Source: Candidatus Marinacidobacterales bacterium
Lineage (GTDB): Bacteria > Acidobacteriota > Vicinamibacteria > Marinacidobacterales > DATDRI01
Direction of reading: 5' to 3'
Assembly: GCA_965226495.1 (NCBI GenBank)
Contig: OZ245365.1
Coordinates: 3,232,001-3,296,000 of the forward strand
Length of the DNA stretch: 64,000 nt
Shown: positions 1 to 64,000 of the stretch, piece after piece
Position numbering within the stretch: position 1 is the first letter of the stretch
Layout: each line of letters opens with the position of its first letter
The notes under the pieces: model-generated
Told to the model about the DNA's origin: nothing
Database searches by the model: none
What the model saw: the letters and a program-made list of their open reading frames with translations, nothing else
Translations under genes and position numbers: made by a program

Positions 1-2
1 CC

Positions 3-1331
3 ACCGGCGAAAGCGCTTGGCTGCTCCTTGGGCTCACCGGCATGGGCTACATGATCGGAATCCATGCCGTTTGGATTGTGCTCGGTGAAGTCTTGGGTGT
101 CGCTCTCGGCTGGGCGTACGTCGCGCTCCCCTTCAAGGAGTACACCGACCGTTACGATTCCATCACCGTCCCCGACTATCTGGAGAGCCGCTTCCGCGAC
201 CGGCACCACGTCATCCGACTGGTGAGCTTCGTCATCATCTTTACCATGGTTACCGCCTATACGGCCGCACAACTCACTGCATCGGGAAAAGCCTTCAGTT
301 CCTTTCTCGGAACGAGCTACACCGGGGGCGTGCTCATAGGTGCCGCCGTCATTCTTTATTACACTTCGGTGGGCGGCTTCAAAGCGGTCGCGTACAGCGA
401 TTTGCTGCAGGGCATCCTGATGTTCGGCGGCCTTCTAGTGCTCCCCATCGTTGGCATCGCGGCTGCCGGCGGATGGGGCGAGACGATGTCGCAGCTGCAC
501 TCGCAAGATCCCAACCTGCTCTTACCGATGGGAGAGCTCGGATTTTCCACCGCCGGCGTAATAAGCGCCTTGAGCTTCGTCGGGATCGGCTTCGCGTTTC
601 TCGGCGCCCCGCAGCTCCTCACACGCTTCATGGCCGCCAAGAACCGAGGCGAGATCGTGCGGGGAAGTCTCCTCGCCATCATTTGTATCATCGTGTTCGA
701 CACCGGTGCGGTTCTCGCCGGCATGGCCGGTCGCGTCTTGTTCCCGAGCCTTTCTGATCCGGAGACCATCCTGCCCACCATGAGCACCGAGCTCTTCCCC
801 GCTATCTTCACTGGCGTGTTCCTGGTTATCGTTCTCGCGGCGATTATGTCGACGGTGGATTCGCTGCTGATACTGGCTTCGTCCGCGGTGGTGAGAGACG
901 TGGTGCAGAAGATCTTCCATCCCGATCTTTCCGAGGCTCGACTGTCGCTTTACGGGAAGCTCACCACGGTCGTGATCGGCGCCGGGGCGTTGGTATTCGC
1001 TCTCAGTGAGGTCCGCATGATCTTCTGGTTCATTCTTTTCGCGTGGTCGGGCTTGGCGTCGGCGTTTACCCCGGTCGTTCTCTGCTCACTCTTCTGGAAG
1101 AGAACCACTAGGGCGGGCGCCATCGTCGGGATGGTGGCCGGGTTTCTCACCGCGGTGGTCTGGGTGATCGCTTTGAAGCAGCACTTCTACGACCTTTATG
1201 AGATGATCCCGGGGTTTGCGGCGGGATTCCTAGCAACGATTGTCGTCAGTCTCCTCACCGAACCACCGGAGGGAGCGGACGAAGAATTCGAAGAAGTTTG
1301 GCGGACCATAGGTCAAGACCCAGGGGGTTAG
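3..1331 (+). CDS. putP: Sodium:solute (proline) symporter, SSS family; 5' end outside the window
   Basis: Frame is open to the window start (TGESAWLLLGLTGM). Motifs: YTSVGGFKAVAYSDLLQG, GAPQLLTRFMAAK, AAIMSTVDSLL. Many TM helices. Confidence 0.85.
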   Translation, partial: TGESAWLLLGLTGMGYMIGIHAVWIVLGEVLGVALGWAYVALPFKEYTDRYDSITVPDYLESRFRDRHHVIRLVSFVIIFTMVTAYTAAQLTASGKAFSSFLGTSYTGGVLIGAAVILYYTSVGGFKAVAYSDLLQGILMFGGLLVLPIVGIAAAGGWGETMSQLHSQDPNLLLPMGELGFSTAGVISALSFVGIGFAFLGAPQLLTRFMAAKNRGEIVRGSLLAIICIIVFDTGAVLAGMAGRVLFPSLSDPETILPTMSTELFPAIFTGVFLVIVLAAIMSTVDSLLILASSAVVRDVVQKIFHPDLSEARLSLYGKLTTVVIGAGALVFALSEVRMIFWFILFAWSGLASAFTPVVLCSLFWKRTTRAGAIVGMVAGFLTAVVWVIALKQHFYDLYEMIPGFAAGFLATIVVSLLTEPPEGADEEFEEVWRTIGQDPGG

Positions 1332-1336
1332 CATCA

Positions 1337-2671
1337 ATGGGAAGAGTTGCTGTAGTTATCGTATTTCTCTCTACTATTTCTTTCGTTTCTTGGGCGGTCG
1401 AGCCTCCAGCCGACGCCGAAAAAAACTGGGGGCAGTGGCGAGGCCCCTCGGCCACGGGCGTCTCACCAGATGGCAATCCGCCGATCGAGTGGAGCGAAAC
1501 CAAGAATGTGCGCTGGAAGATCGAGATCCCCGGCAAGGGATACGGAACACCGGTCATTTGGGGAGATCAACTCTTCGTTCTAACCGCCGTCTCCGTCGGG
1601 GAGCAGGCGGCGCCGGAACCTGAACCCGAAGAGGGTGGCGAGCGCAGGAGAAGACCGAATATCACACCCTCGATGCAGAAGTTCGTCGTCATGGCGATCG
1701 ATCGCCGAGACGGATCCATCCTTTGGGAGAAAACGGCCCGCGAAGAGACTCCTCACGAAGGCACTCACCCTGACGGAAGCTGGGCCTCCGCCTCTGCGAT
1801 CACCGACGGCCAACACGTTTACGCCTACTTCGGCTCGCACGGACTGTACTGCTTCGACATGAACGGCAATCTTGTTTGGGAAGTCGACCTCGGCGAAATG
1901 AAGACCCGGCGAGGCTTCGGCGAAGGCAGTTCGCCGGCGCTTCACGGCGACAAGCTGGTGGTGAACTGGGACCACGAAGAACAATCCTTCATCGTGGCGC
2001 TCGACAAGACCACCGGAAAAGAGCTTTGGAGAACGAACCGCGACGAAATCACATCCTGGTCTTCGCCCCTGATCGTCGAGCACGGTGGCAAGGCGCAGGT
2101 GATCACCAGCGCGACCAACCGCATCCGAAGCTATGACCTCGAGACCGGAAAACAGATTTGGGAAGCGGGTGGGATGACCGTCAACACGATCCCGACCCCG
2201 GTCGCCGCCGACGGCATGGTCTACGCAACGAGCGGATTTCGTGGCAGTGCGCTGCTTGCCATTAACCTAGCGGACGCCAAGGGAAACATCGACGGGTCGG
2301 GAGCCATCGCGTGGAAGTACGACCGAGACACGCCCTACGTGCCGTCACCTCTCCTCTACAAAGACGCGATCTATTTCTTCAAGGTGAACTCGGGGATTCT
2401 TTCCTGCTTCAACGCAAAAACAGGAGAGCCCTACTACGGCCCACAACGTCTTGGAGACGTGATGAACGTCTACGCCTCGCCGGTCGCAGCCCAGGACCGT
2501 GTCTACATCACCGGACGCGGGGGCACGACGTTGGTGATCCGGCATGGACCCAAGTTCGAGGTGCTAGCCACCAACGATCTGGACGACCACATTGACGCGT
2601 CACCGGCGGTCGTGGGCGACACGATTTATCTACGGGGACACAGGAATCTCTACGCTATCGCGGAGGAATAG
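1337..2671 (+). CDS. Secreted PQQ-binding-like beta-propeller repeat protein (BamB-like)
   Basis: Signal peptide, NWGQWRGP motif, repeated SSP/W-x-x propeller blades. Start placed at ATG 1337, after the upstream stop. Confidence 0.85.
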   Translation: MGRVAVVIVFLSTISFVSWAVEPPADAEKNWGQWRGPSATGVSPDGNPPIEWSETKNVRWKIEIPGKGYGTPVIWGDQLFVLTAVSVGEQAAPEPEPEEGGERRRRPNITPSMQKFVVMAIDRRDGSILWEKTAREETPHEGTHPDGSWASASAITDGQHVYAYFGSHGLYCFDMNGNLVWEVDLGEMKTRRGFGEGSSPALHGDKLVVNWDHEEQSFIVALDKTTGKELWRTNRDEITSWSSPLIVEHGGKAQVITSATNRIRSYDLETGKQIWEAGGMTVNTIPTPVAADGMVYATSGFRGSALLAINLADAKGNIDGSGAIAWKYDRDTPYVPSPLLYKDAIYFFKVNSGILSCFNAKTGEPYYGPQRLGDVMNVYASPVAAQDRVYITGRGGTTLVIRHGPKFEVLATNDLDDHIDASPAVVGDTIYLRGHRNLYAIAEE

Positions 2672-3734
2672 GGGCGGCGCGGAGGGTCGCCGCTAGGGCT
2701 CGGCCGCGAGAGGCACCAATCTTCCGCTGGATGAACGCCGCACCAAACGTTCGCTCCGCGGTCAGACGATTGTGCGGCCCGCAGTGAAGCCGCAGATTCC
2801 TCTCGTCGTGGCTGCCACCTAACGCAAAGGCCCGCAGGTGCTCAATCTGGAGCCCAGTCCGCGCCCGGCATCGAGTCCCGTCCCGCCCCCGGAACTCACA
2901 TCGGTGACCCGCCCTCTCGTGGACCAATTCGCGGACGTGCGGAGGAATGTAACGAGATCGGGCAGGAACCTTGCCCGGGCAAGGTTTGTCGCCGTCTCTC
3001 GATTTCCGCAGTAGACGCCGTGCACGCTGTCGCTTCAGGTCCTTCTTGTCGAGCGCGATGTCCATCGCCCGCTCCATGATCTCGGCCATGTGTTGGAGGG
3101 GGTTCTCGACGCCGAGAACCTCCGCCAGACGCTCGAACTTGTCTCTGAAATTTCGGTCCGCGGCGAATCGGAAATTGAACACCTCCGGCCGCGCCGGCTC
3201 GAGGATAGTCGGTGACACCCGGGGAGTCGGTCGGACTATCGGTGTTGGGGCCGGTTCCCTCAGAGGCCTGGCGACAGATGGCGCCTTCCGAATCGACGCA
3301 GCAAAGACCGCCTTCGGCCGAAGCGCGACGAGGTATTCGTCGACCTCACGTTTCGTCATCCCGGCGCAGTCGCGTAGAAACCTCTCCACGTTGTCCTCCC
3401 GAAGATGCGGTGCGAGCAATCCAGCGAGCGTAAGGCTTACCCGGTTCTCCGCCAATGCAACGAGTATCTGAGGAAAACGCAATGCAACATTCGCCACCTG
3501 AATCCGCCGGGCGACCGAACCCTCGCTAAGGTTCAAGCGCTTGGTGCAGTACGCAAAGAGATTCCCGTACCCACATTCCAGATGGCCCTTCCTTCTCGAC
3601 ATCTCACTAATGTGAGCGATGACGAGCGCAATGTTTCGCTTCTCGGCACGGACCAATTTTTCGGTGGAGTGATCAAGCTCCTCCGTCGAGAGACTCTCGA
3701 GTTTCTCAAAGTACGTCTTCACTTTTTCGATCAT
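2655..3734 (-). CDS. DUF222-like N-terminus plus C-terminal HNH endonuclease
   Basis: GYGNLFAYC..LNLSEG...RRI N-terminus. RAGHRCEF...C.....LQIEH....LGGSHDERNLRLHCGPHN HNH/Zn motif. Confidence 0.8.
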   Translation of the reverse strand: MIEKVKTYFEKLESLSTEELDHSTEKLVRAEKRNIALVIAHISEMSRRKGHLECGYGNLFAYCTKRLNLSEGSVARRIQVANVALRFPQILVALAENRVSLTLAGLLAPHLREDNVERFLRDCAGMTKREVDEYLVALRPKAVFAASIRKAPSVARPLREPAPTPIVRPTPRVSPTILEPARPEVFNFRFAADRNFRDKFERLAEVLGVENPLQHMAEIMERAMDIALDKKDLKRQRARRLLRKSRDGDKPCPGKVPARSRYIPPHVRELVHERAGHRCEFRGRDGTRCRARTGLQIEHLRAFALGGSHDERNLRLHCGPHNRLTAERTFGAAFIQRKIGASRGRALAATLRAAPIPPR

Positions 3735-3961
3735 GAGTATCGCCCCCTCTTTCTAATATACGAGTGGCTTTTGAGTGTGTCTGAACGACGGTTAGACGGA
3801 AGCCAAAGCACCAAAGTGAAAAAGATGCTGAAAGTTTGCGGGGAGGATGCGAGAGGAAACCGGAGCGTGCTAGGAAAGTATTTTCGTTAGCGTTCTATTG
3901 CTTAACGAAATTGTTGAGCGAAACCTGTCAAGTCCTTTTTTGACTTTTTCGGCTGTAACTC

Positions 3962-6850
3962 TTACCTCACCGGGCCCAAGTAGCGGTCCAGCCAGTTGAG
4001 GGTTTCTTTGATGAGCTCCGTCCGCGGTACAGAGTGTCCTTTTTCATACACGAACATCTTCTTGTGCTCTGGCGGTGTTCCAAGAAGTTCGAAGAACGGC
4101 TTTTGGGAAGTCTCGAGAGGGAAGAAAAAGTCGTAACGACCATTGAGCATCAGGACCGGGACCGTTGCGCGCGGGAGGAAGTTGAAAGGATCTACTTCCG
4201 GCTGCGCCCTCTGGAGCATTAGCCCCGCCACATACAGGACTCCGACTTTGAACCTCTCCTCGACCGCCAACATGATGGGTCCCATCGCGCCTCCCCAGCT
4301 AACGCCAAAGTACGCAAGGTTGTCGGCGTCAATATCTTCACGGGTTTCAAGGTAGTCGATCGAACGCTCTAGATCTTTCCCCCACTGGATAACGTGTTCC
4401 TTGTAGAAGTTCGTCTCGTTCTGGTAGTCCGACTTCAGGCCATCCCCGCGTTCGTAGGTGCCTTTGTAGATGGGCCATATGAACGCCCGGCCGCTCTTGA
4501 GGATGAAGTCGGCCCGTCGCGGCCTCAGAGACTCACTCGACCTGGTGTGAATGGCGCCAGAGCCGGGAAAAAAAACAACCGCTTGATACGGTGGGCTTCC
4601 TGACTTCGGCAAAAAAAGATAGGCGAACATTCGCTCGTTTCCGTACCCGGCGTCGAAGGACACCTTTTGTCTCACCCAGTCTTCAGCACTTTGATCCTCG
4701 TACTCGATCTCGGCCTTCAGGTCTGTCTTGTCGTACGCATAAAGCCGTTTATAGACGTCGAAGATCTCGTCAGAAACTGGTTTTTCCTGGCGGTAGTCAC
4801 GATAGGGAACTTCTACACGTGCTGCGAAAGTCGTCAGATCTTCAGATGTGCCAATGGACTTCATGCACCGAAATCCATTAATGGGAGAACGATCAAACGG
4901 ATCCTGGGCATTGGCGTCGTTGAACATGTATACGGCATCACTCCACCCGCCGCCCAAAACGAAGCGTCGGCCTCGCGTGTCCTCGTTCTGACACCACTCC
5001 CGCACATTCCCGGCCATGTCGTAGCTACCCAAGCCACTCATGCCGCGATGACTTCCCACCGGAGCCGGCCCGTCGCCGAAATTGCTGAGGGGAACTAGCT
5101 CACCACTCAACCACGCAGTCGAAGCTTTGTTCCAATGAAAAATTGTCGGAAGGGCCTTGCCAGCATACTCGGCGTAAGCCGCGGCCTCGTACCAACTAAC
5201 ACCCGTCACGGGATAATCATCTTCACTTTCCGAGTGGTCGCCAGCCTCCCAAGTGGCTGGCCCCGGCCTTCCGGTTGCGTCCACGAATTCGGCCATGGCC
5301 TCTTCGAACGAGAGAATGGATCCCTCTTTGGTGAAGTCGTGCTTCCAATATTCGCGCTTCTCGTATCCCCCAGCATCGACAAATTTCTTGAAATCCGCGT
5401 TTGTGACCTCGTATTTGTCGATGAAATAGTCCTCTAGTGGGCCGGGATCGAGATGCTCTAGACCGACGATGAAAAGCTCACCGTCACCCACAGCTCGAAC
5501 CATTCCAGCAGGAACCGTCGATTCCTCGTCCAGAGAAATGTTCACGTCGCGGCGAGCAGCACCCTCTACGGTGGCAAAGCCTTCCTTCGCTATCTTGAAC
5601 TCAAACACACTTCTAGGAACCCTGTGTCCAGCGAGCGGAGTCTCACCCACGTAGCGCCAGTCGCTCTCCCCCGCTTTATACGCTCTGACGTGAACGGCGG
5701 CACCAGCTGGGGCGGTCTCGAAGGATACTTCTCGCGTGAAATCCCGAAAAAATCCTGCGAGGGTTGGATCTTCGGGTAGGTGTTCTTCCGCCTGCACCGC
5801 GAGTTCGAAAGCAGGGAACAACTCGTCTTGCTCCGCCAACTCCATGATCCGTGGTAGTTGCACTCTCGCCCAACGCAACTCGCTCGTCGCTTGAAGAAAC
5901 CAAATCGCTCCCACCGCCGGGGCGAAGATGAGCAAGAACGCCAACAAGAACTTCCACCGGCTTCTCTTTTTTGGAGGCTCCTCGTCAACGACCGCCTGCA
6001 GCTCCGTCGTCGTCTCCTCCGAAAGCGCGTCGATCGCGTTACCGACATCGAGCGCCGTCTGGAAACGTTCGTCGGGATTCTTCTTCAAGCACCAATCAAC
6101 GATTTGCTCGAGGCTCGAGGGAAGGTTGGTTTTTTTCTTAGAGAGCGGCGGCGGTTCCTCCTTGAGGATTGCAGACATGACGACGCCGGCGGACTCTCCA
6201 TGGAAGGCCCTTTCGCCGGTCAGCATTTCATAGAGGATGGCACCGAAGGAGAACACATCCGATCGTTGGTCGGCGGATTGGCCGCGTACTTGCTCGGGAG
6301 ACATGTACCCGACGGTTCCCATGATGGTTCCGGGTTCGGTAGCGCGCGTCTTGGTGGCCGCTGCTTCCCCACCTCCCTCTTCGGCTTGTTTGGCGAGACC
6401 GAAGTCGAGAACCTTGAGCTTCCCGTCCTTAGTTATAAATAGGTTCTCGGGTTTCAGGTCGCGATGCACGATGCCACGCTCATGGGCGGCCGCGAGCCCG
6501 TCGACAGCTTGACGCGCATAGCCGATCGCTTCGACCGGTGACATCGTGCCCTCTTCGAGTCGGTCTCGAAGGGTCTTGCCTTCCAAGAGCTCCGTAACCG
6601 CGAAGGTGACGCCTTGATCCTCACCAAAGTCATGAATGGCAAGTACATTGGGATGGGAGAGAGCCGCTACGGCTCTTGCTTCACGCTCGAAACGCTCGCG
6701 CCGCTCGGGAGAGTCGGCAACGTCCGGGGGAAGTATCTTGAGGGCTACTTTGCGAGCGAGCTTGGTGTCTTGGGCAAGGAAGACTTCTCCCATTCCTCCG
6801 CTGCCGAGCTTTTCCAGGACCTTGTAGCGGCCAAGCGTTTTGCCAACCAC
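3962..6850 (-). CDS. Ser/Thr protein kinase fused via a TM helix to an FGE-sulfatase domain and an alpha/beta hydrolase domain
   Basis: Kinase: GSGGMGEV, HRDLKPEN, DFGLAK, YMSPEQ. FGE-like: IDKYEVTN, DMAGNVREW. Hydrolase: GVSWGG nucleophile elbow. GTG start at 6850 after a GGAGG RBS. Confidence 0.85.
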   Translation of the reverse strand: MVGKTLGRYKVLEKLGSGGMGEVFLAQDTKLARKVALKILPPDVADSPERRERFEREARAVAALSHPNVLAIHDFGEDQGVTFAVTELLEGKTLRDRLEEGTMSPVEAIGYARQAVDGLAAAHERGIVHRDLKPENLFITKDGKLKVLDFGLAKQAEEGGGEAAATKTRATEPGTIMGTVGYMSPEQVRGQSADQRSDVFSFGAILYEMLTGERAFHGESAGVVMSAILKEEPPPLSKKKTNLPSSLEQIVDWCLKKNPDERFQTALDVGNAIDALSEETTTELQAVVDEEPPKKRSRWKFLLAFLLIFAPAVGAIWFLQATSELRWARVQLPRIMELAEQDELFPAFELAVQAEEHLPEDPTLAGFFRDFTREVSFETAPAGAAVHVRAYKAGESDWRYVGETPLAGHRVPRSVFEFKIAKEGFATVEGAARRDVNISLDEESTVPAGMVRAVGDGELFIVGLEHLDPGPLEDYFIDKYEVTNADFKKFVDAGGYEKREYWKHDFTKEGSILSFEEAMAEFVDATGRPGPATWEAGDHSESEDDYPVTGVSWYEAAAYAEYAGKALPTIFHWNKASTAWLSGELVPLSNFGDGPAPVGSHRGMSGLGSYDMAGNVREWCQNEDTRGRRFVLGGGWSDAVYMFNDANAQDPFDRSPINGFRCMKSIGTSEDLTTFAARVEVPYRDYRQEKPVSDEIFDVYKRLYAYDKTDLKAEIEYEDQSAEDWVRQKVSFDAGYGNERMFAYLFLPKSGSPPYQAVVFFPGSGAIHTRSSESLRPRRADFILKSGRAFIWPIYKGTYERGDGLKSDYQNETNFYKEHVIQWGKDLERSIDYLETREDIDADNLAYFGVSWGGAMGPIMLAVEERFKVGVLYVAGLMLQRAQPEVDPFNFLPRATVPVLMLNGRYDFFFPLETSQKPFFELLGTPPEHKKMFVYEKGHSVPRTELIKETLNWLDRYLGPVR

Positions 6851-6981
6851 GAGTTCCTCCCGAGCGGATGTCGGCGACCCGAAGACTGTCGGAGTGCGAC
6901 GGCGCCGATTATACCCCCGGGCGGCATGCAAAACACAGCGCTTGACAAAATTGGACCAAATCGCTTCTTTGTACCCGCGAG

Positions 6982-7326
6982 ATGCCGCGAGCCGCACGCA
7001 AGCAAAGCGCCTGGAACGAAGTGTATCGAATCGTTCGACGTATCCCCCACGGAAGAGTGATGAACTACGGTCAGATCGCGCAACTTCTCAAGCGGCCGCT
7101 CTCCGCACGGGCGGTCGGCTGGGCGATGCGGCAATGTCCCGAAGGCCTCCCCTGGCACCGTGTGGTGAACGCTTCCGGAGGCTGCTCGACCGATCACCTG
7201 CCAGACCACCCGCCGGGCCTTCAACGTGCCCTATTGGAAGCAGAAGGCGTGCGCTTCCGCCAAGACAATACCCTCGAGCTCTCCCGATACCGCTGGTCAC
7301 CTAGAAAACGTCGCGCCACTAGCTAG
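6982..7326 (+). CDS. Alkyltransferase-like (ATL/YbaZ, MGMT family) DNA-binding protein
   Basis: IPHGRVMNYGQIA...ARAVG...PWHRVVN; W replaces the catalytic C of PCHRV. Confidence 0.85.
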   Translation: MPRAARKQSAWNEVYRIVRRIPHGRVMNYGQIAQLLKRPLSARAVGWAMRQCPEGLPWHRVVNASGGCSTDHLPDHPPGLQRALLEAEGVRFRQDNTLELSRYRWSPRKRRATS

Positions 7327-7383
7327 ACGGGTCCGGCGGCGGCATGGTATAAGCCAGCCAGCCAGTAACGAGGGAGGGACCCA

Positions 7384-9852
7384 ATGACAAAGCGGCTTTT
7401 TCTCTTCGTGATTGTCTACATTCCACTTTTCGCACTGACGACGTTTGCGCAGGAAACCGGTCGCCTCTCAGGCCGCGTCGCGCGTGAAGACGGAACGGGC
7501 GTCGGAGGCGTCACCGTCGTCATCAACGAAATCTCGATGGCTGACATCACGGACCAGGGAGGGACCTTCGCCTTCGACGACGTGCCGGTAGGAACGTACT
7601 CGATCACGTTCATCTTGGGCGAAAGCTCCGACTCGGAGTCCGGCATCGAGGTAACGGCTGGCATGACGGCAACCGTCGAAAAAGCGGTCGACTGGGAGAT
7701 CGGTTTCGTCGAAACGATGACCGTGACTTCGGCTTCCATGCAAAGGGAGCGGATCGTAGAGGCGCCAGCCGCCATAAGTGTCGTCACCGAAGAACAGATC
7801 GCCAGTAAAGCCGCCTTCGGTCAGGTTCCAAAACTGGTGGAGTTCACGCCGGGCGCCAATGTGACGCAGAGCGGACTCTACGATTTCAACGTCAACACGC
7901 GCGGTTTCAATACCTCGTTGAACCGCCGCGTGGCCACCCTCATCGACGGTCGAAATCCCGCCGTGCCGTTTCTGGGCGCGCAAGAATGGGCCGCCATTTC
8001 GTTCCCCGTTGATGATTTGGCAAGCGTCGAGTTCTTGCGGGGCCCTAGCGCTGCGCTCTATGGCGCGAATGCTTCCAGTGGCGTCCTGAACCTGACCTCG
8101 AAAGCCCCCCGGGAATCCCAGGGCGGCCAGGTTCGCTTCACCGTCGGAGAGATCGATACCGTGAACCTCGACTTCCGCTGGGCGGGAGGGCTAGGCAACG
8201 ATTGGTACATGAAGGCCGTGGCCGGGATGCGGAGAACGGGAGACTTCACGGTGTCGCGCACGTTCAACCCGACCGATCCGCTCGGCTCTGTCGAGTACGC
8301 CGTACCCTGCCTTGCACCGGGCCAAATCGATTGCCTACCTTTGGAGCGCGCACCACTAAACCCACTGGATGACGACGAGGTCTATTTCGGTGGCCTCCGC
8401 CTCGACAAGTACCTCCAGAACGGCAGTTTCTTCACCGTCGAAGGAGGCATGGCCACCGTCAAGGGTCCTGTCTTCCAAACTGGACTGGGGCGGGTTCAAT
8501 TGGGGGGGTCGGTGGACGGAAACGGTTCAGCGGTCAAACGCCCATGGGCGCGATTCAATTTCACGGCGCCGCGGTGGAACTTCCTCGCCTACTACACCGG
8601 TCGTAATGCTCCGAACCAATTGAACCTCCGACCCGGCAACAATTTCGCCTTGGACACGTTCAATCTGCAGTTCGAAGGCCAGTACAACTGGACCTTTGCC
8701 CAAGACAAAGTCAGAGTGGTTTTGGGGGGCGCCTATGGGCATGAAGACATCAACAGTGCCGATCCAGACACCGGAAGACAGACCCTCATGTTCGAGCCGG
8801 TCGCTTCAGACCGCGGAGCTGTTTTCGGCCAGGCGGATTGGAACATCACCGATCGGGTCAAGATCATCTTCGCGGGCCGATTCGACGACAGCACCCTGTA
8901 CAATGCCCAGTTCTCACCCAAGGCGGCCATCGTTTACAACTTCGACCCCAATCACACGATTCGCTTTACATACAACCGCGCCTTCCAAGTAGCCAATTAC
9001 TCTGAGTTCTTCCTGCAGGGGGACGTAGCAGCACCGGCCGACCTGAGCGGCCTCGAGGCCTTCTGCACGCCATTTGGTGTGAACTGCGGCTTCACCAATC
9101 CGACTCGCGTCCTTGCCCTTGGCAACGAAAGCCTCGCGGTCGAGGAGATCCAGACATTCGAGGTCGGCTATGCCGGGATCATCCAGCAGAAAGCCTTCTT
9201 CACCGTCGACTACTACAACAGCCGAGCCAACGATTTCATCACCGACCTATTGCCGCAGCTCGGAAGTTTCCCGGGCCGGCGAACCAACCCCAACTTCGGT
9301 CCGTGGGAGGGCCCCGATGGACTGCCTCCGCCTGTCGTGACCGCCATACGCGGCCTGGCTCCGCCGATACTCTCGAACAACCTCGACGGCTCCAACATCC
9401 TGGCGGCGGTGTCATACACGAACTTCGGTGAAGTGGACACGCAGGGCATCGAGATCGGCCTGAACTACTACTTCTTGGATCCGTGGAGGTTTACGTTGGC
9501 CTACTCGTGGTTCGATTTCGAGTCCAAGGAGAATCCGGCATTCGATCGTCTGCTCGCGCCCAATTCACCGGAGCACACGTTTAGGACCGGGCTCGGATAC
9601 AGGACCGACCGCTGGGATGCCGACTTCGGCGTCCGCTGGGTGGACGATTTCTTCTGGGCGGTGGGAGTCTTCCAAGGACCGGTGGAGTCTTACACGACGG
9701 TCGACTTGAGTGCTAACTTCCGCATCGTTGATCACTGGAAGGTCGGCACCAACATCTCGAACTTGTTCGACAGCGTGCACTATGAGGCATTCGGGGGAGA
9801 CCTCCTGGCGCGGAGGGCATTGGTTTACGTGGCTTTCGATTGGCAGAACTAG
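7384..9852 (+). CDS. TonB-dependent receptor with N-terminal carboxypeptidase-regulatory-like domain
   Basis: Signal peptide; plug motifs TVTSAS, EFLRGPSAALYGANA; C-terminal NLFD and aromatic terminal strand. Confidence 0.9.
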   Translation: MTKRLFLFVIVYIPLFALTTFAQETGRLSGRVAREDGTGVGGVTVVINEISMADITDQGGTFAFDDVPVGTYSITFILGESSDSESGIEVTAGMTATVEKAVDWEIGFVETMTVTSASMQRERIVEAPAAISVVTEEQIASKAAFGQVPKLVEFTPGANVTQSGLYDFNVNTRGFNTSLNRRVATLIDGRNPAVPFLGAQEWAAISFPVDDLASVEFLRGPSAALYGANASSGVLNLTSKAPRESQGGQVRFTVGEIDTVNLDFRWAGGLGNDWYMKAVAGMRRTGDFTVSRTFNPTDPLGSVEYAVPCLAPGQIDCLPLERAPLNPLDDDEVYFGGLRLDKYLQNGSFFTVEGGMATVKGPVFQTGLGRVQLGGSVDGNGSAVKRPWARFNFTAPRWNFLAYYTGRNAPNQLNLRPGNNFALDTFNLQFEGQYNWTFAQDKVRVVLGGAYGHEDINSADPDTGRQTLMFEPVASDRGAVFGQADWNITDRVKIIFAGRFDDSTLYNAQFSPKAAIVYNFDPNHTIRFTYNRAFQVANYSEFFLQGDVAAPADLSGLEAFCTPFGVNCGFTNPTRVLALGNESLAVEEIQTFEVGYAGIIQQKAFFTVDYYNSRANDFITDLLPQLGSFPGRRTNPNFGPWEGPDGLPPPVVTAIRGLAPPILSNNLDGSNILAAVSYTNFGEVDTQGIEIGLNYYFLDPWRFTLAYSWFDFESKENPAFDRLLAPNSPEHTFRTGLGYRTDRWDADFGVRWVDDFFWAVGVFQGPVESYTTVDLSANFRIVDHWKVGTNISNLFDSVHYEAFGGDLLARRALVYVAFDWQN

Positions 9853-9896
9853 GAGGCGACTGGCAGAACCAAAGGCAGTCGAAACTCGCCGGCGGC

Positions 9897-10274
9897 TTAG
9901 AGGCAGTCTGACGTCGGCTTCGGCTTCTTGACGACCAAAACCTTCATCGAGTCGCACGGCTCGGTGTGGTGGGACCAGCTGACGCCGATCGCGTTATGGG
10001 GCCCGTCGGGCAAGTTGAGCTCGACCGGCGGCTTCGCAGCCAACGTGGTCTGGGTACCCAACGGCAGTCCAAAAGACTTGCGGAAGGACTCGACCGCTTT
10101 ATCAAGCTGACCATCCTCGGCCAAGCTGAGCCCTCGATAGAAGTTCACCGTCGAGGAGAAGGCCGCAAGACCTGGGACCTTCCAACCGGATGAATGGGCA
10201 GGAACCAGGAGTATCCCGATCAAAACGACGACGAAGGTTGTCGCCTTGACGTCGGTAGGAACTCGAGCCCACAT
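9897..10274 (-). CDS. Hypothetical protein with N-terminal hydrophobic segment and one TPR-like helix pair
   Basis: ORF fills the gap between two + strand genes and is preceded by a sigma54-like promoter. YRGLSLAEDGQLDKAVESFRKS is TPR-like. Confidence 0.5.
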   Translation of the reverse strand: MWARVPTDVKATTFVVVLIGILLVPAHSSGWKVPGLAAFSSTVNFYRGLSLAEDGQLDKAVESFRKSFGLPLGTQTTLAAKPPVELNLPDGPHNAIGVSWSHHTEPCDSMKVLVVKKPKPTSDCL

Positions 10275-10288
10275 CTTGGGGTTCCATG

Positions 10289-10304
10289 TGCAAGGCGGAT
10301 GCCA
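10289..10304 (-). promoter_or_regulatory. Sigma54 (-24/-12) promoter
   Basis: Minus strand TGGCATCCGCCTTGCA: GG-N10-GC with TGGCA and TTGCA, just upstream of ORF 9897..10274. Confidence 0.6.
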
Positions 10305-10454
10305 GCTCTGCGCGATCGAATGAAGGACCGACCCATTCCATAAGCATTTTGATTTGAAACACTTACCGGCGGACCCCAGCTCGCGGCCTAGACGCTGGTT
10401 TGGGAACGTGCAAAGAAATTAGACAAGCCGCTGGCGATCCGTTACAACTTCGTA

Positions 10455-11735
10455 ATGATTAGGAAACTCGCGTTGCTCTTGGCGGTCATGGTAACCGTAG
10501 CTTCCGGGCTCGTGCTAGGTGCGGGCGCACCCGCCGACGACGTCGAAATCGTCCCCGCCGACGGAAGCGGCAAGAACTTCTGGCCACGGTGGCGGGGCCC
10601 TTCCGGCCAAGGAGTCGTCGAAGGCACCGGATATCCGGAAACGTGGTCCGCCACCGAAAACGTCCAGTGGAAGGTGCGTGTCCCTGGGCGAGGAAACTCT
10701 TCTCCTATCATCTGGGACGACAAGATCTTCTTGACCGCCGCTTACGATGGCGGAAAAAGAGTCTCGTTGCTCTGTTTCCGACGATCCGACGGCGAGCTGC
10801 TGTGGGAAGTCTTTGCACCCAAAGCGACGCCAGAGAGTCCGCACCCAAAAAATGGACACGCCTCGGGAACACCGACAACCGATGGTGTTCGCGTCTATGC
10901 CTATCTAGGAAATCATGGCCTCTTGGCGGTGGACTTCAGCGGCAAGATGGCGTGGCATCAACCCTTCGCCGAGATACCGGCCTTCCACGGCACCGCGGGC
11001 TCTCCCCTGCTCTACAAGGACAGCGTCATTCTTTACCAAGACCACGAGGGTGGAACCTCGTTCGTGGCCGCGTTCAACAAGAGCTCGGGCAAGGTGAAGT
11101 GGTCGACCCATCGTGACGAGACCGTGGGCTGGGGAACGCCGATCGTGATCCGCGTCGGGGACCGTGACGAGCTCATCGTGAGCAGTCAGAAGCGTGTTTA
11201 TGCGTACGATCCCGATACCGGCAAAGAGCTTTGGACTTGTGGCGGAAACCTGTATGAAGTCATCCCCACCCCGGTCGTCGGCCACGGCCTCGTGTATTGT
11301 TCTTCAGGACGTGCCGGTCCGACTCTGGCGATCCGACCCGGCGGCAGCGGCGATGTGACCGACACTCACGTGGTCTGGAAGAGCCCCAAGGGCTCTCCGT
11401 TCGTCCCCTCACCACTCTTGTACGGCGACTACCTCTACATGGTGAATGACATGCTGAGCGTCGCGACGTGCTATGACGCGAAGAGCGGCGGGGTCATGTG
11501 GCAAGGACGCCTCGGCGAGGCGCAGAAGGAGGGGTTCTCGGCCTCCCCGATCGGAGTGCAAGGCAAGGTCTTCCTGACCAACGACCTGGGTGATACTTTT
11601 GTTTTGAAAGCTGGACCGGAGTTCGAATTGCTACACGTCAACCGGCTGAACCAGCGAATGCTGGCTTCGCCCGCGTTGATGGACGGTCACTGGTACTTCC
11701 GAACGGAGAGCCATCTCCTCAGCATTGGCAGCTGA
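10455..11735 (+). CDS. Secreted PQQ-binding-like beta-propeller repeat protein
   Basis: Signal peptide, FWPRWRGP, repeated propeller motifs; paralog of 1337..2671. Confidence 0.85.
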   Translation: MIRKLALLLAVMVTVASGLVLGAGAPADDVEIVPADGSGKNFWPRWRGPSGQGVVEGTGYPETWSATENVQWKVRVPGRGNSSPIIWDDKIFLTAAYDGGKRVSLLCFRRSDGELLWEVFAPKATPESPHPKNGHASGTPTTDGVRVYAYLGNHGLLAVDFSGKMAWHQPFAEIPAFHGTAGSPLLYKDSVILYQDHEGGTSFVAAFNKSSGKVKWSTHRDETVGWGTPIVIRVGDRDELIVSSQKRVYAYDPDTGKELWTCGGNLYEVIPTPVVGHGLVYCSSGRAGPTLAIRPGGSGDVTDTHVVWKSPKGSPFVPSPLLYGDYLYMVNDMLSVATCYDAKSGGVMWQGRLGEAQKEGFSASPIGVQGKVFLTNDLGDTFVLKAGPEFELLHVNRLNQRMLASPALMDGHWYFRTESHLLSIGS

Positions 11736-11762
11736 TTCGTACCGCCCAAGCGAAACCGACAC

Positions 11763-11855
11763 CTAATCGGTCTCGGACTTCTTTTTGGTGTAGACGATCT
11801 CCATGCTCTTCTGTTCGTTTCCGTCGACGTCTATCATGAACATCTCGAAGACGTG
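11763..11855 (-). pseudogene. C-terminal remnant of a DUF1579-like gene
   Basis: Hand translation gives KHVFEMFMIDVDGNEQKSMEIVYTKKKSETD*, closed upstream by an in-frame TAA. Confidence 0.5.
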
Positions 11856-11945
11856 CTTTTACCCCCGTGCCACTACCGTGTCAACCGGAGGAAGGCGCTT
11901 TCTTGTCGTCGTTTTTATGGTCTAACATGGATCTCATGGATCGCC

Positions 11946-12662
11946 GTGAGTGACGACAACCTATACTTTCGCCAGCTCCTAGCCGGGCGGGACTTCGCCC
12001 GCGAGAATCCGATTGCCGGGCAGATGGTCAACTTCTGCTACCTCGTCGGGGACCGCTCGACCCGGAAAGCCGTCGTCGTGGATCCGGCCTGGAATGTCAA
12101 AGATCTGATCGACGCTGCTGAAAAGGACGACATGGAGTTGGTCGGCGCCCTCGCCACCCACTACCATCCCGATCACATTGGCGGTGACCTCTTCGGCCAC
12201 GATATCGAGGGACTCGCTCGACTCCTCGAACTGAAGGGAATGAAGGTCCACGTTCAGAAACCGGAGGCCGACGGCGTCCGCTTCGTGACCGGGCTATCCG
12301 ATACCGACCTCACGCTCCACGACGGCGGCGATCGGCTGAGCCTCGGCGAAGTCGAAATCGAGTTCGTTCACACTCCGGGGCATACGCCAGGAAGCCAATG
12401 CTTCCTGGTGCGTGGCCGCTTGGTCTCCGGCGATACGCTTTTCGTTCAGGGATGCGGTCGAGTCGACCTTCCAGGAGGCGACCCCGCGGAGATGTACCGA
12501 ACCCTTACCGAGCGCCTGGCAAAGCTTCCAGATGACGTGGTGCTCTACCCCGGACACGACTACGCGGAGCGGCCAACCTCGACGCTCGGCGAGCAGCGCC
12601 AGACAAACTATGCACTTCGCGTGTCCAATGTGGATGATTGGCTCCGGATGATGGGACGCTGA
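11946..12662 (+). CDS. MBL-fold metallo-hydrolase (glyoxalase II-like)
   Basis: THYHPDH, HTPGHTPG, SGDTLF, YPGHDY. GTG start at 11946 inferred. Confidence 0.85.
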   Translation: MSDDNLYFRQLLAGRDFARENPIAGQMVNFCYLVGDRSTRKAVVVDPAWNVKDLIDAAEKDDMELVGALATHYHPDHIGGDLFGHDIEGLARLLELKGMKVHVQKPEADGVRFVTGLSDTDLTLHDGGDRLSLGEVEIEFVHTPGHTPGSQCFLVRGRLVSGDTLFVQGCGRVDLPGGDPAEMYRTLTERLAKLPDDVVLYPGHDYAERPTSTLGEQRQTNYALRVSNVDDWLRMMGR

Positions 12663-12906
12663 TGTTGGTCTCTTCGTCCTTTACTCCCTCTCCCTCAGGG
12701 AGAGGGGGCCTTAGTTTTGTTCGGCGGAACTGTCTGGCTGACTCAGAAATCATCCCTCAAGGATTCCGGCGAACAACATTCCGCTGCTCAGAACTTGTGC
12801 AAAGTGGAGGAGCGCTTGCGGCGGCGCGGGTCCCCGGGCCGCCTTCGACAAGTTCTCAACACCCATTTGCACAGATAGTGTTAGTCGAACCGAACGCCTT
12901 ATCTGA

Positions 12907-14061
12907 ATGACCTACCTAACTCTCGCCCTCTTCGCCTTTTGGGGGCTTCTCACCGTCCAGACGATAGTGAACTTGCTCGCCTTTCGCCGACTGAAACCCG
13001 CCGACCCGTCCGGCCCACAAGAGGACTGGCCGATGGTCTCTATCGTCATACCCGCCCGCAACGAAGCAAGAGACATCGGCCCGACGCTGGATGCGGCTTT
13101 GGCGCAAGACTATCCCAGCTTCGAAGTGGTCGTCGTCGATGACAGCTCGACAGACGGGACAGCGGGAGAGATCGAACGCCGAGCGAGCGACCCGCGGCTC
13201 GTGCCAGTGTCCTGCCCTCCCCTTCCCGAAGGCTGGTTGGGCAAGCCACACGCCCTTTCCAACGGGACCGCGATCGCCCGCGGAGAGTGGCTTCTTCTCA
13301 TGGACGCCGACGTTCGTTTGGCCCCCGCCGCGCTTCGCCAAACGGTCGGTCGCGCTACGTCGGAACGCTGGGATCAACTAGCACTCCTACCTCACTTCGA
13401 ACGGAAGGGCTTTTGGGAGGAGGTCGCGATGCCTTCCCTGCCAGTCTTCTTTTTCGTTTTCTCTCCCTCGTTTATCGCCCTCTCCCGGCGTCGAAAGTTG
13501 GCCTTTGGTGGTGGCGCCTTCAACCTCGTCCGGCGGGAAGCCTACGACGCGATCGGAGGTCATCGCCGGCTTGCCGCCTCGGTAGTCGACGACGTCCGAC
13601 TGGCGATGGAGCTGAAAGCGGCGGGATTCAAGACTCGCACTCAGCTTGGACCTTCCCTACTTCGACTGCGCATGTATCGAGGGCTAGGCGAGATCGTCGA
13701 GGGATTCACCAAAAACGCTCACGCCGTCTGGAGAGGCCGCGAGCCCCTGCTCGTCGTCGCGTCCTCGGCGCTCCTTGCTCTGAACATCCTTCCTTTCTTT
13801 TGGCTACCTTGGGCGATGGGCGTTCCATCGCAAGCCTTGTCCCCACCTTTGCTGTGGCTCGGAGCGAGCCTCGCGCTGCTTGTCGCATGCCGGTCGGCGA
13901 TCCAATGGCGGTTGGGTTTTCCTTGGTGGCCGGTGCTGTTTCACCCGTTGTCGGTCCTGGTGAGCTATGTGATCCTGGCACGCTCGCTACGTATGGTTTA
14001 CGTAGAGGGGATCGTCCGGTGGCGGGGTCGCGAGTACCGGAGCGATACGACCAGTTTCTGA
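12907..14061 (+). CDS. Family 2 glycosyltransferase (carotenoid/hopanoid-associated type), membrane bound
   Basis: SIVIPARNE, VVDDSSTDGT, GWLGKP, DAD motif, C-terminal WRGREY. Confidence 0.85.
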   Translation: MTYLTLALFAFWGLLTVQTIVNLLAFRRLKPADPSGPQEDWPMVSIVIPARNEARDIGPTLDAALAQDYPSFEVVVVDDSSTDGTAGEIERRASDPRLVPVSCPPLPEGWLGKPHALSNGTAIARGEWLLLMDADVRLAPAALRQTVGRATSERWDQLALLPHFERKGFWEEVAMPSLPVFFFVFSPSFIALSRRRKLAFGGGAFNLVRREAYDAIGGHRRLAASVVDDVRLAMELKAAGFKTRTQLGPSLLRLRMYRGLGEIVEGFTKNAHAVWRGREPLLVVASSALLALNILPFFWLPWAMGVPSQALSPPLLWLGASLALLVACRSAIQWRLGFPWWPVLFHPLSVLVSYVILARSLRMVYVEGIVRWRGREYRSDTTSF

Positions 14062-14168
14062 CCTTAACGGCCCGTTCTCGGCGTCCGCTTACGTCACACT
14101 GATTTCCCGAAAACGAACGCCTCGAAATAGTTCGATCTGCCAAGTACCCTTTCCTACCGGGTTACGAA

Positions 14169-14184
14169 TGGCATACATGTTGCA
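14169..14184 (+). promoter_or_regulatory. Sigma54 (-24/-12) promoter
   Basis: TGGCATACATGTTGCA, GG-N10-GC, 34 bp upstream of the permease ATG. Confidence 0.65.
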
Positions 14185-14218
14185 AATCCACCTCTAGGGA
14201 AACTCACGGAGGTTCAAG

Positions 14219-16681
14219 ATGGGCACACTGTTTCAACAGTTCCGATTGGCTTTCCGAGGGCTGCGAGCGGCACCCGGCTACGCGGTTACCTTCGTGCTGA
14301 CGCTTGGACTGGGTATCGGGGCCAACGCCGCTATCTTCAGTGTCGTGAACGGAGTCTTATTGAGACCCCTCCCCTACCGCGACGGTGAGCAACTGGTCTA
14401 CCTGCGCCACTCTGCGCCGCTCGCCGGAATCGACAACGCCCTCTTCTCGGTCCCGGAGATCGACGATTACCGACAGCAGGTCGAAGGATTCGACCGCGTC
14501 GCCGAGTTCTCCGCCTTGACGTTCACGATGCTGGGACTCGACGAACCGCGCCGGGTTCGCGCCGGCATCGTCACCGGCAACTATTTCGAAGTCATGGGAC
14601 TCGGGGCCGTCGTCGGCAGGGTGATCTCGGGAGAGGATGGCGGCGAGTCTGCCGCTCCGGTCGCGGTGCTGACGCACGATTACTGGCAGCGAACTTTCGG
14701 AGGAGATCCTGCGGCGGTGGGTCGCATCGTTACGATGAACGGGCGGAGTGTCGAGATCATCGGCGTAGCCAATTCGGCTCCTCCGTATCCCGAGCGCACC
14801 GATCTCTACACCAACATGGTCACGAGCCCGCACCACCTGAGCGCAGCCATGACGCATGACCGACTGCACCGTATGACCGAGGTCTTCGCTCGCCTGACGC
14901 CGGAAGCCGATGTTGTATCCGCGACGCGTCAAGTCGAAGCGGTCACCGCCCGGCTCCATGCCGAGTACCCCGAAGCCTACAACGCCACGGAAGGATACGA
15001 CGTCACGGTCAGTGCTCTCCGCGACCAGCTGTCTGGCCGCGCCCAGCCGACGCTACTCATGCTTTTGGGCGTAGCCGCATTCGTTCTCGTCATCGCTTGC
15101 GCAAACGTCGCAAATCTAACGCTGGCCCGCGTCATGAAACGGCAAGAGGAGCTGGGACTTCGCGTGTCGCTTGGAGCGAGCCGTGGCGCGCTGCGACGAC
15201 AACTCCTCATCGAGAACCTCGTGCCCTCGCTCTTGGGCGCGGGACTCGGGTGGTTGATCGCACTGAACGGCGTCGACCTCCTCGCGTCGTACGTGTCGCG
15301 GTATACGGCGCGCGCTTCCGAGATCACCGTAGATACGACCGTCTTCTTCGTGGCGCTCGGAGTCGGAGTGGCGGCGGCTTGCGTCTTCGCCTTGCTGCCG
15401 CGGCTGCCGGACGCCGTCGGCGCCAGCGGCGGTGCCCGGTTCGGGCAGCGTGCTACCGCCGGAGTCGCCGGTCGGCGCTTGCAACGGCTGCTCGTCGTCT
15501 CTCAGATGGCCGTTTGCTTCGTGCTGCTGATCGGCGCCGCCTTACTCCTTCGAACACTCTTCAACCTGCAGCAAGCCGAGGCGGGTGTGGATGCGGAGGA
15601 AGTGCTTGCGATGGAGGTTCCCATCCTTTCCGGCAAACGGAGTGTCGATGAACGGCGCACTTACTATCGGACCATCCGCGATCGTGCCGCCGCCATTCCC
15701 GGTGTCCGCAGCGCAGCCTTGGGTAACTTCGTCCCGTTGCGCGGGGCCCCGGCCGGATTGTCGGCATTCTTGGCCGCGATGGAGTTTCGTGTCGAAGGGC
15801 AGGTAGTCGATCCGGGAGCGGCACAACCACGCGCCGACTTCCGCGCCGTCAGCGTCGACTACTTCAGCACCTTGGGTATCAGCTTGAGCCAAGGACGATG
15901 GCTGCAAGCGACGGACCGGCCCGACGCAGCGAAAGTGGTCCTCATCAACGAGTCGATGGCGAAGCACTACTTCCCCGATCAAGAGCCCGTGGGAAGACGC
16001 ATCGCCTGGTCCGGTGACATTCTTCGATTCATCGGCGTCAGTGACGAGTGGCGCACGGTCGTAGGCGTGGTGTCGGACTCCAAGGACTACGGCGTCGATC
16101 AGCGGGTGCCACACATCGTCTTTCACCCAGTTGCTCAAGAGCCTGTCGCGAACATTCTCTTCCTTCGCACCTCACAACCGGAGAGCGTCGTTCGCTCCGC
16201 CATCGGGGTCATTCGCCGCTTGGATCCCGATCAACCAGTGGTGAACGTAGCCACGCTCGCGAACGTGCGATCCGAAGCGATCGCACCGCAACGCCTCACC
16301 GCGACTCTGGTCGGTGTTTTTGCACTTCTCGCCTTGGCCATTGCCGCGGTGGGCGTTGCCGGCGTCCTCGCTTTCCACGTGAGCCAGCGAACGCGTGAGC
16401 TCGGGATCCGAGCGGCACTCGGCGCCGATCGCTTGCGTCTCATGCTAACCATCGTCACCGAGGGCGCCAGCCTGACGGTTGCTGGCCTCGTTATCGGAAG
16501 CGTCGCTGCTGCCTGGATGTCGAACCTGATCTCGGGACTGCTTTTCGAAGTCGCCCCCACCGATCTCACAACTTTTGTCGGGGTGGCGCTAGTCCTAACC
16601 GCAGTGTCCCTGACCGCCTCCTCGGTTCCCGGCTGGATGGCCTCGAAGGTCGACCCCGCGGTGGCGCTAAGAACCGAGTGA
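14219..16681 (+). CDS. ABC permease, duplicated MacB/FtsX type (acidobacterial ADOP family)
   Basis: TLGLGIGANAAIFSVVNGVLLRPLPY, LVIACANVANL, SQRTRELGIRAALGA, DPAVALRTE. No adjacent ATPase. Confidence 0.9.
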   Translation: MGTLFQQFRLAFRGLRAAPGYAVTFVLTLGLGIGANAAIFSVVNGVLLRPLPYRDGEQLVYLRHSAPLAGIDNALFSVPEIDDYRQQVEGFDRVAEFSALTFTMLGLDEPRRVRAGIVTGNYFEVMGLGAVVGRVISGEDGGESAAPVAVLTHDYWQRTFGGDPAAVGRIVTMNGRSVEIIGVANSAPPYPERTDLYTNMVTSPHHLSAAMTHDRLHRMTEVFARLTPEADVVSATRQVEAVTARLHAEYPEAYNATEGYDVTVSALRDQLSGRAQPTLLMLLGVAAFVLVIACANVANLTLARVMKRQEELGLRVSLGASRGALRRQLLIENLVPSLLGAGLGWLIALNGVDLLASYVSRYTARASEITVDTTVFFVALGVGVAAACVFALLPRLPDAVGASGGARFGQRATAGVAGRRLQRLLVVSQMAVCFVLLIGAALLLRTLFNLQQAEAGVDAEEVLAMEVPILSGKRSVDERRTYYRTIRDRAAAIPGVRSAALGNFVPLRGAPAGLSAFLAAMEFRVEGQVVDPGAAQPRADFRAVSVDYFSTLGISLSQGRWLQATDRPDAAKVVLINESMAKHYFPDQEPVGRRIAWSGDILRFIGVSDEWRTVVGVVSDSKDYGVDQRVPHIVFHPVAQEPVANILFLRTSQPESVVRSAIGVIRRLDPDQPVVNVATLANVRSEAIAPQRLTATLVGVFALLALAIAAVGVAGVLAFHVSQRTRELGIRAALGADRLRLMLTIVTEGASLTVAGLVIGSVAAAWMSNLISGLLFEVAPTDLTTFVGVALVLTAVSLTASSVPGWMASKVDPAVALRTE

Positions 16682-16733
16682 TCTAAAGCCGTCTCCAACT
16701 CGCCCGTGTTAATAATGGGCGGGGAGACGTGTC

Positions 16734-18219
16734 ATGTGGATACTCTTGTTTGCGATGGCGATGCTCGCCCTCTTTACGCCGCCAACCGACGCACAGACAG
16801 ACCAGTCCCACCTTTGGGGTGAGCTCGAGCCCGGTCCTCAGGGCGTCGGCTTTCGCGTCGCGAACTTGGAAGACGCCGCGCGACGTAGCCGAGTGAGTCT
16901 CCCGTTCGACGATTCCGAAACCTCTGGTCGTCCGATTCAAGTCTGCCTCTGGTATCCGGCCGACACCGATGGCAAACGGCCGATCCAGTTTCGAGACTAT
17001 GTCGATACCTTGCCCCAGGCGAAGAAACTGGATGAGCAAGCACGAACCTGGGCGATGGGCTCGCTTCGCACGAACATCAATTCAGCGGATCCCCTATCAC
17101 TCGATGAAGAGACGCTCGAGGCGCTAGTCGAAACTCCAACCATGGCGGTCCGGGAGGCGCCTCCCGTACCTCAGAAGTTTCCGCTCCTTATATGGGGTGC
17201 TCGGCATTCCACCTGCGCCGCCCAATCCGTTTTGAGCGAGTTCTTGTCCAGCCACGGTTATGTCGTTGCCGCGGTCGAGTATCGCGGACTGCGACCCCGC
17301 AATCCCTGGGAGGACCAGAAACCCGCCGAGCTTCTGCGGACCTTTGAGACATGGACACGCGATCTGGAATTCGGGCTCTCTCATCTGCGAACGCTCGATT
17401 TCGTCGACGCCGAGACGACCGGCGTCTTATCCTGGAGCTACGGCGGATTGTCGGCGGTGGAGCTCGTTCTAAGAAATCCCGACATCGGTGCGCTCGTGAG
17501 TCTAGACGCCACGAGTTGGTGGACGGTGGAGCAGCTCGCGCAGTCGTCGTACAAGGAATGGTTCTACAATCGCGGCACCATCCCTGATCATGACGATCGA
17601 GGGTCGCCATAATCCGGCAACACTTTTCGATTCGCTCGAAAGCGCAGAGGCTTATCTCCTCACCTTCTCACGCATCAACCACGGAAACTTCAATGCGCTC
17701 GAAGGATTCATTCCGGAGCTCCTGGGAATCTCACCGGTCGCGCCTTGGTCCGTTTCGGGACCCGACGCGCGCTTAGGCTACCAGGCCGTTGCGGAGTACA
17801 CGCGTCACTTCTTGGACGGTTACCTGAAACAGAGTGCCGCTGGACTCGATTTCTTGAACGCCGACCGGAACGATTTTCTTACGCTCCAGAAAAAATCGGC
17901 GAGTCCCTTGCCTCCAACCGATGAAGAGATCTTGCACGGCTTGAATCGGAACCGCGTGCCGGAGCTCACCGAAGAAAGGTCGCTCGATGTCGCCGCCCGG
18001 CTGATCGAAGAAGCCCGTTTTGGGGAAGCGCTCGAACTGCTCGCGCTGACGACGGAGCGATATCCCGAATCGGCCGAAGCGCATTACCGGCGAGGCCAAG
18101 CCTATCTGTTGATGGGAGAGCACGAGCTCGCGCTGCCCCTCCTGCAAAAAACCTTGGAGCTCGCCCCCGACCACGAGATGGCGAAGCGAGCTCTGTCTCC
18201 GCTTGTTGAAGAGAGGTAG
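16734..18219 (+). pseudogene. Secreted alpha/beta hydrolase (dienelactone-hydrolase-like) with C-terminal TPR, split by a frameshift near 17585
   Basis: ORFs 16734..17612 (signal peptide, WSYGG nucleophile, SLD) and 17590..18219 (HGNF, TPR) overlap and read as one protein across a single-base shift. Confidence 0.65.
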
Positions 18220-18254
18220 GGACGCCCTCCCCGATTCAAACGGGGAGGACGTCC
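18220..18254. terminator. Hairpin between convergent genes (bidirectional terminator candidate)
   Basis: GGACGCCCTCCCCG-attcaaa-CGGGGAGGACGTCC inverted repeat. Confidence 0.65.
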
Positions 18255-18264
18255 GCTCAGGCGG

Positions 18265-18765
18265 CTACTTCTTTTTCTTACGGGTGGCTAGGTCATAGAC
18301 GGTGCCTGCAACGGCCCCGGCAGCCGCGCCAACCGCTGCTCCCTTCTTACCCTTCGCGATGGCACCGATGCCGGCGCCCGCGCCCGCAGCGCCGCCGATG
18401 ATGAGCGCGCTGTCTTTCAAGGAGCGGGAGCCCTCGTCTTCATTAGCTTCGGGCTTCGCGACCGGCGCATCGGAGCTAGCCTCGGGCACGCGCTCGTCTG
18501 TCACAACCGGAGCAGGCGTCGCTCTCACGATGGGCGCCGGCTGGGTCGGAACACACTTGACCCTGGCGACGGCCTCGCCGTTTGCCATTACCTGCTCCAC
18601 GAGAGCCTCCCTTCCAGCGCCGCAATCGACGAGAGGAGCCACCGAGAGAGCGCCTTCCACGCCCAACGGGTCCGTAGCCTCGCCCGCGGTCGTGGCGGCA
18701 ACGAAGCTACCGACCGCTAGGCCCAGACCGAAGATTCCTACGATCCAAAGAGCTAGAGTTCTCAT
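18265..18765 (-). CDS. Membrane protein with C-terminal glycine zipper
   Basis: N-terminal TM; IGGAAGAGAGIGAIAKGKKGAAVGAAAG; AGGAGG RBS. Confidence 0.75.
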   Translation of the reverse strand: MRTLALWIVGIFGLGLAVGSFVAATTAGEATDPLGVEGALSVAPLVDCGAGREALVEQVMANGEAVARVKCVPTQPAPIVRATPAPVVTDERVPEASSDAPVAKPEANEDEGSRSLKDSALIIGGAAGAGAGIGAIAKGKKGAAVGAAAGAVAGTVYDLATRKKKK

Positions 18766-18811
18766 GACCTGCCTCCTTTCGAGTCCCTAACGGGAAACAC
18801 TCACGATAAAG

Positions 18812-18826
18812 GCAAGTTGGATGCCA
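18812..18826 (-). promoter_or_regulatory. Sigma54 (-24/-12) promoter
   Basis: Minus strand TGGCATCCAACTTGC, GG-N10-GC, upstream of the glycine-zipper gene. Confidence 0.65.
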
Positions 18827-18978
18827 GAACGGTAAGTCGTTGCGTTAGCGGAGAGTTGGGGCCGCGACGTGATACAGGTCACGACGCAAAGACGTCCGGT
18901 TTCCCGGACGAACGGCGCCGGAAGTGGACAATCGTTCTGTTATAAGATGCTCCCCGGCAATTGATTTCTAGGCACGCC

Positions 18979-21636
18979 ATGCAATTGAAGCACGGTCACA
19001 AGCTCGGAAGCTTCGAGATCATCCGGCTCTTAGGTAAGGGCGGGATGGGAGAGGTCTACGAGGCAAGGGACGTACGCCTTGATCGAGCTGTGGCGATCAA
19101 GGTCTTGCCTGCGGAGCTCTCCGGCGACGCGGAGCGACGCGATCGCTTCAAGCGCGAAGCCAAAGCCGTCGCCAGCTTGAACCATTCTCATATCTGCACG
19201 CTTCACGACGTCGGCGACCATGACGGTATCCACTTCCTGGTCATGGAGCTCATCGAAGGCGAGACGCTCGCCGAGCGGCTCGAAAGAGGCGCTCTTCCGC
19301 TCGACCAGGCGCTTCGCTCCGCGACGGAGATGGCCGACGCCCTCGACAAGGCCCACCGCAAGGGGATCGTTCATCGAGACCTGAAACCGGGAAACGTCAT
19401 GCTCACCAAGGCGGGCGTGAAGTTACTCGACTTCGGCTTGGCCAAGCTGACGCAGTCGGGGGCCGAGGGTCACTCGCCTCTTTCCGAGCTCCCAACGCAG
19501 CAGAAGGCGCTGACTGCCGACGGTGCCATCATAGGCACCTTCCAGTACATGGCACCGGAGCAACTAGAGGGAAAGGAAGTCGACACACGGACTGATGTGT
19601 TCGCGTTCGGTGTCACCCTTTACGAGATGCTGGCCGGTAAGCGTCCGTTCGAGGGAAAGAGTGCTGCGAGTCTCATCGCCGCCATCATCGAGCGGGAGCC
19701 GCGCCCTCTAAAAGAGATTGACGACGCGACACCGGCAGCACTGTCGCAATTGATCGAAGGATGTTTGGCAAAAGACCCCGAGGATCGCTGGCAAAGCATG
19801 GCGGATGTGACACGCCAGCTTCGATGGATCGAAACCGGGCCCGACATCGACGCCACCTCGAAGCAGACCCAGAAAATGAGCGTCCTGCCATACGCCCTGC
19901 TCACGGGGGCAGCGGTCATCGTGGCGGCTCTCGCCGGGCTTTGGATCGGCCGGTCCGACGAGGTACCCAGATCGCCGAGTCGGTTCGTCATCCCCTTTCC
20001 CGCTGGGGACGAACCTTCGACTGCAGAGCGGTCGATCGCACTTTCCCCCGACGGCACACTCCTCGTCTACGCGGCTATCCGGGACGGAATGTCCCGCCTC
20101 TTCGTGCGCCCCCTGGATCGCCTCGACGCCACACCGATTCCCGGCACCGAGGGCGCTCGGGGTCCTTTCTTTTCTCCCGACGGGAAGTGGGTGGCTTTCT
20201 TTACTGGCAATCAGCTCAAGAAGGTCAATCTCGAGGGCGGGCCACCCATCGCCATCGCTGACGCGATCCTCTCCCAAGGGGGCGGCGGCATTTGGAGTCC
20301 TCTCGGAGAGATTCTGTTCTCTACTGGGATAGGCTCGGGTTTGCTTCGGGTCTCCGAGACTGGCGGAGTCGCCGAAGTCCTGACGACTCCGGAAAAGGAT
20401 GAAGGGAAGCACGACAATCCTCACATTCTCCCTGACAATCAACACGTTCTCTTCACGGTCGGGGTTGGCGGTGAATCCATGCGCGTCGCGCTTCTGTCAT
20501 TAGAGACCCAAGAATGGAAGGCTCTCGATCTCGGTAATGTTCCTCATGCCACCTTTGCACCTTCCGGACACCTCGTCTTTGCCCGTCCGGGTGGCCTGTA
20601 CGCGGCACCCTTCGATGTGGAGAAGCGCGCGCTAACTGGGCCTCCGGTCCCGGTCCTCCAAAACGTTGCAATAGATTTCGGTTCAGGAAGCGCCCACTAT
20701 TCGATTTCGAAGAACGGGACGCTGGCCTTCGTACCCTCGCGCGCTGAGAATCGTTTGGTGTGGGTCAATCGTCGGGGAGACTCAAGACCGCTCCTCGAAG
20801 AACCGCGCATGTATCTTACACCCCGTCTTTCCCCTGATGGACGCCGTCTGGCGGTGGTCGTGCGTGACGTCAGCAGCGGCCGCCGCGACATCTGGGTGAA
20901 GGATTTGACCCGAGACACGTTCACACGGTTGACCCAGCCCAACCTGGAGTTTGCTCATGAGCCAGCCTGGTCGCCCGACGGTACGCAGATCGCGTTTGCG
21001 GGTCGTAAGCTAGGCTCAGACCTCAACCGGAACGTCTTCGTTGCCTTTGTAGACGGTACGGGAGAACCTCGGCGACTCACGGCAAACGCCGTGACAACGG
21101 TTCCGACATCCTGGTCGCGCGATGGCAATCTGATTTTTTTCCAGCAACAGTCCGACGTTGGAGTTCTTCGAGTCGACGAGCCGGAGTCAGAAAAGATGTT
21201 GCTCGACAGCCCTCCCAACGAAATAGAAGCGACCCTTTCTCCAAACGGCCGGTGGCTCGCGTACACGTCGAACGAAAGTGGAAGATATGAAGTCTACGTA
21301 ACGGACTTCCCTGCGCTCGACCAGCGCTGGCAGATATCGGTGAACGGAGGCAAAGAAGCTCTGTGGGCGGCCAACGGTCGCGAGCTCTTCTACCGCAGTG
21401 GGGACCGGATGATGGTTGTCCAGATCACCTCCGGCAGTGGCTTCACCCCCTCGAAGCCAGCGATTCTCTTCGAGGGCCCCTACGCGGTCGATCCCGTAGG
21501 CCAGGACGCAGTCAACTACGATGTCACCGCGGATGGCCAGGAGTTTGTTATGGTCGAAGAGGACCGCCTCGCGCCCGGCGTGGTTGTCGTACTGAACTGG
21601 ACCGAAGAGCTCAAGCGCCTCGTCCCTATTGAGTGA
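18979..21636 (+). CDS. Ser/Thr protein kinase with TM helix and TolB-like (PD40) beta-propeller
   Basis: GKGGMGEV, HRDLKPGN, DFGLAK, YMAPEQ; repeated SPDG blades. Confidence 0.9.
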   Translation: MQLKHGHKLGSFEIIRLLGKGGMGEVYEARDVRLDRAVAIKVLPAELSGDAERRDRFKREAKAVASLNHSHICTLHDVGDHDGIHFLVMELIEGETLAERLERGALPLDQALRSATEMADALDKAHRKGIVHRDLKPGNVMLTKAGVKLLDFGLAKLTQSGAEGHSPLSELPTQQKALTADGAIIGTFQYMAPEQLEGKEVDTRTDVFAFGVTLYEMLAGKRPFEGKSAASLIAAIIEREPRPLKEIDDATPAALSQLIEGCLAKDPEDRWQSMADVTRQLRWIETGPDIDATSKQTQKMSVLPYALLTGAAVIVAALAGLWIGRSDEVPRSPSRFVIPFPAGDEPSTAERSIALSPDGTLLVYAAIRDGMSRLFVRPLDRLDATPIPGTEGARGPFFSPDGKWVAFFTGNQLKKVNLEGGPPIAIADAILSQGGGGIWSPLGEILFSTGIGSGLLRVSETGGVAEVLTTPEKDEGKHDNPHILPDNQHVLFTVGVGGESMRVALLSLETQEWKALDLGNVPHATFAPSGHLVFARPGGLYAAPFDVEKRALTGPPVPVLQNVAIDFGSGSAHYSISKNGTLAFVPSRAENRLVWVNRRGDSRPLLEEPRMYLTPRLSPDGRRLAVVVRDVSSGRRDIWVKDLTRDTFTRLTQPNLEFAHEPAWSPDGTQIAFAGRKLGSDLNRNVFVAFVDGTGEPRRLTANAVTTVPTSWSRDGNLIFFQQQSDVGVLRVDEPESEKMLLDSPPNEIEATLSPNGRWLAYTSNESGRYEVYVTDFPALDQRWQISVNGGKEALWAANGRELFYRSGDRMMVVQITSGSGFTPSKPAILFEGPYAVDPVGQDAVNYDVTADGQEFVMVEEDRLAPGVVVVLNWTEELKRLVPIE

Positions 21637-21808
21637 TCCGGATCACACTTCCTGAAAATTCGATTTTCTTCCATAATAGATTATGTTAGGTTCACTGTAC
21701 GCTGTGACGGGAGTCGAAGACTCCGAGTGCGCCGTTCGCAGCTCCTACGAAGAACTGGTCTACCCCAGACGCGCCGCACTCGTGGTCGGACCGAAGCCCT
21801 TTTAAGTC

Positions 21809-22408
21809 ATGAGAACTCTTCTCGACGTAATCCAGGAGTGGGCCGCACTCAACGACGCCAAGACGATCGCAGGCGGCACGTTGCCCCCGCCGGGTGAGAA
21901 ACGCTGGGAAGAGCTGAGGTCGTTTTATGAATTTGTCATGGCGCAAGAAGGGCTTTGCGAAAAGCCAGCGAGTCGTTTCTCTGCCGACGACATCCGCAGC
22001 ACTGTGACGACGCGGGATCGCCTTCGTGTGAACACCGACATGGAAATCGTGGTCATCGAGAACGGGACCGTCGAGCGCGCCCAAGTAGGCAACCTGAGCT
22101 GCGGAGGTGTGCTTCTTCTATGCGACACACCCTTCGATAAAGGTAAGGGAGTGACCGTCCAACTCGCCAGCGTCACGCGGGGCGCGGGAGTTCTGCCCGC
22201 CGAGAGTGAGATTGTGTGGCTCGTCGATCAAGGGGGTTCCGAACTGACCTTCCGCTACAAGATGGGGGCCCGTTTCCTCGATCTGGGACACACCGAGCGC
22301 AACAGCCTGGACTACTTCGTGGTGGACAGCCTCGAGAACAAGCTGCTCTCGCTACGCCGTGACGCCTTGGACCCGGAGTTCCTTCTCCGAGAACAAATCG
22401 TACTGTAG
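21809..22408 (+). CDS. PilZ-domain protein
   Basis: RDRLR (RxxxR) and NLSCGG (D/NxSxxG) c-di-GMP-binding motifs. Confidence 0.7.
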   Translation: MRTLLDVIQEWAALNDAKTIAGGTLPPPGEKRWEELRSFYEFVMAQEGLCEKPASRFSADDIRSTVTTRDRLRVNTDMEIVVIENGTVERAQVGNLSCGGVLLLCDTPFDKGKGVTVQLASVTRGAGVLPAESEIVWLVDQGGSELTFRYKMGARFLDLGHTERNSLDYFVVDSLENKLLSLRRDALDPEFLLREQIVL

Positions 22409-22453
22409 AACTTCCCGCTGGACGTCGAGTCCTTACCTGCTACACTCCTCGCG

Positions 22454-22921
22454 ATGTCGCCTTTCTTGGGAGGAAAAGGGCTCGCCTGGGCAAAACAGAA
22501 CCTGCCACGGATACCGCTTCTGGTAAACCTCGCTTGGGGTCTCTTCCGGGATCCGAGGGTCCCGGTTTCCCTCAAGGCAGTCTTATTGGGCGTGCTCGCC
22601 TATGTGGCAAGCCCTCTGGACCTCATCCCGGACTTCATCCCAGTCCTCGGGCGGGTCGACGATCTCCTGGTCCTGCTCGCGGCCATGGAAATGTTCACCC
22701 GATTGGCTCCACCCGAAGTCGTGGCGGAGATCGAAGAGAAGTACCGGGAAGGTCATGGCCCCCTCCGCACGGACCTGGAAGCTGCCGAAAAACACCTGGG
22801 GCGGCTATGGACATGGGCGGTCCCGAAGGTCGAGCACCTAGCCCAGAAATACAAGAAGCGCGTGGACAACGAGGCATTCGTCCAAGACATCAAGGAAAAG
22901 ACCCCTCCCACACCCGCCTAA
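22454..22921 (+). CDS. YkvA/DUF1232 family membrane protein
   Basis: YVASPLDLIPDFIPVLGRVDD signature. Confidence 0.85.
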   Translation: MSPFLGGKGLAWAKQNLPRIPLLVNLAWGLFRDPRVPVSLKAVLLGVLAYVASPLDLIPDFIPVLGRVDDLLVLLAAMEMFTRLAPPEVVAEIEEKYREGHGPLRTDLEAAEKHLGRLWTWAVPKVEHLAQKYKKRVDNEAFVQDIKEKTPPTPA

Positions 22922-22979
22922 TCCCTTGCCTCGCCTCCGGGGCCGCGTTACAATCCTCGCCGATTTGTCCCCTTCGAGA

Positions 22980-24353
22980 ATGTTCAGAATGGCTAGCAAA
23001 GAGCCGGGAAGCGCGAGCCTTCGCTTCTGTTACGCGTCCATCTTTTGGCTGATTGTGCCCGGCGTTTTCGGCTTGATCCTAGCCACTTTCTTGTATGCCC
23101 CGGCACTGGCCGATCACCTCCCGCTTTCCATCAAACCGTATTTGAGCTTCGGTCGCCTGAGACCGGCTCACGTGAACCTCGCGATCTTCGGTTGGCTCTC
23201 GCAGGCCTATTACGCCGGCATTCTCTTCATTCTCCCTCGCCTCCTTCGCACCGAGCTTTACAGCGAGCGCCTCGCCCACGTGAACTGGTGGCTTTGGAAT
23301 CTCATGGTCGTCGCCACCCTCATCACTCTTCCTATGGGACACACGCAAGGCCGCGAGTACGCGGAGATGATATGGCCGCTCGATCTGCTGTTCATTCTCA
23401 ACATCGTGCTGTTGGCGATCAACATCTGGGGAACCGTTGCACGTCGTCGCGAGCCCAAGATCTACGTGAGCGTCTGGAACTTCATGGCGGCAACGATGGT
23501 AATGGTCCCAATCTACGCGGTCGGCAACAAGATTTGGGATCCCTCCGGTGCGTACTACGGCATGAACGACAACATCGTGAACTACTTCTATGTTCACAAT
23601 CTCTTCAACGCCTGGTTCACGACCGCCGGTATCGGGCTGGCCTTGTACCTTCTACCGAAGCTCACGGGCAAGCCGCTCTACAGCCACCGGCTCGGCCTCT
23701 GGGGACTCTGGAGCGTCTGGACCGGACAACATCACCAACTCTACAGCCCGGCACCGGATTGGCTGGAGTACCTCACGATCGTCTTCAGCATCCTGGCAGC
23801 CGTGCCGACGACGGCGTTCATGGTCAACTTCTTCATGACCATGCGCACCCGCTGGCACGTCGCCGCTCAAGACGTCGCGCTCCGTTTCTTTGCAACCGGA
23901 GCGATCTTCTGGGGACTCACCTGCGTGCAAGGCATCTCCCACTCGTTCCGAACCTTTTCGATGGTCGTGCATTTTACAAACTGGGTCGTGGGACACTCGC
24001 ACCTCGCCTTTGTGGCGTCCTACAGTTTTTGGGCCTTCGCACTCATCTACCTGATCGTGCCAACGCTCACCGGCCGCAACATCTATAGCAAGAAACTGAT
24101 GGAGTGGCACTATTGGCTGACCACGCTAGGCATGTTGATCTTCATGATCTCGATGTGGGTGGCGGGGCTCATCCAAGGACAAAACTGGTCGTCCTATATG
24201 ATCCCGTTTCTGCAAACCGTGATATCGATGAAGCCTTATTTCGGGGCCCGCCTGATTGGGGGCGCGATCGCCGGCATCGGGATCGCTTGCTTCGCATGGA
24301 ATATCTGGCGAACGGCGCACAGCGACACCGCCGTCACAGAGGGTAGACAATGA
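22980..24353 (+). CDS. ccoN: cbb3-like (C-family) heme-copper oxidoreductase subunit I with divergent active site
   Basis: SFGRLRPAHVN, GREYAE, YVHN, GQHH and GHSH supply all six His ligands; about 12 TM helices. Confidence 0.85.
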   Translation: MFRMASKEPGSASLRFCYASIFWLIVPGVFGLILATFLYAPALADHLPLSIKPYLSFGRLRPAHVNLAIFGWLSQAYYAGILFILPRLLRTELYSERLAHVNWWLWNLMVVATLITLPMGHTQGREYAEMIWPLDLLFILNIVLLAINIWGTVARRREPKIYVSVWNFMAATMVMVPIYAVGNKIWDPSGAYYGMNDNIVNYFYVHNLFNAWFTTAGIGLALYLLPKLTGKPLYSHRLGLWGLWSVWTGQHHQLYSPAPDWLEYLTIVFSILAAVPTTAFMVNFFMTMRTRWHVAAQDVALRFFATGAIFWGLTCVQGISHSFRTFSMVVHFTNWVVGHSHLAFVASYSFWAFALIYLIVPTLTGRNIYSKKLMEWHYWLTTLGMLIFMISMWVAGLIQGQNWSSYMIPFLQTVISMKPYFGARLIGGAIAGIGIACFAWNIWRTAHSDTAVTEGRQ

Positions 24354-24835
24354 GACCTAACCTGGTCTACCTTGTCGGCGGCTCCCTGGTCAGCTTGTTG
24401 CTCGGGATTATCGTCACCATTATTATCCCTGCGCAGGAACCGATCGGGCCTTCGCAGCTGGCCAAGTCCTATTCCGAAAAGGAATTGAGGGGGCGTGATA
24501 TCTATTTACGTGAGGGGTGCCACTACTGCCATACCCAGCAGGTGCGCGAGCCCGAGTCGGATCGCGGGATGGTGCGCCAGCGCGGCGACATCGGGCCCGA
24601 ATCGGTGCCGGGAGACTTCTATTATCAGTCTCCGGTTTTCTGGGGCACTCTCCGCCAGGGCATGGACCTGGCCCATGTCGCCTCGCGGAAAGGGATCGGA
24701 GATAACGTGGGCTGGCACGAGCTTCACTTTAGAAACCCTCGAGCGGTGTCGCCGGGAACGGTCATGCCGTCCTACGACTATCTGTCCGCGGAAGAGATTC
24801 AGGCGCTCACCGCATATATGTTGACGCTGAGATAA
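24350..24835 (+). CDS. ccoO: cbb3-type oxidase monoheme subunit II
   Basis: GRDIYLREGCHYCHTQQVR, WGT.RQGMDL, PRAVSPGTVMPSY. Overlaps the ccoN stop (ATGA). Confidence 0.9.
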   Translation: MRPNLVYLVGGSLVSLLLGIIVTIIIPAQEPIGPSQLAKSYSEKELRGRDIYLREGCHYCHTQQVREPESDRGMVRQRGDIGPESVPGDFYYQSPVFWGTLRQGMDLAHVASRKGIGDNVGWHELHFRNPRAVSPGTVMPSYDYLSAEEIQALTAYMLTLR

Positions 24836-24839
24836 GTCT

Positions 24840-24992
24840 ATGGTCTTCCCCGCAACCTGGCTGGTGCTAGCGACAGTGGCTATCATCTTGGTGCTCTTCG
24901 GCCTCGGCTACTACTGGGCGCGCAGTAACGGGCAGTTGGACGACATCGAGGCGGCGAAGTACACCATGCTCGAAGACGACGAGTCTGAATGA
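24840..24992 (+). CDS. ccoS: cbb3-type oxidase assembly protein CcoS (50 aa, not in the ORF track)
   Basis: Hand translation MVFPATWLVLATVAIILVLFGLGYYWARSNGQLDDIEAAKYTMLEDDESE; WA..NGQ.DD.E motif. Confidence 0.8.
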   Translation: MVFPATWLVLATVAIILVLFGLGYYWARSNGQLDDIEAAKYTMLEDDESE

Positions 24993-25243
24993 TGAGCTCT
25001 GAAGGAGCACGGGAAGTGCCGCCGGGTCACGACGATTTCGGGGGTGAGATCCTGGTGGCCAACGGCAAACCGCCCCGCTGGGTCACGAAACTACCTTATG
25101 TCGCGATGGTCTGCGCACTCGGGTATTACGCGATGGTCGGGGCCGCCGACCCGGTCAACCTAGCGTTCGCGTCACTGTTCGTAATTTGGTTTATCTACAC
25201 TCCGATCGCCCAGAAGAAGGGCTGGTTCTTTATTCCGATGTGA
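24989..25243 (+). CDS. Small membrane protein resembling the CcoP N-terminus, with no heme c motif
   Basis: GHDDFGGEILVANGKPPRW resembles CcoP GHxWDGIxExxNPxPRW; two TM helices; translationally coupled to ccoS. Confidence 0.6.
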   Translation: MMSSEGAREVPPGHDDFGGEILVANGKPPRWVTKLPYVAMVCALGYYAMVGAADPVNLAFASLFVIWFIYTPIAQKKGWFFIPM

Positions 25244-25348
25244 CATGCCGAGGGGAGGTGTCATCGATCGACTAAGTTGAGCGACGTTCCTTAGTTTGAC
25301 CCATCACTTTTCACTTTCACATACCTATTGAAACTGGAGGGCAACAAA

Positions 25349-25783
25349 ATGGCGGACAGAGCCGAACAAGCAAACAAGTACATGGAAGATAAGATGTTTT
25401 TCACCCCCCGCATGTTCAAAGTAACCAACACGCTGGCGCCGGAAGTCGGGGAGCGTTTCGCCGATTTCTACGAGTCGGTGTGGGCCGACGGCAACCTGTC
25501 CCGCAAGATCAAAGAGCTGATGTTCGTCTCCATTGGCGTGGCCTATATGTCGCCGCGGTGCATCATCCACGTTCAGCCCGCCATCAAGGCCGGTGCGACG
25601 GACGGCGAGATCTTCGAGGCGGTGTCAGTCGGTATGCTGGCAGCCGGGTTCGTGCCTGGTGGACCAGGCATTCCCTACGCCTTCGAGTATGCCGCCAAGA
25701 CGTTGGACATTGCAGCCAAGATCCGCAAGGGCGAAGACTTCGAGTATCTCCCTGGCCCCAAGTTCGACAAGGGCGTCTACTAA
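25349..25783 (+). CDS. Carboxymuconolactone decarboxylase (CMD/AhpD-like) family protein
   Basis: DGNLSRKIKELMFVSIGV...CIIH...AIKAGATDGEIFEA; GGAGG RBS. Confidence 0.85.
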   Translation: MADRAEQANKYMEDKMFFTPRMFKVTNTLAPEVGERFADFYESVWADGNLSRKIKELMFVSIGVAYMSPRCIIHVQPAIKAGATDGEIFEAVSVGMLAAGFVPGGPGIPYAFEYAAKTLDIAAKIRKGEDFEYLPGPKFDKGVY

Positions 25784-25861
25784 GAACAACCGTCTCTGCG
25801 CAGACGGGGGTCGACAAACCTAGGGCTCCCGTCTGCCTTCTCTTCTAGGACAGAACAACAC

Positions 25862-26680
25862 ATGAGTGTGCAGGGGTTCCCGAATGACCGTCTGCTAGTG
25901 GGCACGGCATGGCTGGCCGACCAATTGAACGATGCCGATTTGCGCTTGGTGGAAGTGACTGCGCCCGGCGCCGGATACAAGTTCGGGCATGTCGCAGGCG
26001 CCGTCTATCTGAATGTCGACGATCTGTTGACGGGAAAAGCCACCGGAGTCGAGCGAACGGTGGGCCCCATCGAAGAAGTGGCCGTCGTCCTCGGCGGACT
26101 GGGCCTTTCCCGAGACAAGAAAATCGTCGTTTACGACGAGTGCGACGAACGCATCGGGGGAACCCGAGCCTCACAACTTTTTTGGCTCTTGGAGTACTTG
26201 GGCTGTGAGCAGGTGCACTTGCTGGAAGGCGGCATCGAACGTTGGCTCGCCGAAAACCGCCCCACGACGGGCGAGACGCCCGACGTTCAAAAGGCCACGT
26301 TTACTCCCGCGATTCGTGAAGAGCGTCTCGCGACCGCGGATTGGATCGTGGAGCACCTGGAGAATTCAGATGTATCGGTCATAGACGCGCGAGCACCCGA
26401 GGAATACGAGGACGGCCATATCCCAGGGGCCGCGAATCGGTCCTGGGACAAGACCTTAACGCGAAAAGCCTACCAAGCGTTTCGATCCGCCGAAGAGCTT
26501 AGAGGCGAGTTCGCCGAGTTGGGTGCAACCGAAGACAAAGAGGTTGTCGCCTACTGCATGACGGGCGCGCGCTCCTCTCACATCTACCTGACGCTACGTC
26601 TATTGGGTTACACTCGGGTCCGGAACTATGACGCGTCTTGGACGGAATGGGGGTCCAGACGGGACTTGCCCAAGGCCTGA
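25862..26680 (+). CDS. Two-domain rhodanese (thiosulfate/mercaptopyruvate sulfurtransferase)
   Basis: GHVAGA, DAR..EEY..GHIPGA, active loop YCMTGARS, YDASWTEWG. Confidence 0.9.
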   Translation: MSVQGFPNDRLLVGTAWLADQLNDADLRLVEVTAPGAGYKFGHVAGAVYLNVDDLLTGKATGVERTVGPIEEVAVVLGGLGLSRDKKIVVYDECDERIGGTRASQLFWLLEYLGCEQVHLLEGGIERWLAENRPTTGETPDVQKATFTPAIREERLATADWIVEHLENSDVSVIDARAPEEYEDGHIPGAANRSWDKTLTRKAYQAFRSAEELRGEFAELGATEDKEVVAYCMTGARSSHIYLTLRLLGYTRVRNYDASWTEWGSRRDLPKA

Positions 26681-26686
26681 AACAGC

Positions 26687-26713
26687 CCTGACAGGCCTGA
26701 CAGGCCTGACAGG
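26687..26713 (+). repeat. Tandem 9-mer CCTGACAGG x3
   Basis: Read directly in the intergenic sequence; each unit is palindromic around its centre. Confidence 0.8.
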
Positions 26714-26769
26714 GTGGACGCGTAACCGCGTTCCGAGGCCGGTAATTTCATTTTAGGAGGATTAGGAAA

Positions 26770-27942
26770 ATGGCAACCAGTCAACTACCGCTGTTCCCAG
26801 TTACCGTCGTGGGCAGCTGGCCAAGACCTCAGTATCTCTTGGACGCGCTCAGGAAGCGCCAAAAGGGGCAGTTGAGCTTCGAAGAGTTTCAGAAAGTCGC
26901 CGACAAAGCGGTGTTGGAGCAGCTACGCTACCAAGACGAGGCGGGTGTCGACATCGTGAGCGATGGCGAGCAACGCCGAGACAATTTCTACTCGTTCGTC
27001 GTGGAGAAGTTGGATGGCGTAGAGTTGATGACCTTGGCGGATCTCATGGATCACGTCGAGGACAAGGCGGGATTCGACTCCATCCTCCGCAGCATGGACG
27101 CTCCGGCCTTCGGTATCAAGAATCCCACTGTGACCGGAAAGATAAAACCCAAGATGTCGCTGGCGGTCGACGAGTACGAGTTCTTGAAGCAGCACACCGA
27201 CAAGCCCATCAAGATCCCTCTACCCGGCCCTTACATTCTAATCCGATCCATGTGGGTCAAGGGCGTCTCTGACAAGTTCTATCCCACTCAGGAAGATCTG
27301 GCCGTGGATATCGTCAAGATTCTGCGCGACGAGCTCATCGCCCTTCGTGATGCGGGCGTCGACTTCGTGCAATTCGACGAGCCGGTCCTTACCGACGTCG
27401 CTTTCAACCCAGCGGTGAAGGAACGTACTTTCATGTGCGCCTCGATGGCGGCGTCCTCAGGCGATCCGACTAAAGAGCTCCTGCTTGCAACGCGCATGAT
27501 GAACAGTATCGTCGACGGCGTCGATGGAATCCGCACCGGTGTTCACGTGTGCCGTGGCAACTGGAGCCGCAAGGACGAGGTGTTGCTCAAGGGAAGCTAT
27601 GAGCCGCTCGTCCCGACCATGATGGGAATGCATCTCGATCAGCTCGTCCTCGAGTACGCGACACCGCGCGCCGGCGAGCTGGCGGCCTTCTCACATCATC
27701 CCAAGGAAAAAGAGATCGGTTTGGGCGTCGTAAATCCTCGGACTGATGAGATGGAATCGCCGGACTCGGTAGTCGAACGGGTGAACGAAGCGCTGCAGTA
27801 CTTCAAACCCGAACAAATCTACCTCAACCCCGATTGCGGTTTTGGAACTTTCGCCGAGCGGCCCATGAATCCTGCCGACATCGCGGGCAAGAAACTCGCC
27901 ATTATCGGTGAGGCCGCCAAGAAGCTTCGCGCGAATCATTAA
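26770..27942 (+). CDS. MetE C-terminal-domain-only Zn thiol-alkylating enzyme (methionine synthase II / epoxyalkane:CoM transferase family)
   Basis: TVVGSWPRP, DIVSDGEQRR, VQFDEP; Zn ligands HVC(RGNW), LEY, NPDCGF. 390 aa with no N-terminal MetE half. Confidence 0.85.
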   Translation: MATSQLPLFPVTVVGSWPRPQYLLDALRKRQKGQLSFEEFQKVADKAVLEQLRYQDEAGVDIVSDGEQRRDNFYSFVVEKLDGVELMTLADLMDHVEDKAGFDSILRSMDAPAFGIKNPTVTGKIKPKMSLAVDEYEFLKQHTDKPIKIPLPGPYILIRSMWVKGVSDKFYPTQEDLAVDIVKILRDELIALRDAGVDFVQFDEPVLTDVAFNPAVKERTFMCASMAASSGDPTKELLLATRMMNSIVDGVDGIRTGVHVCRGNWSRKDEVLLKGSYEPLVPTMMGMHLDQLVLEYATPRAGELAAFSHHPKEKEIGLGVVNPRTDEMESPDSVVERVNEALQYFKPEQIYLNPDCGFGTFAERPMNPADIAGKKLAIIGEAAKKLRANH

Positions 27943-27960
27943 ACTCTTTCGAGAATAGTC

Positions 27961-28488
27961 ATGTCTGAATCGAGCAAGATCAACGGACTGGATATAGAGG
28001 AGACGCGGGAGGCCATCAAGACCGTAAGCGCCGCGCCGGGGGCGTCGAATGCCCCCAAGAAATCACGGTGCAAATGGCTCACCGGTCTCAAATTCAAGAC
28101 CTACGTGCGGAACCACGTCTTTCTCGTGGACGAGCCGGCGCACCTCGCGGGCGAGGATGAAAGCCCTAACTCCATGGAGTACGTTCTGGGCGCCTATGCC
28201 GCTTGCCTCGCCACGGGGTTTGTTCTCAATGCCAGCCAAAAAGCGATCGAGATCCACAACCTCGAAGTGGTCGTAGACTCGACCCAAAACAACGTGTTCA
28301 CGTTTTTGGGTTTGGGCGGGGAAGGGCACGCCGGGTTCGACACCATTAATGCCAAGCTCTTCGTTCAGGCCGACGCGGACGAGGCCACGCTCAAGGACGT
28401 TTGGACCCAGACGGTCGACACCTCCCCGGTGCACAACTCTCTGGCTAGGCCCGTGACCATCAAACCCGACATTGAGATCGTCCCGTAA
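27961..28488 (+). CDS. OsmC family protein
   Basis: DEPAHLAGEDESPNSMEYVLGAYAACL; terminal TSPVHNSL. Confidence 0.85.
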   Translation: MSESSKINGLDIEETREAIKTVSAAPGASNAPKKSRCKWLTGLKFKTYVRNHVFLVDEPAHLAGEDESPNSMEYVLGAYAACLATGFVLNASQKAIEIHNLEVVVDSTQNNVFTFLGLGGEGHAGFDTINAKLFVQADADEATLKDVWTQTVDTSPVHNSLARPVTIKPDIEIVP

Positions 28489-28822
28489 GACCCAAGAAGA
28501 GCTAGGCGTCTTCTTCCTTCTTCGCGCTGGCCCGGAGCACTTTTGGCACCAAGTTGCCACCAGAGCAGAGCGGACGCTGTCCCTCTCGAGATCGCCGATT
28601 TGAAAAGTCGAACGGCAGACTCCTATAATCCGCCGAACGGCCACGCGGGTATATTTGTATATCCAGACCCACCAGACGCGGCATATCCCGGGGCAGGAAA
28701 CAACGGATCATGCCCAACACGAATAGTCTGAGTTACATGAACGAAGACACCCACGCTGCGATATCCAATACCTGGACCGGCTTGGATGTGCTATCGAATT
28801 ATCCAGATCTAGATACTTACTG

Positions 28823-29354
28823 TTCGGCGGGCATTGCTTGATGTACAAGACACTCAGCTTTCAGTATGCCGGGGCGCTAGATTGGGAGTATGACGAGACT
28901 GGGGAGCCGGTAACTCCGGGCGGCAGGGCGCTCACGGAGAGGATTGCTGCCTCTTTGACGTGCGAGACGGTACGGTCCGCGGCGGTCGAACAACACGAGT
29001 ACTACGGATGGGGTTTTACCAGCGAACTCGGACGAGATTCCTTCTACAACGTGCTTAATGCGGTGGACCCAGACGTCTTCTTCACGGTCAAAATGGAATG
29101 GTATCTAGCGAAGAAAACACTGTTTCGCTCCCCAGAGATAGCTTTGAAGCGATATTGCCAGATTCTGCGCGATGCTGTTTCCTCTCTCGACGGAGTCAGC
29201 GAGGTGAAGTGGGAGGAACAACGCCGTTGATTTGCGGGAGCCGCCGAACAATGCGTTGGAGTCGGACGGCGCCGAGGCTTCTTGGGCGCGTGAGATACTG
29301 CCGCAGGGGGGCGGTGTCGGCGGCGCTCCAGCCGCGCCGCCACTCAACGCACTG
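28823..29354 (+). mobile_element. Integron gene cassette 1
   Basis: Starts at G|TTCGGCGG (28822), which is complementary to CCGCCGAAC at the start of the attC at 29241. One ORF lies in between. Confidence 0.75.
28838..29230 (+). CDS. Hypothetical protein (cassette gene)
   Basis: 130-aa ORF that fills cassette 1. Confidence 0.7.
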   Translation: MMYKTLSFQYAGALDWEYDETGEPVTPGGRALTERIAASLTCETVRSAAVEQHEYYGWGFTSELGRDSFYNVLNAVDPDVFFTVKMEWYLAKKTLFRSPEIALKRYCQILRDAVSSLDGVSEVKWEEQRR

Positions 29355-29360
29355 TTATAC
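29243..29360 (+). other. attC site 1
   Basis: R'' GCCGAAC, L'' GTTGGAG, L' CTCAAC (extrahelical G), R' GTTATAC. Confidence 0.8.
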
Positions 29361-29594
29361 AGGCGATTTCAACGGAACCATCAAAGCTTTGCTGAGAATC
29401 CCGCCGGGGCCCAGATAAGTGGCCGTCGAGCGAAAGGACGCTCGAGGTATTTCCTAGTGCACAATGGGCACCGATCGTGCCATCAGCGCGTTAACTCCAT
29501 GTCTCACGACGTGATACGACAGCCCGACTGATACACAATCAGTAGGTGTGCAGCGTCGAGCTCCCGTGAATGTCGCTTACCGAATCGGGCGGCC

Positions 29595-31120
29595 TTAATC
29601 CTGGCCTGTCGAGAACGACAGCAACTCCTCCGGTTTTCTGGGAACGCCTCCCTTGATCACCCACTCGATGGCTCGAGCGTTCCGGACGTCCTCTAGCGGA
29701 TTGGCGCTCAAGACGACTAGATCTGCTAGCTTACCCGGCTCGATGCTGCCAATTTCATTGTCCACTCCCAAGGCGATAGCTCCCCCGTAGGTTGCCGCCA
29801 CCAGGACCTCGGCCGGGCTCAGACCCGCCTCCTGGAGGAACTGCATTTCGAGATGCGAGCCGATGCCGACCGGACCTGCGTCGGATCCGAGAGCAACGGT
29901 GACACCTCGGGCCTGAGCCTCGCGCGTGTTCTCTTGCAGGTGCTCCCACAACGTGGCTAGGGCCGGAGGCAGTCCGGGGAATCGAGAGGTCGCGCCGGAC
30001 GCAGCGTTCGCTCTTTGCTCGTACCGCGCCAGCTCACTGTCGGAGAGTCTCCTTTTGAAGTTCTCATCCGATAGGATGCGTTTCGCGTAGGCTTGCTGGT
30101 CTCCATTAGCAAGAATCACCAGGTGCGTCGGTGTCCAGACGATGTTTCGCACGCGCATCTCTTCCCACGTCGGAGGAATCAGCAGCTTAACCGAGCGCGG
30201 GGAACCGTACGGAGATTTGACAGGAAAATTAAGACTTGACCGTCCGGGGAATCGAGTCGCGCCGGACCAGCGTTCGCTCTTTTCGTACCGCGCCAGCTCC
30301 ATGTTCTCATCAGGAGTTTCGCGCTTGCTGGCTCCGGAATCACCAAGAACACGCGCATCTCTTCCCAGAGTTTCTCGTCCACCTCCGAGTCCATTGTTCC
30401 ATGCATCAAGGCGTTGGCTCCGGCAAGAACGGCCTCTCGAGTGTCGGCGAGCTGCGTGACATGAACATAGACCCTCATGTCCAATGTTCTAGCTTCATCG
30501 ACCAGGGCGGAAAAGACCTCTGCTCGAAGCCGCGGCACCTTCTTCGAACCCATCCAGAGGACACCGTCGTCCTGAATGATCTTGATCTGCCGGAATCCCT
30601 GGTCCTTGCATTTCCTAACCATCCGTCGGGCAGCGTCGGCCGTGTGCGGTTTGAAGAGCTCCAGTCCCGGCATGACATTCTGCGGAAACCCGCCGCTGAA
30701 AAACGGGCTCATGTGAAGGCGGGGAGAGAGAGTCTTGGGCGATTGCGATCGCGCTTCCAGCTGGCGGGGATCGTCCGGGAGAGACCCGGGCATCAAGTGG
30801 ATGGTGGTGAATCCCATGGCCAAATACGTTTGAAGCGCCTCCTCGGAGCTGGAGTGCGTGTGGACATCCACAAATCCCGGGACGACCCACTTTTGCTTCC
30901 CATCGATGACCCGCGCGCCCTCCGGTATCGTAATGCTCCCCTCACTGCCGACGGCGAGCACGCGGTCGCCTTCGAGGACGATGACCGCATCAGCCTGCAG
31001 CACCCCCGTCTTCCCATCGATCAAGTTCGTGGGCGAGATGACCACTCTTCGCGCCTGGCCGATCGCCAGGATAGCGGAAGCATGCGCGAGGAATAACACA
31101 AGAGCAAGGACCCTTTTCAT
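29595..31120 (-). pseudogene. Secreted amidohydrolase, interrupted by a 200-bp insertion (30168..30367); inverted gene of cassette 2
   Basis: PGFVDVHTH, YVHVT, LMHG, GSDAG, GSIEPGKLADLVVL. Removing 200 bp fuses DEKLWEEMRV to RNIVWTP in frame (about 441 aa). Confidence 0.8.
30166..30241 (+). mobile_element. 76-bp copy of the right end of the IS256 element
   Basis: Identical to 34115..34190, including the terminal IR. Confidence 0.9.
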
Positions 31121-31290
31121 GCAGCACCTTCCTAGTTTCATGCGGTGGCGCCGACCGCCCGGCCGACTCCGACCACCGCTCGTTCTAGCCTGGAATCTAG
31201 TCGTTCGACAGGTGGGATTCAAACGGCTTGGGTGTGCGGGATTGCGCCACCTCAGGGGAAGGCAAAGCTGGCAATGGTGAAGCCAGAGCT

Positions 31291-31396
31291 GTATAACAGC
31301 CGCTGGAGGCGACGGCCGACTTTTCCTGATTCAACGACCGAATCAGCTTTACGCTATCTTCAACGAAGTCGGCCGCAGCTCAGCTTTTCGTTAGGC
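31291..31396 (+). other. attC site 2
   Basis: R'' GTATAAC (exact complement of GTTATAC at 29354), L'' GCTGGAG, L' CTCAGC, inner stem CGGCCGACTT/AAGTCGGCCG, R' GTTAGGC. Confidence 0.8.
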
Positions 31397-31405
31397 AGTC
31401 GAAGA

Positions 31406-31816
31406 ATGAATGAGGGTCGCACGGTAGCTTGGGTTGGAACCGCGATCGTCGTCGTGCACGGGCTAGTCAACGCAGCACACGCGACGGCTCATTCGGAACT
31501 AGGCGTCGAAATGTCGAAGTGGCAGGAAACCTTTATTCTGGTCGTCATTGGTCTGAGTCCCCTTGCAGCCGCGGTGCTTCTTTGGACGGCCCACGCACGG
31601 TTAGGCGCGGTCATCCTTGCCGGCGCGATGGCGGCGGCATTCGTGTTCGGAGTCTACTATCACTACGTGGCTGTTTCGCCGGACCATGTGGGGCATTTGC
31701 CGCCGGGGGATGCACGTGGCTTGTTTCGAGCAAGTGCTTTGTTTGTTGCTGTTACTCAAGCTCTGGGCACTGTTGTGGGCCTATGGGGTATCCGAACGCT
31801 TCGAGGTGCATCATAG
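31406..31816 (+). CDS. His-rich four-TM membrane protein (cassette 3 gene)
   Basis: ATG 10 bp after attC2; VHGLVNAAHATAH, YYHY..SPDHVGH. Confidence 0.7.
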   Translation: MNEGRTVAWVGTAIVVVHGLVNAAHATAHSELGVEMSKWQETFILVVIGLSPLAAAVLLWTAHARLGAVILAGAMAAAFVFGVYYHYVAVSPDHVGHLPPGDARGLFRASALFVAVTQALGTVVGLWGIRTLRGAS

Positions 31817-31861
31817 ATGCTTGTCGTGGCCGAGGAGGTCTGTAGTGTCCTGAGTCTTTGG

Positions 31862-32788
31862 TTACACACTGAGTCCTGTTTTCTGTCTAAGGCGTTCATA
31901 CGGGGTCTGGCCGTCTAAGCCTCCATGAGGTCGATGGTAGTTATAGTACTTCTCCCACTCGCTCAGTTTTGCATTGAATAGGTGAATGTCGTCGCTGACC
32001 CCGTCCTTGTCTAGAAGCTGGTAAAACTCTTGGTCGTCGGTGCGATGAGAGCGTTCGACCTTGCCGTTCAATCGAGGGGTCCGGGGCGTGATGTATACGT
32101 GGGATATGTCTTTGTCCTGAAGGTGCCAGTGAAACCTCGACTGGAATTCAGCACCGTTGTCGGTTTGTATGACGTGAATTCTGAAGGGTAATCGGTGGAT
32201 GACTTCATCGATGAACTGAATGGCCGTCTTTTGACTGCAGGCATCGAATATCTTCAAGACCCGTATCCTTGTACAGTCGTCTACGGCCGTGAACTGATAG
32301 AACCTTCTCCGGGTGCCTGGTATTCTCTCCAGGAACTTTACATCTACCTGCAGCCTATGACCAGGCTGGCGTCTCTCGTACCGCTTCCAGCGCTTCTTGT
32401 GGGCTCGATGTTTTTGACTTGCGGGCAATCGACTCAGGCCATTGCGCTCCAGGACTCGGTGAACCGTGGAAGCGGCGATTTTTATCTGATGATATCGATG
32501 CAGGTAGGAAGCGATTCTCGCCGGACCAAAGTGGTAGTTTTGCCGCAAGTAGAGAATCTTGCTGACCGTCTGTTTGGGAGTCTCACGGGGGCAATTCTTG
32601 GGCCTCCTTGGTCTATCACAGAGGCTGGCCTCGCCATGGGCCTCGTACCGAGCCAGCCACTTGTAGAAAGTCTTCCGCGAGATCCCGAAATATCTACAAG
32701 TTCTTGAGACATTATGAGTTGTTTCGGCTGCGTGACGAATGATCTTCATTCGCCAATTCACTAGCCGCTGTCGTTCCGTCTTCTTCAT
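31862..32788 (-). CDS. IS481-family transposase
   Basis: N-terminal HTH; DDE motifs QVDVK, QTDNGAEF, NGKVERSH; YNYHRPH. Confidence 0.9.
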   Translation of the reverse strand: MKKTERQRLVNWRMKIIRHAAETTHNVSRTCRYFGISRKTFYKWLARYEAHGEASLCDRPRRPKNCPRETPKQTVSKILYLRQNYHFGPARIASYLHRYHQIKIAASTVHRVLERNGLSRLPASQKHRAHKKRWKRYERRQPGHRLQVDVKFLERIPGTRRRFYQFTAVDDCTRIRVLKIFDACSQKTAIQFIDEVIHRLPFRIHVIQTDNGAEFQSRFHWHLQDKDISHVYITPRTPRLNGKVERSHRTDDQEFYQLLDKDGVSDDIHLFNAKLSEWEKYYNYHRPHGGLDGQTPYERLRQKTGLSV

Positions 32789-32791
32789 GTT

Positions 32792-34190
32792 GGTGATGTC
32801 TTAAGATTCCTGTCAAAGAAAAACGATGTATGGTTCCCCAAGCTCAAACCCGTCCCCGTCATGGGACAGAAAAGGAGAACCATACATCATGGGAAAGGTA
32901 CTACCGAGTCAGCGATTGCTCAAGCAGTTCGAGGAACAACTGGTATTTGGGGAGATGAATCTCTCGGAGATCGTCCGGTCGGGAGCTCAGATGATGCTTC
33001 AATATGCGTTGGAGCGCGAGGTGACGGAGGCGTTGGGTCGAAACTACTATGAGAACGCTCCGGCAACGACGAAGGAGAAGGGACGACGCAACGGGTATGA
33101 GTCGCATCGGGTCCTCACGGGCGAGGGAGCGGTGACGGTGCAAGTGCCGCGGGTACGAGAAACAGAGAAGGTGTTTCAGTCAAAGATTCTCGACGCCTAC
33201 GTGAGCCGGACCGAGAAACTCGATGAACTGATCGCGCGGATGTACGTCCACGGGATGTCGACGCGTGACATTGAGGCGACGTTCGCGGACGTGCTGAGCG
33301 GCACGGGTGTCTCGAAGTCGGTGGTGAGCCGGGTCACACGGTGTCTGTCGGAGGATTTCGAGGCGTTTCGAAAACGGGATCTCTCGAACGAGAAGCTGTT
33401 GTATCTCGAGCTCGACGGCACGTACCTGCGCTACCACCAAGGAGCGGAGAGGAAAGAGCCCATCCTCGTTGCGACCGGCTATCGCGCTGATGGGACGCGA
33501 GTTCTTCTTCATATCGGTGTCGGCAACCGAGAATCCTACGAGAACTGGAAGGGGTTCTTGCAGGAGATGGTGGCCCGAGGAATGAGGGAGCCGTTGCTCA
33601 TCGTGACGGACGGGAATCCTGGAGTGCTCAAAGCGATCGCAGAGGTCTTCCCTCGAAGCCTCAAGCAACGTTGCCAGAAGCACCGCCTCGAGAACATCCT
33701 GGGCAAGGCTCCGAAGGAAGTGCGCGACGAACTCAAGGCGGCCATCCTTGAGTCGTTCCATGCGAACAGCTACGAGCAAGGGCTGAAGAAGGGTCGGGAG
33801 GTGATCGCTCGGTACCGTCAACGATTCCCGAGCGCGATGAAGTGCATGGAAGAGACCCTCGAAGCGTGTCTTCAGGCGCTACGCCTTCCTGCGGCGCATC
33901 ACAAAAGGCTTCGCACGTCGAATCTACTTGAGCGCACGTTCGGAGAGCACAAACGTCGCACAAAGGTCATTCCTCACTTCTTCACCGAGGAGGCCGCGAT
34001 GAAACTCTCGTTCGCTGTGCTCTTGGCCGTCGCAAACAAATGGCGCGGCGTGAGGATGGATGTCTTCGCCGCTAGGAAAGTCGAGGAGCTTCGCAACGAG
34101 CTTCTCCCGCAAGGCACGTCGGAGGAATCAGCAGCTTAACCGAGCGCGGGGAACCGTACGGAGATTTGACAGGAAAATTAAGACTTGACC
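32792..34190 (+). mobile_element. IS256-family element with 8-bp target duplication
   Basis: IRL GGTGATGTCTTAAGATTCCTGTCAAA, IRR TTTGACAGGAAAATTAAGACTTGACC; DR TTCATGTT at 32784..32791 and 34191..34198. Confidence 0.92.
32889..34139 (+). CDS. IS256-family transposase
   Basis: RNGY, GMSTRDI, LDG, TDG..G, QRCQKH, TSNLLER. ATG at 32889 after an AGGAG RBS. Confidence 0.92.
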   Translation: MGKVLPSQRLLKQFEEQLVFGEMNLSEIVRSGAQMMLQYALEREVTEALGRNYYENAPATTKEKGRRNGYESHRVLTGEGAVTVQVPRVRETEKVFQSKILDAYVSRTEKLDELIARMYVHGMSTRDIEATFADVLSGTGVSKSVVSRVTRCLSEDFEAFRKRDLSNEKLLYLELDGTYLRYHQGAERKEPILVATGYRADGTRVLLHIGVGNRESYENWKGFLQEMVARGMREPLLIVTDGNPGVLKAIAEVFPRSLKQRCQKHRLENILGKAPKEVRDELKAAILESFHANSYEQGLKKGREVIARYRQRFPSAMKCMEETLEACLQALRLPAAHHKRLRTSNLLERTFGEHKRRTKVIPHFFTEEAAMKLSFAVLLAVANKWRGVRMDVFAARKVEELRNELLPQGTSEESAA

Positions 34191-34268
34191 TTCATGTTGC
34201 ACTACCTCCCTGCAGCACTTAAAAGAAGACTAGTGTGTCACCTCTGTCCTGGGGTTTTACAGAGCGCC

Positions 34269-34372
34269 GTCTAACGAGCAGTTGCAGCAGACGAAGCGCG
34301 AGTATGATGCAGGGGCTGTCCAAGCTCTTACGTCATCGAGTCGCGCTTCGCGGCTGAACGGCCCTGCTATAC
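34269..34372 (+). other. attC site 3 (degenerate R')
   Basis: R'' GTCTAAC, L'' GTTGCAG, L' CTGAAC, inner stem CGAAGCGCGA/TCGCGCTTCG. R' reads GCTATAC instead of GTT. Confidence 0.7.
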
Positions 34373-35485
34373 CGCCCGACAGCAAGGGGTCGTGGGGGAT
34401 GCCAAAAGAGAGCCACCGCAATCTCCTTTGTCTGCCGTCGAATTCCCGCGCCCAACGTACCAGCCATCGCTAGCCCCTGGATCACGTGATCCAAGATTGG
34501 AAACCGCTCGCACGCTATAAGGCATTCCAGCATCTCGGGAAATCATGGCGCCGCCCACTCGCTGTGGGGTCGAAGAGATAGACGGCTTGCTCTTCGAACG
34601 TCCCTTCGAACTCGGCAGGGGCAACGGCTTTTCGATAACTCCTAATGGCCCCTCCCAAGTCAGTCGGTTGGGAGCCCGACCCTTGACCTTCAATCGCCCC
34701 TCGGTGATCGCGGCGTGACACACCGCGCAGACCGTGTGGAGATTCCAAGTCTCGTCGGGACCACCCCGAGCCCGCGGGATGATGTGGTTCGCACTCAAAG
34801 CAGTTCGATTGCTGCACCCAGGCCGGGTGCACTTCCAGCCGGCTCGCTCGGCGACCTTTCGCACGTAGCCGCCATCGGTCTCGGGTCCGTCTCCAAACGC
34901 CGGCGTTATTGCATACCCGCAAAGCGCCTCAGCGCACATGAGATCGAATACCTCGATGTCGCTCAAGGTCTTTCCCGCCAAACGCTCGAGCGCCTCTCTC
35001 GCCTGCTCCCACGCCTCGACTCGATCACCTTCGAGCATGAAGAAGAGAGATTTCCTCGTCGTCGGTGGCTGCTTTCTTTTGACTTCCTGTTCGAGCTGGC
35101 GATTGCTCATGTTCTTGCAACGGTCGAGCCACTTGGCTTCGGTCTTGGGTGTCGCGACTTTGACGACCTCTCGCGCCTTGGTCCAAGGGATGTCTCCTTT
35201 CTGGAAGGCCGCCTTTAATCGCGGGAGTTCTTCGAAACGTTCTGCCATGTTTAGCAGCGACGGCGTCTTGCGATCCTCGAAACCCAGTCGTTCGCGAGCG
35301 TAATCGACGGTCGAGGCGAAACCGTATTTCAGGTAGAGTTGCCGGTTCTCGACCTCCTGGAGGTAGAAGCACAAAACGGACTCCACCCGGCGGTGTACTC
35401 GAGCGGCGGAAACCAGGCGTCGATCGACCTCGCTCGGGGGAAGACCTTTGGTCATTTCAAGAACGACTTCGGCAGGCACGGACAT
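34367..35485 (-). CDS. DUF222-like plus HNH endonuclease
   Basis: YGFASTVDYARERLG, GDIPWTKARE; RAGWKCTRPGC...NHIIPRARGGPDETWNLHTVCAVCH. Confidence 0.8.
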   Translation of the reverse strand: MSVPAEVVLEMTKGLPPSEVDRRLVSAARVHRRVESVLCFYLQEVENRQLYLKYGFASTVDYARERLGFEDRKTPSLLNMAERFEELPRLKAAFQKGDIPWTKAREVVKVATPKTEAKWLDRCKNMSNRQLEQEVKRKQPPTTRKSLFFMLEGDRVEAWEQAREALERLAGKTLSDIEVFDLMCAEALCGYAITPAFGDGPETDGGYVRKVAERAGWKCTRPGCSNRTALSANHIIPRARGGPDETWNLHTVCAVCHAAITEGRLKVKGRAPNRLTWEGPLGVIEKPLPLPSSKGRSKSKPSISSTPQRVGGAMISRDAGMPYSVRAVSNLGSRDPGASDGWYVGRGNSTADKGDCGGSLLASPTTPCCRAV

Positions 35486-35536
35486 GGCACTTACTCCTTT
35501 TAAAATGAGTGGGTTGCTATGAAAACCCGATACTCG

Positions 35537-35565
35537 AATATAGGAGTATATTAGGTGAATGTCAA
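35537..35565 (-). promoter_or_regulatory. Near-consensus sigma70 promoter of the HNH gene
   Basis: Minus strand TTGACA-17 bp-TATATT, followed by an AAGGAG RBS. Confidence 0.75.
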
Positions 35566-35882
35566 GTCATGTCATACGCACAATCTAACTAATTAGAAAC
35601 AAAGGACTTAGACAGAAAAACCAAAGGGTCGAAGGACCTGGCCGGTGGCTCAACTCATTGATAAAACAGTACTTACGCGCCCGGGCGCGGGCAAAAGACG
35701 TCTCTTCCCTTTCGAGGCTGCCCCCGTCGCCGACCCCGGTCCGTTCCGTCGTCCTCGTCTAGCGTCTGACGCCCGGCCTCGTTTCGGCAACCGACGCCCG
35801 GCAAACTTCCCTCGTGGCAAGCTTAGCAGGCATCCCTTTTTGGCGACTTACTGGCTCAATCCAGTAAAATAGTCAGTCGACC

Positions 35883-36785
35883 ATGAAGAACCTAGTTCCC
35901 CTGCCGTATCGCCGGGTCTCGGTCCAGCCCTACGAACGCGAGATGACGGAAAAGCCCATCCGCGCGCACCTGATGGGCCGGGAGACGTATCGGCGGACGG
36001 ACTTCATCGTCCTGAGGAAGGGCCCAGACAGTAAGGAGACGGCGGTCGTCGAGGTCACGGCCCCCGATAGGGAGAGTCTCTTCAGCCCCATCGATTCGGT
36101 CCGGATCGTGGCCCTGCCCGAAACCTGTGTCTTCGTCGAAGCCCCGGAGACCGATCCGGCCAACCCCTCCTCCCTGGCAGCCAAGGCGCACGAGCTCGGG
36201 ATCGAGGGCGAGCAAACGCTGGTGGTGCGCGGCAAGTACGAGCACGTCGGCTTCATTCACCACCCCGATCCCATGGTCATCCGTGTCGTAGAAGTTTCTC
36301 CGCCGGAGCCGCCCAAGCTCTTCGACCTCGCCCAACGCGTGCTCAGCTATGCGGAGCTTCCCCCAATACGGTTGGAGCTCACCCGCATCGACCTGAACGA
36401 GCTCGCCGAAGGCCACTCCCCTTCCGCCTTTCTGGTACCTTGCCGCTCCGGAGGACTGGATGGGCTCAAGGCACCGGTGTACTTTCTGGACGAGCGTCCG
36501 GCACGGCTCGATTGGACGATGATCGGGTGCGAGCGCAGTCTACAGTTCCATCGTCACTACTACGGCGACGAGCCGCCCCGCATAGAGCTCTGCCCGCGCC
36601 AATTGGCCGGCGAGAACGACGCTCCAACGCTACTCAAGTGTTGCCTCCTCGAGTTCGATTCCGAGCTCGACGAAAATGTTGCGATAGCACCCTGGGGCGC
36701 TGATCTGGCGATGGTGGAGAAGGCCATTCGTCAACTCGTGGCGGTCGCGGAGCGCGCACCCGCCGAAGCTACCAAAGCTACGTGA
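35883..36785 (+). CDS. Cys-rich hypothetical protein heading the CoM-biosynthesis-like operon (xcbA position)
   Basis: 300 aa; PCRSGG, IGCERS, LCPR, KCC. Co-oriented 18 bp before comA. The XcbA link is positional only. Confidence 0.7.
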   Translation: MKNLVPLPYRRVSVQPYEREMTEKPIRAHLMGRETYRRTDFIVLRKGPDSKETAVVEVTAPDRESLFSPIDSVRIVALPETCVFVEAPETDPANPSSLAAKAHELGIEGEQTLVVRGKYEHVGFIHHPDPMVIRVVEVSPPEPPKLFDLAQRVLSYAELPPIRLELTRIDLNELAEGHSPSAFLVPCRSGGLDGLKAPVYFLDERPARLDWTMIGCERSLQFHRHYYGDEPPRIELCPRQLAGENDAPTLLKCCLLEFDSELDENVAIAPWGADLAMVEKAIRQLVAVAERAPAEATKAT

Positions 36786-36803
36786 CATAGGAGAAAAGCA
36801 TTC

Positions 36804-37640
36804 ATGACCAAAGCTTGGACTTCCATCTTTCCTGAGCTGGCGGCCCGCTCGCGGAAACCACGAACTCGCGGCGTGACGATGCTGCTGGACAAGTGCCAGG
36901 GCCCCGCGGCCACCGAAGATCTCCTGGCCATGTCGGGGGACTACATCGACTTTTGGAAGATGTCTTACGGAACGTCGGCTCTCCTCGACGACGGTTTCCT
37001 ACGTCGCAAGATTGAAACGATCGGCCAGCACGACATCATCGTCCACCCTGGCGGCACATTGGCGGAATACGGGATCATGCGAGGTCTCACCCGAGAGTAC
37101 GTCCGACACTGCCAGGCTCTCGGTTTCACCGGTGTCGAGATCTCGGATGGCACGATCGAAATGTCGCCCAGTGTGCGCCGGGATGCCATTCGGTACGCCC
37201 GGGATCTCGGTTTAACCGTCATCACCGAGGTCGGTAAGAAAGACCCCAACGAGCAACCTGCGGTCGAGCTGCTAGCGGAACAAGCGCTAGGCGACTTCGA
37301 TGCGGGCGCCTCCTGGGTCATCGTCGACGCGCGTGAGTCGGGTCGAGGAGTGGGGGTGTTCGACGCGGATGGCACCGTCCGCGAGGAAGCTGTCGATGCT
37401 ATGGTCGATATCTTGGAAGGCCACCTCGATAAGATGATCTGGGAGACGCCGCTCAAGAAACAGCAGGAGTACTTCATCATCCGCTTCGGCCCGCATGTCG
37501 GACTCGGCAACATCCAACCGCGCGACGTCCTGGCACTTGAATCGATGCGCACCGGTATCCGCTTCGAGACTTTCCACGCCTTTGCCGAGAAGCTCCTCGA
37601 AGAGGCCCAGCAGGCTCGAGACGCGGCGGACGACGGATAA
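36804..37640 (+). CDS. comA: Phosphosulfolactate synthase (ComA/XcbB)
   Basis: KPRTRGVTMLLDK, PGGTLAE, VEISDG, TEVGKKD, ARESG, GLGNI. Confidence 0.9.
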   Translation: MTKAWTSIFPELAARSRKPRTRGVTMLLDKCQGPAATEDLLAMSGDYIDFWKMSYGTSALLDDGFLRRKIETIGQHDIIVHPGGTLAEYGIMRGLTREYVRHCQALGFTGVEISDGTIEMSPSVRRDAIRYARDLGLTVITEVGKKDPNEQPAVELLAEQALGDFDAGASWVIVDARESGRGVGVFDADGTVREEAVDAMVDILEGHLDKMIWETPLKKQQEYFIIRFGPHVGLGNIQPRDVLALESMRTGIRFETFHAFAEKLLEEAQQARDAADDG

Positions 37641-37651
37641 CGAGAGAACCC

Positions 37652-39247
37652 ATGGTTTTTGGCGACCCCCCCTCCGACGCCCTCATCCGAACCGCCTATG
37701 CGCGCGAGGCGGGCGACACGGCTATCCTTTATAAGGGGATGAGCCTGGCCGATATCGCCCACGTCGTCGGCTTGGTGGAGTCCAAGATCATTCCCCGCCA
37801 GGCGGGAGGCGAGCTCTTGTGGGCATTGCTAGAAATCCATCCTTCACCCCCGATGGATTTTGCCGTCGATCCCGGCCGCGGTGATTCCTACTCGAACCGC
37901 GAGGCTTACTTGAGAATGCTCACTCCCTCGGCCGGATGGCTGTCGGCAGGCCGGGCGCGGCGCGAGTCCACGACGACCGGTTATCGAATCGCCGTCCGAG
38001 AGCGGTTGCTGAGCTTGGCCGGAGCACTCGGCGACTGCGCCGCGGCGGCACTCGAGCAATGTGACGCGCATCGAACGACTCTCTTCCCCGACTACACGTA
38101 CCTTCAGCCGGCTCAACCCACCGTGTTCGCGCATTACCTCCTGACGTTCGTCTACCCCATGCTCCGTGATCTAGAGCGTCTCGGTGGCGCCTTCGCGCGT
38201 ACCAATGTCTCGCCGGCCGGCTGCGGCAGCGTGAACGGAAGCCGGCTACCCTTGGACCGCGAGGCGCTTTCCCAAATGCTCGGCTTCGACCGCCCCATCC
38301 CGCACGCACGCGACGCCATGTGGCAGGCGGACGGCCCGATCGAAAACGCGGCACTCATCACCGCGGTGCTCATCAACCTCGACCGCCTGGCCGAAGACCT
38401 GCAGATCTTTTCGACATCCGAGTTCGGGCTCGTCGAGTTGGCCGACCGCCATGCGCGCCCGAGCGTGATCATGCCGCAGAAGAAAAACCCGTACTCGCTC
38501 GCCTATCTCCGAGGGCTTGCCGGGGTTTCCATCGGCACCTTGGCTGCGATGGCTGCGGTCGCCAAGACGCCTTCCGGACAGATCGACAATCGCATGTTCG
38601 CTTATGGCGACGTACCGCGGGCGCTCGATCAAGCGACGGACGCAACACGGTTGATGGCCGACGTGCTCCGAGGGCTCACTGTGAAGACGGATGTCGCTGA
38701 AAATCGAGCCGCACAAGACTTCCTCGGTGCGACCGACTTGGCGGAAGTCATCATGATCGAGTGCGAGATCGACTACAAAACCGCGCACCGTATCGTAGCC
38801 CGAGCCATTCGGGAGGCCCTCGAATCAAACGAAGTAGGCGAATCGGCGCTAGCCATCGAACGACTGGAAGCCGCCGCCGAAGCCACCATCGGAAAAAAAC
38901 TCGGCCTCTCGAAGAAAAGAATTCGCGAGGTGCTCGACCCGGCGAGTATCGTCGCCACGCGCACCGGTATCGGAGGCGCCGCGAGCGAATCGGTGAGCGA
39001 GATGATCGCCGCATGCAGAAATGGCCTGAACGAAAATGAAGCGTGGCGCCTGGAGACGGGAAGGAAACTCGTGGAGGCCGAAACACGATTGGGAATGAAG
39101 GCCACACTACTGAAGATCGTTCCCGCCGAGCCCGCTGAGAAAGACGGCTCGCCTGAATCGCAGCAAGCCGAAACCAGTTCTTGGGAAAAGGAGTTCGAAG
39201 ATCTCCCCAAGATGCCTCCCGGGCGCCGCCGATTTCCAGCCGAATGA
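37652..39247 (+). CDS. Argininosuccinate-lyase-like protein (XcbC-like)
   Basis: AGRARRE, DYTYLQPAQP, SVIMPQKKNP; non-canonical catalytic residues. Confidence 0.8.
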   Translation: MVFGDPPSDALIRTAYAREAGDTAILYKGMSLADIAHVVGLVESKIIPRQAGGELLWALLEIHPSPPMDFAVDPGRGDSYSNREAYLRMLTPSAGWLSAGRARRESTTTGYRIAVRERLLSLAGALGDCAAAALEQCDAHRTTLFPDYTYLQPAQPTVFAHYLLTFVYPMLRDLERLGGAFARTNVSPAGCGSVNGSRLPLDREALSQMLGFDRPIPHARDAMWQADGPIENAALITAVLINLDRLAEDLQIFSTSEFGLVELADRHARPSVIMPQKKNPYSLAYLRGLAGVSIGTLAAMAAVAKTPSGQIDNRMFAYGDVPRALDQATDATRLMADVLRGLTVKTDVAENRAAQDFLGATDLAEVIMIECEIDYKTAHRIVARAIREALESNEVGESALAIERLEAAAEATIGKKLGLSKKRIREVLDPASIVATRTGIGGAASESVSEMIAACRNGLNENEAWRLETGRKLVEAETRLGMKATLLKIVPAEPAEKDGSPESQQAETSSWEKEFEDLPKMPPGRRRFPAE

Positions 39248-39271
39248 GCGCTCGAGTCAAATCTTAATTTT

Positions 39272-40663
39272 ATGCCATCTCACATCTCCGATTCGCTGAT
39301 CTACCGGAGCTCATGGGGCACCGAGGAAACGCGTGCGATATTCGACGACGAGCCCCGAACCCGCGCTTGGCTCGAGATCCTGGCCGTGCTGGCGGAAAGC
39401 CAAGCGGAAGTAGGTCTCATCCCTGCCGGTGATGCCAAGAAAGTAGCGCGCGCTTGCCGAGAGATGACGCTCGACACCGAGTTCTTCGAGGAGGTCCGGA
39501 AGGGTTTCGAGGAGACCAATCACACCACGCTCGGCCTCATTCGCGCCGTCCAACGCCGTTGCCCCGACGGCTCGGGCGAATGGGTCTACTACGGTGCCAC
39601 CGTACAAGACGTCGTCGACACCTGGACCATGATGACGGTCGCGCAAGTATGGTCCATCGCGTTCCGGGAGCTGAAAGCGCTCGAAGAGAATCTCCTTAGG
39701 CTCGCGGAGACTCACAAAGATACGGTAATGCCCGGTCGTACGCACGGCCAGCCCGGACTCCCCATCACCTTTGGTTTCAAGGCGGCAGTCTGGGCGAGCG
39801 AGACCCGACGCCACATCGCGCGCCTCAAAGACATTAGAAGTCGCATCGGAGTGGGTCAGCTCGTCGGCGGTGTAGGCAGCATGTCCTCCTTGGGTCCGCA
39901 GGCTTTCACGTTGCAAGAGAAGTTCTGTTCTCGCCTAGGGCTTCGACCGTCGGATATCTCATGGACCACCGCGCGCGACGTCTTTGTAGAATGGTTCCAG
40001 CTGCTAACCCTCATCTCCGGTACCGCAGACAAAATGGGGCATGAGATCTACAACCTGCAGCGTCCCGAGATCGGTGAGGTGACCGAAGGTTTCGTACCGG
40101 GAACGGTGGGGAGCATCACGATGCCGCACAAGCGCAACCCCGAAATCGCGGAGCACCTGGGCACGCTGGCGAGAGTAATTCGTCACAACACGGCGCTCCT
40201 GTCAGAATCTCAAGTTCACGACCACGAGCGGGACGGGCGAGCTTGGAAGTCGGAGTGGGCGGTTCTGGCCGAGACATCGATGGCGGCGGCAAAGCTTCTC
40301 GAGTTGACCAACACGATGATCCAACATCTCGACGTCCACGCCGACCGAGCGCTCGCCAATCTGGAAGCGAGCAAGGGCTTCGTGCTGTCGGAAGCCGTCA
40401 TGCTGAAGCTAGCGGAGCACGTTGGCAAGCAAAGCGCTCACACATTAATGTACGAGACCGCGATGAAGGCGCATGAGGCAGATCGTCCGCTAAAGGACGC
40501 CGTCTTAGAAAATGATGCCATCCGCAAGCACCTGTCCGCGGAGACCATCGAGGCTCTTTTCGACTACCGGCGACATACAGGCTTCTGTAGCGAGCAAGTC
40601 GATCGGGTGCTGGCGCGAGCCAAGAAGGAGAGGGAGAGGGAGAGGGAGAGCGACTCGAAATGA
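39272..40663 (+). CDS. Adenylosuccinate-lyase-like protein (XcbD-like)
   Basis: YGATVQD, GRTHGQ..PITFGFK, GSITMPHKRNPE, HDHERDG. Confidence 0.8.
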   Translation: MPSHISDSLIYRSSWGTEETRAIFDDEPRTRAWLEILAVLAESQAEVGLIPAGDAKKVARACREMTLDTEFFEEVRKGFEETNHTTLGLIRAVQRRCPDGSGEWVYYGATVQDVVDTWTMMTVAQVWSIAFRELKALEENLLRLAETHKDTVMPGRTHGQPGLPITFGFKAAVWASETRRHIARLKDIRSRIGVGQLVGGVGSMSSLGPQAFTLQEKFCSRLGLRPSDISWTTARDVFVEWFQLLTLISGTADKMGHEIYNLQRPEIGEVTEGFVPGTVGSITMPHKRNPEIAEHLGTLARVIRHNTALLSESQVHDHERDGRAWKSEWAVLAETSMAAAKLLELTNTMIQHLDVHADRALANLEASKGFVLSEAVMLKLAEHVGKQSAHTLMYETAMKAHEADRPLKDAVLENDAIRKHLSAETIEALFDYRRHTGFCSEQVDRVLARAKKERERERESDSK

Positions 40664-41073
40664 AACCCTGTTTCTACATCGGGTTGGCACTGATTCTATT
40701 CACGTTGGGAGGGTGTGGCAACGGAGAAGGCACCAAGAGTGGCGAAACCAACATCAAACCCCTCCCCACCGGCAACCCGACAGACGGAGAAAGCGTCTTC
40801 TTGGGCACGTGTATCAAATGCCACGGCAAAGATGCGACCGGGATCGAAGGTTCAGGAACCAATCTGACCATCAGCGAGTTCGTCAAAGCTCATACTGATG
40901 CCGAGTTGGTGGAGTACATCAAGACCGGACGCGCGATGAACGACGCGCTCAACACGACGGGGATCGCGATGCCCCCGTACGGCGCCAATCCAATGCTAAC
41001 CGATCAGGATCTCGCCGACGTCGTGGCTTACTTACGAGCCGTTCAGCGTGCACCCGATTCACCGACGAACTGA
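40660..41073 (+). CDS. Lipoprotein monoheme cytochrome c
   Basis: Lipobox LGGC, CIKCH, distal MPP. ATGA overlap with the xcbD-like gene. Confidence 0.85.
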   Translation: MKPCFYIGLALILFTLGGCGNGEGTKSGETNIKPLPTGNPTDGESVFLGTCIKCHGKDATGIEGSGTNLTISEFVKAHTDAELVEYIKTGRAMNDALNTTGIAMPPYGANPMLTDQDLADVVAYLRAVQRAPDSPTN

Positions 41074-41087
41074 GGAAAAACATACCC

Positions 41088-42083
41088 ATGTCGACTCCCA
41101 CTCGTTTCGAGCTAGGCATTTTTCCCACACCTCTCGTCGAGGCCTCGCGCTTATCGCAAGCCCTCGAGGGTCCACGCATCCTTATCAAGCGCGACGACCT
41201 CACGGGTTTCGGCTTCGGTGGCAACAAAGTACGTGGACTCGAGTATTCCATCGCGGACGCCATCGCGCAGAAAACCGATGTCGTCGTCACCGGAGCGGGC
41301 CCCCAATCGAACCACATCCGCGCCACCGCGGCCGCGGCGCGAGCGGCGGGGCTCGATGTGGTCGCCGTCATGCACGGTGACCGGCCCGCCGAGACGCAGG
41401 GCAATTTTCTTCTCGATCAATGGCTAGATGTCGAGATCCGTTTCACTAACGATCCCGACCGCAGCCTCTTAGATCAGAAGATCGAGGAAGTCGCCGAGGA
41501 GCTCCGGCAATCGGGGCGACGACCGTATGTCATTCCGCGGGGCGGTTCTTCGGGACTCAGTGCCTGCGGTTACGTGCAGTGTGCCCGTGAAATGGGGGAG
41601 CAGCTCGTAGACCGCGGCGCCAGACCCCACTGGCTGGTCATCGCAACCGGGGGCGGTGGCACGCATGCGGGTCTCCTTGCCGGTTCGAAGATTTACGATG
41701 CACCGTATCGCATTCTCGGCGTCACGGTGAGCCGTCCGCCGGAGGAGTGCGAGGAACGCATCGGACGCCTGGCGCGTGAGGCGGCGAAGCTCGTCCGGCC
41801 TCAAGGTGATCCTATCCAGATCGCTCCCGACGACATCTCTGTCCGTGACGGCTTCATCGGCGAGGGGTACGGCATTCCCTCGCCGGAAGGCATCGAAGCC
41901 ATCCGCCTGCTAAGCCGGACAGAAGGAATGTTCTTGGATCCCGTCTATACCGGCAAGGCCATGGCCGGCCTTATTGGTGAGATCCGAGCGGGGCGCATTA
42001 GGAAGGGCGAGACGGTCGTCTTCGTTCACACCGGAGGAGAGCCTGCCCTCTTTGCCTACCCGGAGATCGCAACGCGTTCATGA
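41088..42083 (+). CDS. PLP-dependent D-cysteine-desulfhydrase-like protein (XcbE-like)
   Basis: KRDDLTG..GGNKVR, QSNH, DPVYTGK, HTGG. Confidence 0.85.
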   Translation: MSTPTRFELGIFPTPLVEASRLSQALEGPRILIKRDDLTGFGFGGNKVRGLEYSIADAIAQKTDVVVTGAGPQSNHIRATAAAARAAGLDVVAVMHGDRPAETQGNFLLDQWLDVEIRFTNDPDRSLLDQKIEEVAEELRQSGRRPYVIPRGGSSGLSACGYVQCAREMGEQLVDRGARPHWLVIATGGGGTHAGLLAGSKIYDAPYRILGVTVSRPPEECEERIGRLAREAAKLVRPQGDPIQIAPDDISVRDGFIGEGYGIPSPEGIEAIRLLSRTEGMFLDPVYTGKAMAGLIGEIRAGRIRKGETVVFVHTGGEPALFAYPEIATRS

Positions 42084-42122
42084 AAAGCAGCCTGCCCGCT
42101 GCGATTTACCTGATTGCCGCCC

Positions 42123-42593
42123 TCATACCAACCGGTGGCGCACCGCACGAAGAGTCTCGTCGCTCTCGTCGAACGCCAGAGTCTTCGCCGCTTGCAGTAG
42201 ACCCTCGACCTGTGCCGCTTCGTGCCCCCAGGAGTCACCCGCGAATAAAACCGGCAAGTAGGCGGTGCGAGCGAGGCCGGTAAGATCCTCTTCTTGGATA
42301 TCAATCGAGCCAAGAGCCGTGTGGTCAATCCTTGGCACCGAGAGCGTGACCGCCCTCTGACGATGGGTCTCGAGATCGGCGATCACCTCGGGTAAGGCTA
42401 CGATGATGAGTTGGACCGGGCGGCCGAGGTGTGTTCGTCCAATGGTCTCCACACGCACCCGCGGGCTCTTCTCGAGCTCTGCTAGTGTCGAGGCGAAACT
42501 TCGATCGACGAGCAGCACTTCTGCAGGAGGCTGCGTGCTCTCGGCTTGTGATCCACCAGCCGCCAACAAAAGGGCCAGCACTTGAAAGGTCAT
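42123..42593 (-). pseudogene. Truncated secreted M14 zinc carboxypeptidase (N-terminal part only)
   Basis: Signal peptide, IGRTHLGRP, WGHEAA; ends after about 156 aa against the xcbE-like gene. Confidence 0.55.
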
Positions 42594-42737
42594 CTTGATT
42601 CCCTCCGGCGGCTTGACGGTCTGTCGGCCTGTCAGGCGAACCCGGGTACCACACTCTATACATCCTATTTGACCGATGGAAGCCAAGACAAATAGAATAC
42701 GCCCGCTCCAGGAAGGGATTTAGGAGAAGGACCCACG

Positions 42738-45700
42738 ATGAACAATTCTTACACTCACCGAACAGCTTTCATCGGCGCTCTAGTGCTGATCGCGATGGTG
42801 CCCCGGGTCGCTGCCGAGCCCTATGATCCGGATGTTTACCAAAATCTGGAGTGGCGTTTCATCGGTCCTTATCGCGGCGGCCGCGTGACGACCGCGGTAG
42901 GTGTCCCTGGACAAGCCAACGTCTACTACCAAGGGGCAACCGGCGGCGGCGTTTGGAAAACCACCGATGCTGGACTTTCTTGGAAAAACGTCTCTGACGG
43001 TTTTCTCAAGACCGGCTCGGTGGGCGCGATCGCCGTAGCTCCATCCGATCCCAACGTCGTGTACGTGGGCATGGGAGAGGTTTGCATTCGGAGCAACTTC
43101 TCGCACGGAGACGGGGTCTACAAATCGACCGATGCCGGTAAAACCTGGACGCATGTCGGGCTCTCTGACTCGCGGCAAATCGGTCAGATCCGCGTCCATC
43201 CCGAAAACCCCGACCTGGTCTACGTCGCGGCGCTGGGTCACGTCTTCGGCCCCAACGAAGAGCGAGGCGTATTTCGGTCCAAGGACGGGGGGACGTCGTG
43301 GGAGAAAGTCCTTTACATAGATGACAAGACCGGCGCGGTCGATTTGAGCCTGGATGTTACGAACCCCAACGTCATCTACGCAGCTATGTGGCAAGTCATT
43401 CGAAAACCATGGGGCATCCTTCCGCATGGGCCTGGAAGCGGTATCTACAAAACGACGAACGGTGGAGATTCCTGGGAAGAGCTCACCCGCGGCCTGCCAG
43501 GGACGGGTCTCGGAAGGATCGGCGTTTCGGTCTCTCCCGTCAATCCCAACCGAGTGTGGGCGCTGGTCGAGGCTGACGGCGGGGATCTCTTTCTTTCCGA
43601 CGACGCCAGCGTCTCTTGGACTATGGTCAACGACGATTTTCATTTACAGCGGCGACCTTATTACTACGGCCACATCTATGCCGATACTCAAGAGGTCGAC
43701 TCTGTCTACGTCCTCACCTCTCCCTTCATGAAGTCGATAGACGCGGGGAAGTCCTTCGCGCATATCGAAGTGCCTCACGGGGATAACCACGACCTTTGGA
43801 TCGCGCCCGACGACAACAACCGCATGATCAACGCCAACGATGGTGGCGCAAACGTATCCTTCGACGGAGGAAAGAGCTGGAGTCGAATCGATAACCAGCC
43901 TACCGCTCAGTTCTATTGGGTCATCACGGACGACCGGTTCCCCTATCGTGTTTACGGTGCCCAACAGGACAATACGACAGTCTCGATCGCAAGCCGGACG
44001 GCAACCCCCGGAATCGCGGCGAGTGATTGGTATGCGGTGGCGGGGGGCGAGAGCGGCTACATTGCTCCCAAACCGGGAGCTCCCGACGTAACCTACGGGG
44101 GCAGCTATTGGGGATTGATGACGCGTCACGATCGCCGCACCGGCGAAAATCGTGACGTTTCGCCTTGGCCGGCTCGGCCGATGGGGCGCGTGGGAGCGGA
44201 TCTGAAGTACCGCTTCAACTGGACGTATCCTATTGTGATCTCGCCGCATGATCCCAACACGATCTTTGCCGGGGCGAACGTCGTCTTCCGCTCCACCAAC
44301 GAAGGGCAGAGCTGGGAAGTGGTCAGCCCGGACCTAACTCATGACGACAAAAGCAAGCAGCGGCTGGGTCGACTCTCCGACTTCTACTGCACGATCACTT
44401 CGATCGCCGAGTCGAAGCTCCAAAAGGATTTGCTCTGGGTGGGGTCCGACGACGGAAGAGTTCACCTGACACGGAATGGCGGGCAAGAGTGGCTAGAGGT
44501 CACGCCTTCAGAAATGGAAGCGTGGAGCCGGATAAACGTCATTGAACCCTCGCCTCATGACGCGGGCTCGGCGTACTTGGCGGTGAACCGATACCAGCTC
44601 GACGACTACCGACCGTATGTTTACAAGACCAAGGACTTTGGAAGCAGCTGGAAGCGGGTGGCGAAAGGTATCCCCGAAAACGCGTTCGTCAGAACGGTGC
44701 GCGAAGATCCCAAACGCAGAGGGCTCCTTTACGCCGGTACTGAAACGGGCGTCTACGTATCTTTCGACGACGGAGAGAACTGGCAGTCGCTGCGAGGCAA
44801 CTTGCCGATCGTGCCGATTACCGACCTCGCGGTCAAGAACGATGACCTCGTCGCCGCCACTCAAGGCCGCGCTTTCTGGATCTTGGATGATCTGACACCG
44901 CTCCATCAGCTCACGCCAGAGATCGCCGCATCTCCTTTCTTCCTATTCGAGCCACGCGACGCATACCGGGTGAGGAAACACCGCTCCTTTCTCCGAGACC
45001 CGAACACGGGTCAGAATCCCCCCGACGGCGTCATCGTGGACTATTTACTGCGAGATAGTTCAGGCGTAGTGACTCTCGAGTTCCTCGACGCCGATGGCGG
45101 CACGATCCAGTCCTTAAACAGCTCGGACCAGGAATCGAACGTCACTGTGGAACCAGGACTCAATCGTTTCGTCTGGGATATGCGCTATCCCGATGGCACG
45201 GATCTCACAAATGGCAGTCATCTATTCGGCGGCAATCTCCGTGGGCCCATGGCCGTCCCAGGCACTTACCAGGTCCGCCTAGCGGTAAGCGGTGAAACGA
45301 CGAGTGCTTCGTTCGACATCAGAAAAGATCCAAGGGTTACCGCCACCCGTGAGGATCTTCAGGCTCAGTTCGACTTGCTCATCGCCATCCGTGATGGTGT
45401 GAGCGACGCCCACACCGCGGCCAACCAGATCCTCGCCGCTAAGGAACACGTCCAGAACTTATCGACTGAGGACGCGAACATAGAGACCCAAGCAAGGGAG
45501 GTTGACCTGAAGCTCACCGCAGTCCTGGACGAGCTGGTGGAGCTGCGCTTCCGTGGCATCGACGACCAGATGCTCGTCTACCCGCTGCAGCTAAACGCAA
45601 AGATCGTGTCTTTACAGCGAGTGGTTGCTAGCGCAGAACGCCGGCCCACCGATCAGTCCGTGGAAGTCTTTAGAGTGTTACGGTCTCAGCTCGACACGCA

Positions 45701-45800
45701 ACTCAGGAAGCTCGACGCGATCATAGCGGACGAGGTCAAGGCCCTCAACCGAGCGCTCAGGAAGAGCGGCCTCCGCGAATTGAGAACGGACCTGGAATAA
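42738..45800 (+). CDS. Secreted VPS10/BNR-repeat glycosyl-hydrolase-like protein
   Basis: WRFIGPYRGGR and many S/TxDxGxxW Asp-boxes. Confidence 0.88.
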   Translation: MNNSYTHRTAFIGALVLIAMVPRVAAEPYDPDVYQNLEWRFIGPYRGGRVTTAVGVPGQANVYYQGATGGGVWKTTDAGLSWKNVSDGFLKTGSVGAIAVAPSDPNVVYVGMGEVCIRSNFSHGDGVYKSTDAGKTWTHVGLSDSRQIGQIRVHPENPDLVYVAALGHVFGPNEERGVFRSKDGGTSWEKVLYIDDKTGAVDLSLDVTNPNVIYAAMWQVIRKPWGILPHGPGSGIYKTTNGGDSWEELTRGLPGTGLGRIGVSVSPVNPNRVWALVEADGGDLFLSDDASVSWTMVNDDFHLQRRPYYYGHIYADTQEVDSVYVLTSPFMKSIDAGKSFAHIEVPHGDNHDLWIAPDDNNRMINANDGGANVSFDGGKSWSRIDNQPTAQFYWVITDDRFPYRVYGAQQDNTTVSIASRTATPGIAASDWYAVAGGESGYIAPKPGAPDVTYGGSYWGLMTRHDRRTGENRDVSPWPARPMGRVGADLKYRFNWTYPIVISPHDPNTIFAGANVVFRSTNEGQSWEVVSPDLTHDDKSKQRLGRLSDFYCTITSIAESKLQKDLLWVGSDDGRVHLTRNGGQEWLEVTPSEMEAWSRINVIEPSPHDAGSAYLAVNRYQLDDYRPYVYKTKDFGSSWKRVAKGIPENAFVRTVREDPKRRGLLYAGTETGVYVSFDDGENWQSLRGNLPIVPITDLAVKNDDLVAATQGRAFWILDDLTPLHQLTPEIAASPFFLFEPRDAYRVRKHRSFLRDPNTGQNPPDGVIVDYLLRDSSGVVTLEFLDADGGTIQSLNSSDQESNVTVEPGLNRFVWDMRYPDGTDLTNGSHLFGGNLRGPMAVPGTYQVRLAVSGETTSASFDIRKDPRVTATREDLQAQFDLLIAIRDGVSDAHTAANQILAAKEHVQNLSTEDANIETQAREVDLKLTAVLDELVELRFRGIDDQMLVYPLQLNAKIVSLQRVVASAERRPTDQSVEVFRVLRSQLDTQLRKLDAIIADEVKALNRALRKSGLRELRTDLE

Positions 45801-45986
45801 GGGAAGGTCTGGCCCCCTGGCTGTACGGACCGATATTGGCGGGCACCGCCGGTTATCTGGCGGTCTGCCTGGACGACGAAGTCTGGGAAGTTGTGGCCAC
45901 ACCTTTTTGGAAGCGGAGTTAGGCTGCGCCTCTGTCAAACGACGTAGAGCATGTTTCTGGAAACGTGCTAGCATGTAGCCCGCCTT

Positions 45987-46394
45987 ATGATTAAGCACAA
46001 GCCACTCTTCACGTCAGAGGCCCTCACCCGAGGCGTTCGGGTGCACGTCGTCTGCAAGTACTCCCCCGACCACTCTCAGCCTCAAGTGAACCGCTGGTTC
46101 TTCCTCTACACCGTCAAGATCGCGAACGAAGGAACGGCGCCGGTTCAGCTGGTGAGCCGTCATTGGATCATCGAAGACGCCGACGGCAACGTGGAGGAAG
46201 TTCGGGGACCGGGTGTGGTGGGGCAGCAGCCTGAGCTCGCTCCCGGTGAGTCCTTTCAATACACGTCGGGCTGCCCGCTCGCAACCCCGTTCGGGTCGAT
46301 GCGCGGCACGTACCAAATGGTGTCCGAAGAAGGCGCCAGCTTCGACGCGGAGATCGCTCCCTTTACCCTCAGCGAGCCTTATACGATTCACTAA
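45987..46394 (+). CDS. apaG: ApaG protein
   Basis: QLVSRHWII, GPGVVGQQP, YTSGCPL.TPFGSM. Confidence 0.92.
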   Translation: MIKHKPLFTSEALTRGVRVHVVCKYSPDHSQPQVNRWFFLYTVKIANEGTAPVQLVSRHWIIEDADGNVEEVRGPGVVGQQPELAPGESFQYTSGCPLATPFGSMRGTYQMVSEEGASFDAEIAPFTLSEPYTIH

Positions 46395-46465
46395 CGCGCC
46401 ACCATTTACTTGTTGATGGGCTCTAATCCCCAGGAGATCGTTTCGAGGAGCTCCGTCCGTTTCGG

Positions 46466-47293
46466 ATGAGCGAAAAACTAATGGCGCCAAAGAAGAAGAA
46501 ACTCACCGCAAGAAATGCTGACAAACACTGGCTGTATGAGCAGAGCGTCCAAGCGCCCGAGGCGGACACCCGGTTCTTCGCTCGTTATTACAAGAAACTC
46601 ACCGGTCGGAACGCTCGCGTCATGCGAGAGGACTTTTGCGGCACCTCCCAGCTCTCGTGCCACTGGGTCAAGCTCCACGGAGAAAACCGCGCTATTGGTG
46701 TGGATCTCGATGCCTCGGTATTGAAGTGGGCACGCACGAACAACGTCAGCCTGCTGACCGAAGATCAGCGACGGCGCCTGCGCTTGATCCGAAATAACGT
46801 GCTCGCGGTTCGCCATCCGAAGGCCGACATCGTGGCGGCCATGAACTTCAGTTATTCGGTGTTCCAAACCCGCGAAACGCTCGGCGCATACATCAAGAAC
46901 GCCTACCGGTCACTGAACAAGCACGGTGTCCTGTGTATGGATGCGTGGGGCGGTGCCGACACACTCATCACCACCGTAGAGAAACGCCGACAGCAGGGTT
47001 TTACGTACGTTTGGGACCAAGTCGATTTCGATCCGATCACGTTTCACATCCTTTGCAAGATCCACTTCGAGTTCCGTGACGGCTCGCGGATGCGCAACGC
47101 GTTCATTTACGATTGGCGCCTGTGGACATTGCCGGAAATGCAGGAGCTCATGGTCGAGGCTGGGTTCAAAGACGTGCACGTGCTCTGGGAAGGAACCGAA
47201 CGTAGCACGGGCGAGGGTAACGGTGCGTTTCGCCGCACCGAAAAAGGAGGCGACGAGGCGGCATGGATCGCCTACGTCGTCGGAAAAAAATGA
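46466..47293 (+). CDS. Class I SAM-dependent methyltransferase
   Basis: LYEQSVQ, REDFCGT, GVDLD, AMNFSY. Confidence 0.8.
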   Translation: MSEKLMAPKKKKLTARNADKHWLYEQSVQAPEADTRFFARYYKKLTGRNARVMREDFCGTSQLSCHWVKLHGENRAIGVDLDASVLKWARTNNVSLLTEDQRRRLRLIRNNVLAVRHPKADIVAAMNFSYSVFQTRETLGAYIKNAYRSLNKHGVLCMDAWGGADTLITTVEKRRQQGFTYVWDQVDFDPITFHILCKIHFEFRDGSRMRNAFIYDWRLWTLPEMQELMVEAGFKDVHVLWEGTERSTGEGNGAFRRTEKGGDEAAWIAYVVGKK

Positions 47294-47391
47294 TGGTTTC
47301 CCTCCTCTATTCCTCTCCCTCTAGGCCTTGCGGCCGTCAAAATATGTTGTGCCAGCAAAAGAGGTGGCCAGACGGCGGTGAGGGGTGACAG

Positions 47392-48297
47392 GTGGGCCTG
47401 AATCAAGGCTACTCCTATCGACAGAGACTGGGCTCCGAAGCCGCGGATCTCACCGTCCTCGAATACCTCAGCCGACGCTACCAGCATTCTTCCGCCGACC
47501 AGTGGCGAGCCAGGATCGAAGCGGGGCTAGTCCTGCTCGACGGAGAACCCGCCGCTTCTGGTGAAATCATCCACACCGGTCAAACGCTGGTCTGGCGCCG
47601 ACCACCCTGGCAAGAACCGAACGCCCCGGTTTCGTTTGCCGTCCTTCACGAGGACGAGCACGTGCTGGCAATTGCGAAACCGACCGGGCTTCCGACGCTT
47701 CCCGGTGGCGGCTTTCTGGTCAACACGCTTCTCAGTATCGTGCGCAAACACTATCCAGACGCGACGCCTCTTCACCGATTGGGCCGCGCGACCTCTGGGA
47801 TCATGCTCTGGGCGCGAACCGGCCTGGCACGTCGCCGGTTGCGACAAGCTTGGGAGACGGATGTCGTCAGAGTGTACCGGACGTTGGTCCAGGGCGTGAT
47901 CGATCAAGAGGAGCTGACGGTCGAAACACCCATCGGGGCCGTGCCGCACTTGCTGCTTGGTACCGTCTATGCGGCCACCCCCGCTGGCAAGCCTTCCCTG
48001 AGTCGGGTCCGAACGCTCGAGCGATCCAGCAACACGTCCTTGGTCGAGGTCCGGCTGGAAACCGGAAGACCCCATCAAATCCGAATCCACCTCGCGGCAG
48101 CCGGTTATCCACTGGTTGGAGATCCGCTTTACGACATCGGTGGCGTGCCGAAAGCGAAGAGTCGTGCCCTTCCAGGAGACCTTGGCTACCTCCTTCACTC
48201 GGAACGAGTGACCTTCCGGCACCCCGGCACCGAGCGACTCATTGAAGTGGCGTGTCTCCCACCCCCGCTTCTGAGATTGACAAGAAACCCCTTATAA
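47392..48297 (+). CDS. RluA-family pseudouridine-synthase-like protein (HRLG variant) with S4-like N-terminus
   Basis: KPTGLP, HRLGRATSG, TGRPHQIRIH, GDPLY. Confidence 0.85.
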   Translation: MGLNQGYSYRQRLGSEAADLTVLEYLSRRYQHSSADQWRARIEAGLVLLDGEPAASGEIIHTGQTLVWRRPPWQEPNAPVSFAVLHEDEHVLAIAKPTGLPTLPGGGFLVNTLLSIVRKHYPDATPLHRLGRATSGIMLWARTGLARRRLRQAWETDVVRVYRTLVQGVIDQEELTVETPIGAVPHLLLGTVYAATPAGKPSLSRVRTLERSSNTSLVEVRLETGRPHQIRIHLAAAGYPLVGDPLYDIGGVPKAKSRALPGDLGYLLHSERVTFRHPGTERLIEVACLPPPLLRLTRNPL

Positions 48298-48307
48298 TAA
48301 TCTCGCC

Positions 48308-49039
48308 ATGTCGCGAACCGCCGCCGCCCTCATCATCGGGAACGAGCTCCTCGGCGGCAAAATCCAGGAAAGCAACCTCCGCCAGCTCGCCCAGCTCTTG
48401 CGGCAACTCGGCATCAGCCTGAACCGTACCGTGATCGTGGCGGACGATGTAGCAACCATATCGCAAGAAGTCGCGGCGCTGTCTTCGGCCCATGACTTCC
48501 TCTTCACGAGCGGCGGAGTCGGCCCAACCCACGACGACGTCACGATGGAGGGAGTCGCTTCCGCCTTCGGCGTGCCGGTGGTGACCGATCCCGTCCTCGA
48601 AGAGAAGCTGCGTCTGCATTTCGGAGACAGTATCAACGAGAACCATCTCCGCTTGGCTCTGGTACCGCGAGGCACGCTTTTACTCTCCAACGCCAACTCA
48701 CTTTGGCCGGCGACAGTCATGGCGAACGTGTGGATCCTGCCGGGAATCCCGGAAGTGTTTCAGAAGAAACTGCCGATCGTGCAAGAGCACTTGGGCGGAG
48801 ACTTGCCGTTCCTATCGCGTGCGGTCTACACCAAGCTCGATGAAGCCGATCTCGCTCCCCTGTTGAACGAAGTCGTTCGCAACCACCTGACAGTCGATAT
48901 TGGCTCCTACCCGACGTGGGCGGATCGGAAATACAGTACGAAGCTGACCTTCGATGGAAAGGACGGCGATGCCATTAGCCGGGCGGTAGATGAATTCGTA
49001 GCTTTGCTGCCCGATGGCGAGCCCCAGTGGATCGAATAG
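48308..49039 (+). CDS. CinA N-terminal / molybdopterin-binding-domain protein
   Basis: IGNELLGG, TSGGVGPTHDDVT, LPGIP. Confidence 0.85.
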   Translation: MSRTAAALIIGNELLGGKIQESNLRQLAQLLRQLGISLNRTVIVADDVATISQEVAALSSAHDFLFTSGGVGPTHDDVTMEGVASAFGVPVVTDPVLEEKLRLHFGDSINENHLRLALVPRGTLLLSNANSLWPATVMANVWILPGIPEVFQKKLPIVQEHLGGDLPFLSRAVYTKLDEADLAPLLNEVVRNHLTVDIGSYPTWADRKYSTKLTFDGKDGDAISRAVDEFVALLPDGEPQWIE

Positions 49040-49064
49040 CCCCTCCGGGGGCGCGGAGGTACGT

Positions 49065-49330
49065 ATGAGGTTGATCGTATCCATTTCTTTTTTCCTTCTC
49101 TCTTCCACCACGCTGTGTGCCCAATTTTTCGAACCTGAAGTCTATGAGACGCGACGCGAGGCGGTGCTGGAGAATTTGGGCGAGGCGATCGCGATCGTTC
49201 CTGGTTACTCCGGGGCGCTGGGCATGGGTGTCTACCGACAGTCGGCCCACCTCATTTACTTGGCAGGTGTGGAAACTCCCAACGCCTATTTGGTCCTGGA
49301 CGGTCGCTCGAAACGGTACTTCGTTGCCCC
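49065..49330 (+). pseudogene. N-terminal fragment of a secreted aminopeptidase P (M24)
   Basis: Signal peptide, YETRREAV, YRQSAHLIYLAGVETPNAYLVLDG; cut off by a transposase fragment. Confidence 0.65.
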
Positions 49331-50048
49331 TCAGCCTGTCTCGCATTCACTGGACACCGGGCGCAAAAACGCTTTTCTACGAAGCGAAAGGCTCACATGA
49401 CGACCCCCTCGCTTCTCATCCGCGAGGCGAGGCCCTCGATGTCTTCGAGTTCCTGGCCCGAGTCCTCACGCAAATCCCCAAGCCTCGGCAACACGGCGTG
49501 CACTACATGGGCGCCTACTCCTCGAGAGCGCGCGCCTTTCGAAAAAGGAAAAACCGCCGCCTGCAATCACTCACCAGCCAACAAAACCCCAAAGCCAACT
49601 CTGAGCCGAACCTGTCTCCCAAAAAGCGTGCCGCGCTCAGAAAAAGATGGGCACAGCTCATCAAGCTCATCAGGCGCGTTCATCAGACCGACCCTCTCCG
49701 GTGCGACTGCGGAGGCACCTATCGCGTCATCGCCTTCATCACCGAGCAGAAGGTGATTCGGAAAATCTTGGCTCATCTCGAAAAAAGAAGAAGAAAAAGC
49801 GACTCGCACCCGCCACCCGAGCCCTAGTCACTGGCTTCACACCACGCCACTTGTCCGTTACCCCGACACCAGACGGCCGGAGTGTTTCTTCAACACCTAA
49901 CTCCCCCGGCGGGAGACACTTCTCAACCGCCTTGCCCCGTTTGCTCGAGTTCTGCTACCCTCACCAGGACTCACTCGGACTGCACAGACCCATTCTGGTG
50001 GGGAAAACTCGCGGGCCGGCGCTCGGGAGCGTATGAATTTTCCTATCC
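49326..50048 (+). mobile_element. IS91-family (Y2 transposase) 3' remnant
   Basis: EFLARVLTQIP.PRQH.VHY.GAYS, WAQLI..V...DPLRCDCGG.YRVIAFITE..VIRKILAHL (ORF ends 49827). The right limit is approximate. Confidence 0.7.
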
Positions 50049-50119
50049 TTTATCCTTTCTCCACGAACGCCCGTTAAGCGTCCTGCCCCCCTAATGTAGC
50101 GCGCCGTCCGAGCAAAAGT

Positions 50120-51478
50120 TCACTGGCGCTCGCTCACTCCGGTTGCCTCAATCGGTAGGGTAATTGTGAATTCGGTGCCCTTTCCCACCTGGCTGGCTAC
50201 TTCTATCTGGCCACGGTGTTTGTGCACAATGTGCCGAGCGGCCGTTAAGCCCAGGTTCGCTCCGACTCTAGAACCTTGGGATCGAAAGCCCAAATCGAAG
50301 AGGGTCCTCGCGTCTTCCGGCGACATGCCTTTTCCGGTATCTAAGATCTTAGACGTAGAGGGTCCTCGCGTCTTCCGGCGAACACTCTTCTCCTTCGTGA
50401 AAGTTCTAATTGTGACGCTGCCCCGCCATTCAACCGCCTGTATGGCAGTCATCAGTAAAGCCATGAAGACTTGGTTGAGCTCGCCGTGGTTACCATGAAT
50501 CTCCGGAATACAGCCATACTCTTTTACCAAACTTATTCCCTCCTTAATTTCGTTTTGAATTAAGGTTAGGGTACTTTCAATTCCTTCGTGAATGTTGGCC
50601 TTCTGGAATTCGCCTTCGTCCAATCTAGTAAAACTCTTCAAACTCTTTGCTATTCTGGCGATTCTGTCACTGGCAGATGAAGAAGTCTGACTATTTTCTT
50701 GGAGAATTCTAAGGCACTCTTGATAATCACGACTATTCTTGACTTCAGCAGGCGTTTCGCTATTTTCCAAAATCTGCTCCAACCTAGCGACAGAACGAAT
50801 TAACACGTCCGCATTACCCTTAATCACGCCAATAGGCGTATTGATTTCGTGAACAATGCCTGCGGTAAGCTGTCCGAGGGCCGCCATCTTCTCAGATTGA
50901 ACCAATTGAGCCTGGGCAGTTTGTAACTCGCTCTCCACTCGCTTGCGCTCCAGTTCAGCGGTGGCTCGTGCAGCGAAGATTTTGAAAATCGACAGGTCAC
51001 GATGTTCACCAGTCATGGGCTTATCATCTAACGTGGCCAAGTGGCCTAGCACATCGCCCGAAGAGTCGACTAGTGGTATCGCCAGATAGCTCTCCGCACC
51101 TAATTCGACGAGTGCTTCATCCTCCGGAAAAGCAGATTGCACATTTTCAGCATAGCGACAAATCTCGCCGCGCAACACTTTCTCGCAGGGTGTTCCAGCA
51201 AGATTGTAGCCATAGTTGTCCATAAAGCTATGGTCTTTCCAAAAGGCCAGTGTTCTGACTCTGGTTTTCACCTCCGTAAACTCGGAAATGAAGGCATAGC
51301 GTACGTGAAGCGCGCAGGCAAGATTTCGGACAAGCGAACGAAAAAAATCATCGCCCGTCAATGGAGCTGTACCTTCAATGATCGTGCGGAATATGTCATC
51401 CCGACTTGCTTGGGTTCTCTGCATCGCTGTCGGGCCCACAACACTCGATCCAAAGGACTGACTGACGCAATAGCTCAT
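50120..51478 (-). CDS. GAF-domain sensor histidine kinase (NtrB-like)
   Basis: GTPCE/ESYLAIPL GAF; QSEKMAALGQLTAGIVHEINTP; NQVF, DTGKG, GLT, GKGTEF. Confidence 0.85.
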   Translation of the reverse strand: MSYCVSQSFGSSVVGPTAMQRTQASRDDIFRTIIEGTAPLTGDDFFRSLVRNLACALHVRYAFISEFTEVKTRVRTLAFWKDHSFMDNYGYNLAGTPCEKVLRGEICRYAENVQSAFPEDEALVELGAESYLAIPLVDSSGDVLGHLATLDDKPMTGEHRDLSIFKIFAARATAELERKRVESELQTAQAQLVQSEKMAALGQLTAGIVHEINTPIGVIKGNADVLIRSVARLEQILENSETPAEVKNSRDYQECLRILQENSQTSSSASDRIARIAKSLKSFTRLDEGEFQKANIHEGIESTLTLIQNEIKEGISLVKEYGCIPEIHGNHGELNQVFMALLMTAIQAVEWRGSVTIRTFTKEKSVRRKTRGPSTSKILDTGKGMSPEDARTLFDLGFRSQGSRVGANLGLTAARHIVHKHRGQIEVASQVGKGTEFTITLPIEATGVSERQ

Positions 51479-52326
51479 TGTAAGCTCCTTCTTCTAACGT
51501 CGTTTCTCAGAGAGTTTCGATCCGCCGTTCTAGGTTTCGGTGCCAACCGAGCCCGAGAGCCTCGGGGTCCTCGCGGGAGACAAGGTTGCTCGCTTGCGAC
51601 GCGCAGCTTTGCTGGCCCATCTGTCTCTTGATAGCGCTCGAGCGCGTTTCGAACCTTCGTGCGTCCCCGGTGGAGCAACACTTTTTGATTGGCCTCGGTC
51701 AGTCCAAGTACTTGACAGACCTCTTCCGCGGACCAGCCCTCGATATCCCGCAGGGTGACGACCTCGGCTTGTCGCGGGGGCATCGACTGAAGTTCCTTCC
51801 GGATCATCGTGATCGTTTCTGTCGACAAGAGACGATCTTCGGGCGTCTGTCTCCATCGGCGAGGCGGGGACATCCAGGCGTGTCGATCGTCTGAGAATCG
51901 CTCGGCTGCCGCCGCAAGATTGTCGGCAGGGTTCTCGATTTCACTCAGGGACGAAAACGGGACCGTCCGTCGTTCCCTCTTGGCTCTCGTTCGCGCGACA
52001 TTCATGAGAATCGAGAAGATCCAAGTTTTGAGTGAAGAGCGACCCTCGAAGCGCTCCAGGCCTCGAATCGCCGCGAGCCAAGTCTCCTGAACTACCTCTT
52101 CCGCCATCTCTCGATCAGAAAGGACCGATCTCGCGAGGCCAAGCATGGACGACGAGAGCCGCTCGAGCAAGACCTCGAACGCCCTCTCGTTGCCGGCCCG
52201 GAGTGCCTCTATGAAGTCCTTCTCTTGATGGTATCCGTCGGCGCTCTGCCCCCGCTGGAGAGGCCACAGGATGGTGGTCGGGCTCGTTGCAACCGTTTCC
52301 ATTTGCTGGGTCATGTGCTGGGTCAT
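51475..52326 (-). CDS. ECF RNA polymerase sigma factor
   Basis: AEEVVQETWL, FEGRSSLKTWIF, LRDIEGWSAEEVC..LG....NQKVLLHRGR. Start after AAGGAG RBS. Confidence 0.9.
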   Translation of the reverse strand: MTQHMTQQMETVATSPTTILWPLQRGQSADGYHQEKDFIEALRAGNERAFEVLLERLSSSMLGLARSVLSDREMAEEVVQETWLAAIRGLERFEGRSSLKTWIFSILMNVARTRAKRERRTVPFSSLSEIENPADNLAAAAERFSDDRHAWMSPPRRWRQTPEDRLLSTETITMIRKELQSMPPRQAEVVTLRDIEGWSAEEVCQVLGLTEANQKVLLHRGRTKVRNALERYQETDGPAKLRVASEQPCLPRGPRGSRARLAPKPRTADRNSLRNDVRRRSLQ

Positions 52327-52420
52327 GGAATTTCTCCTTTCCTGGAAAGCAATTTGCCAGTGGCCCCTCTGGAACACCATGCCGAGCAGATCACGGGTGC
52401 GTCAAAGCGTCTTCACGATG

Positions 52421-52433
52421 CAAATAATTGATT
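52421..52433 (-). promoter_or_regulatory. IHF-consensus site
   Basis: Minus strand AATCAATTATTTG matches WATCAANNNNTTR exactly. Confidence 0.45.
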
Positions 52434-52485
52434 CTTAAAGAGTTGGTGAGTTGGATCACGCAGAAAAGGGTGGGTTGCCCCAAGG

Positions 52486-52516
52486 AAAAAGGTCCCGCGC
52501 CTTTCGGCGGGGACCT
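52486..52516 (-). terminator. Intrinsic terminator after the P460-family gene
   Basis: AGGTCCC(G)CGCC-tttc-GGCGGGGACCT stem with a T-tract on the minus strand. Confidence 0.7.
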
Positions 52517-52540
52517 CGAGGATGAGCGCCAAACCCTAAG

Positions 52541-53746
52541 CTATTTGGGCGGATACTCCGTCAAGACAAAGTCCTTGCCCGTGGAGTGGCAGCCGGAGCA
52601 GAGGGGAAGGCCGTTGCCAACCCCGACAATGTCACTGCTGTCTTCCGTGTTGGTCGTTTCGTACCAGAACCAACCCTGCCCTTGAGCGCTGTCTTCTTGG
52701 GTCTTGACCATCACCGCCCAGCCGAGAAGCTCGGAACCATCCTCGCTGTACATTTCCTTCACGATCGATGAGCCGGCCGGATGCGACGCATTTCCTGCCG
52801 CGAGGGAAGCGTCGATCTTGGCATCCAAGTAGACGCGAACCGGCCAGCTGAACTTGGCATGGGGTCCTCGGGAAGCGTGTTTCTCAGATTCTTGGCTCTC
52901 GAATGACCTGTATGAGCCAGCTTTGAGGAATTCGTGAAGCCTTTGGGCTTCGGTGGGCACGACCGAGTCCACGGTAGGTGTATCGGCTGTCGCTTTCATG
53001 GCCGACTCGGACGCGCCGAGCATCGTATCCGCCATGCGATCGTACGACTCGTCGCCGCTTCGCATCGCCGCGCCGCTGGGAGACGCTGAGGAAGGAGAGC
53101 CCAGAGAGCTCTGCCGCGGCCCCTTTGCGGCGCGCAGCACCGGATAGTACTGGGTAAAGACCCCATTATCCGCGGCAGCCGCTTCGTGGCAGGAGCTACA
53201 TGCCGCGGCTGGGAATTTCTCTGCGGTGTCCGCAAGCGGATAGCTATGGCCGAAGCTGAAGTAAGCCCAGTTCCCTGGCTCGTCGGGAAAACGGTTCGAG
53301 TCCTTGACAGCGGCCTCCAAACCGATGAACTCGCCCATGAAGTAGCCTCTACCGCTAGCGGCCGCCTTCGAGCCCACGCTGACGAGCTCCTTGACCAGGA
53401 CTGTCCCCTCCCGGAAATTTCCGGTTTCCATGTAGTGGTCGTAGCTCTCGGGATCGATATAGACGTTGTGGAAGTCCGGGAACGGCGCTTCGGGCGGATT
53501 CATGTCGTTGGGTGTCAGCGGCGTTCCGATGTACACCCACGTCCGGTAACCCGTGGGCCGGATGAGCCAACCCTGGCCATCGAAGTGGACCGGCGTTTCC
53601 TCCTGCGGTGGCTCGGCCGTCGCAAAGAGAGCAGGACTGAGGATGTAGCTCGATGCGAGAACCGTCAGCCCCATAACAACGGCCAGGCCCACAACCCTCG
53701 ATCCAAAGGACTGAATGACGCGATACTTCATTTGCATTTCGTTCAT
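52541..53746 (-). CDS. Tandem two-domain cytochrome P460 / c'-beta family protein
   Basis: Domain 1: YRTWVYIG, FHNVYIDP, GTVLVKE, GNWAYF, CSSCH. Domain 2: GSSIVKE, GWFWYE, CSGCH. Confidence 0.85.
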   Translation of the reverse strand: MNEMQMKYRVIQSFGSRVVGLAVVMGLTVLASSYILSPALFATAEPPQEETPVHFDGQGWLIRPTGYRTWVYIGTPLTPNDMNPPEAPFPDFHNVYIDPESYDHYMETGNFREGTVLVKELVSVGSKAAASGRGYFMGEFIGLEAAVKDSNRFPDEPGNWAYFSFGHSYPLADTAEKFPAAACSSCHEAAAADNGVFTQYYPVLRAAKGPRQSSLGSPSSASPSGAAMRSGDESYDRMADTMLGASESAMKATADTPTVDSVVPTEAQRLHEFLKAGSYRSFESQESEKHASRGPHAKFSWPVRVYLDAKIDASLAAGNASHPAGSSIVKEMYSEDGSELLGWAVMVKTQEDSAQGQGWFWYETTNTEDSSDIVGVGNGLPLCSGCHSTGKDFVLTEYPPK

Positions 53747-53754
53747 ACAGATAC

Positions 53755-53827
53755 AGTCTCCCGCTGCAGATTTCCGTTACGCTGTTCGGTCGGAATCCGT
53801 GTAACGAAAAGGCAGGGACGGAAGACT
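53755..53827. promoter_or_regulatory. Back-to-back ECF-type promoters (P460 gene and anti-sigma gene)
   Basis: Minus GTAACG-N16-GACT (53780..53755); plus TGTAACG-N17-GACT (53800..53827). Confidence 0.65.
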
Positions 53828-53864
53828 TGTCATAGTGCCGGAACTGATCCCTTCGGAATACTCG

Positions 53865-54113
53865 ATGGCGCCTGACGCACTCACTTGCCGGGAGCTCGCA
53901 GAGCTCCTCACCGACTACCTAGAGGAATCGCTTCCCGCTCCCCAGCGGAAACGGTTCGAAGCGCACCTACGCAATTGCAAGAGTTGTCAGGACGACCTGG
54001 AGGAAATGCGGGCAACGTTGATTGCCCTGAGGCGTCTACCCAGGGAGTCTCTAAAACTGGCGACGAAGCACAGGCTGCTTCGGGCATTCAGAAGATGTAC
54101 TCAACGGCATTAG
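53865..54113 (+). CDS. zf-HC2 (ZAS) anti-sigma factor
   Basis: LTCRE...LTDYLE..L....FEAHLRNCKSC (HxxxCxxC). Confidence 0.85.
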   Translation: MAPDALTCRELAELLTDYLEESLPAPQRKRFEAHLRNCKSCQDDLEEMRATLIALRRLPRESLKLATKHRLLRAFRRCTQRH

Positions 54114-54241
54114 CTGTTCGACAACATCTACGTTGACACCCAGCGGACAAATCGAACTTAGGAGATGGGAAGAAAACTGCCCGGTTCGTTGCGTGACGTC
54201 TCGAGCGAACACTATAATCAGCTCGAAATCCGGGCCAGGCC

Positions 54242-56116
54242 ATGTCGACGTTTCAATCGTCCAACTCCATCCGATTTGGGAACTTTGAAGTCGATCCCCG
54301 CGCTGGAGAGCTAAGGAAGAACGGACGGCCGGTTAAGCTCCAGGAACAACCCCTCCAGCTCTTGCTCTTGCTTCTTGAGCATCCTGGCGAAGTCGTAACC
54401 CAGGAAGAAGCGCGAAATACTCTCTGGAGAGAGGATACTTTCGTCGACTTTGAACATGGTCTCGGCGCCGCACTGAACCGTTTGCGCGCCGCCCTGGGTG
54501 ACTCCGCGAGTAATCCTCGTTTCATCGAAACGCTGCCTCGCCACGGATATCGGTTCATCGCGCCCGTAGCGGCAGGCTCGCCGAACGAACCGGAATCCGT
54601 GGCGGTGAGTCCGCCGACGAAACCTGTCGCCTTTAGATATGGCGGCTGGGTGGTCGCTTTCGGGGCGTTGATGCTCTCGATCTATCTGCTGAGAGAGCGT
54701 GTTCCGGCACCAACAAGCGCCGGCGCGGACACGAATATGCTCGTCGTGCTTCCCTTCGACAACTTGAGCGGCGACCCGGAGCAAGAGTATTTCAGCGACG
54801 GCCTGACCGAGGAGATCATCACCCACGTGGGCCAACTTAGCTTTGAACGACTCGGCGTCATTGCCCGCACGTCGAGCATGACATACAAGAACACGACACA
54901 GACGATCGAGCAGATAGGGCAGGATCTCGGCGTGAACTACGTGCTCGAGGGAAGTGTGCGGCGTGAGGGCGGACGCGTCCGGATTACCGCCCAGCTCATC
55001 TCCGTGAGCGATCAAACCCATGTTTGGGCAGAGAGCTACGACCGCGAGCTCCAAGGGATTCTTGCCTTGCAAAGCGACGTTTCCCGGCAGGTCGCCAAGG
55101 CCGTGGCCGGCGAGCTTGGGCTTGCGAACGACCCGGTGGTTGCCCCAGAACTGGCGCACACGGACGCTTATGACGCGTACCTCAAAGGTCGTTTCTACTG
55201 GAACAAGCGCGATGCCCAGGGCTTCCAGAAAGCCATCGAGTACTTCCAAGAGGCCATCGACATCGACCCGCGTTTCGCGCCTGCATACGCGGGGCTGGCT
55301 GACTGCTACGCGCTGCTAAGCGTCTCCTTTGACCTGCTACCTCCGGGAGAGGCGCAGTCCAAAGCGAGGACGATGGCCAGAAAAGCACTGGAAATCGACC
55401 CCAACCTGGCCGAAGCCTATGCTTCCCTGGGACTCGTACGGCACGGTTACGATTGGGACTGGGCGGGCGCATCCGAAGCGTTCCAGCGCGCCATCGAACT
55501 CAACCCAAGCTATGCGACCGCATACCACTGGCACGCACTTCATCTGGCAGGCATGGGTCGGTTCGAGCAAGCGCTCGATGAAATGAGACGAGCCCGGGCT
55601 CTGGATCCTCTCTCTCTGATCATCAACACTGACCTAGGGAGGGTGCTCTATACCGCGCGCCGGTACGACGAGGCCACAAAACAGTTGCAAGAAACCCTGG
55701 GTTTGGACCCGCACTTCGTGCCGGCGCGCATCTGGCTGTCTAGCGTATACCTGCAGAGAAAAATGTTCGAAGAGGCCATCGAAGTCTCCCGGACGGTAGC
55801 TACCATCGAGAACGGTGGACCGACGGCACTCGCCCTGCTCGGCGCCAGTTATGCCGCGGCGGGAAAGACAACCGACGCCATGGAAATTCTCCAGACGCTA
55901 AAACAGTTGTCCAACCAGCGCCACGTGTCACCAGCAAGCATCGCGCTCGTGTACGCGAACCTTGGCGACCCCGATGAGGCGTTTGCCTGGCTGGAGAAGG
56001 CTTTCGGGCAACGTTCCGGCTCCCTCCGACTGCTCAAGGTGGATCCCGTATTCGATCCCCTTCGCTCCGATCCGCGTTTTCAGGGTCTGCTTACACGCAT
56101 GAACTTCCCGGAGTGA
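54242..56116 (+). CDS. Winged-helix (Trans_reg_C) membrane regulator with TolB-like and TPR domains
   Basis: LRAALGDSASNPRFIETLPRHGYRFIAPV; VLPFDNLSGD.EQEYFSDGLTEE; TPRs. Confidence 0.88.
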   Translation: MSTFQSSNSIRFGNFEVDPRAGELRKNGRPVKLQEQPLQLLLLLLEHPGEVVTQEEARNTLWREDTFVDFEHGLGAALNRLRAALGDSASNPRFIETLPRHGYRFIAPVAAGSPNEPESVAVSPPTKPVAFRYGGWVVAFGALMLSIYLLRERVPAPTSAGADTNMLVVLPFDNLSGDPEQEYFSDGLTEEIITHVGQLSFERLGVIARTSSMTYKNTTQTIEQIGQDLGVNYVLEGSVRREGGRVRITAQLISVSDQTHVWAESYDRELQGILALQSDVSRQVAKAVAGELGLANDPVVAPELAHTDAYDAYLKGRFYWNKRDAQGFQKAIEYFQEAIDIDPRFAPAYAGLADCYALLSVSFDLLPPGEAQSKARTMARKALEIDPNLAEAYASLGLVRHGYDWDWAGASEAFQRAIELNPSYATAYHWHALHLAGMGRFEQALDEMRRARALDPLSLIINTDLGRVLYTARRYDEATKQLQETLGLDPHFVPARIWLSSVYLQRKMFEEAIEVSRTVATIENGGPTALALLGASYAAAGKTTDAMEILQTLKQLSNQRHVSPASIALVYANLGDPDEAFAWLEKAFGQRSGSLRLLKVDPVFDPLRSDPRFQGLLTRMNFPE

Positions 56117-56135
56117 ATCGTCGCTCGTAAAGGAA

Positions 56136-56173
56136 GCGCCCTGGGAGCCGCCGACAAGCCGCTCCCAGGGCGC
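56136..56173. terminator. Hairpin between convergent genes
   Basis: GCGCCCTGGGAGC-12 nt-GCTCCCAGGGCGC perfect 13-bp IR. Confidence 0.7.
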
Positions 56174-56190
56174 CCGGGCAGGCAAGCAAA

Positions 56191-56727
56191 CTAGCTCTCT
56201 TCCACGATATCCGGCTTCAGGGTGCCAATGATCTCGAGAAGCTCTGATTTCTCGGCGGCAGGAACTTTGAATTTATCCAAGGTGTCAACCAAGTGTTGCA
56301 CCACGATGTTGAATTCCTTTTCAGTGATGCCGAGTCCACCATGAATGGTCTTGGCTGGCCGGCTGATGATCTTGCAGGGGCCCCCGGTGACGTTGCAGAC
56401 CAAATTCTTGTTCTTCTGCCTGAACTGCTGCCTTGTATCATCGCCCATGCCCCTGAAAAACTGGGCAATGCGAGGATCAACAAACAACTTTCCCGCGAAG
56501 TCGTCGACCACGGCAGAAATCGCATCGTACCCGCCGAGCCGCTCGTATAACGATTTTCCCTCATCTGATTCATCTGGAGCCGACGAGCTCTCGACCGCAG
56601 ACTCCAACAATGGGAGGCTGCCTTCGACAAGCGACGGCGGAGTCACAAGCAATACGGTTGCTAAGAAGAGCCCCTCACCCAGAAGAAAACTCCTCGTTCT
56701 TCTCCAATTTCCTATTGCAAACATCAC
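56191..56727 (-). CDS. Group I truncated hemoglobin with N-terminal signal/TM extension
   Basis: SLYERLGG, DPRIAQFF, TGGPC, HGGLGITEKEF; CDS preceded by an AGGAGG RBS. Confidence 0.85.
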   Translation of the reverse strand: MMFAIGNWRRTRSFLLGEGLFLATVLLVTPPSLVEGSLPLLESAVESSSAPDESDEGKSLYERLGGYDAISAVVDDFAGKLFVDPRIAQFFRGMGDDTRQQFRQKNKNLVCNVTGGPCKIISRPAKTIHGGLGITEKEFNIVVQHLVDTLDKFKVPAAEKSELLEIIGTLKPDIVEES

Positions 56728-56794
56728 AATCCTCCTTTTTAGGTTCGTGCCCTTCGGCGATCGTTCACCTGGGACAACGCACGTTCAGAGGCCT

Positions 56795-56863
56795 AGTCCA
56801 TCTATGAGGCGTTTCGTTACAAGGTGAAACCTGGGATGTAACGTTTCAACCTACGGGAGGACT
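56795..56863. promoter_or_regulatory. Back-to-back ECF-type promoters (globin gene and hemA)
   Basis: Minus TGTAACG-N16-GACT (56821..56795); plus TGTAACG-N16-GACT (56837..56863). Confidence 0.65.
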
Positions 56864-56874
56864 ATTTCTATGCC

Positions 56875-58083
56875 ATGCCGGAAATGAAAGGAAAAGAGCT
56901 TCGACTGCTTGGCGCAAGCTACTGTACGGCGCCGGTCGAGGTGAGGGAGTCTCTCGGCCACTTCGTCGCCGAGACTAAAGCGCGCTTGCTGCCGAACGAA
57001 CCAGAAGAGTTGGAGCTCGTCGTCCTTTCTACCTGCAATCGCATTGAGATTTACACTTGGGCCCCGATACAGGCTGACTACCTGGACCAATGGTTTCGAC
57101 AGATTGCCGATAGCATTCGGCCCGGCGGCGCCTTTTCGAACGAAACGCTATATCACCATCGAGGCGAGTCAGCGGCGCGGCATCTGTTCCGAGTCGCTTG
57201 CGGGCTGGACTCGGCGGTCCTGGGTGATGTGCAGATACTGTCGCAGATCAAGCAGGCCCGGACGGCCGCGAAGGAGGCGCGAAGGCTTGGCATCTTCCTG
57301 GAACAGATCTTTCGGGTGGCCATCCAAGCGGGAAAACGGGCAAGACACGAAACCGAGATCGGGTATGGTGCGGCCAGCGTGGGTTCCGCCCTCGCCAGCA
57401 TGCTCCGCCACCGCTCGAACTCCGGTTCTTTTCGCATCCTCCTTATCGGAGCCGGTAACGCCGCTCGCAACATTGGTCTGCACCTTGCCAAATCCGAGCT
57501 AGGCTCCATTGTATGCATCAACCGCACCCGCCACAAAGCGAACGAGCTTGCCCTTCAGTTGGGGGGAAAGTCCCGGGCCTGGGACGAGCTCGAACCAGCG
57601 TTGCTCGAAAGCGACCTTGTCATTGCCGCGACATCGGCCGCCGAGCCCGTCCTTCAGAAAAACGACCTTGAGGAATTAGCCCGCCGGCGGCGCGGCGCGC
57701 CCATTTTGATCGTCGACGCTGGCCTTCCCAGAAATGTGGAACCTGGCTCTCCTTTGGACGTGATTGGGATCGATGAAGTCCGTGAGCGGCAGGAACAGGT
57801 TATGGCAAGGCGTCGGGCTTCGGTGCCATCGGTGGAGCGAATCGTTCAGGACGCGGTCGAGGAGTGGCGACACTGGGTTGTTTCTAGGCCCATAGAGGAA
57901 ATCGTTCGATCCCTGTTTCAAGAAGTGCCCAGCTACACAAGACAGGCGGCAGCCAGCCTCGTCGACGGCAAAGTACTGACGCCGGAAAAAGCAGAACGAA
58001 TCCTCGAGAAGTCTGTTCGGCAACTCCTCCATGACCACGTCCGCCGCCTGCGCACCCTCGCCGTCCCGGGCCAGTCGCACTAA
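56875..58083 (+). CDS. hemA: Glutamyl-tRNA reductase
   Basis: STCNRIE, HLFRVACGLDS.VLGD.QIL.Q, IGAG, NRT, D.GLPRNVE. Confidence 0.85.
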   Translation: MPEMKGKELRLLGASYCTAPVEVRESLGHFVAETKARLLPNEPEELELVVLSTCNRIEIYTWAPIQADYLDQWFRQIADSIRPGGAFSNETLYHHRGESAARHLFRVACGLDSAVLGDVQILSQIKQARTAAKEARRLGIFLEQIFRVAIQAGKRARHETEIGYGAASVGSALASMLRHRSNSGSFRILLIGAGNAARNIGLHLAKSELGSIVCINRTRHKANELALQLGGKSRAWDELEPALLESDLVIAATSAAEPVLQKNDLEELARRRRGAPILIVDAGLPRNVEPGSPLDVIGIDEVRERQEQVMARRRASVPSVERIVQDAVEEWRHWVVSRPIEEIVRSLFQEVPSYTRQAAASLVDGKVLTPEKAERILEKSVRQLLHDHVRRLRTLAVPGQSH

Positions 58084-58296
58084 CTCGAACAACTCTTCAT
58101 CCCAAGTAGCGACGGCAACATCCGCTTAATGACTTAGCGAACCCTCACCCGCCGTCTGGCCACGTTCTTGTTCGGCACGGAGCATTTTGACGGCCACAGG
58201 CTTCCAAGGGGGAGAGGGAATGACGGAAGGAAGCCATCGTCCATTTCTCGTAGACCACAATCTGCTTGGCCATTCCATCACCACCCAAACCCGCCT

Positions 58297-59307
58297 CTAC
58301 TTGTGAGAAATGATGACCGCTTCGGTCATTCCGGGAGCGGGATGGATTTCGTGTTTCGAAAAGCCGGCTTCCTCGAACATCTGTTTGTATTGTGCGAAGG
58401 TGTAAGCATCCCCTCTCGGCGTGGAACACAGCATGGTGAGGGAGAACATGGCGGCGTCCGGAGGTGACACGCGGTCATCGTTGGGCACGAACTCCAAGGT
58501 CATTGCCCGTCCACCCGGCTTGAGGGCACCGTACACCCTCCTCGCCAACTCGGTGCACGTCGGTACGTCGAAATGGTGGAAGAAGTTGGTAAGCAAGACG
58601 AGGTCATAATCTGTCCCGTAATCGACCTCGAACGCGCTTCCGGGCTTGAGATGATGCCGATCTGCCACGCCCGCCGCCTGCGCATTCTCCGTTGCGACCT
58701 CTAAAACGGCGGGCCAATCGACCGCAAAGATCTCCGCCTCAGGGTTTTTCTGTGCCACGTGGATTCCGAAGAGGCCATGCCCCGCCGCGATGTCCAGCAC
58801 TTTGATCGGCCCTTGAGCCGGCCCGACGAGCTCGGCGATGAACTGCGCCGAAGGAGCGACCAGAGGAGCCATCCCCCGCGCAAACTCGATCCATAGCGGG
58901 TTCTCGGCGGTCACCGATCCGTCTTCCTCCATAAGCGTGCCGCCCTTCCGAACGGTCCCGGCAACATTCCGAAACGCATCGGCCAGGTCTGGTGCCAAGA
59001 GAAAACGAGTTGCCACACCGATATAAGCGGGCGAGCTCTTGTCGAGAAAAAGGGCGGTGTCGGGAGTCAGGCCATAGCTGTGATCGGCCTTCGTCAAGAA
59101 CCCGGCGACCACGAGATAGTCGCAGAGAATACGCACTCCTCGCTCGGTGGCGTCGAGCCGCTTGGCCAATGCATCAGCGGTGGTCGCTCCCTTAGCGATC
59201 TCGGTGAACAGACCCAGGTCGATCGCCCCCCTCAATGCCTCAGTGCGTTGGTATGCGTTGATGGTGTTAAAGATAAGCTCTGGCGACGGTGCTTTGCTCT
59301 TACTCAT
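58297..59307 (-). CDS. SAM-dependent O-methyltransferase (dimerisation domain plus Methyltransf_2)
   Basis: AIDLGLF, LDIAAGHG, NFFHHF, LKPGG. Confidence 0.85.
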   Translation of the reverse strand: MSKSKAPSPELIFNTINAYQRTEALRGAIDLGLFTEIAKGATTADALAKRLDATERGVRILCDYLVVAGFLTKADHSYGLTPDTALFLDKSSPAYIGVATRFLLAPDLADAFRNVAGTVRKGGTLMEEDGSVTAENPLWIEFARGMAPLVAPSAQFIAELVGPAQGPIKVLDIAAGHGLFGIHVAQKNPEAEIFAVDWPAVLEVATENAQAAGVADRHHLKPGSAFEVDYGTDYDLVLLTNFFHHFDVPTCTELARRVYGALKPGGRAMTLEFVPNDDRVSPPDAAMFSLTMLCSTPRGDAYTFAQYKQMFEEAGFSKHEIHPAPGMTEAVIISHK

Positions 59308-59322
59308 AAAAGCCTCACGGGT

Positions 59323-60411
59323 TTATGCTGGTAAGAAGTAGAACGCGATGGCGAGCATCACGTAGACGGCGAGCATTTGCACGCCTTCCATCCAATGGGT
59401 CAGGCCGTCCTGGCTAACGACGACGATGACTCCCACTGCCATAGCGATTGCCACGACCTCCATCGTTGTAAACCTCAGGTCGATGGGCCCCGGACCCACC
59501 GCATAACTAATGAAAACGAGCAGCGGTGCCGCAAAGAGAGCGATTTGTATCGAGGAGCCCACCGCGATGTTGATGGTTAGATCCATCTTGTTCTTGAGAG
59601 CCATGAGCACCGCGGTGGAATGCTCGGCCGCGTTTCCAATCACCGCGACCAAAACGACGCCGATGAAGACTTCTGTCATGCCCAACACATGGGCCGCTGC
59701 TTCCACCGACCCGATGAGAAGCTCGCTCATGACAGCAACCGACGACGCCGCGCCCAACAAGACGAGAAGCGAAGTACGTTTTGACCAGATTGGCCCCTCG
59801 GACTCTTCGTCCCCCGAATGCGCTCCTCCCACATAGAGGTGGGAGTGCGTTTTGAATGTGAAAACGAGAGAAACGAGGTAGGTGGCCATAAGAACTATGG
59901 CGATCATGAGACTCATCTCTTGCTCGCTCCGCAGCGCGCTGTCGCCCGCAACCATGTGAAAGATCGCCGGGATGGTGAGACCGATAGCGCTCAGGAGAAG
60001 CATGGTGGAACCATGCCCCGCTGCGATTGGATTGAAGGTTTGTCTTTGGAACCGGAGACCACCCAAGAAAGCAGAGAGCCCGAAGACGAGCAGGATGTTG
60101 CCGATGATGGAACCGGTTATCGACGCTTTGACCAGATCGTGTAGTCCGGCCCGCAGGGCAAGAATAGCAATGATCAACTCTGCCGCGTTGCCGAACGTTG
60201 CGTTCAGAAAGGCCCCCATTCCCTGCCCGACTCGCTCCGCCAAGTGCTCGGTCGCTTTCCCCATGAGACCGGCCAGAGGAATGATGGCCAAGCCGGAGGT
60301 GATGAATACCGGCAACCCCCCTTGATGAAACACGTACTCGAGCAGGAAAGAAATGGGAACGAAGACAAGCAGGAGAAGGAGAATGTTTTCGACTGTGAAG
60401 AGTTTCTTCAT
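59323..60411 (-). CDS. cax: Ca2+/H+ antiporter (CAX)
   Basis: [30 protein letters not shown]. Confidence 0.9.
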
Positions 60412-60535
60412 GCGCTGACCCGAAACAGGCGGGGATGTTACCCCGCACTCATATGATCTGGCAACCTAAGAGAGACCAATGTCAAACAAAAACCCGGGAG
60501 TGAGTTGCCTGACCAGGAAAGCGTTCTTGTGATGG

Positions 60536-61058
60536 CTACGCCCCCAGCCTGGCATCCAGCCACGATAGCACCTCGCTCGCCATTCCGACCCGATTCTTCC
60601 GGGTCACCTCCCAGAGCTCAATATCTGCTCTTTCTTTCACCGCCTCAATGAAGCCACTTCCCTTTCGCGCCACCGTAGCAACTAACAGTTGTCGGGAATC
60701 GAGCAGCGCCGAGACGGCCTCGACGAAACGCTGCGAGAAGCATTCCATCTTGCCGATCTCGTCGACGATGAAGAGGGCCGGAGTCGGCCGGGATGAGCGT
60801 GGACTCGACGACCCGTTCGAGCGCCGCGACCTCCATCCCGTAACGGCCCACGCGTTGAGGTGAGGTCGAGTCGACGTGCGCCAGAACCGCCCCGTCACCC
60901 TCAAAGGGTGCAAGACGAAATCCCGCACGCTCCTTGTCCCGGCGGATCTCGTCGGTGAGAAACCCCCGGAGCTTCGTCGTTGGGAGGCTGGCCACGACCT
61001 TCCGGAGAATGGTCGTCTTCCCGATACCGGGCGAGCCGGTCAAGAGCAGAGCGTTCAC
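60536..61058 (-). pseudogene. NTPase (THEP1/NTPase_1 family), frameshifted near 60790
   Basis: LTGSPGIGKTT and VGRY are in one frame; IVDEIGKME is in the other. Confidence 0.75.
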
Positions 61059-62080
61059 TCTGGAGATTCTGGGGATTCCTTGTTTTCCGATTCACCGGGT
61101 GACGCGGCAGGCGCAACAGGCGCGGACTCTTCGGCTCTGGCCACGCCTTGGTACATAGCCAACTGACCTCCGTAGAATGACAACCGAACGACCAGCTTCG
61201 CGACCAAGTAGGCCTGGCCGATCACGAAAGCAAGTACGACCCCGGTCATAGTGGACTGCCCCGCGCCGGGAGCCGCCAACGAGTACAGGCCGAGTAGAAC
61301 AATCGCCAGGATACCTAGCCCATAGTAGAGCCCGAACGTCTTCGCCGGGTGAGAAAGGACGAACACAAAGCCTCGCAGCGCCGCGAGGACCATGCTGCTC
61401 CGATCCTCCACAAAAGTGGCGATCTTCGCGTAGTCGAATGCCATGTTAACCAGTGTGAGAAGAAACAGTACCGCGGCCGTTCCCAGTAGCACGACCATCA
61501 GGACGGTTCCTTCCACCGTCACATCCCGAGTCCAGTAATCGATTCGCCGAAAGAGCCAGCCCGCGAATCGGTAGACGAGGTAGTAGAGCACGCCGGCGAG
61601 GACGATCAGACGGAGGAAACGGAAGAAAAACCGCCCACCAGACGAGAAAAACCGGCTCAGGCCGAAGAAGCCTTCCGGTTTGGAGAACCGGTCCAGGATG
61701 CCTCCGACAAAGAGCGCCCACACGAGGGCGTACAGAACCCCCAGACCAACGACACCCGGGAACTGCTGGAAGAGACCTCCGAAGAGCCAGCTTTCTACGT
61801 TGTTGTAGAAGGCTCCCGCCCCGACGACGGTTGGAGTGAAGGTACGCGGAAGTCCCACCGCATCTTCCCGAAACTCTCCATACCAACCCATATCGAAACC
61901 GGTTGCCAACTCTTCGTGCACCAGGCTCGAACCGATCGATGAGCGGATCGACTCCGACACAACGACTCCGGCGGGAAGAGCGACCGCGAAGTTGACCAGC
62001 CACAACCAAATGACCAAGCCGGGAGATTCGATGGCACGCCACAAACCGACAAAGATGGCTCTTAGTACGGACATCATCAT
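61055..62080 (-). CDS. Multi-pass membrane protein coupled to the M1 peptidase gene
   Basis: Five or more hydrophobic helices, FDYAKI motif; 12 bp downstream of the peptidase. Confidence 0.75.
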   Translation of the reverse strand: MMMSVLRAIFVGLWRAIESPGLVIWLWLVNFAVALPAGVVVSESIRSSIGSSLVHEELATGFDMGWYGEFREDAVGLPRTFTPTVVGAGAFYNNVESWLFGGLFQQFPGVVGLGVLYALVWALFVGGILDRFSKPEGFFGLSRFFSSGGRFFFRFLRLIVLAGVLYYLVYRFAGWLFRRIDYWTRDVTVEGTVLMVVLLGTAAVLFLLTLVNMAFDYAKIATFVEDRSSMVLAALRGFVFVLSHPAKTFGLYYGLGILAIVLLGLYSLAAPGAGQSTMTGVVLAFVIGQAYLVAKLVVRLSFYGGQLAMYQGVARAEESAPVAPAASPGESENKESPESPE

Positions 62081-62092
62081 CCCTCCCCTCGG

Positions 62093-64000
62093 TTACACGA
62101 AGAACGCGAACGTGGCCAACGCATCCTGAAACCAAATCATCCACTTCGAAGCCCACTTTCGCGACGGAAACTTGGACGCCGGCTTCAGGAGCTGCGAATT
62201 ATTGGTGTAGTACAGATCCAAAACTAACTTCCGTTCCGGATCGACGACCGCGTACTTGAGTTGCGCCGGCCGTTCCTCGACATAAAGCTCCCAACGCGAG
62301 GCGCCGTCCCACTCCTTGCGAACCTCGGTTCCATCGTCGAAGACCATCAGGACCTCGACCGGGAAGATCGCACTACCGTTCCGGCGAACCACAACCTCGG
62401 TGCGATACAGCTTACCCTCACCATCCGGCTCGGAGTAGATGAGCTTGCCCTCTTTCTCGAGGAATCCTTTGACACTTATTGGATCGCTCGCCACCGATTG
62501 AACGGCGTAGTCAAAGGTCTCCGAGCCCCCATGCACCTGGTCGAAGAACCAAGCGAGGTCGCTCTCCGTGACCTCGTTGGCGACGTCGAAGAAGTCTTGC
62601 GGCCGGGGGTGCCGAAAGCGGAAACGCGCAAAAAAGGTGGACATAATCTCTTGGAGCGTGTCCCAACCCAAATAGCGCTCGAGCGTGAGAAGCCAAAGTG
62701 CCGTCTTGTTGTAGCTCATCGCGCTGGACGATGAGGGAAAGTACTTGAACGTCGGTGTCGATTGGAAGTCCGCCGTCGCCACCGAGCGATAGCCGTCGAG
62801 TCGACTGCCCCCCACCCGGGTACGCTTGATGTCCCTGAAGAGAACGGGGAGAAATCCACCGCGGATCCGCATCCCGGGAGGCCTCAGGTAACGCTGCACC
62901 AGCAGGCTGTCGCCGAAAGTGACCTCCATGGTGCGAGCGGTGGAGAACGTGTTGAACCCTTCGTCCAACCACGCGAACTCGAACTCGTTGTTACCTACTA
63001 ACCCATACCAGAACTGATGACCGGCCTCGTGCACCGTGACTCCCTCCGGCGACCCGCCCCCAAAGGGATTGAAGAGGCGCGTGCCGCAAGTGAAGAGGGT
63101 TGGATACTCCATCCCACCCGCCCCGGAGCCGAACGCGGGATCGACCACGGTGATGTGGTCATAAGGATAGGGCCCGAACCACTTGCCGTAATTGAGAAGC
63201 GCGGCGGCGGTCGCTTCGAAATGCCGCTCGGCCTGCTCGAGGTGCTCGGGCTGGAGGAGTAGTCTCATGTCCACCGATGGCAGCCCCGGCTCCTCGAAAC
63301 GTGACTCCCGCACCTGGTACTTGGGACTGGTGGTCCAAGTGAAATCGTGGACGTCCTCTTGCCGGTATCGGTGTGTCACCGTCTCGTCCGGATTGACTTC
63401 CAGATCCACTTCTTTCCCGGTCGCTCCTAGGACATACGCCTTCGGCACGGTCATACTGACGTCGTAGACTCCGTAGTCCGAGAAGAACTCGGTGGCGGCG
63501 TGGAACTGATGATTGTTCCAACCTTCTTCCTCGAACACACCGAGCTTGGGAAACCAATGTGCGAGAAAGAAGAAGTCTCCTCGGAAACCCGTGCGGCGGA
63601 ACGTGCGCGGAATCTTCGAGCGCCAGGCTACCTCGATCTGAATGGCCTCGTCCGGCCCCACCGGGGTCGGGAGCGGCACCACCAGAACCGTGCGATCCTC
63701 AGGATTCCCATCGTCCGGCGACGCGTAGCGCATCACGCCAGTGAGATCGTTCCCGGAGTAGCCCATCCCGGGCAACAGTTTGATGGAGTTAACCTCCACG
63801 TAGCCCCAATCGCCTTCTTCGATTCGGAGATCATCCGGCAAGCGCCCGCGTAGCCGGCTTTCTAGAAGCCATGTGCTTCGGTTGTTCCTCCAGGCGTTCC
63901 AATAGAGATGGAACCAGAGCTCGTCGGTGGGTTGCTCTTGGACGTTGGTCCAGGTGATCGTCTCTCGTCCCGTTAGCACCTTGCTCTCCGGATCCAACGT
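62093..64000 (-). CDS. M1 family metallopeptidase; 5' end outside the window
   Basis: GGMEYP, HEAGHQFW-x-WLDEG, YNK. Confidence 0.9.
   Translation of the reverse strand, partial: TLDPESKVLTGRETITWTNVQEQPTDELWFHLYWNAWRNNRSTWLLESRLRGRLPDDLRIEEGDWGYVEVNSIKLLPGMGYSGNDLTGVMRYASPDDGNPEDRTVLVVPLPTPVGPDEAIQIEVAWRSKIPRTFRRTGFRGDFFFLAHWFPKLGVFEEEGWNNHQFHAATEFFSDYGVYDVSMTVPKAYVLGATGKEVDLEVNPDETVTHRYRQEDVHDFTWTTSPKYQVRESRFEEPGLPSVDMRLLLQPEHLEQAERHFEATAAALLNYGKWFGPYPYDHITVVDPAFGSGAGGMEYPTLFTCGTRLFNPFGGGSPEGVTVHEAGHQFWYGLVGNNEFEFAWLDEGFNTFSTARTMEVTFGDSLLVQRYLRPPGMRIRGGFLPVLFRDIKRTRVGGSRLDGYRSVATADFQSTPTFKYFPSSSSAMSYNKTALWLLTLERYLGWDTLQEIMSTFFARFRFRHPRPQDFFDVANEVTESDLAWFFDQVHGGSETFDYAVQSVASDPISVKGFLEKEGKLIYSEPDGEGKLYRTEVVVRRNGSAIFPVEVLMVFDDGTEVRKEWDGASRWELYVEERPAQLKYAVVDPERKLVLDLYYTNNSQLLKPASKFPSRKWASKWMIWFQDALATFAFFV

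Follow-up and report, generated by a model that had tools for sequence, protein, structure and literature searches.

Coenzyme M biosynthesis genes and a heme-copper enzyme lacking the cross-link tyrosine form one horizontally mobile 13-gene island in an acidobacterium

Two blocks of genes, both read from the + strand, lie at positions 22980-28488 and 35883-42083 of a 64,000-nucleotide stretch of DNA (the window) from Candidatus Marinacidobacterales bacterium, an acidobacterium. The cluster is chromosomal and sits on a single contig of 6.34 Mb. The first block starts with the CcoN- and CcoO-like subunits of a heme-copper enzyme of the C family (cbb3-like), followed by a small membrane protein, a CMD protein, a rhodanese, a MetE-like enzyme, and an OsmC-like protein. 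The second block comprises the coenzyme M (CoM) genes xcbABCDE with a gene for a lipoprotein cytochrome c between xcbD and xcbE. Together, the 13 genes follow the order ccoN-ccoO-orf84-cmd-rhd-metE-osmC-xcbA-xcbB-xcbC-xcbD-cytc-xcbE, in which ccoN, ccoO, and metE denote the respective "-like" genes. An earlier note on this DNA had named these genes, and we recovered all of them on the + strand at the same positions.

The CcoN-like catalytic subunit (22980..24353, +) is encoded in a frame opened by a TTG at 22926, with the ATG at 22980 or 22989 as the likely start. It matches the Pfam COX1 family with 278 bits and scores 298 bits against the ccoN model TIGR00780, about half of the cut-off of 583. 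Among solved structures, cbb3 oxidases come closest, with 243 bits for CcoN from P. stutzeri (3mk7_A) as opposed to 24 bits for cNOR (3o0r_B), and public sources label the clade cbb3-type subunit I. All six metal-binding histidines (H82, H224, H269, H270, H357, and H359) are kept and invariant in the clade. The position of the cross-link tyrosine, which we take to be Tyr251 in P. stutzeri numbering, is occupied by Ser263, and none of the 120 nearest database homologs has a tyrosine there (Ser in 102, Gly in 14, Thr in 4). The clade reads LWSVWTGQHH with a five-residue deletion, whereas FYIWTGAHH, with the tyrosine retained, is found in C-type enzymes of the outgroup (41% identity). Three invariant tryptophans adjoining the active site (W259, W262, and W265) might in principle replace the tyrosine, and O2 reduction by the clade could be possible.

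The gene for the CcoO-like mono-heme cytochrome c subunit (24350..24835, +; FixO 101.7 bits, Pfam) overlaps the end of ccoN by 4 nt and encodes 161 residues with a single CXXCH motif at residue 57. CcoO follows CcoN in 34 of the 36 loci with at least 700 nt downstream, and no CcoP gene follows ccoO. Judged from these sequences, the CcoNO-like enzyme is non-canonical owing to the loss of the cross-link tyrosine, in agreement with the earlier note, which had already regarded the oxidase as such. Passages of Murali et al. (2024; PMC11214002) describe the loss of the active-site tyrosine as a mark of non-O2 chemistry.

The next gene encodes a conserved 84-residue protein with two hydrophobic stretches (24989..25243, +), which has no match in Pfam or NCBIfam. 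Orthologs follow CcoO in related loci (28 aligned sequences), making the protein a candidate small subunit of the CcoNO-like enzyme. The CMD/AhpD-family protein (25328..25783, +; PF02627, 36.9 bits) has a sole cysteine (SPRC..H), invariant in 23 aligned sequences. Of the 23 loci that extend 2.5 kb or more past CcoN, 17 contain it; the six others are L093, L094, L115, L122, and two decayed copies. The two-domain rhodanese (25862..26680, +) matches PF00581 in two stretches (121 bits), and its best NCBIfam match is 3-mercaptopyruvate sulfurtransferase at 124.6 bits, below the cut-off of 250. The catalytic cysteine in its active-site loop (YC.TG.RS) is the one invariant cysteine across the aligned sequences. 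The OsmC-like protein (27961..28488, +; PF02566, 58.8 bits) likewise has one invariant cysteine (ACLATGF), and the position of the second Ohr cysteine appears to read TSPV.

The MetE-like protein (26770..27942, +; PF01717, 113.8 bits) consists of the catalytic domain only and is a putative zinc thiol alkyl/methyltransferase, retaining the zinc ligands H-x-C and C. It reaches 204 bits against the archaeal-type methionine synthase model NF003317 (cut-off 406). The motifs of its clade, GSWPRP, DGEQRRDN, and DEP, are of the MetE type, whereas the epoxyalkane:CoM transferase (EaCoMT)-type proteins beside other xcb clusters all carry GNYPNP and DGRxxGDN. The MetE-type motifs also occur in a 57% identical paralog and in a 41% identical Paracoccus homolog, both outside any CoM context. 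Because of these motifs, we read the thiol substrate as amino-acid-type rather than CoM, and the earlier suggestion that this enzyme uses CoM finds no residue-level support. The Paracoccus homolog is fused to TusA.

The second block begins with XcbA/DUF7714 (35883..36785, +; NF052538, 443 bits against a cut-off of 150), which the part of the Xanthobacter study consulted (PMC9457059) describes as a [2Fe-2S] reductase catalyzing the last step of CoM synthesis. It is followed by the phosphosulfolactate synthase XcbB/ComA (36804..37640, +; TIGR03849, 297 bits, cut-off 280; PF02679, 270.5 bits) and by an XcbC-like member of the aspartase/fumarase superfamily for phosphate elimination (37652..39247, +; NF052535, 565.2 bits, just under the cut-off of 575). 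The block continues with the 3-sulfopropionylcysteine synthase XcbD (39272..40663, +; NF052536, 650.2 bits, cut-off 600) and ends with an XcbE-like PLP enzyme (41088..42083, +; NF052537, 399.9 bits, under the cut-off of 450, with CuyA lower at 334.6). The right half is thus the already known bacterial CoM biosynthesis pathway, published as xcbABCDE, and not an undescribed system as had been supposed. The earlier note had also seen a membrane-anchored cytochrome c within the CoM operon, and the mono-heme lipoprotein at 40660..41073 (+; PF13442 and PF00034) indeed has the lipobox LGGC (Cys19) and one CIKCH motif. Its gene shares 4 nt with xcbD and occupies the same position in L003, L004, L092, L108, and L127. 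The protein may donate electrons to the CcoNO-like enzyme.

In the window genome, the island is split at the osmC/xcbA junction by a 7.4-kb pile-up of insertions (28489..35882; 7,394 bp), where the IS elements and the HNH gene mentioned in the earlier note were found. Besides two small ORFs, it contains a 240-bp repeat (28589-28827), an amidohydrolase gene on the minus strand (29595-31222) interrupted by a 200-bp fragment (30150-30349) that bears an IS256 end, an IS481-family element (31841-32792; present three times genome-wide), an IS256-family element (about 32792-34193; nine further near-full-length copies), and an HNH/DUF222 gene on the minus strand (34367-35485). The 200-bp fragment is missing from contigs of the DNA runs X1, X16, and X18, some of which are without the IS256 copy as well. 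The nearest relative, L003, has only the HNH part of the insertion in common (81% nucleotide identity), and the junction is an insertion hot spot in both.

Relatives in which osmC abuts xcbA do exist: the osmC stop and the xcbA start are separated by 4-6 nt in L005, L091, L092, and L108 and by 78 nt in L004. The complete 13-gene order is present in L003, L004, and L092 and, up to the contig end that cuts xcbE, in L108; L005, L090, and L091 are partial copies. In the search from xcbA, a clade CcoN lies within 10 kb in 6 of 77 XcbA loci, and all five Anaerolineales genomes tested carry one; two of these have it immediately upstream, within one contig. The search from CcoN yielded 50 loci. The xcb genes occur in 13 of the 18 loci that continue for at least 5 kb beyond CcoN, the other five having a corrinoid set or Rhod-MetE-OsmC, and in all four loci with at least 12 kb. 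The locus counts overstate independence because numerous loci stem from related populations and the XcbA tree permits only about two origins of the linkage. Among 301 genomes of the window's class, six carry the CcoN clade and five XcbA, all five being among the six. The sixth, G109, and also G085, contain both halves as decayed copies.

The earlier note had proposed a single ancestral locus, to be given up if the two blocks neither co-occurred nor co-localised elsewhere. This proposal stands since their homologs co-localise in Acidobacteriota and Chloroflexota, and the linkage holds from either search side. CcoN, the MetE-like enzyme, and XcbA are 72-78% identical between Acidobacteriota and Anaerolineales, and the acidobacterial XcbA is nested in an Anaerolineales clade (SH-aLRT 95, quick tree), which indicates, at the level of sequence, cross-phylum transfer of the island as a unit. 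The two blocks are the halves of one horizontally mobile 13-gene island, and their co-membership is far beyond chance. That the genes are mere co-travellers without a functional link is very improbable: the distribution is patchy, the spread clearly horizontal, and the junction an insertion hot spot, but the linkage spans two phyla and outlasts rearrangement (L013, L069, L075, L100, L107, and L129), the junction gaps are as short as 4-6 nt, the xcb operon encloses the cytochrome c gene, and both halves decay together.

We tentatively propose, with a probability of roughly 40%, that the island is a CoM supply-and-use unit for thiol/sulfur redox, equipped with a two-electron reductase. The rhodanese would split thiosulfate or a persulfide into sulfite, the substrate of XcbB, and sulfane sulfur, and XcbA-E would make CoM. 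For CMD and OsmC, with one conserved cysteine each, CoM might serve as the external small thiol acting on hydroperoxides or persulfides, while the MetE-like zinc enzyme would alkylate or methylate a thiol, presumably the amino-acid-type one suggested by its motifs. The lipoprotein cytochrome c, translationally coupled to xcbD, would pass electrons to the CcoNO-like enzyme. Because the His-Tyr cofactor is missing, the latter would deliver two electrons to a small oxidant (NO, H2O2, or partly reduced O2) in place of normal four-electron oxidase chemistry. Against this reading, the window genome has neither NirS nor a NirK over the cut-off, and no respiratory source of NO is apparent in it. The enzyme module would require CoM or a sulfonate and not vice versa. 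Also against the proposal, CMD is missing from the six loci named above, XcbC and XcbE fall just short of their cut-offs, and the xcb genes occur without the CcoN enzyme in 49 of 77 loci, which have an EaCoMT-type gene instead, and in G567/L132, where TusA-DsrE is directly followed by CMD. In its favor, a sulfonate-type ABC importer takes the place of the xcb genes in G489, whose assembly yielded no ComA, XcbA, or XcbD. One metatranscriptome library has perfect short contigs on both cmd and xcbC, a weak indication that consists of contigs only and may reflect DNA carry-over.

Alternatively, CoM could be an alkyl acceptor, as in alkene-oxidising bacteria and methanogens, with the MetE-like enzyme replacing EaCoMT and conjugating an epoxide, a methyl halide, or a methyl-corrinoid to CoM, and the heme-copper enzyme making or consuming a small hydrophobic substrate. 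The retained zinc ligands and the position upstream of xcbA, where the 49 loci have their EaCoMT-type gene, fit this idea. A corrinoid methyltransferase set in Anaerolineales would add methyl-CoM formation: these loci encode three URO-D proteins with MtaA/CmuA and methylcobalamin:CoM methyltransferase as best NCBIfam matches, a corrinoid protein, a RACo activase, and an MtrH-like gene between xcbB and xcbC. However, the URO-D scores are under the family cut-offs, and the window genome has neither the corrinoid set nor a close homolog of 2-KPCC or EaCoMT. With the MetE-type motifs, found equally outside the CoM context, we consider an alkyl carrier unlikely.

It also seems improbable that the left block forms a sulfur relay, complete with a terminal enzyme of its own, for sulfane-sulfur/sulfite oxidation or sulfur assimilation, to which CoM synthesis is attached only through the common sulfite and cysteine pool. 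In Chloroflexota-type loci, CcoN is immediately preceded by a TusA-DsrE fusion, and separate TusA and DsrE2 genes adjoin CcoN in L013, L100, and L123, of which L100 also has HdrA-, HdrB-, and HdrC-like and EtfAB genes. The L129 module is surrounded by sulfite reductase, PAPS reductase, a sulfonate-type ABC importer, and a Rieske/cytochrome b/cytochrome c set, and the TusA fusion in Paracoccus points the same way. However, the loci share no conserved sulfur-oxidising enzyme, the window genome lacks sHdr-like genes and has the rhodanese only, and both the translational coupling of the cytochrome c to xcbD and the joint decay of the two halves would be left unexplained.

Even less plausible is a working cbb3-type oxidase for low-O2 respiration or for shielding O2-sensitive island enzymes, such as the XcbA Fe-S cluster and corrinoid proteins, in parallel to fixNOQP with nitrogen fixation. 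The relationship to cbb3 structures, the complete histidine ligands, and the public annotation agree with it, as do the HisKA_3/GerE two-component systems that neighbor some loci, one of them containing a GAF domain, and the Usp gene next to another locus. The tyrosine that the 41% outgroup kept is nevertheless missing from all 120 nearest homologs, CcoP is absent, the TIGR00780 score is low, and Xanthobacter makes CoM aerobically without such a heme-copper enzyme.

A known CoM pathway linked to a heme-copper enzyme without the catalytic tyrosine, a linkage for which we found no description in the literature searched, hints at an undescribed use of CoM in bacteria. The island OsmC and CMD proteins share their Pfam domains with the thiol peroxidases Ohr/OsmC and AhpD. 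These textbook enzymes use two cysteines, whereas the island proteins keep a single conserved one each. With EaCoMT (XecA/EtnE), the MetE-like enzyme has in common the MetE catalytic-domain fold, the H-x-C...C zinc motif, and the place upstream of xcbA, but it is only 24% identical to Xanthobacter XecA, and its substrate-pocket motifs are MetE-like. Xanthobacter autotrophicus Py2 carries the same five families in the same A-B-C-D-E order on pXAUT01 (Wu et al. 2022; PMC9457059). XcbA-E are 63 (XcbA against Xaut_5051), 47, 44, 50, and 49% identical to the Xanthobacter homologs, with XcbA, ComA, and XcbD above and XcbC and XcbE just below the NCBIfam cut-offs. Unlike that plasmid cluster, the acidobacterial one is chromosomal, has the cytochrome c gene between xcbD and xcbE, and lacks nearby genes for alkene monooxygenase, EaCoMT, 2-KPCC, and hydroxypropyl-CoM dehydrogenase. 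The CcoN fold, the six histidines, and the mono-heme CcoO partner are shared with cbb3-type CcoNOQP (P. stutzeri, 3mk7), from which the island enzyme differs by serine for the cross-link tyrosine after the five-residue deletion, by new polar residues beside the CuB histidines (HNLFN, GQHHQ), by the lack of CcoP, and by its short CcoO. Tyrosine loss is shared with the families cNOR, qNOR, NOD, "N2O red", eNOR, sNOR, gNOR, and nNOR listed in passages of Murali et al. (2024; PMC11214002). The similarity to NorB of cNOR is nevertheless limited to 24 bits, and asparagine instead of glutamate is found four residues past the first CuB histidine. By its description in the same passages, the C-branch "N2O red" family is close to cNOR and is thereby set apart from the island clade, which is close to true cbb3 enzymes.

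The two gene blocks of the window, at 22980-28488 and 35883-42083, belong to one ancestral locus, as the earlier note had proposed, being contiguous in two compared loci (L004 and L005) and co-localised in Acidobacteriota and Chloroflexota. ORF listing together with Pfam and NCBIfam scans recovered every gene named in that note, all on the + strand: those for a CcoN/CcoO heme-copper enzyme, a short ORF (orf84), and CMD-family, rhodanese, MetE-like and OsmC-like proteins on the left, and XcbA, ComA/XcbB, XcbC, XcbD, a cytochrome c and XcbE on the right. A scan for XcbA across species-representative genomes gave 77 loci, the nearest in metagenome-assembled genomes (MAGs) of Candidatus Marinacidobacterales and Vicinamibacteria (Acidobacteriota). 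In relatives, osmC adjoins the 300-residue xcbA gene, also as anticipated, with a spacing of 4-6 nt in four loci (L005, L091, L092, L108) and 78 nt in L004. The linkage is rearranged in Anaerolineae (Chloroflexota), where we found the orders Rhod-MetE-OsmC-XcbA (L009), CcoN-CcoO-orf84-CMD-XcbA (L013) and CcoN-CcoO-CMD-XcbA-XcbD-XcbE-Rhod-MetE-OsmC (L075).

Co-occurrence was followed in both directions and bears out the same proposal. A CcoN of the window's clade is present in all five Anaerolineales genomes tested, and two of these have it immediately upstream, on the contig that carries xcb. With the 36 loci of the reverse scan from CcoN in metagenomes, 50 clade-CcoN loci were available in all, many of them from related populations, so that the following counts are not independent: CcoO comes next in 34 of 36 loci with at least 700 nt downstream, CMD comes next in 17 of 23 with at least 2.5 kb (L093, L094, L115, L122 and two decayed copies being without it), and xcb genes occur in 13 of 18 with at least 5 kb, the other five having a corrinoid set or Rhod-MetE-OsmC, and in 4/4 with at least 12 kb. 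As far as we searched the literature, the two halves and their linkage had not been described together before; no connection between xcb genes and a heme-copper enzyme was found there.

In the window, osmC and xcbA are 7,394 bp apart. Just downstream of osmC lies a 240-bp repeat (28589-28827) with three further copies in the genome (79-84% identity), at the end of which one low-depth contig joint (28824 to 32791) begins. The gap also holds two small ORFs, a minus-strand amidohydrolase gene split by a 200-bp fragment (30150-30349; 79 nt of an IS256 end, with 18-bp direct repeats on either side), an IS481-family element (952 bp; three genome copies), an IS256-family element (32789-34195, about 1.4 kb; nine further near-full-length copies) and an HNH/DUF222 gene. 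In three DNA runs of other samples, the contigs are without the 200-bp fragment and, in part, without the IS256 copy as well, and the insertions are therefore recent and polymorphic in natural populations. The nearest relative (L003) shares only the HNH part of the gap and has, at this junction, an IS110 insertion of its own.

Judged by its predicted genes, the right block is the already known bacterial coenzyme M (CoM) pathway, which PMC9457059 describes as elucidated in Xanthobacter autotrophicus Py2. The notion of an undescribed system survives for the linkage and, as a candidate new branch, for the Tyr-less enzyme described below, but not for this half. XcbA (NF052538, 443.2 bits, cut-off 150; PF24830, 284 bits), the phosphosulfolactate synthase ComA/XcbB (TIGR03849, 297 bits, cut-off 280) and XcbD (NF052536, 650.2 bits, cut-off 600) exceed their thresholds. 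XcbC, a phosphate-eliminating member of the aspartase/fumarase family, scores 565.2 bits against a cut-off of 575 with NF052535, by far its best match, and the PLP enzyme XcbE 399.9 bits against 450 with NF052537 (CuyA, 334.6). The order A-B-C-D-E is that of Xanthobacter, and the pXAUT01 cluster matches window XcbA-E in the same order at 63, 47, 44, 50 and 49% identity. The one additional gene, between xcbD and xcbE, overlaps xcbD by 4 nt and encodes a 137-residue cytochrome c with a lipobox and one CIKCH motif, the membrane-anchored cytochrome c that the earlier note had placed in the operon. In L003, a di-haem cytochrome c peroxidase gene (CCP_MauG, L003:16172-17254) directly follows xcbE; in the window, an unrelated ORF on the minus strand takes this place. 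XcbA also has a 35% homolog on a Thermoplasmata archaeon MAG contig (L079:10001-10861).

We favour, at a probability of roughly 0.4, a reading of the whole as a CoM supply-and-use island that serves thiol and sulfur redox and includes a two-electron reductase, a mechanism that we infer. The two-domain rhodanese of the left block has one invariant Cys, in an invariant C-terminal catalytic loop (YCMTGARS). Textbook AhpD (CxxC) and Ohr/OsmC enzymes use two catalytic Cys, whereas the CMD-family protein and the OsmC-like protein, whose gene ends at 28488, each have a single invariant one. Such a single-Cys state fits proteins that depend on an external small thiol or that carry persulfides.

That the locus serves an alkyl- or methyl-CoM pathway is doubtful. 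The 390-residue MetE catalytic-domain protein (zinc motif HVCRGN, NPDCGFG) shares the H-x-C ... C zinc motif of epoxyalkane:CoM transferase (EaCoMT, the XecA type), and it had been suggested to use CoM. Membership of the EaCoMT family was rejected: identity to XecA is 24%, and the protein has GSWPRP and DGEQRRDN where XecA and its xcb-linked relatives have GNYPNP and DGRxxGDN. Its clade keeps both the zinc ligands and the MetE-type pocket motifs. A 57% paralog in the window genome (L126:8205-11801; G000:C1:4182205-4185801, minus-strand row) neighbours a short OsmC-like ORF, an acyl-CoA-dehydrogenase-like gene and a sulfonate/phosphonate/NMT1-type binding protein, and a 41% homolog on Paracoccus ferrooxidans pFER4 (L125:4881-11571) has an N-terminal TusA fusion and stands in a cluster TusA-DsrE-hyp-hyp-MetE-SelA-TrxB with a cysteine desulfurase opposite. 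Given the MetE-type motifs and these contexts, CoM as a substrate of the MetE-like protein is unsupported, though still conceivable. A second MetE-like class, with motifs VSAFPRP, TDGAQYYEWEAPG and HVCYGS, lies upstream of xcbA in Burkholderiales xcb loci (L025, L026, L029, L030, L035, L036, L037, L043), three of which (L030, L035, L043) also have an EaCoMT-type copy beside it.

The same alkyl- or methyl-CoM reading draws on the Anaerolineales loci, where three URO-D proteins, a corrinoid protein, a RACo activase and a TrmB regulator are encoded between CMD and xcbA, and an MtrH-like gene between xcbB and xcbC. The URO-D proteins match MtaA/CmuA and methylcobalamin:CoM methyltransferase best, below the cut-offs. 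This methanogen-like corrinoid set in a bacterial CoM operon was seen at L014:1511-9392 and 11717-12862 and in L016, L104, L105, L112, L132 and L133. Homologs of corrinoid:CoM methyltransferases in such an operon make the question of whether bacteria form methyl-CoM directly testable.

Equally doubtful is a unit for sulfur oxidation or assimilation. Chloroflexota-type loci have a TusA-DsrE fusion upstream of CcoN, and one Anaerolineae-type variant (L129; G489:C108:1-18000) has the enzyme module flanked by sulfite reductase (cysI) and PAPS reductase (cysH) genes, a sulfonate-type ABC importer between orf84 and CMD-Rhod-MetE-OsmC, and Rieske, cytochrome b and multiheme cytochrome c genes after the module; ComA, XcbA and XcbD were not found in the G489 assembly. 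On a Chloroflexota metagenome contig (L100:234-9038, minus strand), genes for TusA, two DsrE, HdrC-, HdrB- and HdrA-like proteins, a fused HdrC/B-like protein and EtfAB run divergently from the adjoining TusA-DsrE-CcoN-...-xcb cluster, resembling sHdr. A search for sHdr genes in the window genome and in the loci other than L100 found none.

Less probable again is an ordinary high-affinity oxidase, the label (cbb3) that databases give to homologs of the clade. The CcoN-like protein (ORF from 22926, ATG at 22980) scores 243 bits to the cbb3 CcoN structure 3mk7_A, and the His ligands of heme b, heme b3 and CuB (H82, H224, H269, H270, H357, H359) are invariant among 28 sequences. It is followed, with a 4-nt overlap, by a 161-residue CcoO-like mono-heme cytochrome c (FixO, 101.7 bits; one CXXCH) and then by orf84, 84 residues with two hydrophobic stretches. 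On helix VII, the cross-link Tyr expected six residues ahead of the HH pair is replaced by Ser263. Among the 120 nearest database homologs (58-100% identity), no Tyr occurs at this site (Ser 102, Gly 14, Thr 4), which upholds the view of a non-canonical oxidase. Canonical relatives at 41% identity keep the Tyr (FYIWTGAHH), whereas the clade has LWSVWTGQHH with a 5-residue deletion, and polar residues are new beside its CuB histidines (HNLFN, GQHHQ). The window genome encodes one further heme-copper enzyme, of the A-family by score.

In cNOR, NorB carries a Glu ligand four residues past the first His. The window enzyme is distant from cNOR, with 24.3 bits to 3o0r_B and Asn228 at that place. A role in denitrification was rejected, the window genome having neither NirS nor NirK over the cut-off. 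A search for the NosZ propeller gave no match anywhere, controls included. Genes for a cytochrome P460-domain protein (52541-53746) and a truncated globin (56191-56727), families tied to NO/hydroxylamine chemistry, lie 10-14 kb downstream of the island, with ECF sigma factor and histidine kinase genes close by. Because the whole clade is without this Tyr, a residue required for O2 reduction, the left block holds a candidate new Tyr-less branch of the C-family within the oxidase/NO-reductase superfamily. Murali et al. (2024; PMC11214002) treat loss of the active-site Tyr as a mark of non-O2 chemistry and regard a C-branch family close to cNOR as a putative reductase of N2O; the datasets of that study may list the present clade.

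Mere hitch-hiking of adjacent genes is very improbable, given that the halves decay together: in L127 (G085) and L128 (G109), from one genus with genomes of 9-10 Mb, CcoN is truncated, xcbC and xcbD are frameshifted or in pieces and the middle genes are gone, xcbA also being lost in G109. Of 301 genomes sampled from the window's class, six have the CcoN clade and five have XcbA, all five within the six; of 301 from Anaerolineae, four have clade CcoN (at least 62% identity), seven have XcbA, and three have both, on one contig. In one genome (G567), CMD directly follows TusA-DsrE and precedes the corrinoid set and xcb, and no heme-copper enzyme is present. Elsewhere, enzyme-free xcb is usual, with an EaCoMT-type gene instead in 49/77 loci. 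This pattern argues for a one-way dependence, in which the enzyme clade goes with a CoM or sulfonate supply and not the reverse. In a quick tree of XcbA, the acidobacterial sequences are nested within an Anaerolineales clade (SH-aLRT 95), and 60 EaCoMT-linked sequences stand apart from them. Combined with identities of 72-78% between the two phyla, this indicates that the island was probably transferred whole.

As a weak hint of island expression, one metatranscriptome library yielded short contigs that match the orf84-cmd junction, cmd and xcbC with 0-1 differences. Parts of the stretch are without RNA cover and depth varies between contigs, neither of which we counted as evidence. Promoter and terminator scans stayed near the shuffled expectation (9 versus 5.6 and 20 versus 18.3).

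Beyond the CoM supply-and-use island, a bolder proposal, which we consider unlikely, is that the Tyr-less enzyme forms a new catalytic class dependent on CoM or sulfane sulfur, that CoM serves aerobic Acidobacteriota and Chloroflexota as a cofactor of respiration or detoxification, and that the Anaerolineales island also forms methyl-CoM via corrinoid methyltransferases. A small thiol or persulfide might then give the electron and proton otherwise obtained from Tyr, or a TusA/DsrE/rhodanese relay might build a sulfur-bearing active site. If true, methyl-CoM formation by the Anaerolineales island would be the first bacterial methyl-CoM metabolism. For the Tyr-less heme-copper enzyme, the genomic context offers a built-in clue to function.

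Compared with a cbb3 operon, no gene for the di-heme subunit CcoP follows ccoO, in agreement with the earlier note; the sole cytochrome c besides CcoO is the mono-heme lipoprotein, 16 kb off (about 9 kb in uninterrupted relatives), and window CcoN scores 297.8 bits with the ccoN equivalog TIGR00780, below the cut-off of 583. To our knowledge, bacterial CoM is known solely from the metabolism of alkenes and epoxides. The CoM operon described here has no epoxide pathway alongside it and is tied to quite different genes in two phyla, implying a further physiological role of CoM.

Follow-up and report, generated by a model that had tools for sequence, protein, structure and literature searches.

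The window – the whole stretch of 64,000 nucleotides analysed here, from the genome of a Candidatus Marinacidobacterales bacterium – carries a gene for a cbb3-like haem-copper subunit I whose active site departs from that of known cbb3 oxidases. A first-pass annotation, made from the letters of the DNA, read the protein as something other than a normal O2 reductase, and as a possible NO reductase or a new family of haem-copper oxidoreductases (HCOs). The locus therefore raises two questions: is the unusual active site real and conserved, and, if the enzyme does not respire oxygen, what might it do? The features on which the answers draw are collected in Table 1.

Table 1. Features of the oxidase locus and its neighbourhood (positions are those of the window).
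Position	Strand	Feature	Evidence
21809..22921	+	PilZ-domain protein (21809-22408) and DUF1232 protein (22454-22921), upstream of the oxidase genes	Pfam
22989..24353	+	CcoN-like haem-copper oxidoreductase subunit I, 454 aa, Tyr-less clade	Pfam, NCBIfam, PDB, AF2
23580..23615	+	Helix VI motif NYFYVHNLFNAW	CuB His H203, N207 at His+4, Phe at His+3, Y199 at His-4
23679..23744	+	Shortened helix VII YSHRLGLWGLWSVWTGQHHQLY	5-residue deletion over the cross-link Tyr; Gln precedes the two CuB His
24350..24835	+	Short CcoO-like mono-haem cytochrome c subunit, 161 aa, CHYCH	Pfam FixO 5.2e-29
24989..25243	+	84-aa hydrophobic protein, conserved, no family	tblastn conservation
25328..25783	+	AhpD-like / carboxymuconolactone decarboxylase-family protein, single Cys (SPRCIIH)	Pfam CMD 3.8e-9
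25862..26680	+	Two-domain rhodanese	Pfam, NCBIfam
26770..27942	+	MetE-type Zn alkyltransferase-family protein	Pfam, NCBIfam (methionine synthase matches below cut-off)
27961..28488	+	OsmC-like protein	Pfam, NCBIfam
28489..35882		About 7.4 kb between oxidase module and xcbA: amidohydrolase pieces, IS481-like integrase, Mutator transposase, HNH protein	Pfam
35883..42083	+	Bacterial coenzyme M cluster: xcbA, xcbB (ComA), xcbC, xcbD, cytochrome c, xcbE	NCBIfam
40660..41073	+	137-aa mono-haem cytochrome c inside the xcb operon	

A cbb3-like subunit I without the cross-link tyrosine

The longest version of the subunit I reading frame begins at TTG 22926; a start at ATG 22989 agrees with a 454-residue database entry (P0001) that is 100% identical to the window's protein. 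The hallmarks of a haem-copper subunit I – a twelve-helix core and six His ligands – are evident from the match to Pfam COX1 (PF00115, 1.5e-82), from the histidines themselves and from the fold. The AF2 model (pLDDT 94.8) is cbb3-like, with a Foldseek TM of 0.93 to 3mk7/9g6b; fold matches extend to A-, B- and C-family structures and to cNOR, the last being second-best (TM 0.82-0.84). Solved cbb3 CcoN chains (3mk7_A, 9g6b_A) are matched by HMMER at E about 1e-71, with 31% identity to cbb3 CcoN, and sequence similarity to NorB is marginal (E = 1e-4). The ccoN equivalog model TIGR00780 scores 297.8 bits, about half its cut-off of 583.15, which is thus not reached. In public records the named relatives are called 'cbb3-type cytochrome c oxidase subunit I' or 'hypothetical protein', and nothing else.

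Both NYFYVHNLFNAW and YSHRLGLWGLWSVWTGQHHQLY lie in the frame of this gene (22926/22989-24353). In the HMMER alignment YVHNLFNA of subunit I is paired with YGHNAVGF of cbb3 CcoN, and a gap of five residues falls exactly over LITVY of the latter; MAFFT places the same gap. Because the gap falls over LITVY, Y251 of Pseudomonas stutzeri CcoN – which we take to be the cross-link tyrosine, its number being counted along the HMMER alignment to 3mk7 – has no counterpart in subunit I. The first-pass annotation had reported an absent tyrosine in a segment about five residues shorter, and both points are borne out. It had also placed a serine at the tyrosine position: this holds if the alignment is anchored on the His-His pair, but not in HMMER or MAFFT, where the position is a gap. 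Either way, the tyrosine that marks C-family members, in helix VII six residues ahead of the His-His pair, is missing (gap or Ser). In the AF2 model a helix spans residues 233-241 and is followed by an unwound stretch, 242-247, at lower pLDDT (about 79).

The arrangement is shared among relatives. In every one of the 120 homologues listed the segment from S232 to H248 is 17 residues long and contains no tyrosine, and the deletion is accompanied by the HNLFN asparagine at His+4 (N207, 120/120) and by phenylalanine at His+3 (F206, 120/120). The six His ligands, said at first reading to remain, do so: H203, H248, H249, H336 and H338 are His in 120/120 and H61 in 117/120, the other three sequences being N-terminal fragments. 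Slightly less constant among the same homologues are Y199 at His-4 (118/120, Phe in two), Tyr201 at His-2 (Phe in 9/120) and Q247 (117/120, Glu in three). Twenty-three Tyr-bearing C-family representatives, by comparison, have Gly at His+4 without exception and Trp at His-4 in 16 cases.

Most of the proton channel is lost

The comparison was extended to the positions that we take to form the K-analogue channel of P. stutzeri (T215, Y223, S240, Y251, Y317 and N333, numbering counted on the 3mk7 alignment), using the 23 Tyr-bearing representatives with six His ligands and the 120 homologues. Y223 is Tyr in 23/23 representatives, and Leu in 84, Phe in 17 and Tyr in 19 of the 120 homologues; S240, Ser in 21/23, is Ala in 78, Gly in 41 and Ser in one; Y317, Tyr in 22/23, is Trp in 118 and Tyr in two; N333, Asn or Gln in 21/23, is Ser in 118. 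Y251 is deleted, and T215 is the sole channel position kept. Judged from these alignments, four of the six channel positions have been replaced and most of the channel is lost; Y308 and N324 persist in a basal subclade (P0121). The first-pass annotation made no mention of the channel.

Because both the catalytic tyrosine and most of the proton channel are gone, the enzyme is probably not an ordinary oxygen-respiring cbb3 oxidase. The annotation's view that it is no normal O2 reductase is strengthened by the same two losses, together with the low ccoN score (297.8 against 583 bits).

A discrete lineage inside the C-family

The Tyr-less sequences are monophyletic (SH-aLRT 100) and nest among Tyr-bearing C-family lineages: they form a conserved, discrete lineage inside the C-family, with no separate family-level branch, and to speak of a new HCO family, as the first-pass annotation had done, is too strong. 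Most members come from Anaerolineales. C-family matches turn up in 13 genomes of a 201-genome Anaerolineales-type sample, and 11 of these have the Tyr-less form; in the Acidobacteriota class sample seven copies were found, three of them truncated (G102, G105, G126). A second, independent Tyr-less pair within the C-family (P0191 and P0209, Bacillota) also has Asn at His+4.

The truncated copies (three of seven) might suggest a decaying pseudogene, and a 15-nucleotide deletion might be an assembly artefact. For the window's copy this explanation is already refuted, and in general it is vanishingly improbable: the frame is intact, homologues at 58-100% identity from three phyla have invariant ligands, and identical DNA occurs in sequencing runs from several studies. 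At least 0.91 of the sampled words occur in each of 18 runs from seven studies, and positions 22400-26700 are covered by a 30.9-kb contig (X3) and by 26 contigs (X17), with no indels in 23575-23770; one of these runs may be the window's own source. With 120/120 listed homologues and independent DNA runs in agreement, the deletion is neither an assembly error nor unique to this contig.

A literature search for Tyr-less C-family enzymes or Chloroflexi cbb3 oxidases, most subscription journals lying outside it, found no description. None of six accessions from the clade was found in the accessible portions of the supplements of a recent survey of the superfamily (Murali et al. 2024, PMC11214002), in which the clade is probably binned as 'C'.

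Subunit I belongs to a four-gene module

Subunit I is the first gene of a conserved module that further comprises the short CcoO, the 84-residue membrane protein and the AhpD-like protein. Across the 22 loci with an intact subunit I copy, its parts are kept in 17-22, in three phyla. The CcoO-like gene, whose start overlaps the subunit I stop (ATGA), follows in 22/22. Its product aligns only to residues about 35-148 of cbb3 CcoO, scores below the cut-off of TIGR00781 (90.7 against 200 bits) and has no NorC match at E <= 0.01. The 84-residue gene lies 3' of CcoO in 18/22 loci (tblastn, 43-86% identity), the sequence of the other four ending 46-177 bases past CcoO or inside it; the protein has two membrane helices, read by eye, and no match in Pfam or NCBIfam, and may be a third subunit or serve in assembly. 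The AhpD-like gene closes the module, following the 84-residue gene in 17/22 loci; the remaining five end at most 177 bases past CcoO, inside CcoO or (L012) 58 bases past the 84-residue gene. Neither a CcoP nor a CcoQ gene adjoins the subunit I/CcoO-like pair, and a separate 137-residue cytochrome c is encoded 16 kb downstream. Metatranscriptome contigs (two runs of one study, in which DNA carry-over is possible) span only 25043-25375 and 25431-25790, within the region of the 84-residue and AhpD-like genes, and none covers the oxidase gene.

The module is inherited together with coenzyme M genes

Upstream of the module, the PilZ and DUF1232 genes are possibly co-transcribed with the oxidase genes, and their synteny is limited to the closest relative (L003) and, rearranged, to L025. 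Scans for promoters, terminators and FNR boxes gave counts near chance; the exception is a perfect palindrome, GTGATCCGGATCAC, at 21633-21646.

Downstream, the rhodanese-MetE-OsmC block is syntenic in three Acidobacteriota loci (L003, L004, L005) and in one from Anaerolineae (L015). No epoxyalkane:CoM transferase name was found for the MetE-like neighbour, whose matches bear only generic 'methionine synthase II family' names. In L004, L005 and L015 xcbA lies within about 6-95 bases of OsmC, and the 7.4 kb that separates the two blocks in the window is probably an insertion. The xcb cluster corresponds to the coenzyme M (CoM) pathway described in PMC9457059: XcbA (443 bits, cut-off 150), ComA (297, 280) and XcbD (650, 600) exceed their NCBIfam cut-offs, XcbC (565, 575) falls just under, and XcbE (400, 450) is under yet the best match.

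Linkage of the two gene sets extends across genomes. xcbA occurs in five genomes of a 251-genome class sample, all five with the oxidase gene (four intact, one truncated); of the 201 genomes in the order sample, 10 have both, one has the oxidase gene alone, one has xcbA alone and 189 have neither, such that 10 of the 11 xcbA genomes also have the oxidase gene. Deletions in three relatives affect both gene sets at once, removing or truncating oxidase as well as xcb genes; G102 has kept xcbA-D (xcbC being read as two overlapping pieces), and its oxidase gene is interrupted by a transposase. The oxidase module is thus co-inherited with xcbA-E in two phyla. At L010 and L023 the module is accompanied by MtaA-like methyltransferases and a RACo-type corrinoid activator, and its neighbours include, besides AhpD-like, OsmC and rhodanese proteins, TusA-DsrE fusions and DsrE_2.

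No denitrification context

In the window's own genome, a single contig at 94.8% completeness, no NirK match reaches the cut-off and NirS gives no match; the NosZ propeller (PF18764) is likewise without a match, a weak negative given that no control genome gave one. NirK over the cut-off occurs in only three of the 22 host genomes, all 22 of which also have an A-family-type oxidase. Pfam scans of the flanks of eight loci found no nir, nor or nos genes; they covered 96 of the 132 open reading frames called, the other 36 overlapping module genes already identified by tblastn. Two nirK-flanked HCO genes of one host (G008, locus L027) were considered as a dedicated NO reductase: each reads His-x3-Tyr (B-like), and the His-His pair is missing from one of them, so that they are uninformative either way.

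Comparison with known systems

The clade resembles cbb3 CcoN/CcoO (P. stutzeri 3mk7) in fold, in its six histidines, in a translationally coupled mono-haem partner of CcoO type and in nesting within the C-family; it shares Glu E123 and E126, presumably at the position of the haem-bridging Ca site. It differs from cbb3 in lacking the helix VII tyrosine, in having Asn instead of Gly at His+4 and Tyr instead of Trp at His-4, in the four replaced channel positions, in a CcoO without the C-terminal third and in the absence of adjacent CcoP and CcoQ.

Two groups of NO reductases offer a parallel for the active site. In bNOR (qCuANOR of Bacillus azotoformans) and sNOR an asparagine occupies the tyrosine position (N-245 and N-243; Dataset S1, PMC11214002); bNOR is described as having been shown experimentally to reduce NO (section 7 of PMC11214002), and NO reduction is argued in the same paper to need no tyrosine. 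The present clade likewise has no catalytic Tyr and has Asn at His+4 of helix VI (N207). However, bNOR and sNOR derive from the B-family, with a cupredoxin-type (CuA) subunit II and a conserved proton channel (Murali et al. 2024, PMC11214002), whereas the clade stems from the C-family, is paired with a cytochrome c subunit and has lost the C-family channel. It also resembles cNOR (NorBC), a relative of the C-family that has a mono-haem c subunit and lacks both the Tyr and a cytoplasmic proton channel (PMC11214002), and that gives the second-best fold match; but its His+4 is Asn rather than the metal-binding Glu of cNOR, and both a NorC match and linkage to nir or nor genes are absent. A further Tyr-less family, 'N2O red', described by Murali et al. 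2024 (PMC11214002) as closely related to cNOR and dominated by Bacteroidota, also stands on the C-family/cNOR side, and Vicinamibacteria fall in the taxon range of both. Its taxa include Gemmatimonadota as well, and its block in Dataset S6 has no Anaerolineales row (PMC11214002), whereas Anaerolineales make up most of the present clade, whose nearest relatives are Tyr-bearing CcoN proteins. Going by the taxa of Dataset S6 and the weak NorB similarity, the two are unlikely to be the same.

A proposed function and its alternatives

Our tentative reading is that the clade is a cbb3-derived, cytochrome c-fed, non-pumping reductase, with NO as its most probable substrate and an accessory or protective role for the thiol/sulfur island. 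We infer substrate, metal and side of proton uptake from an anatomy, conservation, phylogenetic position and gene linkage that are themselves observed. This descendant of the C-family would keep both haems and a three-His metal site (haem-copper or haem-iron); the helix VII tyrosine, which in O2 splitting contributes a proton and the fourth electron, is deleted, and Asn at His+4 and Gln beside His-His would furnish the altered site. Electrons would pass from a c-type cytochrome to the haem c of the short CcoO, to haem b and on to the haem b3/metal centre, where a small uncharged oxidant would undergo two-electron reduction, most probably 2 NO to N2O. Because the C-family cytoplasmic channel would not deliver the protons, turnover would be non-electrogenic, as it is in cNOR. 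The four-gene module would be the working unit and, since it is co-inherited with CoM genes, its role is more likely protective of, or accessory to, the thiol/sulfur island than denitrification. In favour of this reading are the His ligands, the short helix VII without Tyr, the invariance of N207 and F206, the replaced channel positions, the Asn of bNOR and sNOR, the second Tyr-less pair, the monophyly of the clade, its cbb3-like fold and the conserved module; set against these are the missing nir/nos context, the lack of a cNOR-type Glu, Y199 in 118/120 homologues, which could in principle be redox-active, and the retention of Y308 and N324 in P0121. The NO-reductase assignment of the first-pass annotation is an active-site analogy (Asn as in bNOR/sNOR) to which genomic context lends no support.

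The same anatomy could instead describe a low-rate, non-pumping O2 scavenger, drawing four electrons from haem c, haem b, haem b3 and the metal, and shielding the Fe-S centre of XcbA and corrinoid enzymes with RACo, much as fixNOQP supports nitrogenase. Every cofactor ligand is kept, the linkage to xcbA-E and (in L010 and L023) to MtaA-like and RACo genes would suit such a task, the hosts meet oxygen, since all 22 have the A-family-type oxidase, and cNOR, which also lacks the tyrosine, can reduce O2 to water slowly and non-electrogenically. We nevertheless consider it unlikely: the joint appearance of tyrosine loss and Asn at His+4, twice independently in the C-family, suggests selection for a new site rather than tolerance, and the cross-link tyrosine is held to be indispensable for O2 reductases (PMC11214002). 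That tyrosine might have been replaced by Tyr199 (His-4) or Tyr201, leaving an ordinary cbb3 oxidase with a third 'migration' of the residue; it has moved between helices elsewhere in the superfamily (PMC11214002), and the His-4 Trp has become Tyr in nearly all homologues listed. Yet neither hydroxyl is invariant, because Phe occurs at His-4 in two and at His-2 in nine of the 120, the channel that would feed such a tyrosine is dismantled and the ccoN score is about half the cut-off, all of which makes a migrated tyrosine highly improbable. A substrate other than NO or O2 is possible, if doubtful: some small oxidant of thiol/sulfur chemistry (N2O, H2O2, an organic peroxide or an oxidised sulfur gas), with CoM metabolism as the partner. 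Tight co-occurrence with xcbA in the 251- and 201-genome samples, the sulfur-related neighbours (AhpD-like, OsmC, rhodanese, TusA-DsrE fusions, DsrE_2), the joint deletions in three relatives and the cytochrome c gene within the xcb operon all point this way; but linkage may reflect hitch-hiking on a single mobile island, related genomes are not independent, and G102 keeps xcbA-D with its oxidase gene cut by a transposase. Moreover, we know of no HCO with sulfur compounds or peroxides as its main substrate, and the buried active site of HCOs is expected to admit only small apolar molecules.

Meaning for the family and its hosts

New here are the loss of most of the channel, the monophyletic branch among Tyr-bearing C-family lineages, the four-gene module and its co-inheritance with xcbA-E. 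If the enzyme does not respire oxygen, respiration inferred from cbb3 annotations would be wrong for lineages of the clade. Metagenome studies infer high-affinity oxygen respiration from such annotations in Anaerolineae, PMC11748557 being an example whose genes may belong to the clade. The clade may also be viewed as a natural experiment in which a C-family scaffold lost the tyrosine, then the channel, and converged on the His-x3-Asn of bNOR and sNOR, which bears on the transition from O2 to NO reductase. The near-exclusive linkage with xcbA-E places the recently solved bacterial CoM pathway in Acidobacteriota and Chloroflexota, ties it to a membrane redox enzyme and raises the question of how CoM is used there. 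Conceivably, though we would not expect it, the clade is a widespread, unrecognised, non-pumping cbb3 branch bound to CoM metabolism, His-x3-Asn having arisen independently in the C-family, twice, as in the B-family; were this so, a respiratory-type haem-metal enzyme would be at the service of a thiol-cofactor pathway, and either its substrate or its protective role would be new.

Subunit I lacks the cross-link tyrosine

The oxidase gene encodes a protein of the Pfam family COX1 (1.5e-82) that scores 297.8 bits against the NCBIfam ccoN equivalog, for which the cut-off is 583. Its top matches among solved structures are the cbb3 CcoN chains 9g6b_A and 3mk7_A (E about 1e-71), with NorB reaching only 1e-4. 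The first-pass annotation had aligned the protein to CcoN by eye and found no tyrosine to cross-link to the CuB histidine. That alignment was right: HMMER pairs YVHNLFNA of subunit I with YGHNAVGF of cbb3 CcoN and places a 5-residue gap opposite LITVY, so that Y251 (counted along the printed HMMER alignment), which we take to be the cross-link tyrosine, has no counterpart.

Coordinates of features in the window
Feature	Position	Strand	Remark
Large Ser/Thr kinase	3962-6997
Large Ser/Thr kinase	18961-21636
Perfect 14-bp palindrome GTGATCCGGATCAC	21633-21646		CRP/FNR-like half-sites; at end of Ser/Thr kinase gene
Subunit I ORF	22926-24353	+	ATG 22989 probable start (454 aa), from length of identical database entry P0001
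Helix VI motif NYFYVHNLFNAW	23580-23615	+	within subunit I ORF
Helix VII segment YSHRLGLWGLWSVWTGQHHQLY	23679-23744	+	within subunit I ORF
Mobile or foreign DNA	28489-35882		about 7.4 kb
Amidohydrolase, two overlapping ORFs	29595-30302 and 30179-31222	-	possibly frameshifted
IS481-like integrase	31862-32788	-
Mutator-family transposase	32826-34139	+
HNH protein	34367-35485	-
xcbA, xcbB (ComA), xcbC, xcbD, 137-aa cytochrome c, xcbE	35883-42083		NCBIfam
401-aa protein with cytochrome P460 domain	52541-53746	-
Truncated (bacterial-like) globin	56191-56727	-

Whether the deletion and the HNLFN motif are conserved was determined from 771 homologues (E <= 1e-10), with features counted in the best 120 (58-100% identity). 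In all 120 the S232-H248 segment is a constant 17 residues and free of tyrosine, and N207 and F206 are invariant. The six histidine ligands noted at first reading are likewise kept: H203, H248, H249, H336 and H338 in 120/120, and H61 in 117, the other three being N-terminal fragments. The residue before the His-His pair is Gln in 117 of these homologues and Glu in three. At least 0.91 of sampled words of 22400-26700 are present in 18 sequencing runs from seven studies (one of these runs may be the window's own source), and a 30.9-kb contig from one run (X3) plus 26 contigs from another (X17) span this region with zero indels in 23575-23770. The homologues and independent contigs thus rule out the concern, raised at the outset, that the deletion is an assembly error or confined to this contig, and subunit I as artefact or singleton was rejected on the same grounds. 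The sole indel in the X3 and X17 contigs reflects in-frame length variation between strains: 12 nt at window position 26142, in the rhodanese gene, absent from both runs.

An AlphaFold2 model (149-row alignment; pLDDT 94.8, pTM 0.94) shows helix VII as helical only at 233-241, with 242-247 unwound and of lower confidence (about 79). Foldseek returned cbb3 CcoN first (TM 0.92-0.93) and cNOR NorB next (0.82-0.84).

Position within the C-family

The best 150 matches from a search over 50%-identity representatives provided a set of 103 sequences of at least 430 aa, including the window's protein (P0001); 48 shorter sequences were dropped. Among these 103 the deletion together with HN.FN occurs only in P0001 and P0121 (60% identity); in P0123 (46%), the neighbour after these, the motifs are the canonical FYIWTGAHH and HNVLG. 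A quick IQ-TREE analysis, midpoint-rooted without cNOR outgroup or bootstrap, covered 51 rows (41 sequences with all six histidines and 10 further clade members), 62 representatives missing a ligand being excluded: it recovers the clade as monophyletic (SH-aLRT 100, stem 0.54), placed among Tyr-bearing C-family lineages that form an unresolved set. Many long CcoN-like representatives (600-1000 aa; for example P0161, P0167, P0169, P0192 and P0268) lack at least one CuB or haem histidine; these are degenerate or re-purposed CcoN homologues.

Elsewhere in the tree lies a second Tyr-less pair from Bacillota, P0191 and P0209 (one a Brevibacillus sp.), which with P0271 makes up another C-family lineage, independent of the first, that has no helix VII tyrosine. 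Its members carry HNAVN or HNEVN – again Asn at His+4 – without the deletion, and retain the proton-channel residues.

Active site and proton channel

Residues were compared between 96 clade rows and 23 Tyr-bearing representatives with six histidines, and the counts were repeated on the best 120 of 771 homologues. Channel positions follow P. stutzeri numbering, counted along the HMMER alignment to cbb3 CcoN; Y223, S240, Y317, N333 and T215 are presumed to form the K-analogue channel, while the His-4 and His+4 rows concern the active site proper.

Residues at active-site and channel positions
Position	Tyr-bearing representatives	Clade (best 120 of 771)
His-4	Trp 16/23	Tyr 118, Phe 2
His+4	Gly 23/23	Asn 120/120
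Y223	Tyr 23/23	Leu 84, Phe 17, Tyr 19
S240	Ser 21/23	Ala 78, Gly 41, Ser 1
Y317	Tyr 22/23	Trp 118, Tyr 2
N333	Asn or Gln 21/23	Ser 118
T215	kept	kept

Judged by these counts, the cytoplasmic proton-input channel of cbb3 oxidases is largely replaced in the clade by residues unable to hydrogen-bond. Y308 and N324 are still present in the basal subclade (P0121), which suggests that tyrosine loss came first and channel decay later.

A four-gene module

The Tyr-less subunit I and its neighbours form a four-gene module. The CcoO-like gene, whose start overlaps the subunit I stop, encodes a 161-aa mono-haem cytochrome c that matches FixO (5e-29) and aligns only to residues about 35-148 of cbb3 CcoO; a NorC match was sought for this protein and none found. 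Twenty-three related loci come from Anaerolineales and other Chloroflexota, Acidobacteriota and one Gemmatimonadota, the Acidobacteriota loci ('Marinacidobacterales', Vicinamibacteria) being the window's kin (87-95% identity). CcoO follows subunit I in 22/22 loci with an intact copy; next come a hydrophobic 84-aa protein that belongs to no known family (18/22) and an AhpD-like CMD protein (17/22), and loci without one of these end at most 177 bases from CcoO, inside CcoO, or, in L012, 58 bases past the 84-aa gene. A rhodanese, a MetE-type protein and an OsmC-like protein then follow in the Acidobacteriota loci and L015. Among Anaerolineales loci, a TusA-DsrE fusion lies immediately upstream in L011, L014 and L023, and DsrE_2 is close by in L014 and L024, either alone or with TusA.

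The PilZ gene preceding the module lies 160 bp downstream of the palindrome in the window. Of the two large Ser/Thr kinases, one is fused to TolB-like beta-propeller repeats (read by eye), the other to an FGE-sulfatase domain.

Co-inheritance with coenzyme M biosynthesis

The window's bacterial CoM biosynthesis cluster, in an Acidobacteriota-type genome, is complete (NCBIfam bits, cut-off in brackets: XcbA 443 (150), ComA 297 (280), XcbC 565 (575), XcbD 650 (600), XcbE 400 (450)), and the inserted gene of a mono-haem cytochrome c separates xcbD from xcbE. It matches the bacterial pathway described in PMC9457059, and the same genes were found in Anaerolineales MAGs. Mobile or foreign DNA with transposase, integrase and HNH genes lies between OsmC and xcbA in the window and parts the cluster from the oxidase module. 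Elsewhere xcbA directly follows OsmC (L004, L005, L015) or the CMD gene region (L011, L014, L024), or, in genomes G008 and G021, lies 11-12 kb off on the same contig, beyond MtaA-like methyltransferases and a RACo-type activator.

XcbA exceeds the cut-off in 18/22 host genomes. In 251 genomes of the window's class it occurs in five (G000, G180, G060, G078, G102), the very genomes carrying the Tyr-less gene. The copy is intact in four of them (87-100% identity), and in G102 (L028) a DDE transposase cuts it at residue 341. Two more genomes have no XcbA and only remnants of the Tyr-less gene. In the sample from G008's order (201 genomes), both genes occur in 10, the oxidase alone in one (G018), XcbA alone in one (G395) and neither in 189. 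The oxidase module is co-inherited with xcbA-E; since the genomes are related and the two gene sets share one island, the counts are evidence of co-inheritance but need not mean joint function. Patterns of decay point the same way: in G105 (L025) a deletion fuses subunit I residue 191 to XcbD residue 380, the 5' end being inverted elsewhere, and in G126 (L029) subunit I residue 264 adjoins XcbB residue 77, with xcbC and xcbD split.

Between module and xcbA, the Anaerolineales loci L010 and L023 hold two MtaA/CmuA-family (methylcobamide:CoM-type) methyltransferases and a RACo-type corrinoid activator, along with a TrmB regulator, a PF13769 protein and extra CMD paralogues. The whole set is a hint of bacterial methyl transfer to CoM.

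Nitrogen-oxide context

Two PF00115 genes occur in the window's genome, which is a single contig of 6.34 Mb and 94.8% complete: the Tyr-less gene and an A-family-like one. This genome gave no match to NirS, none to NirK over cut-off, and none to the NosZ propeller, for which the control was also silent. An A-family-type oxidase is present in 22/22 host genomes and NirK over cut-off in 3/22. No nir, nor or nos genes occur among 96 flanking ORFs scanned from eight loci.

At L027 (G008:C79) a pair of nirK-like genes encloses the genes of a DsbD_2 protein and a P-type ATPase as well as two divergent HCO subunit I genes, both with His-x3-Tyr and one without the His-His pair. The window's P460 protein and globin, members of families linked to hydroxylamine/NO chemistry, are encoded some 28-32 kb away from the oxidase gene.

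Relation to known families and possible function

The Tyr-less HCO families listed by Murali et al. 2024 (PMC11214002) are eNOR (Gln at the Tyr position), bNOR and sNOR (Asn), nNOR (Glu), gNOR, NOD and 'N2O red'; all five NORs go back to the B-family and NOD to qNOR, and N2O red is described there as 'closely related to cNOR'. The clade's His-x3-Asn site is also present in bNOR and sNOR, as in the second C-family lineage; unlike those B-family derivatives, the clade is C-family-derived. Bacteroidota make up most of the N2Ored block in the part of Dataset S6 examined, alongside some Planctomycetota, Gemmatimonadota, Woeseiales and Vicinamibacteria UBA823, and the first Anaerolineales row stands far below it. 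These taxa and the weak NorB similarity make identity with N2O red unlikely. Six clade accessions were sought in the accessible supplements of PMC11214002 and none found; nor did a literature search find a description of a Tyr-less C-family or Chloroflexi cbb3.

The clade is a conserved C-family offshoot with cofactor ligands intact, catalytic tyrosine missing and proton channel dismantled, and against this a conventional oxidase employing Tyr199 is very improbable. The co-inherited xcb genes and the corrinoid activators are in line with a non-pumping scavenger of O2 protecting oxygen-sensitive CoM and corrinoid enzymes, which we consider rather unlikely; another substrate, tied to the thiol/sulfur island, is an outside prospect of slightly better standing. 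Because the genomic context is silent on nitrogen oxides, we favor only tentatively the reading that the clade's enzyme would reduce a small oxidant by two-electron chemistry, NO to N2O being the likeliest case, without charge translocation.

Follow-up and report, generated by a model that had tools for sequence, protein, structure and literature searches.

To our knowledge, coenzyme M (CoM, 2-mercaptoethanesulfonate) is tied outside the archaea only to alkene and epoxide metabolism, and, to date, only methanogens and related archaea are known to use it as a methyl carrier. In Xanthobacter autotrophicus Py2, the biosynthetic genes xcbA-E (pXAUT01, Xaut_5051-5055; Wu et al. 2022, PMC9457059) lie directly after xecA, which encodes epoxyalkane:CoM transferase (EaCoMT), xecC, which encodes 2-KPCC, and xecD/E. 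In a 2024 comparative paper (PMC11507031), methanogens and aerobic alkene users are still given as the sole known carriers of CoM biosynthesis genes. The locus described here, in a window comprising the whole 64,000-nt stretch of DNA analysed, has the same five families in the same order as Py2; unlike Py2, its genome has none of these xec genes, a cytochrome c gene is placed between xcbD and xcbE, and the proteins form a separate clade.

The operon (35883-42083) consists of six co-oriented, closely packed ORFs on the plus strand: xcbA, xcbB (comA), xcbC, xcbD, a lipoprotein cytochrome c gene, and xcbE (Table 1). Intergenic gaps are 18, 11, 24, −4, and 14 nt, the negative value marking a 4-nt overlap of the cytochrome c start with the xcbD stop. 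XcbA scored 443 bits on DUF7714/NF052538 (cut-off 150), XcbB was ComA-type at 297 bits on TIGR03849 (cut-off 280), and XcbD reached 650 bits on NF052536 (cut-off 600). XcbC, at 565 bits on NF052535, fell 10 under the curated cut-off of 575 and reached only 258 on the argH model (cut-off 279.5); XcbE, at 400 bits on NF052537, was below the curated cut-off of 450, this still being its top family with CuyA second at 335. Identities to Py2 XcbA, B, C, D, and E were 63, 47, 44, 50, and 49%, respectively (BLASTP). Five XcbA cysteines (C187, C216, C237, C253, and C254) were invariant in 17/17 aligned sequences, Py2 included, and XcbE, whose best solved-structure match is D-cysteine desulfhydrase, keeps the GGNK motif (PLP lysine) of its Py2 counterpart. 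The AFS signature motif pattern matched none of the sequences, Py2 included, and is uninformative in either direction. In trees, XcbC was placed within the XcbC group (18 rows, SH-aLRT 96) and XcbD within the XcbD group (17 rows, SH-aLRT 95), apart from an ArgH (TIGR00838, 525 bits, cut-off 279.5) and a PurB (TIGR00928, 548 bits, cut-off 326) that the genome encodes separately.

Table 1. Features of the CoM operon and its upstream island (positions in the window; paired scores are bits/cut-off)
Feature	Position	Strand	Remarks
ccoN-like haem-copper subunit I	22926..24353	+	island start; PF00115
ccoO-like monohaem subunit	24350..24835	+	PF02433 101.7 bits; one CxxCH
Two small hydrophobic ORFs	24840..25243	+	50 and 84 aa; no family matched
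CMD/AhpD-family protein	25328..25783	+	single Cys (CxxH); PF02627
Two-domain rhodanese sulfurtransferase	25862..26680	+	PF00581 121 bits; catalytic loop CMTGARS present
MetE/EaCoMT-superfamily zinc thiol-alkyltransferase-like protein	26770..27942	+	PF01717
OsmC-like protein	27961..28488	+	apparently one Cys; PF02566 58.8/27.5
Inserted DNA cutting island	28489..35882		amidohydrolase fragments, IS481-like, IS256, and HNH genes
IS481-like gene in insert	31862-32788	-	
IS256 in insert	32826-34139	+	
HNH protein gene in insert	34367-35485	-	
xcbA	35883..36785	+	300 aa; predicted [2Fe-2S] thioaldehyde reductase family, final CoM step; NF052538
xcbB / comA	36804..37640	+	278 aa; phosphosulfolactate synthase; TIGR03849 297/280; PF02679 270 bits
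xcbC	37652..39247	+	531 aa; ArgH-like lyase, predicted phosphate elimination to sulfoacrylate; NF052535
xcbD	39272..40663	+	463 aa; PurB-like, predicted 3-sulfopropionyl-cysteine synthase; NF052536
Monohaem lipoprotein cytochrome c	40660..41073	+	137 aa; PF13442, PF00034
xcbE	41088..42083	+	331 aa; PLP enzyme, D-cysteine desulfhydrase family; NF052537

A previous sequence-only reading had recognised this tight six-gene run, tentatively named its Cys-rich ORF xcbA, equated ComA, two lyases, and a PLP desulfhydrase with the xcbBCDE set, and taken the host for a probable acidobacterium. The ORFs match that run exactly, the family scores and identities agree with the assignments, and contigs of the same genus and the same family belong to Candidatus Marinacidobacterales; the separate clade, the conserved island upstream, and the cutting of that island by IS elements had gone unseen. 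Given the family scores, the 44 to 63% identity, the Py2 A-B-C-D-E order, the XcbA cysteines, and the XcbE PLP-lysine motif, together with the separate ArgH and PurB and the placement inside the Xcb groups, we conclude that the six genes probably constitute a working bacterial CoM operon, with biochemistry assigned by homology from the Xanthobacter pathway. XcbB would form phosphosulfolactate from sulfite and PEP, XcbC would eliminate phosphate to give sulfoacrylate, and XcbD would add L-cysteine to yield 3-sulfopropionyl-cysteine, from which XcbE (PLP) would release sulfoethanethioaldehyde for reduction to CoM by XcbA ([2Fe-2S]); the rhodanese of the island possibly supplies the sulfite. An Rfam scan of positions 20000-44000 (E≤1) returned no riboswitch or other RNA family, and promoter and terminator scans gave consensus-level matches only. 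The operon was contained in 20 sequencing runs of 7 studies, with no RNA run listed among them.

Phylogenetic analysis of XcbA resolved two clades of 22 and 60 rows (SH-aLRT 99), a split that is new in this analysis. XecA/C were encoded nearby in 0/22 rows of the clade of this operon, compared to 48/60 rows of the other, so far known clade, which accompanies the epoxide-carboxylase genes xecA/C/D/E and also holds all Methylocystis, Methylocella, and Methylococcales loci. The operon represents a distinct XcbA/C/D clade, found in Marinacidobacterales/Vicinamibacteria and in Anaerolineales, that never adjoins epoxide-carboxylase genes. Distribution is patchy: xcb was present in 5/61 genomes including this one (4/60 relatives) and in 0/400 other genomes sampled across the phylum, and the Xcb proteins are 66 to 98% identical across four genera. 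The cluster of one relative (G018) is visibly decaying: it contains transposases, its xcbC is split, and xcbE is missing.

The whole genome (6.34 Mb, single contig) was then searched for enzymes of alkene and epoxide metabolism. The best match to XecA was 23.5% identical and that to XecC 25%, with no 2-KPCC found; searches for a specific hydroxypropyl-CoM dehydrogenase or 2-KPCC gave only generic SDR and DSOR matches (25 to 45%), the best PF02332 score for a soluble di-iron monooxygenase was 23.1 bits (cut-off 24.4), and MCR was not found. In six other genomes of the same XcbA clade, the EaCoMT search returned only the MetE-like gene (27 to 28%) or nothing, while two xec-linked genomes used as positive controls matched at 76 to 77%. 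The earlier statement that alkene monooxygenase, hydroxypropyl-CoM dehydrogenase, and 2-KPCC are missing from these 64 kb thus stands and extends to the genome, with the amendment that a gene of the EaCoMT superfamily is present (26770-27942). Its suggestion of a different CoM-dependent physiology gains support from the lack of an alkene or epoxide set in the genome and from a clade never seen beside epoxide-carboxylase genes. Together, these data indicate that CoM production in this organism very probably serves a purpose other than epoxide carboxylation, and we infer that CoM is not an epoxide carrier here.

Upstream of the operon lies a conserved acidobacterial island in the order ccoN/ccoO-like, CMD, rhodanese, MetE/EaCoMT-superfamily, and OsmC-like genes, followed by xcbABCD-cytc-xcbE. 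The gene order is uninterrupted in G003, L093, and L095, and the insert of Table 1 is absent from G003/L009, L093, and L095, in which xcbA comes directly after the OsmC-like gene; IS elements split the island in this strain, and co-regulation of xcb with the remaining island is putative. On the minus strand, a longer ORF (28063-28644), considered as a conserved unknown, was rejected as spurious because it shadows the OsmC-like gene of the opposite strand. In place of the two small hydrophobic ORFs, locus L017 has a FixS-like ORF. Within the family, orthologues of the MetE-like protein (at least 91%) are confined to xcbA-positive genomes and those of the ccoN-like protein (at least 86%) to xcb-positive relatives, and island fragments remain in G001, G018, and G026; operon and island are inherited and lost together. 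A module of MetE-like, OsmC-like, and sulfurtransferase genes also exists at loci without xcb.

The ccoN-like protein scored 298 on the ccoN model, far under the cut-off of 583, and 243 bits to Pseudomonas stutzeri CcoN. As in cbb3-type CcoNOP, CcoN- and CcoO-like subunits are present and the His ligands H224, H269, H270, H357, and H359 are kept; unlike that enzyme, there is no CcoP here, and the segment containing Tyr251 is five residues shorter. Tyr251 (counted on the P. stutzeri chain), which we take to be the cross-linked active-site residue of CcoN, is replaced by Ser; the position is Ser or Thr in 12/12 ccoN-like sequences, with no Tyr within the 16 residues preceding the HH pair (12/12). 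The protein also differs from cNOR in lacking the cNOR-type Glu at His+4. In the operon cytochrome c, the lipobox Cys19, C51xxC54H55, and M104 are invariant in 7/7 homologues, and its gene holds the same operon position in G002, G003, L093, and L095; in G018 it follows xcbD in the cluster without xcbE. As an extracytoplasmic lipoprotein, it would not be able to serve cytoplasmic CoM biosynthesis and is probably co-regulated as an electron donor to the haem-copper enzyme of the island. A complex prediction for the CcoN-like and CcoO-like proteins with cytochrome c, run with no controls, scored 0.00 and gives no verdict on binding.

The MetE-like protein, which matches XecA better than any other protein of the genome does, reached no NCBIfam cut-off, the curated MetE one included (best model NF003317, 204 against 406), and fell only in 'methionine synthase family' clusters of the ESM Atlas. 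Its His-x-Cys, Glu, and Cys zinc ligands align with those of EaCoMT, the 23.5% identity lying in separate alignment blocks, so that only fold family and zinc ligands are common to both. Highly conserved homologues (50 to 61%) occur at xcb-free loci with OsmC-like, rhodanese, TusA, and DsrE genes; therefore, the thiol substrate may not be CoM. One 70% homologue lies beside ccoNO and CMD genes with no xcb within 8 kb. Since the genome also has MetH, this gene may encode a back-up methionine synthase. In Chloroflexota sister loci, genes for MtaA-like methyltransferases, for a corrinoid protein with its activase, and for MtrH are interspersed with those of the xcb operon; MtrH comes immediately after xcbB in 6 loci. 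The MtaA-like proteins score under NCBIfam cut-offs; among solved structures, the closest match is methylcobalamin:CoM methyltransferase (4ay7, E 2.5e-38). Overall, counting genes within 10 kb, a MetE-like gene is present at 7 loci of the clade and MtaA-like/corrinoid/RACo/MtrH genes at 12; 18/22 loci have at least one of the two kinds. MtaA-like protein, stand-alone corrinoid protein, RACo, and MtrH were all absent from this genome; hence, the strongest evidence for methyl transfer comes from another phylum.

Taken as a whole, a CoM operon of a distinct clade, linked to the island and not serving epoxides, is the best explanation and one we consider fairly probable. Within it, the likeliest use of CoM, at somewhat under an even chance, is as the thiol nucleophile that accepts methyl or alkyl groups in zinc-dependent transfer. 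The MetE/EaCoMT-superfamily enzyme would catalyse such transfer here; in the Chloroflexota sister loci, the task would fall to the MtaA-like, corrinoid, and MtrH sets. Neighbouring CMD, OsmC-like, and DinB-type genes are no less compatible with a function in redox chemistry or detoxification. A broader scheme, which we think unlikely, is that bacteria of two phyla use CoM as a methyl carrier, Anaerolineales through a soluble MtrH/corrinoid/MtaA-like chain in the xcb operon (methyl-tetrahydrofolate to and from methyl-CoM) and acidobacteria through a corrinoid-independent MetE/EaCoMT-superfamily enzyme, with the operon cytochrome c linking the pathway to a new kind of haem-copper enzyme, derived from cbb3 and lacking the tyrosine.

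With thiol methyl or alkyl acceptance as our leading guess, thiol redox defence is the chief rival, if itself somewhat unlikely. CoM would then be a dedicated protective thiol that reduces or resolves one-Cys proteins of peroxidase type (CMD/AhpD-like and OsmC-like) and conjugates electrophiles, beside a tyrosine-less haem-copper enzyme removing NO or a similar small molecule, and the island would serve in defence against oxidative or nitrosative stress. The single-Cys CMD (CxxH) and OsmC-like genes of the island suit this role, as do CMD genes at 12/22 loci of the clade, a DinB_2 gene (thiol S-transferase superfamily) between xcbA and xcbB in L097, an OsmC gene and second CMD in L022, and a genome in which neither gshA nor gshB was found. 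Also in keeping is the loss, in 12/12 ccoN-like sequences, of the tyrosine needed for O2 reduction, since PMC11214002 treats such enzymes as NO-reductase candidates. However, the genome already has BshC (441/265.8) for bacillithiol and EgtD (369.5/290.9) for ergothioneine, and CoM as sole low-molecular-weight thiol of the cell was rejected because of them; moreover, the sparse occurrence of xcb (5/61 and 0/400) is unlike that of a core redox buffer, and MtrH and MtaA-like genes inside Chloroflexota operons would be left unexplained.

It is distinctly unlikely that the neighbourhood has no functional meaning, with xcb simply located among genes for sulfur assimilation and respiration and CoM serving some unrelated end, for example export or cross-feeding. 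The MetE-like, OsmC-like, and sulfurtransferase genes do form their own module that exists without xcb, and ccoNO is not in the examined stretch at 13/22 loci of the clade, yet the same island occurs in two phyla at 55 to 95% protein identity, varies as a single block between close relatives, present in some and missing from others, and has foreign genes (cytochrome c, MtrH, P450, DinB_2) sitting inside the operon. A related sulfonate or intermediate (sulfoacrylate, 3-sulfopropionyl-cysteine) as product, or a decaying remnant, appears very unlikely: sub-threshold XcbC and XcbE scores, the resemblance of XcbE to the cysteate sulfo-lyase CuyA, the decay in G018, and the IS elements abutting the operon are outweighed in our view by five intact, full-length ORFs in kept order and tight spacing, by XcbA, the CoM-forming step, being best conserved, and by cross-genus identity such as purifying selection would give. 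Finally, classical epoxide trapping in disguise, with an unrecognised oxygenase and the MetE-like enzyme as a distant epoxyalkane:CoM transferase, seems highly improbable. Shared fold family and zinc ligands speak for it, as do the P450 genes that L015, L017, L027, and L097 carry within the xcb operon or next to it; against it are the low identity to EaCoMT, the missing 2-KPCC and specific hydroxypropyl-CoM dehydrogenase, an island without P450 in this window, and the position of 48/48 xec-bearing loci in the other XcbA clade.

A complete pathway beside an unusual oxidase-like enzyme and sulfur and thiol enzymes, rather than alkene genes, suggests a probably undescribed bacterial role for CoM. 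The clade as a whole points the same way: it is horizontally shared between Acidobacteriota and Chloroflexota, has no epoxide genes, and is accompanied by genes for methyltransferases, thiol-peroxidase-like proteins, and unusual respiratory enzymes. In this organism the MetE-like protein is a candidate CoM-using enzyme; in Anaerolineales the candidates are the MtaA-like, corrinoid, and MtrH proteins. This bears on how 'methanogen-like' methyltransferase clusters in bacteria are read and on the question of which bacteria in the environment might provide CoM to methanogens needing it. The etnE/CoM clusters of methanotrophs and of ethene and vinyl-chloride oxidisers (PMC11507031, PMC8727900) resemble this locus in having CoM genes on mobile or patchy DNA with no adjacent alkene monooxygenase, but they retain EaCoMT and downstream epoxide enzymes. 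The preprint on bacterial mlp clusters (Kountz & Balskus, PMC10418091) makes no mention of CoM biosynthesis, ComA, or phosphosulfolactate. While the methyltransferase genes of those clusters and of the soluble methanogen systems (MtaA/MtbA, corrinoid protein, RamA) are missing from this genome, the Chloroflexota sister loci resemble an mlp cluster in having, beside xcb, two to three UroD-family MtaA-like genes with a corrinoid protein and an activase.

The genes of the operon were named from Pfam and NCBIfam profile matches, which are listed in the table with the coordinates of the features discussed here. [quoted passage not shown] Five cysteines were conserved without exception in all 17 aligned XcbA sequences, and XcbE retained the GGNK lysine motif. 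As PMC9457059 describes it, the Xcb pathway starts with addition of sulfite to PEP, elimination of phosphate, and addition of cysteine, and ends with PLP-dependent release of sulfoethanethioaldehyde, which the [2Fe-2S] protein XcbA reduces. The operon's cytochrome c bears a lipoprotein signal and would thus be extracytoplasmic, of no service to the cytoplasmic Xcb enzymes. The xcb operon is real and, judged by homology, very probably produces coenzyme M (CoM).

Positions and assignments of features in the window and in related genomes (G) and fetched loci (L); bit scores are followed by model cut-offs
Feature	Position	Match or content
xcb operon	35883-42083 (+)	
xcbA		XcbA family NF052538 (Pfam DUF7714), 443 bits (150)
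xcbB		ComA/XcbB TIGR03849, 297 bits (280)
xcbC		XcbC NF052535, 565 bits (575; below)
xcbD		XcbD NF052536, 650 bits (600)
cytochrome c		c-type cytochrome PF13442 / PF00034, 42.4 / 40.3 bits (27 / 21.3)
xcbE		XcbE NF052537, 400 bits (450; below); CuyA scores 335
ccoN/ccoO pair	22926-24835	no ccoP, no cNOR-type Glu
MetE-like gene	26770-27942	
OsmC-like gene	27961-28488	
Amidohydrolase ORFs in insert	29595-31222 (−)	two, overlapping; resemble one frameshift-broken gene
Downstream group	51475-56727	ECF sigma factor, cytochrome P460-domain protein (401 aa), zf-HC2 anti-sigma, truncated-globin gene; 10-14 kb downstream; may be related to NO or hydroxylamine
Domain fusion	3962-6997	Ser/Thr protein kinase-FGE-sulfatase (formylglycine-generating enzyme-like), 1011 aa
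Decaying island	L010, G018:C1:7557400-7577399	
mlp-like set against xcbA	L028:1511-12862	Anaerolineales
P450/DinB_2 observation	L097:4733-5956 and 11845-12345	
Sulfur-relay gene string	L121:1178-4394	
MetE-like paralogue, 30% identity	G000:C1:1239922-1240926	one in-frame TGA
MetE-like paralogue, 58% identity	G000:C1:4182205-4183341 (L137)	read through one TAA

The window constitutes bases 3232001-3296000 of a single-contig, 6.34-Mb genome (94.8% complete), and a tblastn search of this genome with 11 Py2 proteins found one xcb cluster. The check set by the sequence-only reading, whether the two lyases of the operon branch with housekeeping ArgH and PurB and are the only copies, came out in its favour: separate housekeeping ArgH (525/279.5) and PurB (548/326) were recognized by NCBIfam, and in a 37-row tree a single branch set off the 18 XcbC rows (SH-aLRT 96) and another the 17 XcbD rows (SH-aLRT 95). 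ArgH and PurB of this genome lay outside these groups, on long branches whose placement the tool flags as insecure. The same reading saw no alkene-oxidation genes in the window, and no such set was found in the whole 6.34 Mb. Searches with Py2 proteins recovered no close XecA (epoxyalkane:CoM transferase, EaCoMT; best 23.5%) or XecC (2-KPCC; best 25%), dehydrogenase queries matched generic short-chain dehydrogenases only, and neither a soluble di-iron monooxygenase above cut-off nor an MCR alpha subunit was present in the genome.

XcbA relatives numbered 1564 at E ≤ 1e-3 in a large protein collection, and 245 stretches encoded one in a collection of one genome per species. XcbA was found in 5 of 61 genomes (the window's own and 60 relatives): besides the window's genome, these are 3 of the 7 further members of its family and 1 of 19 members of a second family, while a third family had 0 of 28. 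A phylum-wide sample of 400 further genomes had 0. The best 80 of the 245 loci were surveyed by tblastn with window and Py2 proteins, and an XcbA tree of 82 rows split cleanly into 60 and 22 (SH-aLRT 99). Within this set, the larger clade comprised Pseudomonadota including methanotrophs, Myxococcota, Ktedonobacteria, and others, with XecA, XecC, or XecE nearby in 48 of 60 rows; the remaining 12, mostly short or cut contigs, were left unclassified. The smaller clade, from the same best 80 of 245 loci, comprised four Acidobacteriota (the window included) and 18 Chloroflexota, mostly Anaerolineales, and tblastn placed xec genes near none of its 22 loci. Py2 XecA matched only the MetE-like gene (27-28%) in three acidobacterial sister genomes and nothing in three Chloroflexota sister genomes, under conditions where two positive controls matched at 76-77%.

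In one family member (G003, loci L009/L012) and metagenome contigs L093 and L095, the operon closes an unbroken single-strand island in the order ccoN-like, ccoO-like, CMD, rhodanese, MetE-like, OsmC-like, xcbA, B, C, D, cytochrome c, xcbE. In the window, the OsmC-like gene and xcbA stand 7.4 kb apart, separated by amidohydrolase fragments, an IS481-like gene, IS256, and an HNH gene, the product of which has a weak IscB-like match (34.6 bits). In G003, the island is flanked by genes whose homologues lie at about 12-14 kb and 46-49 kb in the window, which places it in the same chromosomal neighbourhood. MetE-like orthologues (≥91%) occurred only in G000, G002, G003, and G006, exactly the family's xcbA-positive members, as did ccoN-like orthologues (≥86%). 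Fragments persist in G018, G026, and G001; in G018, of the second family, a decaying island shows a truncated ccoN, two DDE transposases, xcbC split over two frames, a retained cytochrome c, and no xcbE. This distribution indicates that the island behaves as a single unit in gain and loss.

The ccoN-like protein scored 243 bits against P. stutzeri CcoN. At Tyr251 of the latter (by alignment count), which we take to be the cross-linked tyrosine, 12 of 12 island sequences carry Ser or Thr, with Ser in the window protein; this segment has lost five residues relative to CcoN, and His224+4 is occupied by Asn. Haem-copper enzymes without the active-site tyrosine are predicted, in passages of PMC11214002, to be unable to reduce O2. 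From its sequence, the ccoN/ccoO pair may encode a haem-copper enzyme derived from the C family, not previously described and without O2-reducing activity.

Because many of the 22 loci in the window's clade (best 80 of 245) are truncated contigs, tblastn-based neighbour counts within 10 kb are lower bounds: at least 9 of 22 for the ccoN-like gene, 12 for CMD, 7 for the MetE-like gene, 12 for MtaA-like/corrinoid/RACo/MtrH genes, 18 for MetE-like or corrinoid-set genes, 4 for cytochrome c, and 3 for P450. P450 genes lie between xcbC and xcbD in Chloroflexota loci L015, L017, and L027, the top NCBIfam match being NO-using TxtE, far under its cut-off. A DinB_2 (thiol-S-transferase superfamily) gene lies between xcbA and xcbB in L097.

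The mlp-like set adjoining xcbA in L028, and likewise in L013, L014, L016, L018, L027, and L029, combines two to three MtaA-like UroD genes with TrmB, DUF3303, a corrinoid protein, and a RACo activase bearing a cNMP domain; in this Anaerolineales arrangement, an MtrH-like gene is inserted between xcbB and xcbC. In L028, an MtaA-like gene occupies 7499-8611, the corrinoid-protein gene 8655-9392, and the MtrH-like gene 11717-12862.

As to how CoM is used, acceptance of methyl or alkyl groups is our tentative choice, at somewhat less than an even chance. In six Chloroflexota loci (L013, L014, L018, L027, L028, and L029), xcbB is immediately followed by MtrH, and in L022 FolD lies immediately upstream of xcbA. 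Among solved structures, the closest to the UroD-family gene beside the L028 corrinoid protein is methylcobalamin:CoM methyltransferase (4ay7; E 2.5e-38), versus 8e-10 or weaker for uroporphyrinogen decarboxylases. The top-ranking NCBIfam models were of MtaA/CmuA type for all three UroD genes, cognate-corrinoid for the corrinoid protein, and MtrH for the gene inserted in the operon, all below cut-offs. The idea is weakened for the window's own genome, which has MetH, only HemE of the UroD family, and neither RACo nor MtrH. It is weakened also by the MetE-like family, for which a metagenome scan returned 39 loci. Those at ≥76% identity with downstream DNA (L093-L097 and L102) all run into an OsmC-like gene and xcbA; L109 (70%) has OsmC-like, ccoNO, and CMD genes and no xcb within 8 kb; and at 50-61%, OsmC-like, rhodanese, TusA, or DsrE genes are common and xcb is absent. 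Thus, MetE-like, OsmC-like, and sulfurtransferase genes form a module of their own, found without xcb. L121 and L128 combine DsbD_TM, TusA, DsrE, and a TusA-OsmC fusion with a distant MetE-like homologue and no xcb, which suggests that the family as a whole acts in sulfur relay. The TGA-bearing paralogue recurs in about ten relatives with the TGA at the same position and may be a selenocysteine-containing member; the TAA-bearing one adjoins genes for an Rv1680-like binding protein and an Rv1679-like acyl-CoA dehydrogenase, and so lies in another context of organosulfur type.

Use of CoM in thiol redox or stress defence is somewhat less likely. The CMD and OsmC-like proteins have one Cys each, at the usual redox motif, and the rhodanese keeps its catalytic Cys loop intact. 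The genome encodes BshC and EgtD, and gshA and gshB were not found in it, so CoM would be an accessory thiol rather than the sole one. Far less probable still is a disguised form of epoxide trapping. The MetE-like protein reaches no curated MetE cut-off, and its retained zinc ligands (His-x-Cys, Glu, Cys) align with those of EaCoMT.

In passages of PMC11507031, methanogens and aerobic alkene users are given as the only known carriers of CoM biosynthesis genes. The mlp-cluster preprint PMC10418091 does not mention CoM biosynthesis, and our search of literature on xcb, DUF7714, phosphosulfolactate synthase, and CoM biosynthesis in Chloroflexi found no paper describing xcb outside alkene or epoxide contexts; supplementary files of the cited papers may list further genomes. 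We conclude that this xcb clade and its island are probably previously undescribed and unlinked to epoxide genes. They differ from the archaeal-type comABCDE that passages of a Desulfobacterota preprint report in some bacteria, which is a different pathway, and from the reference cluster on Py2 plasmid pXAUT01 (found by tblastn of plasmids with XcbA), where xcbA-E is directly preceded by xecA, xecC, xecD, and xecE.
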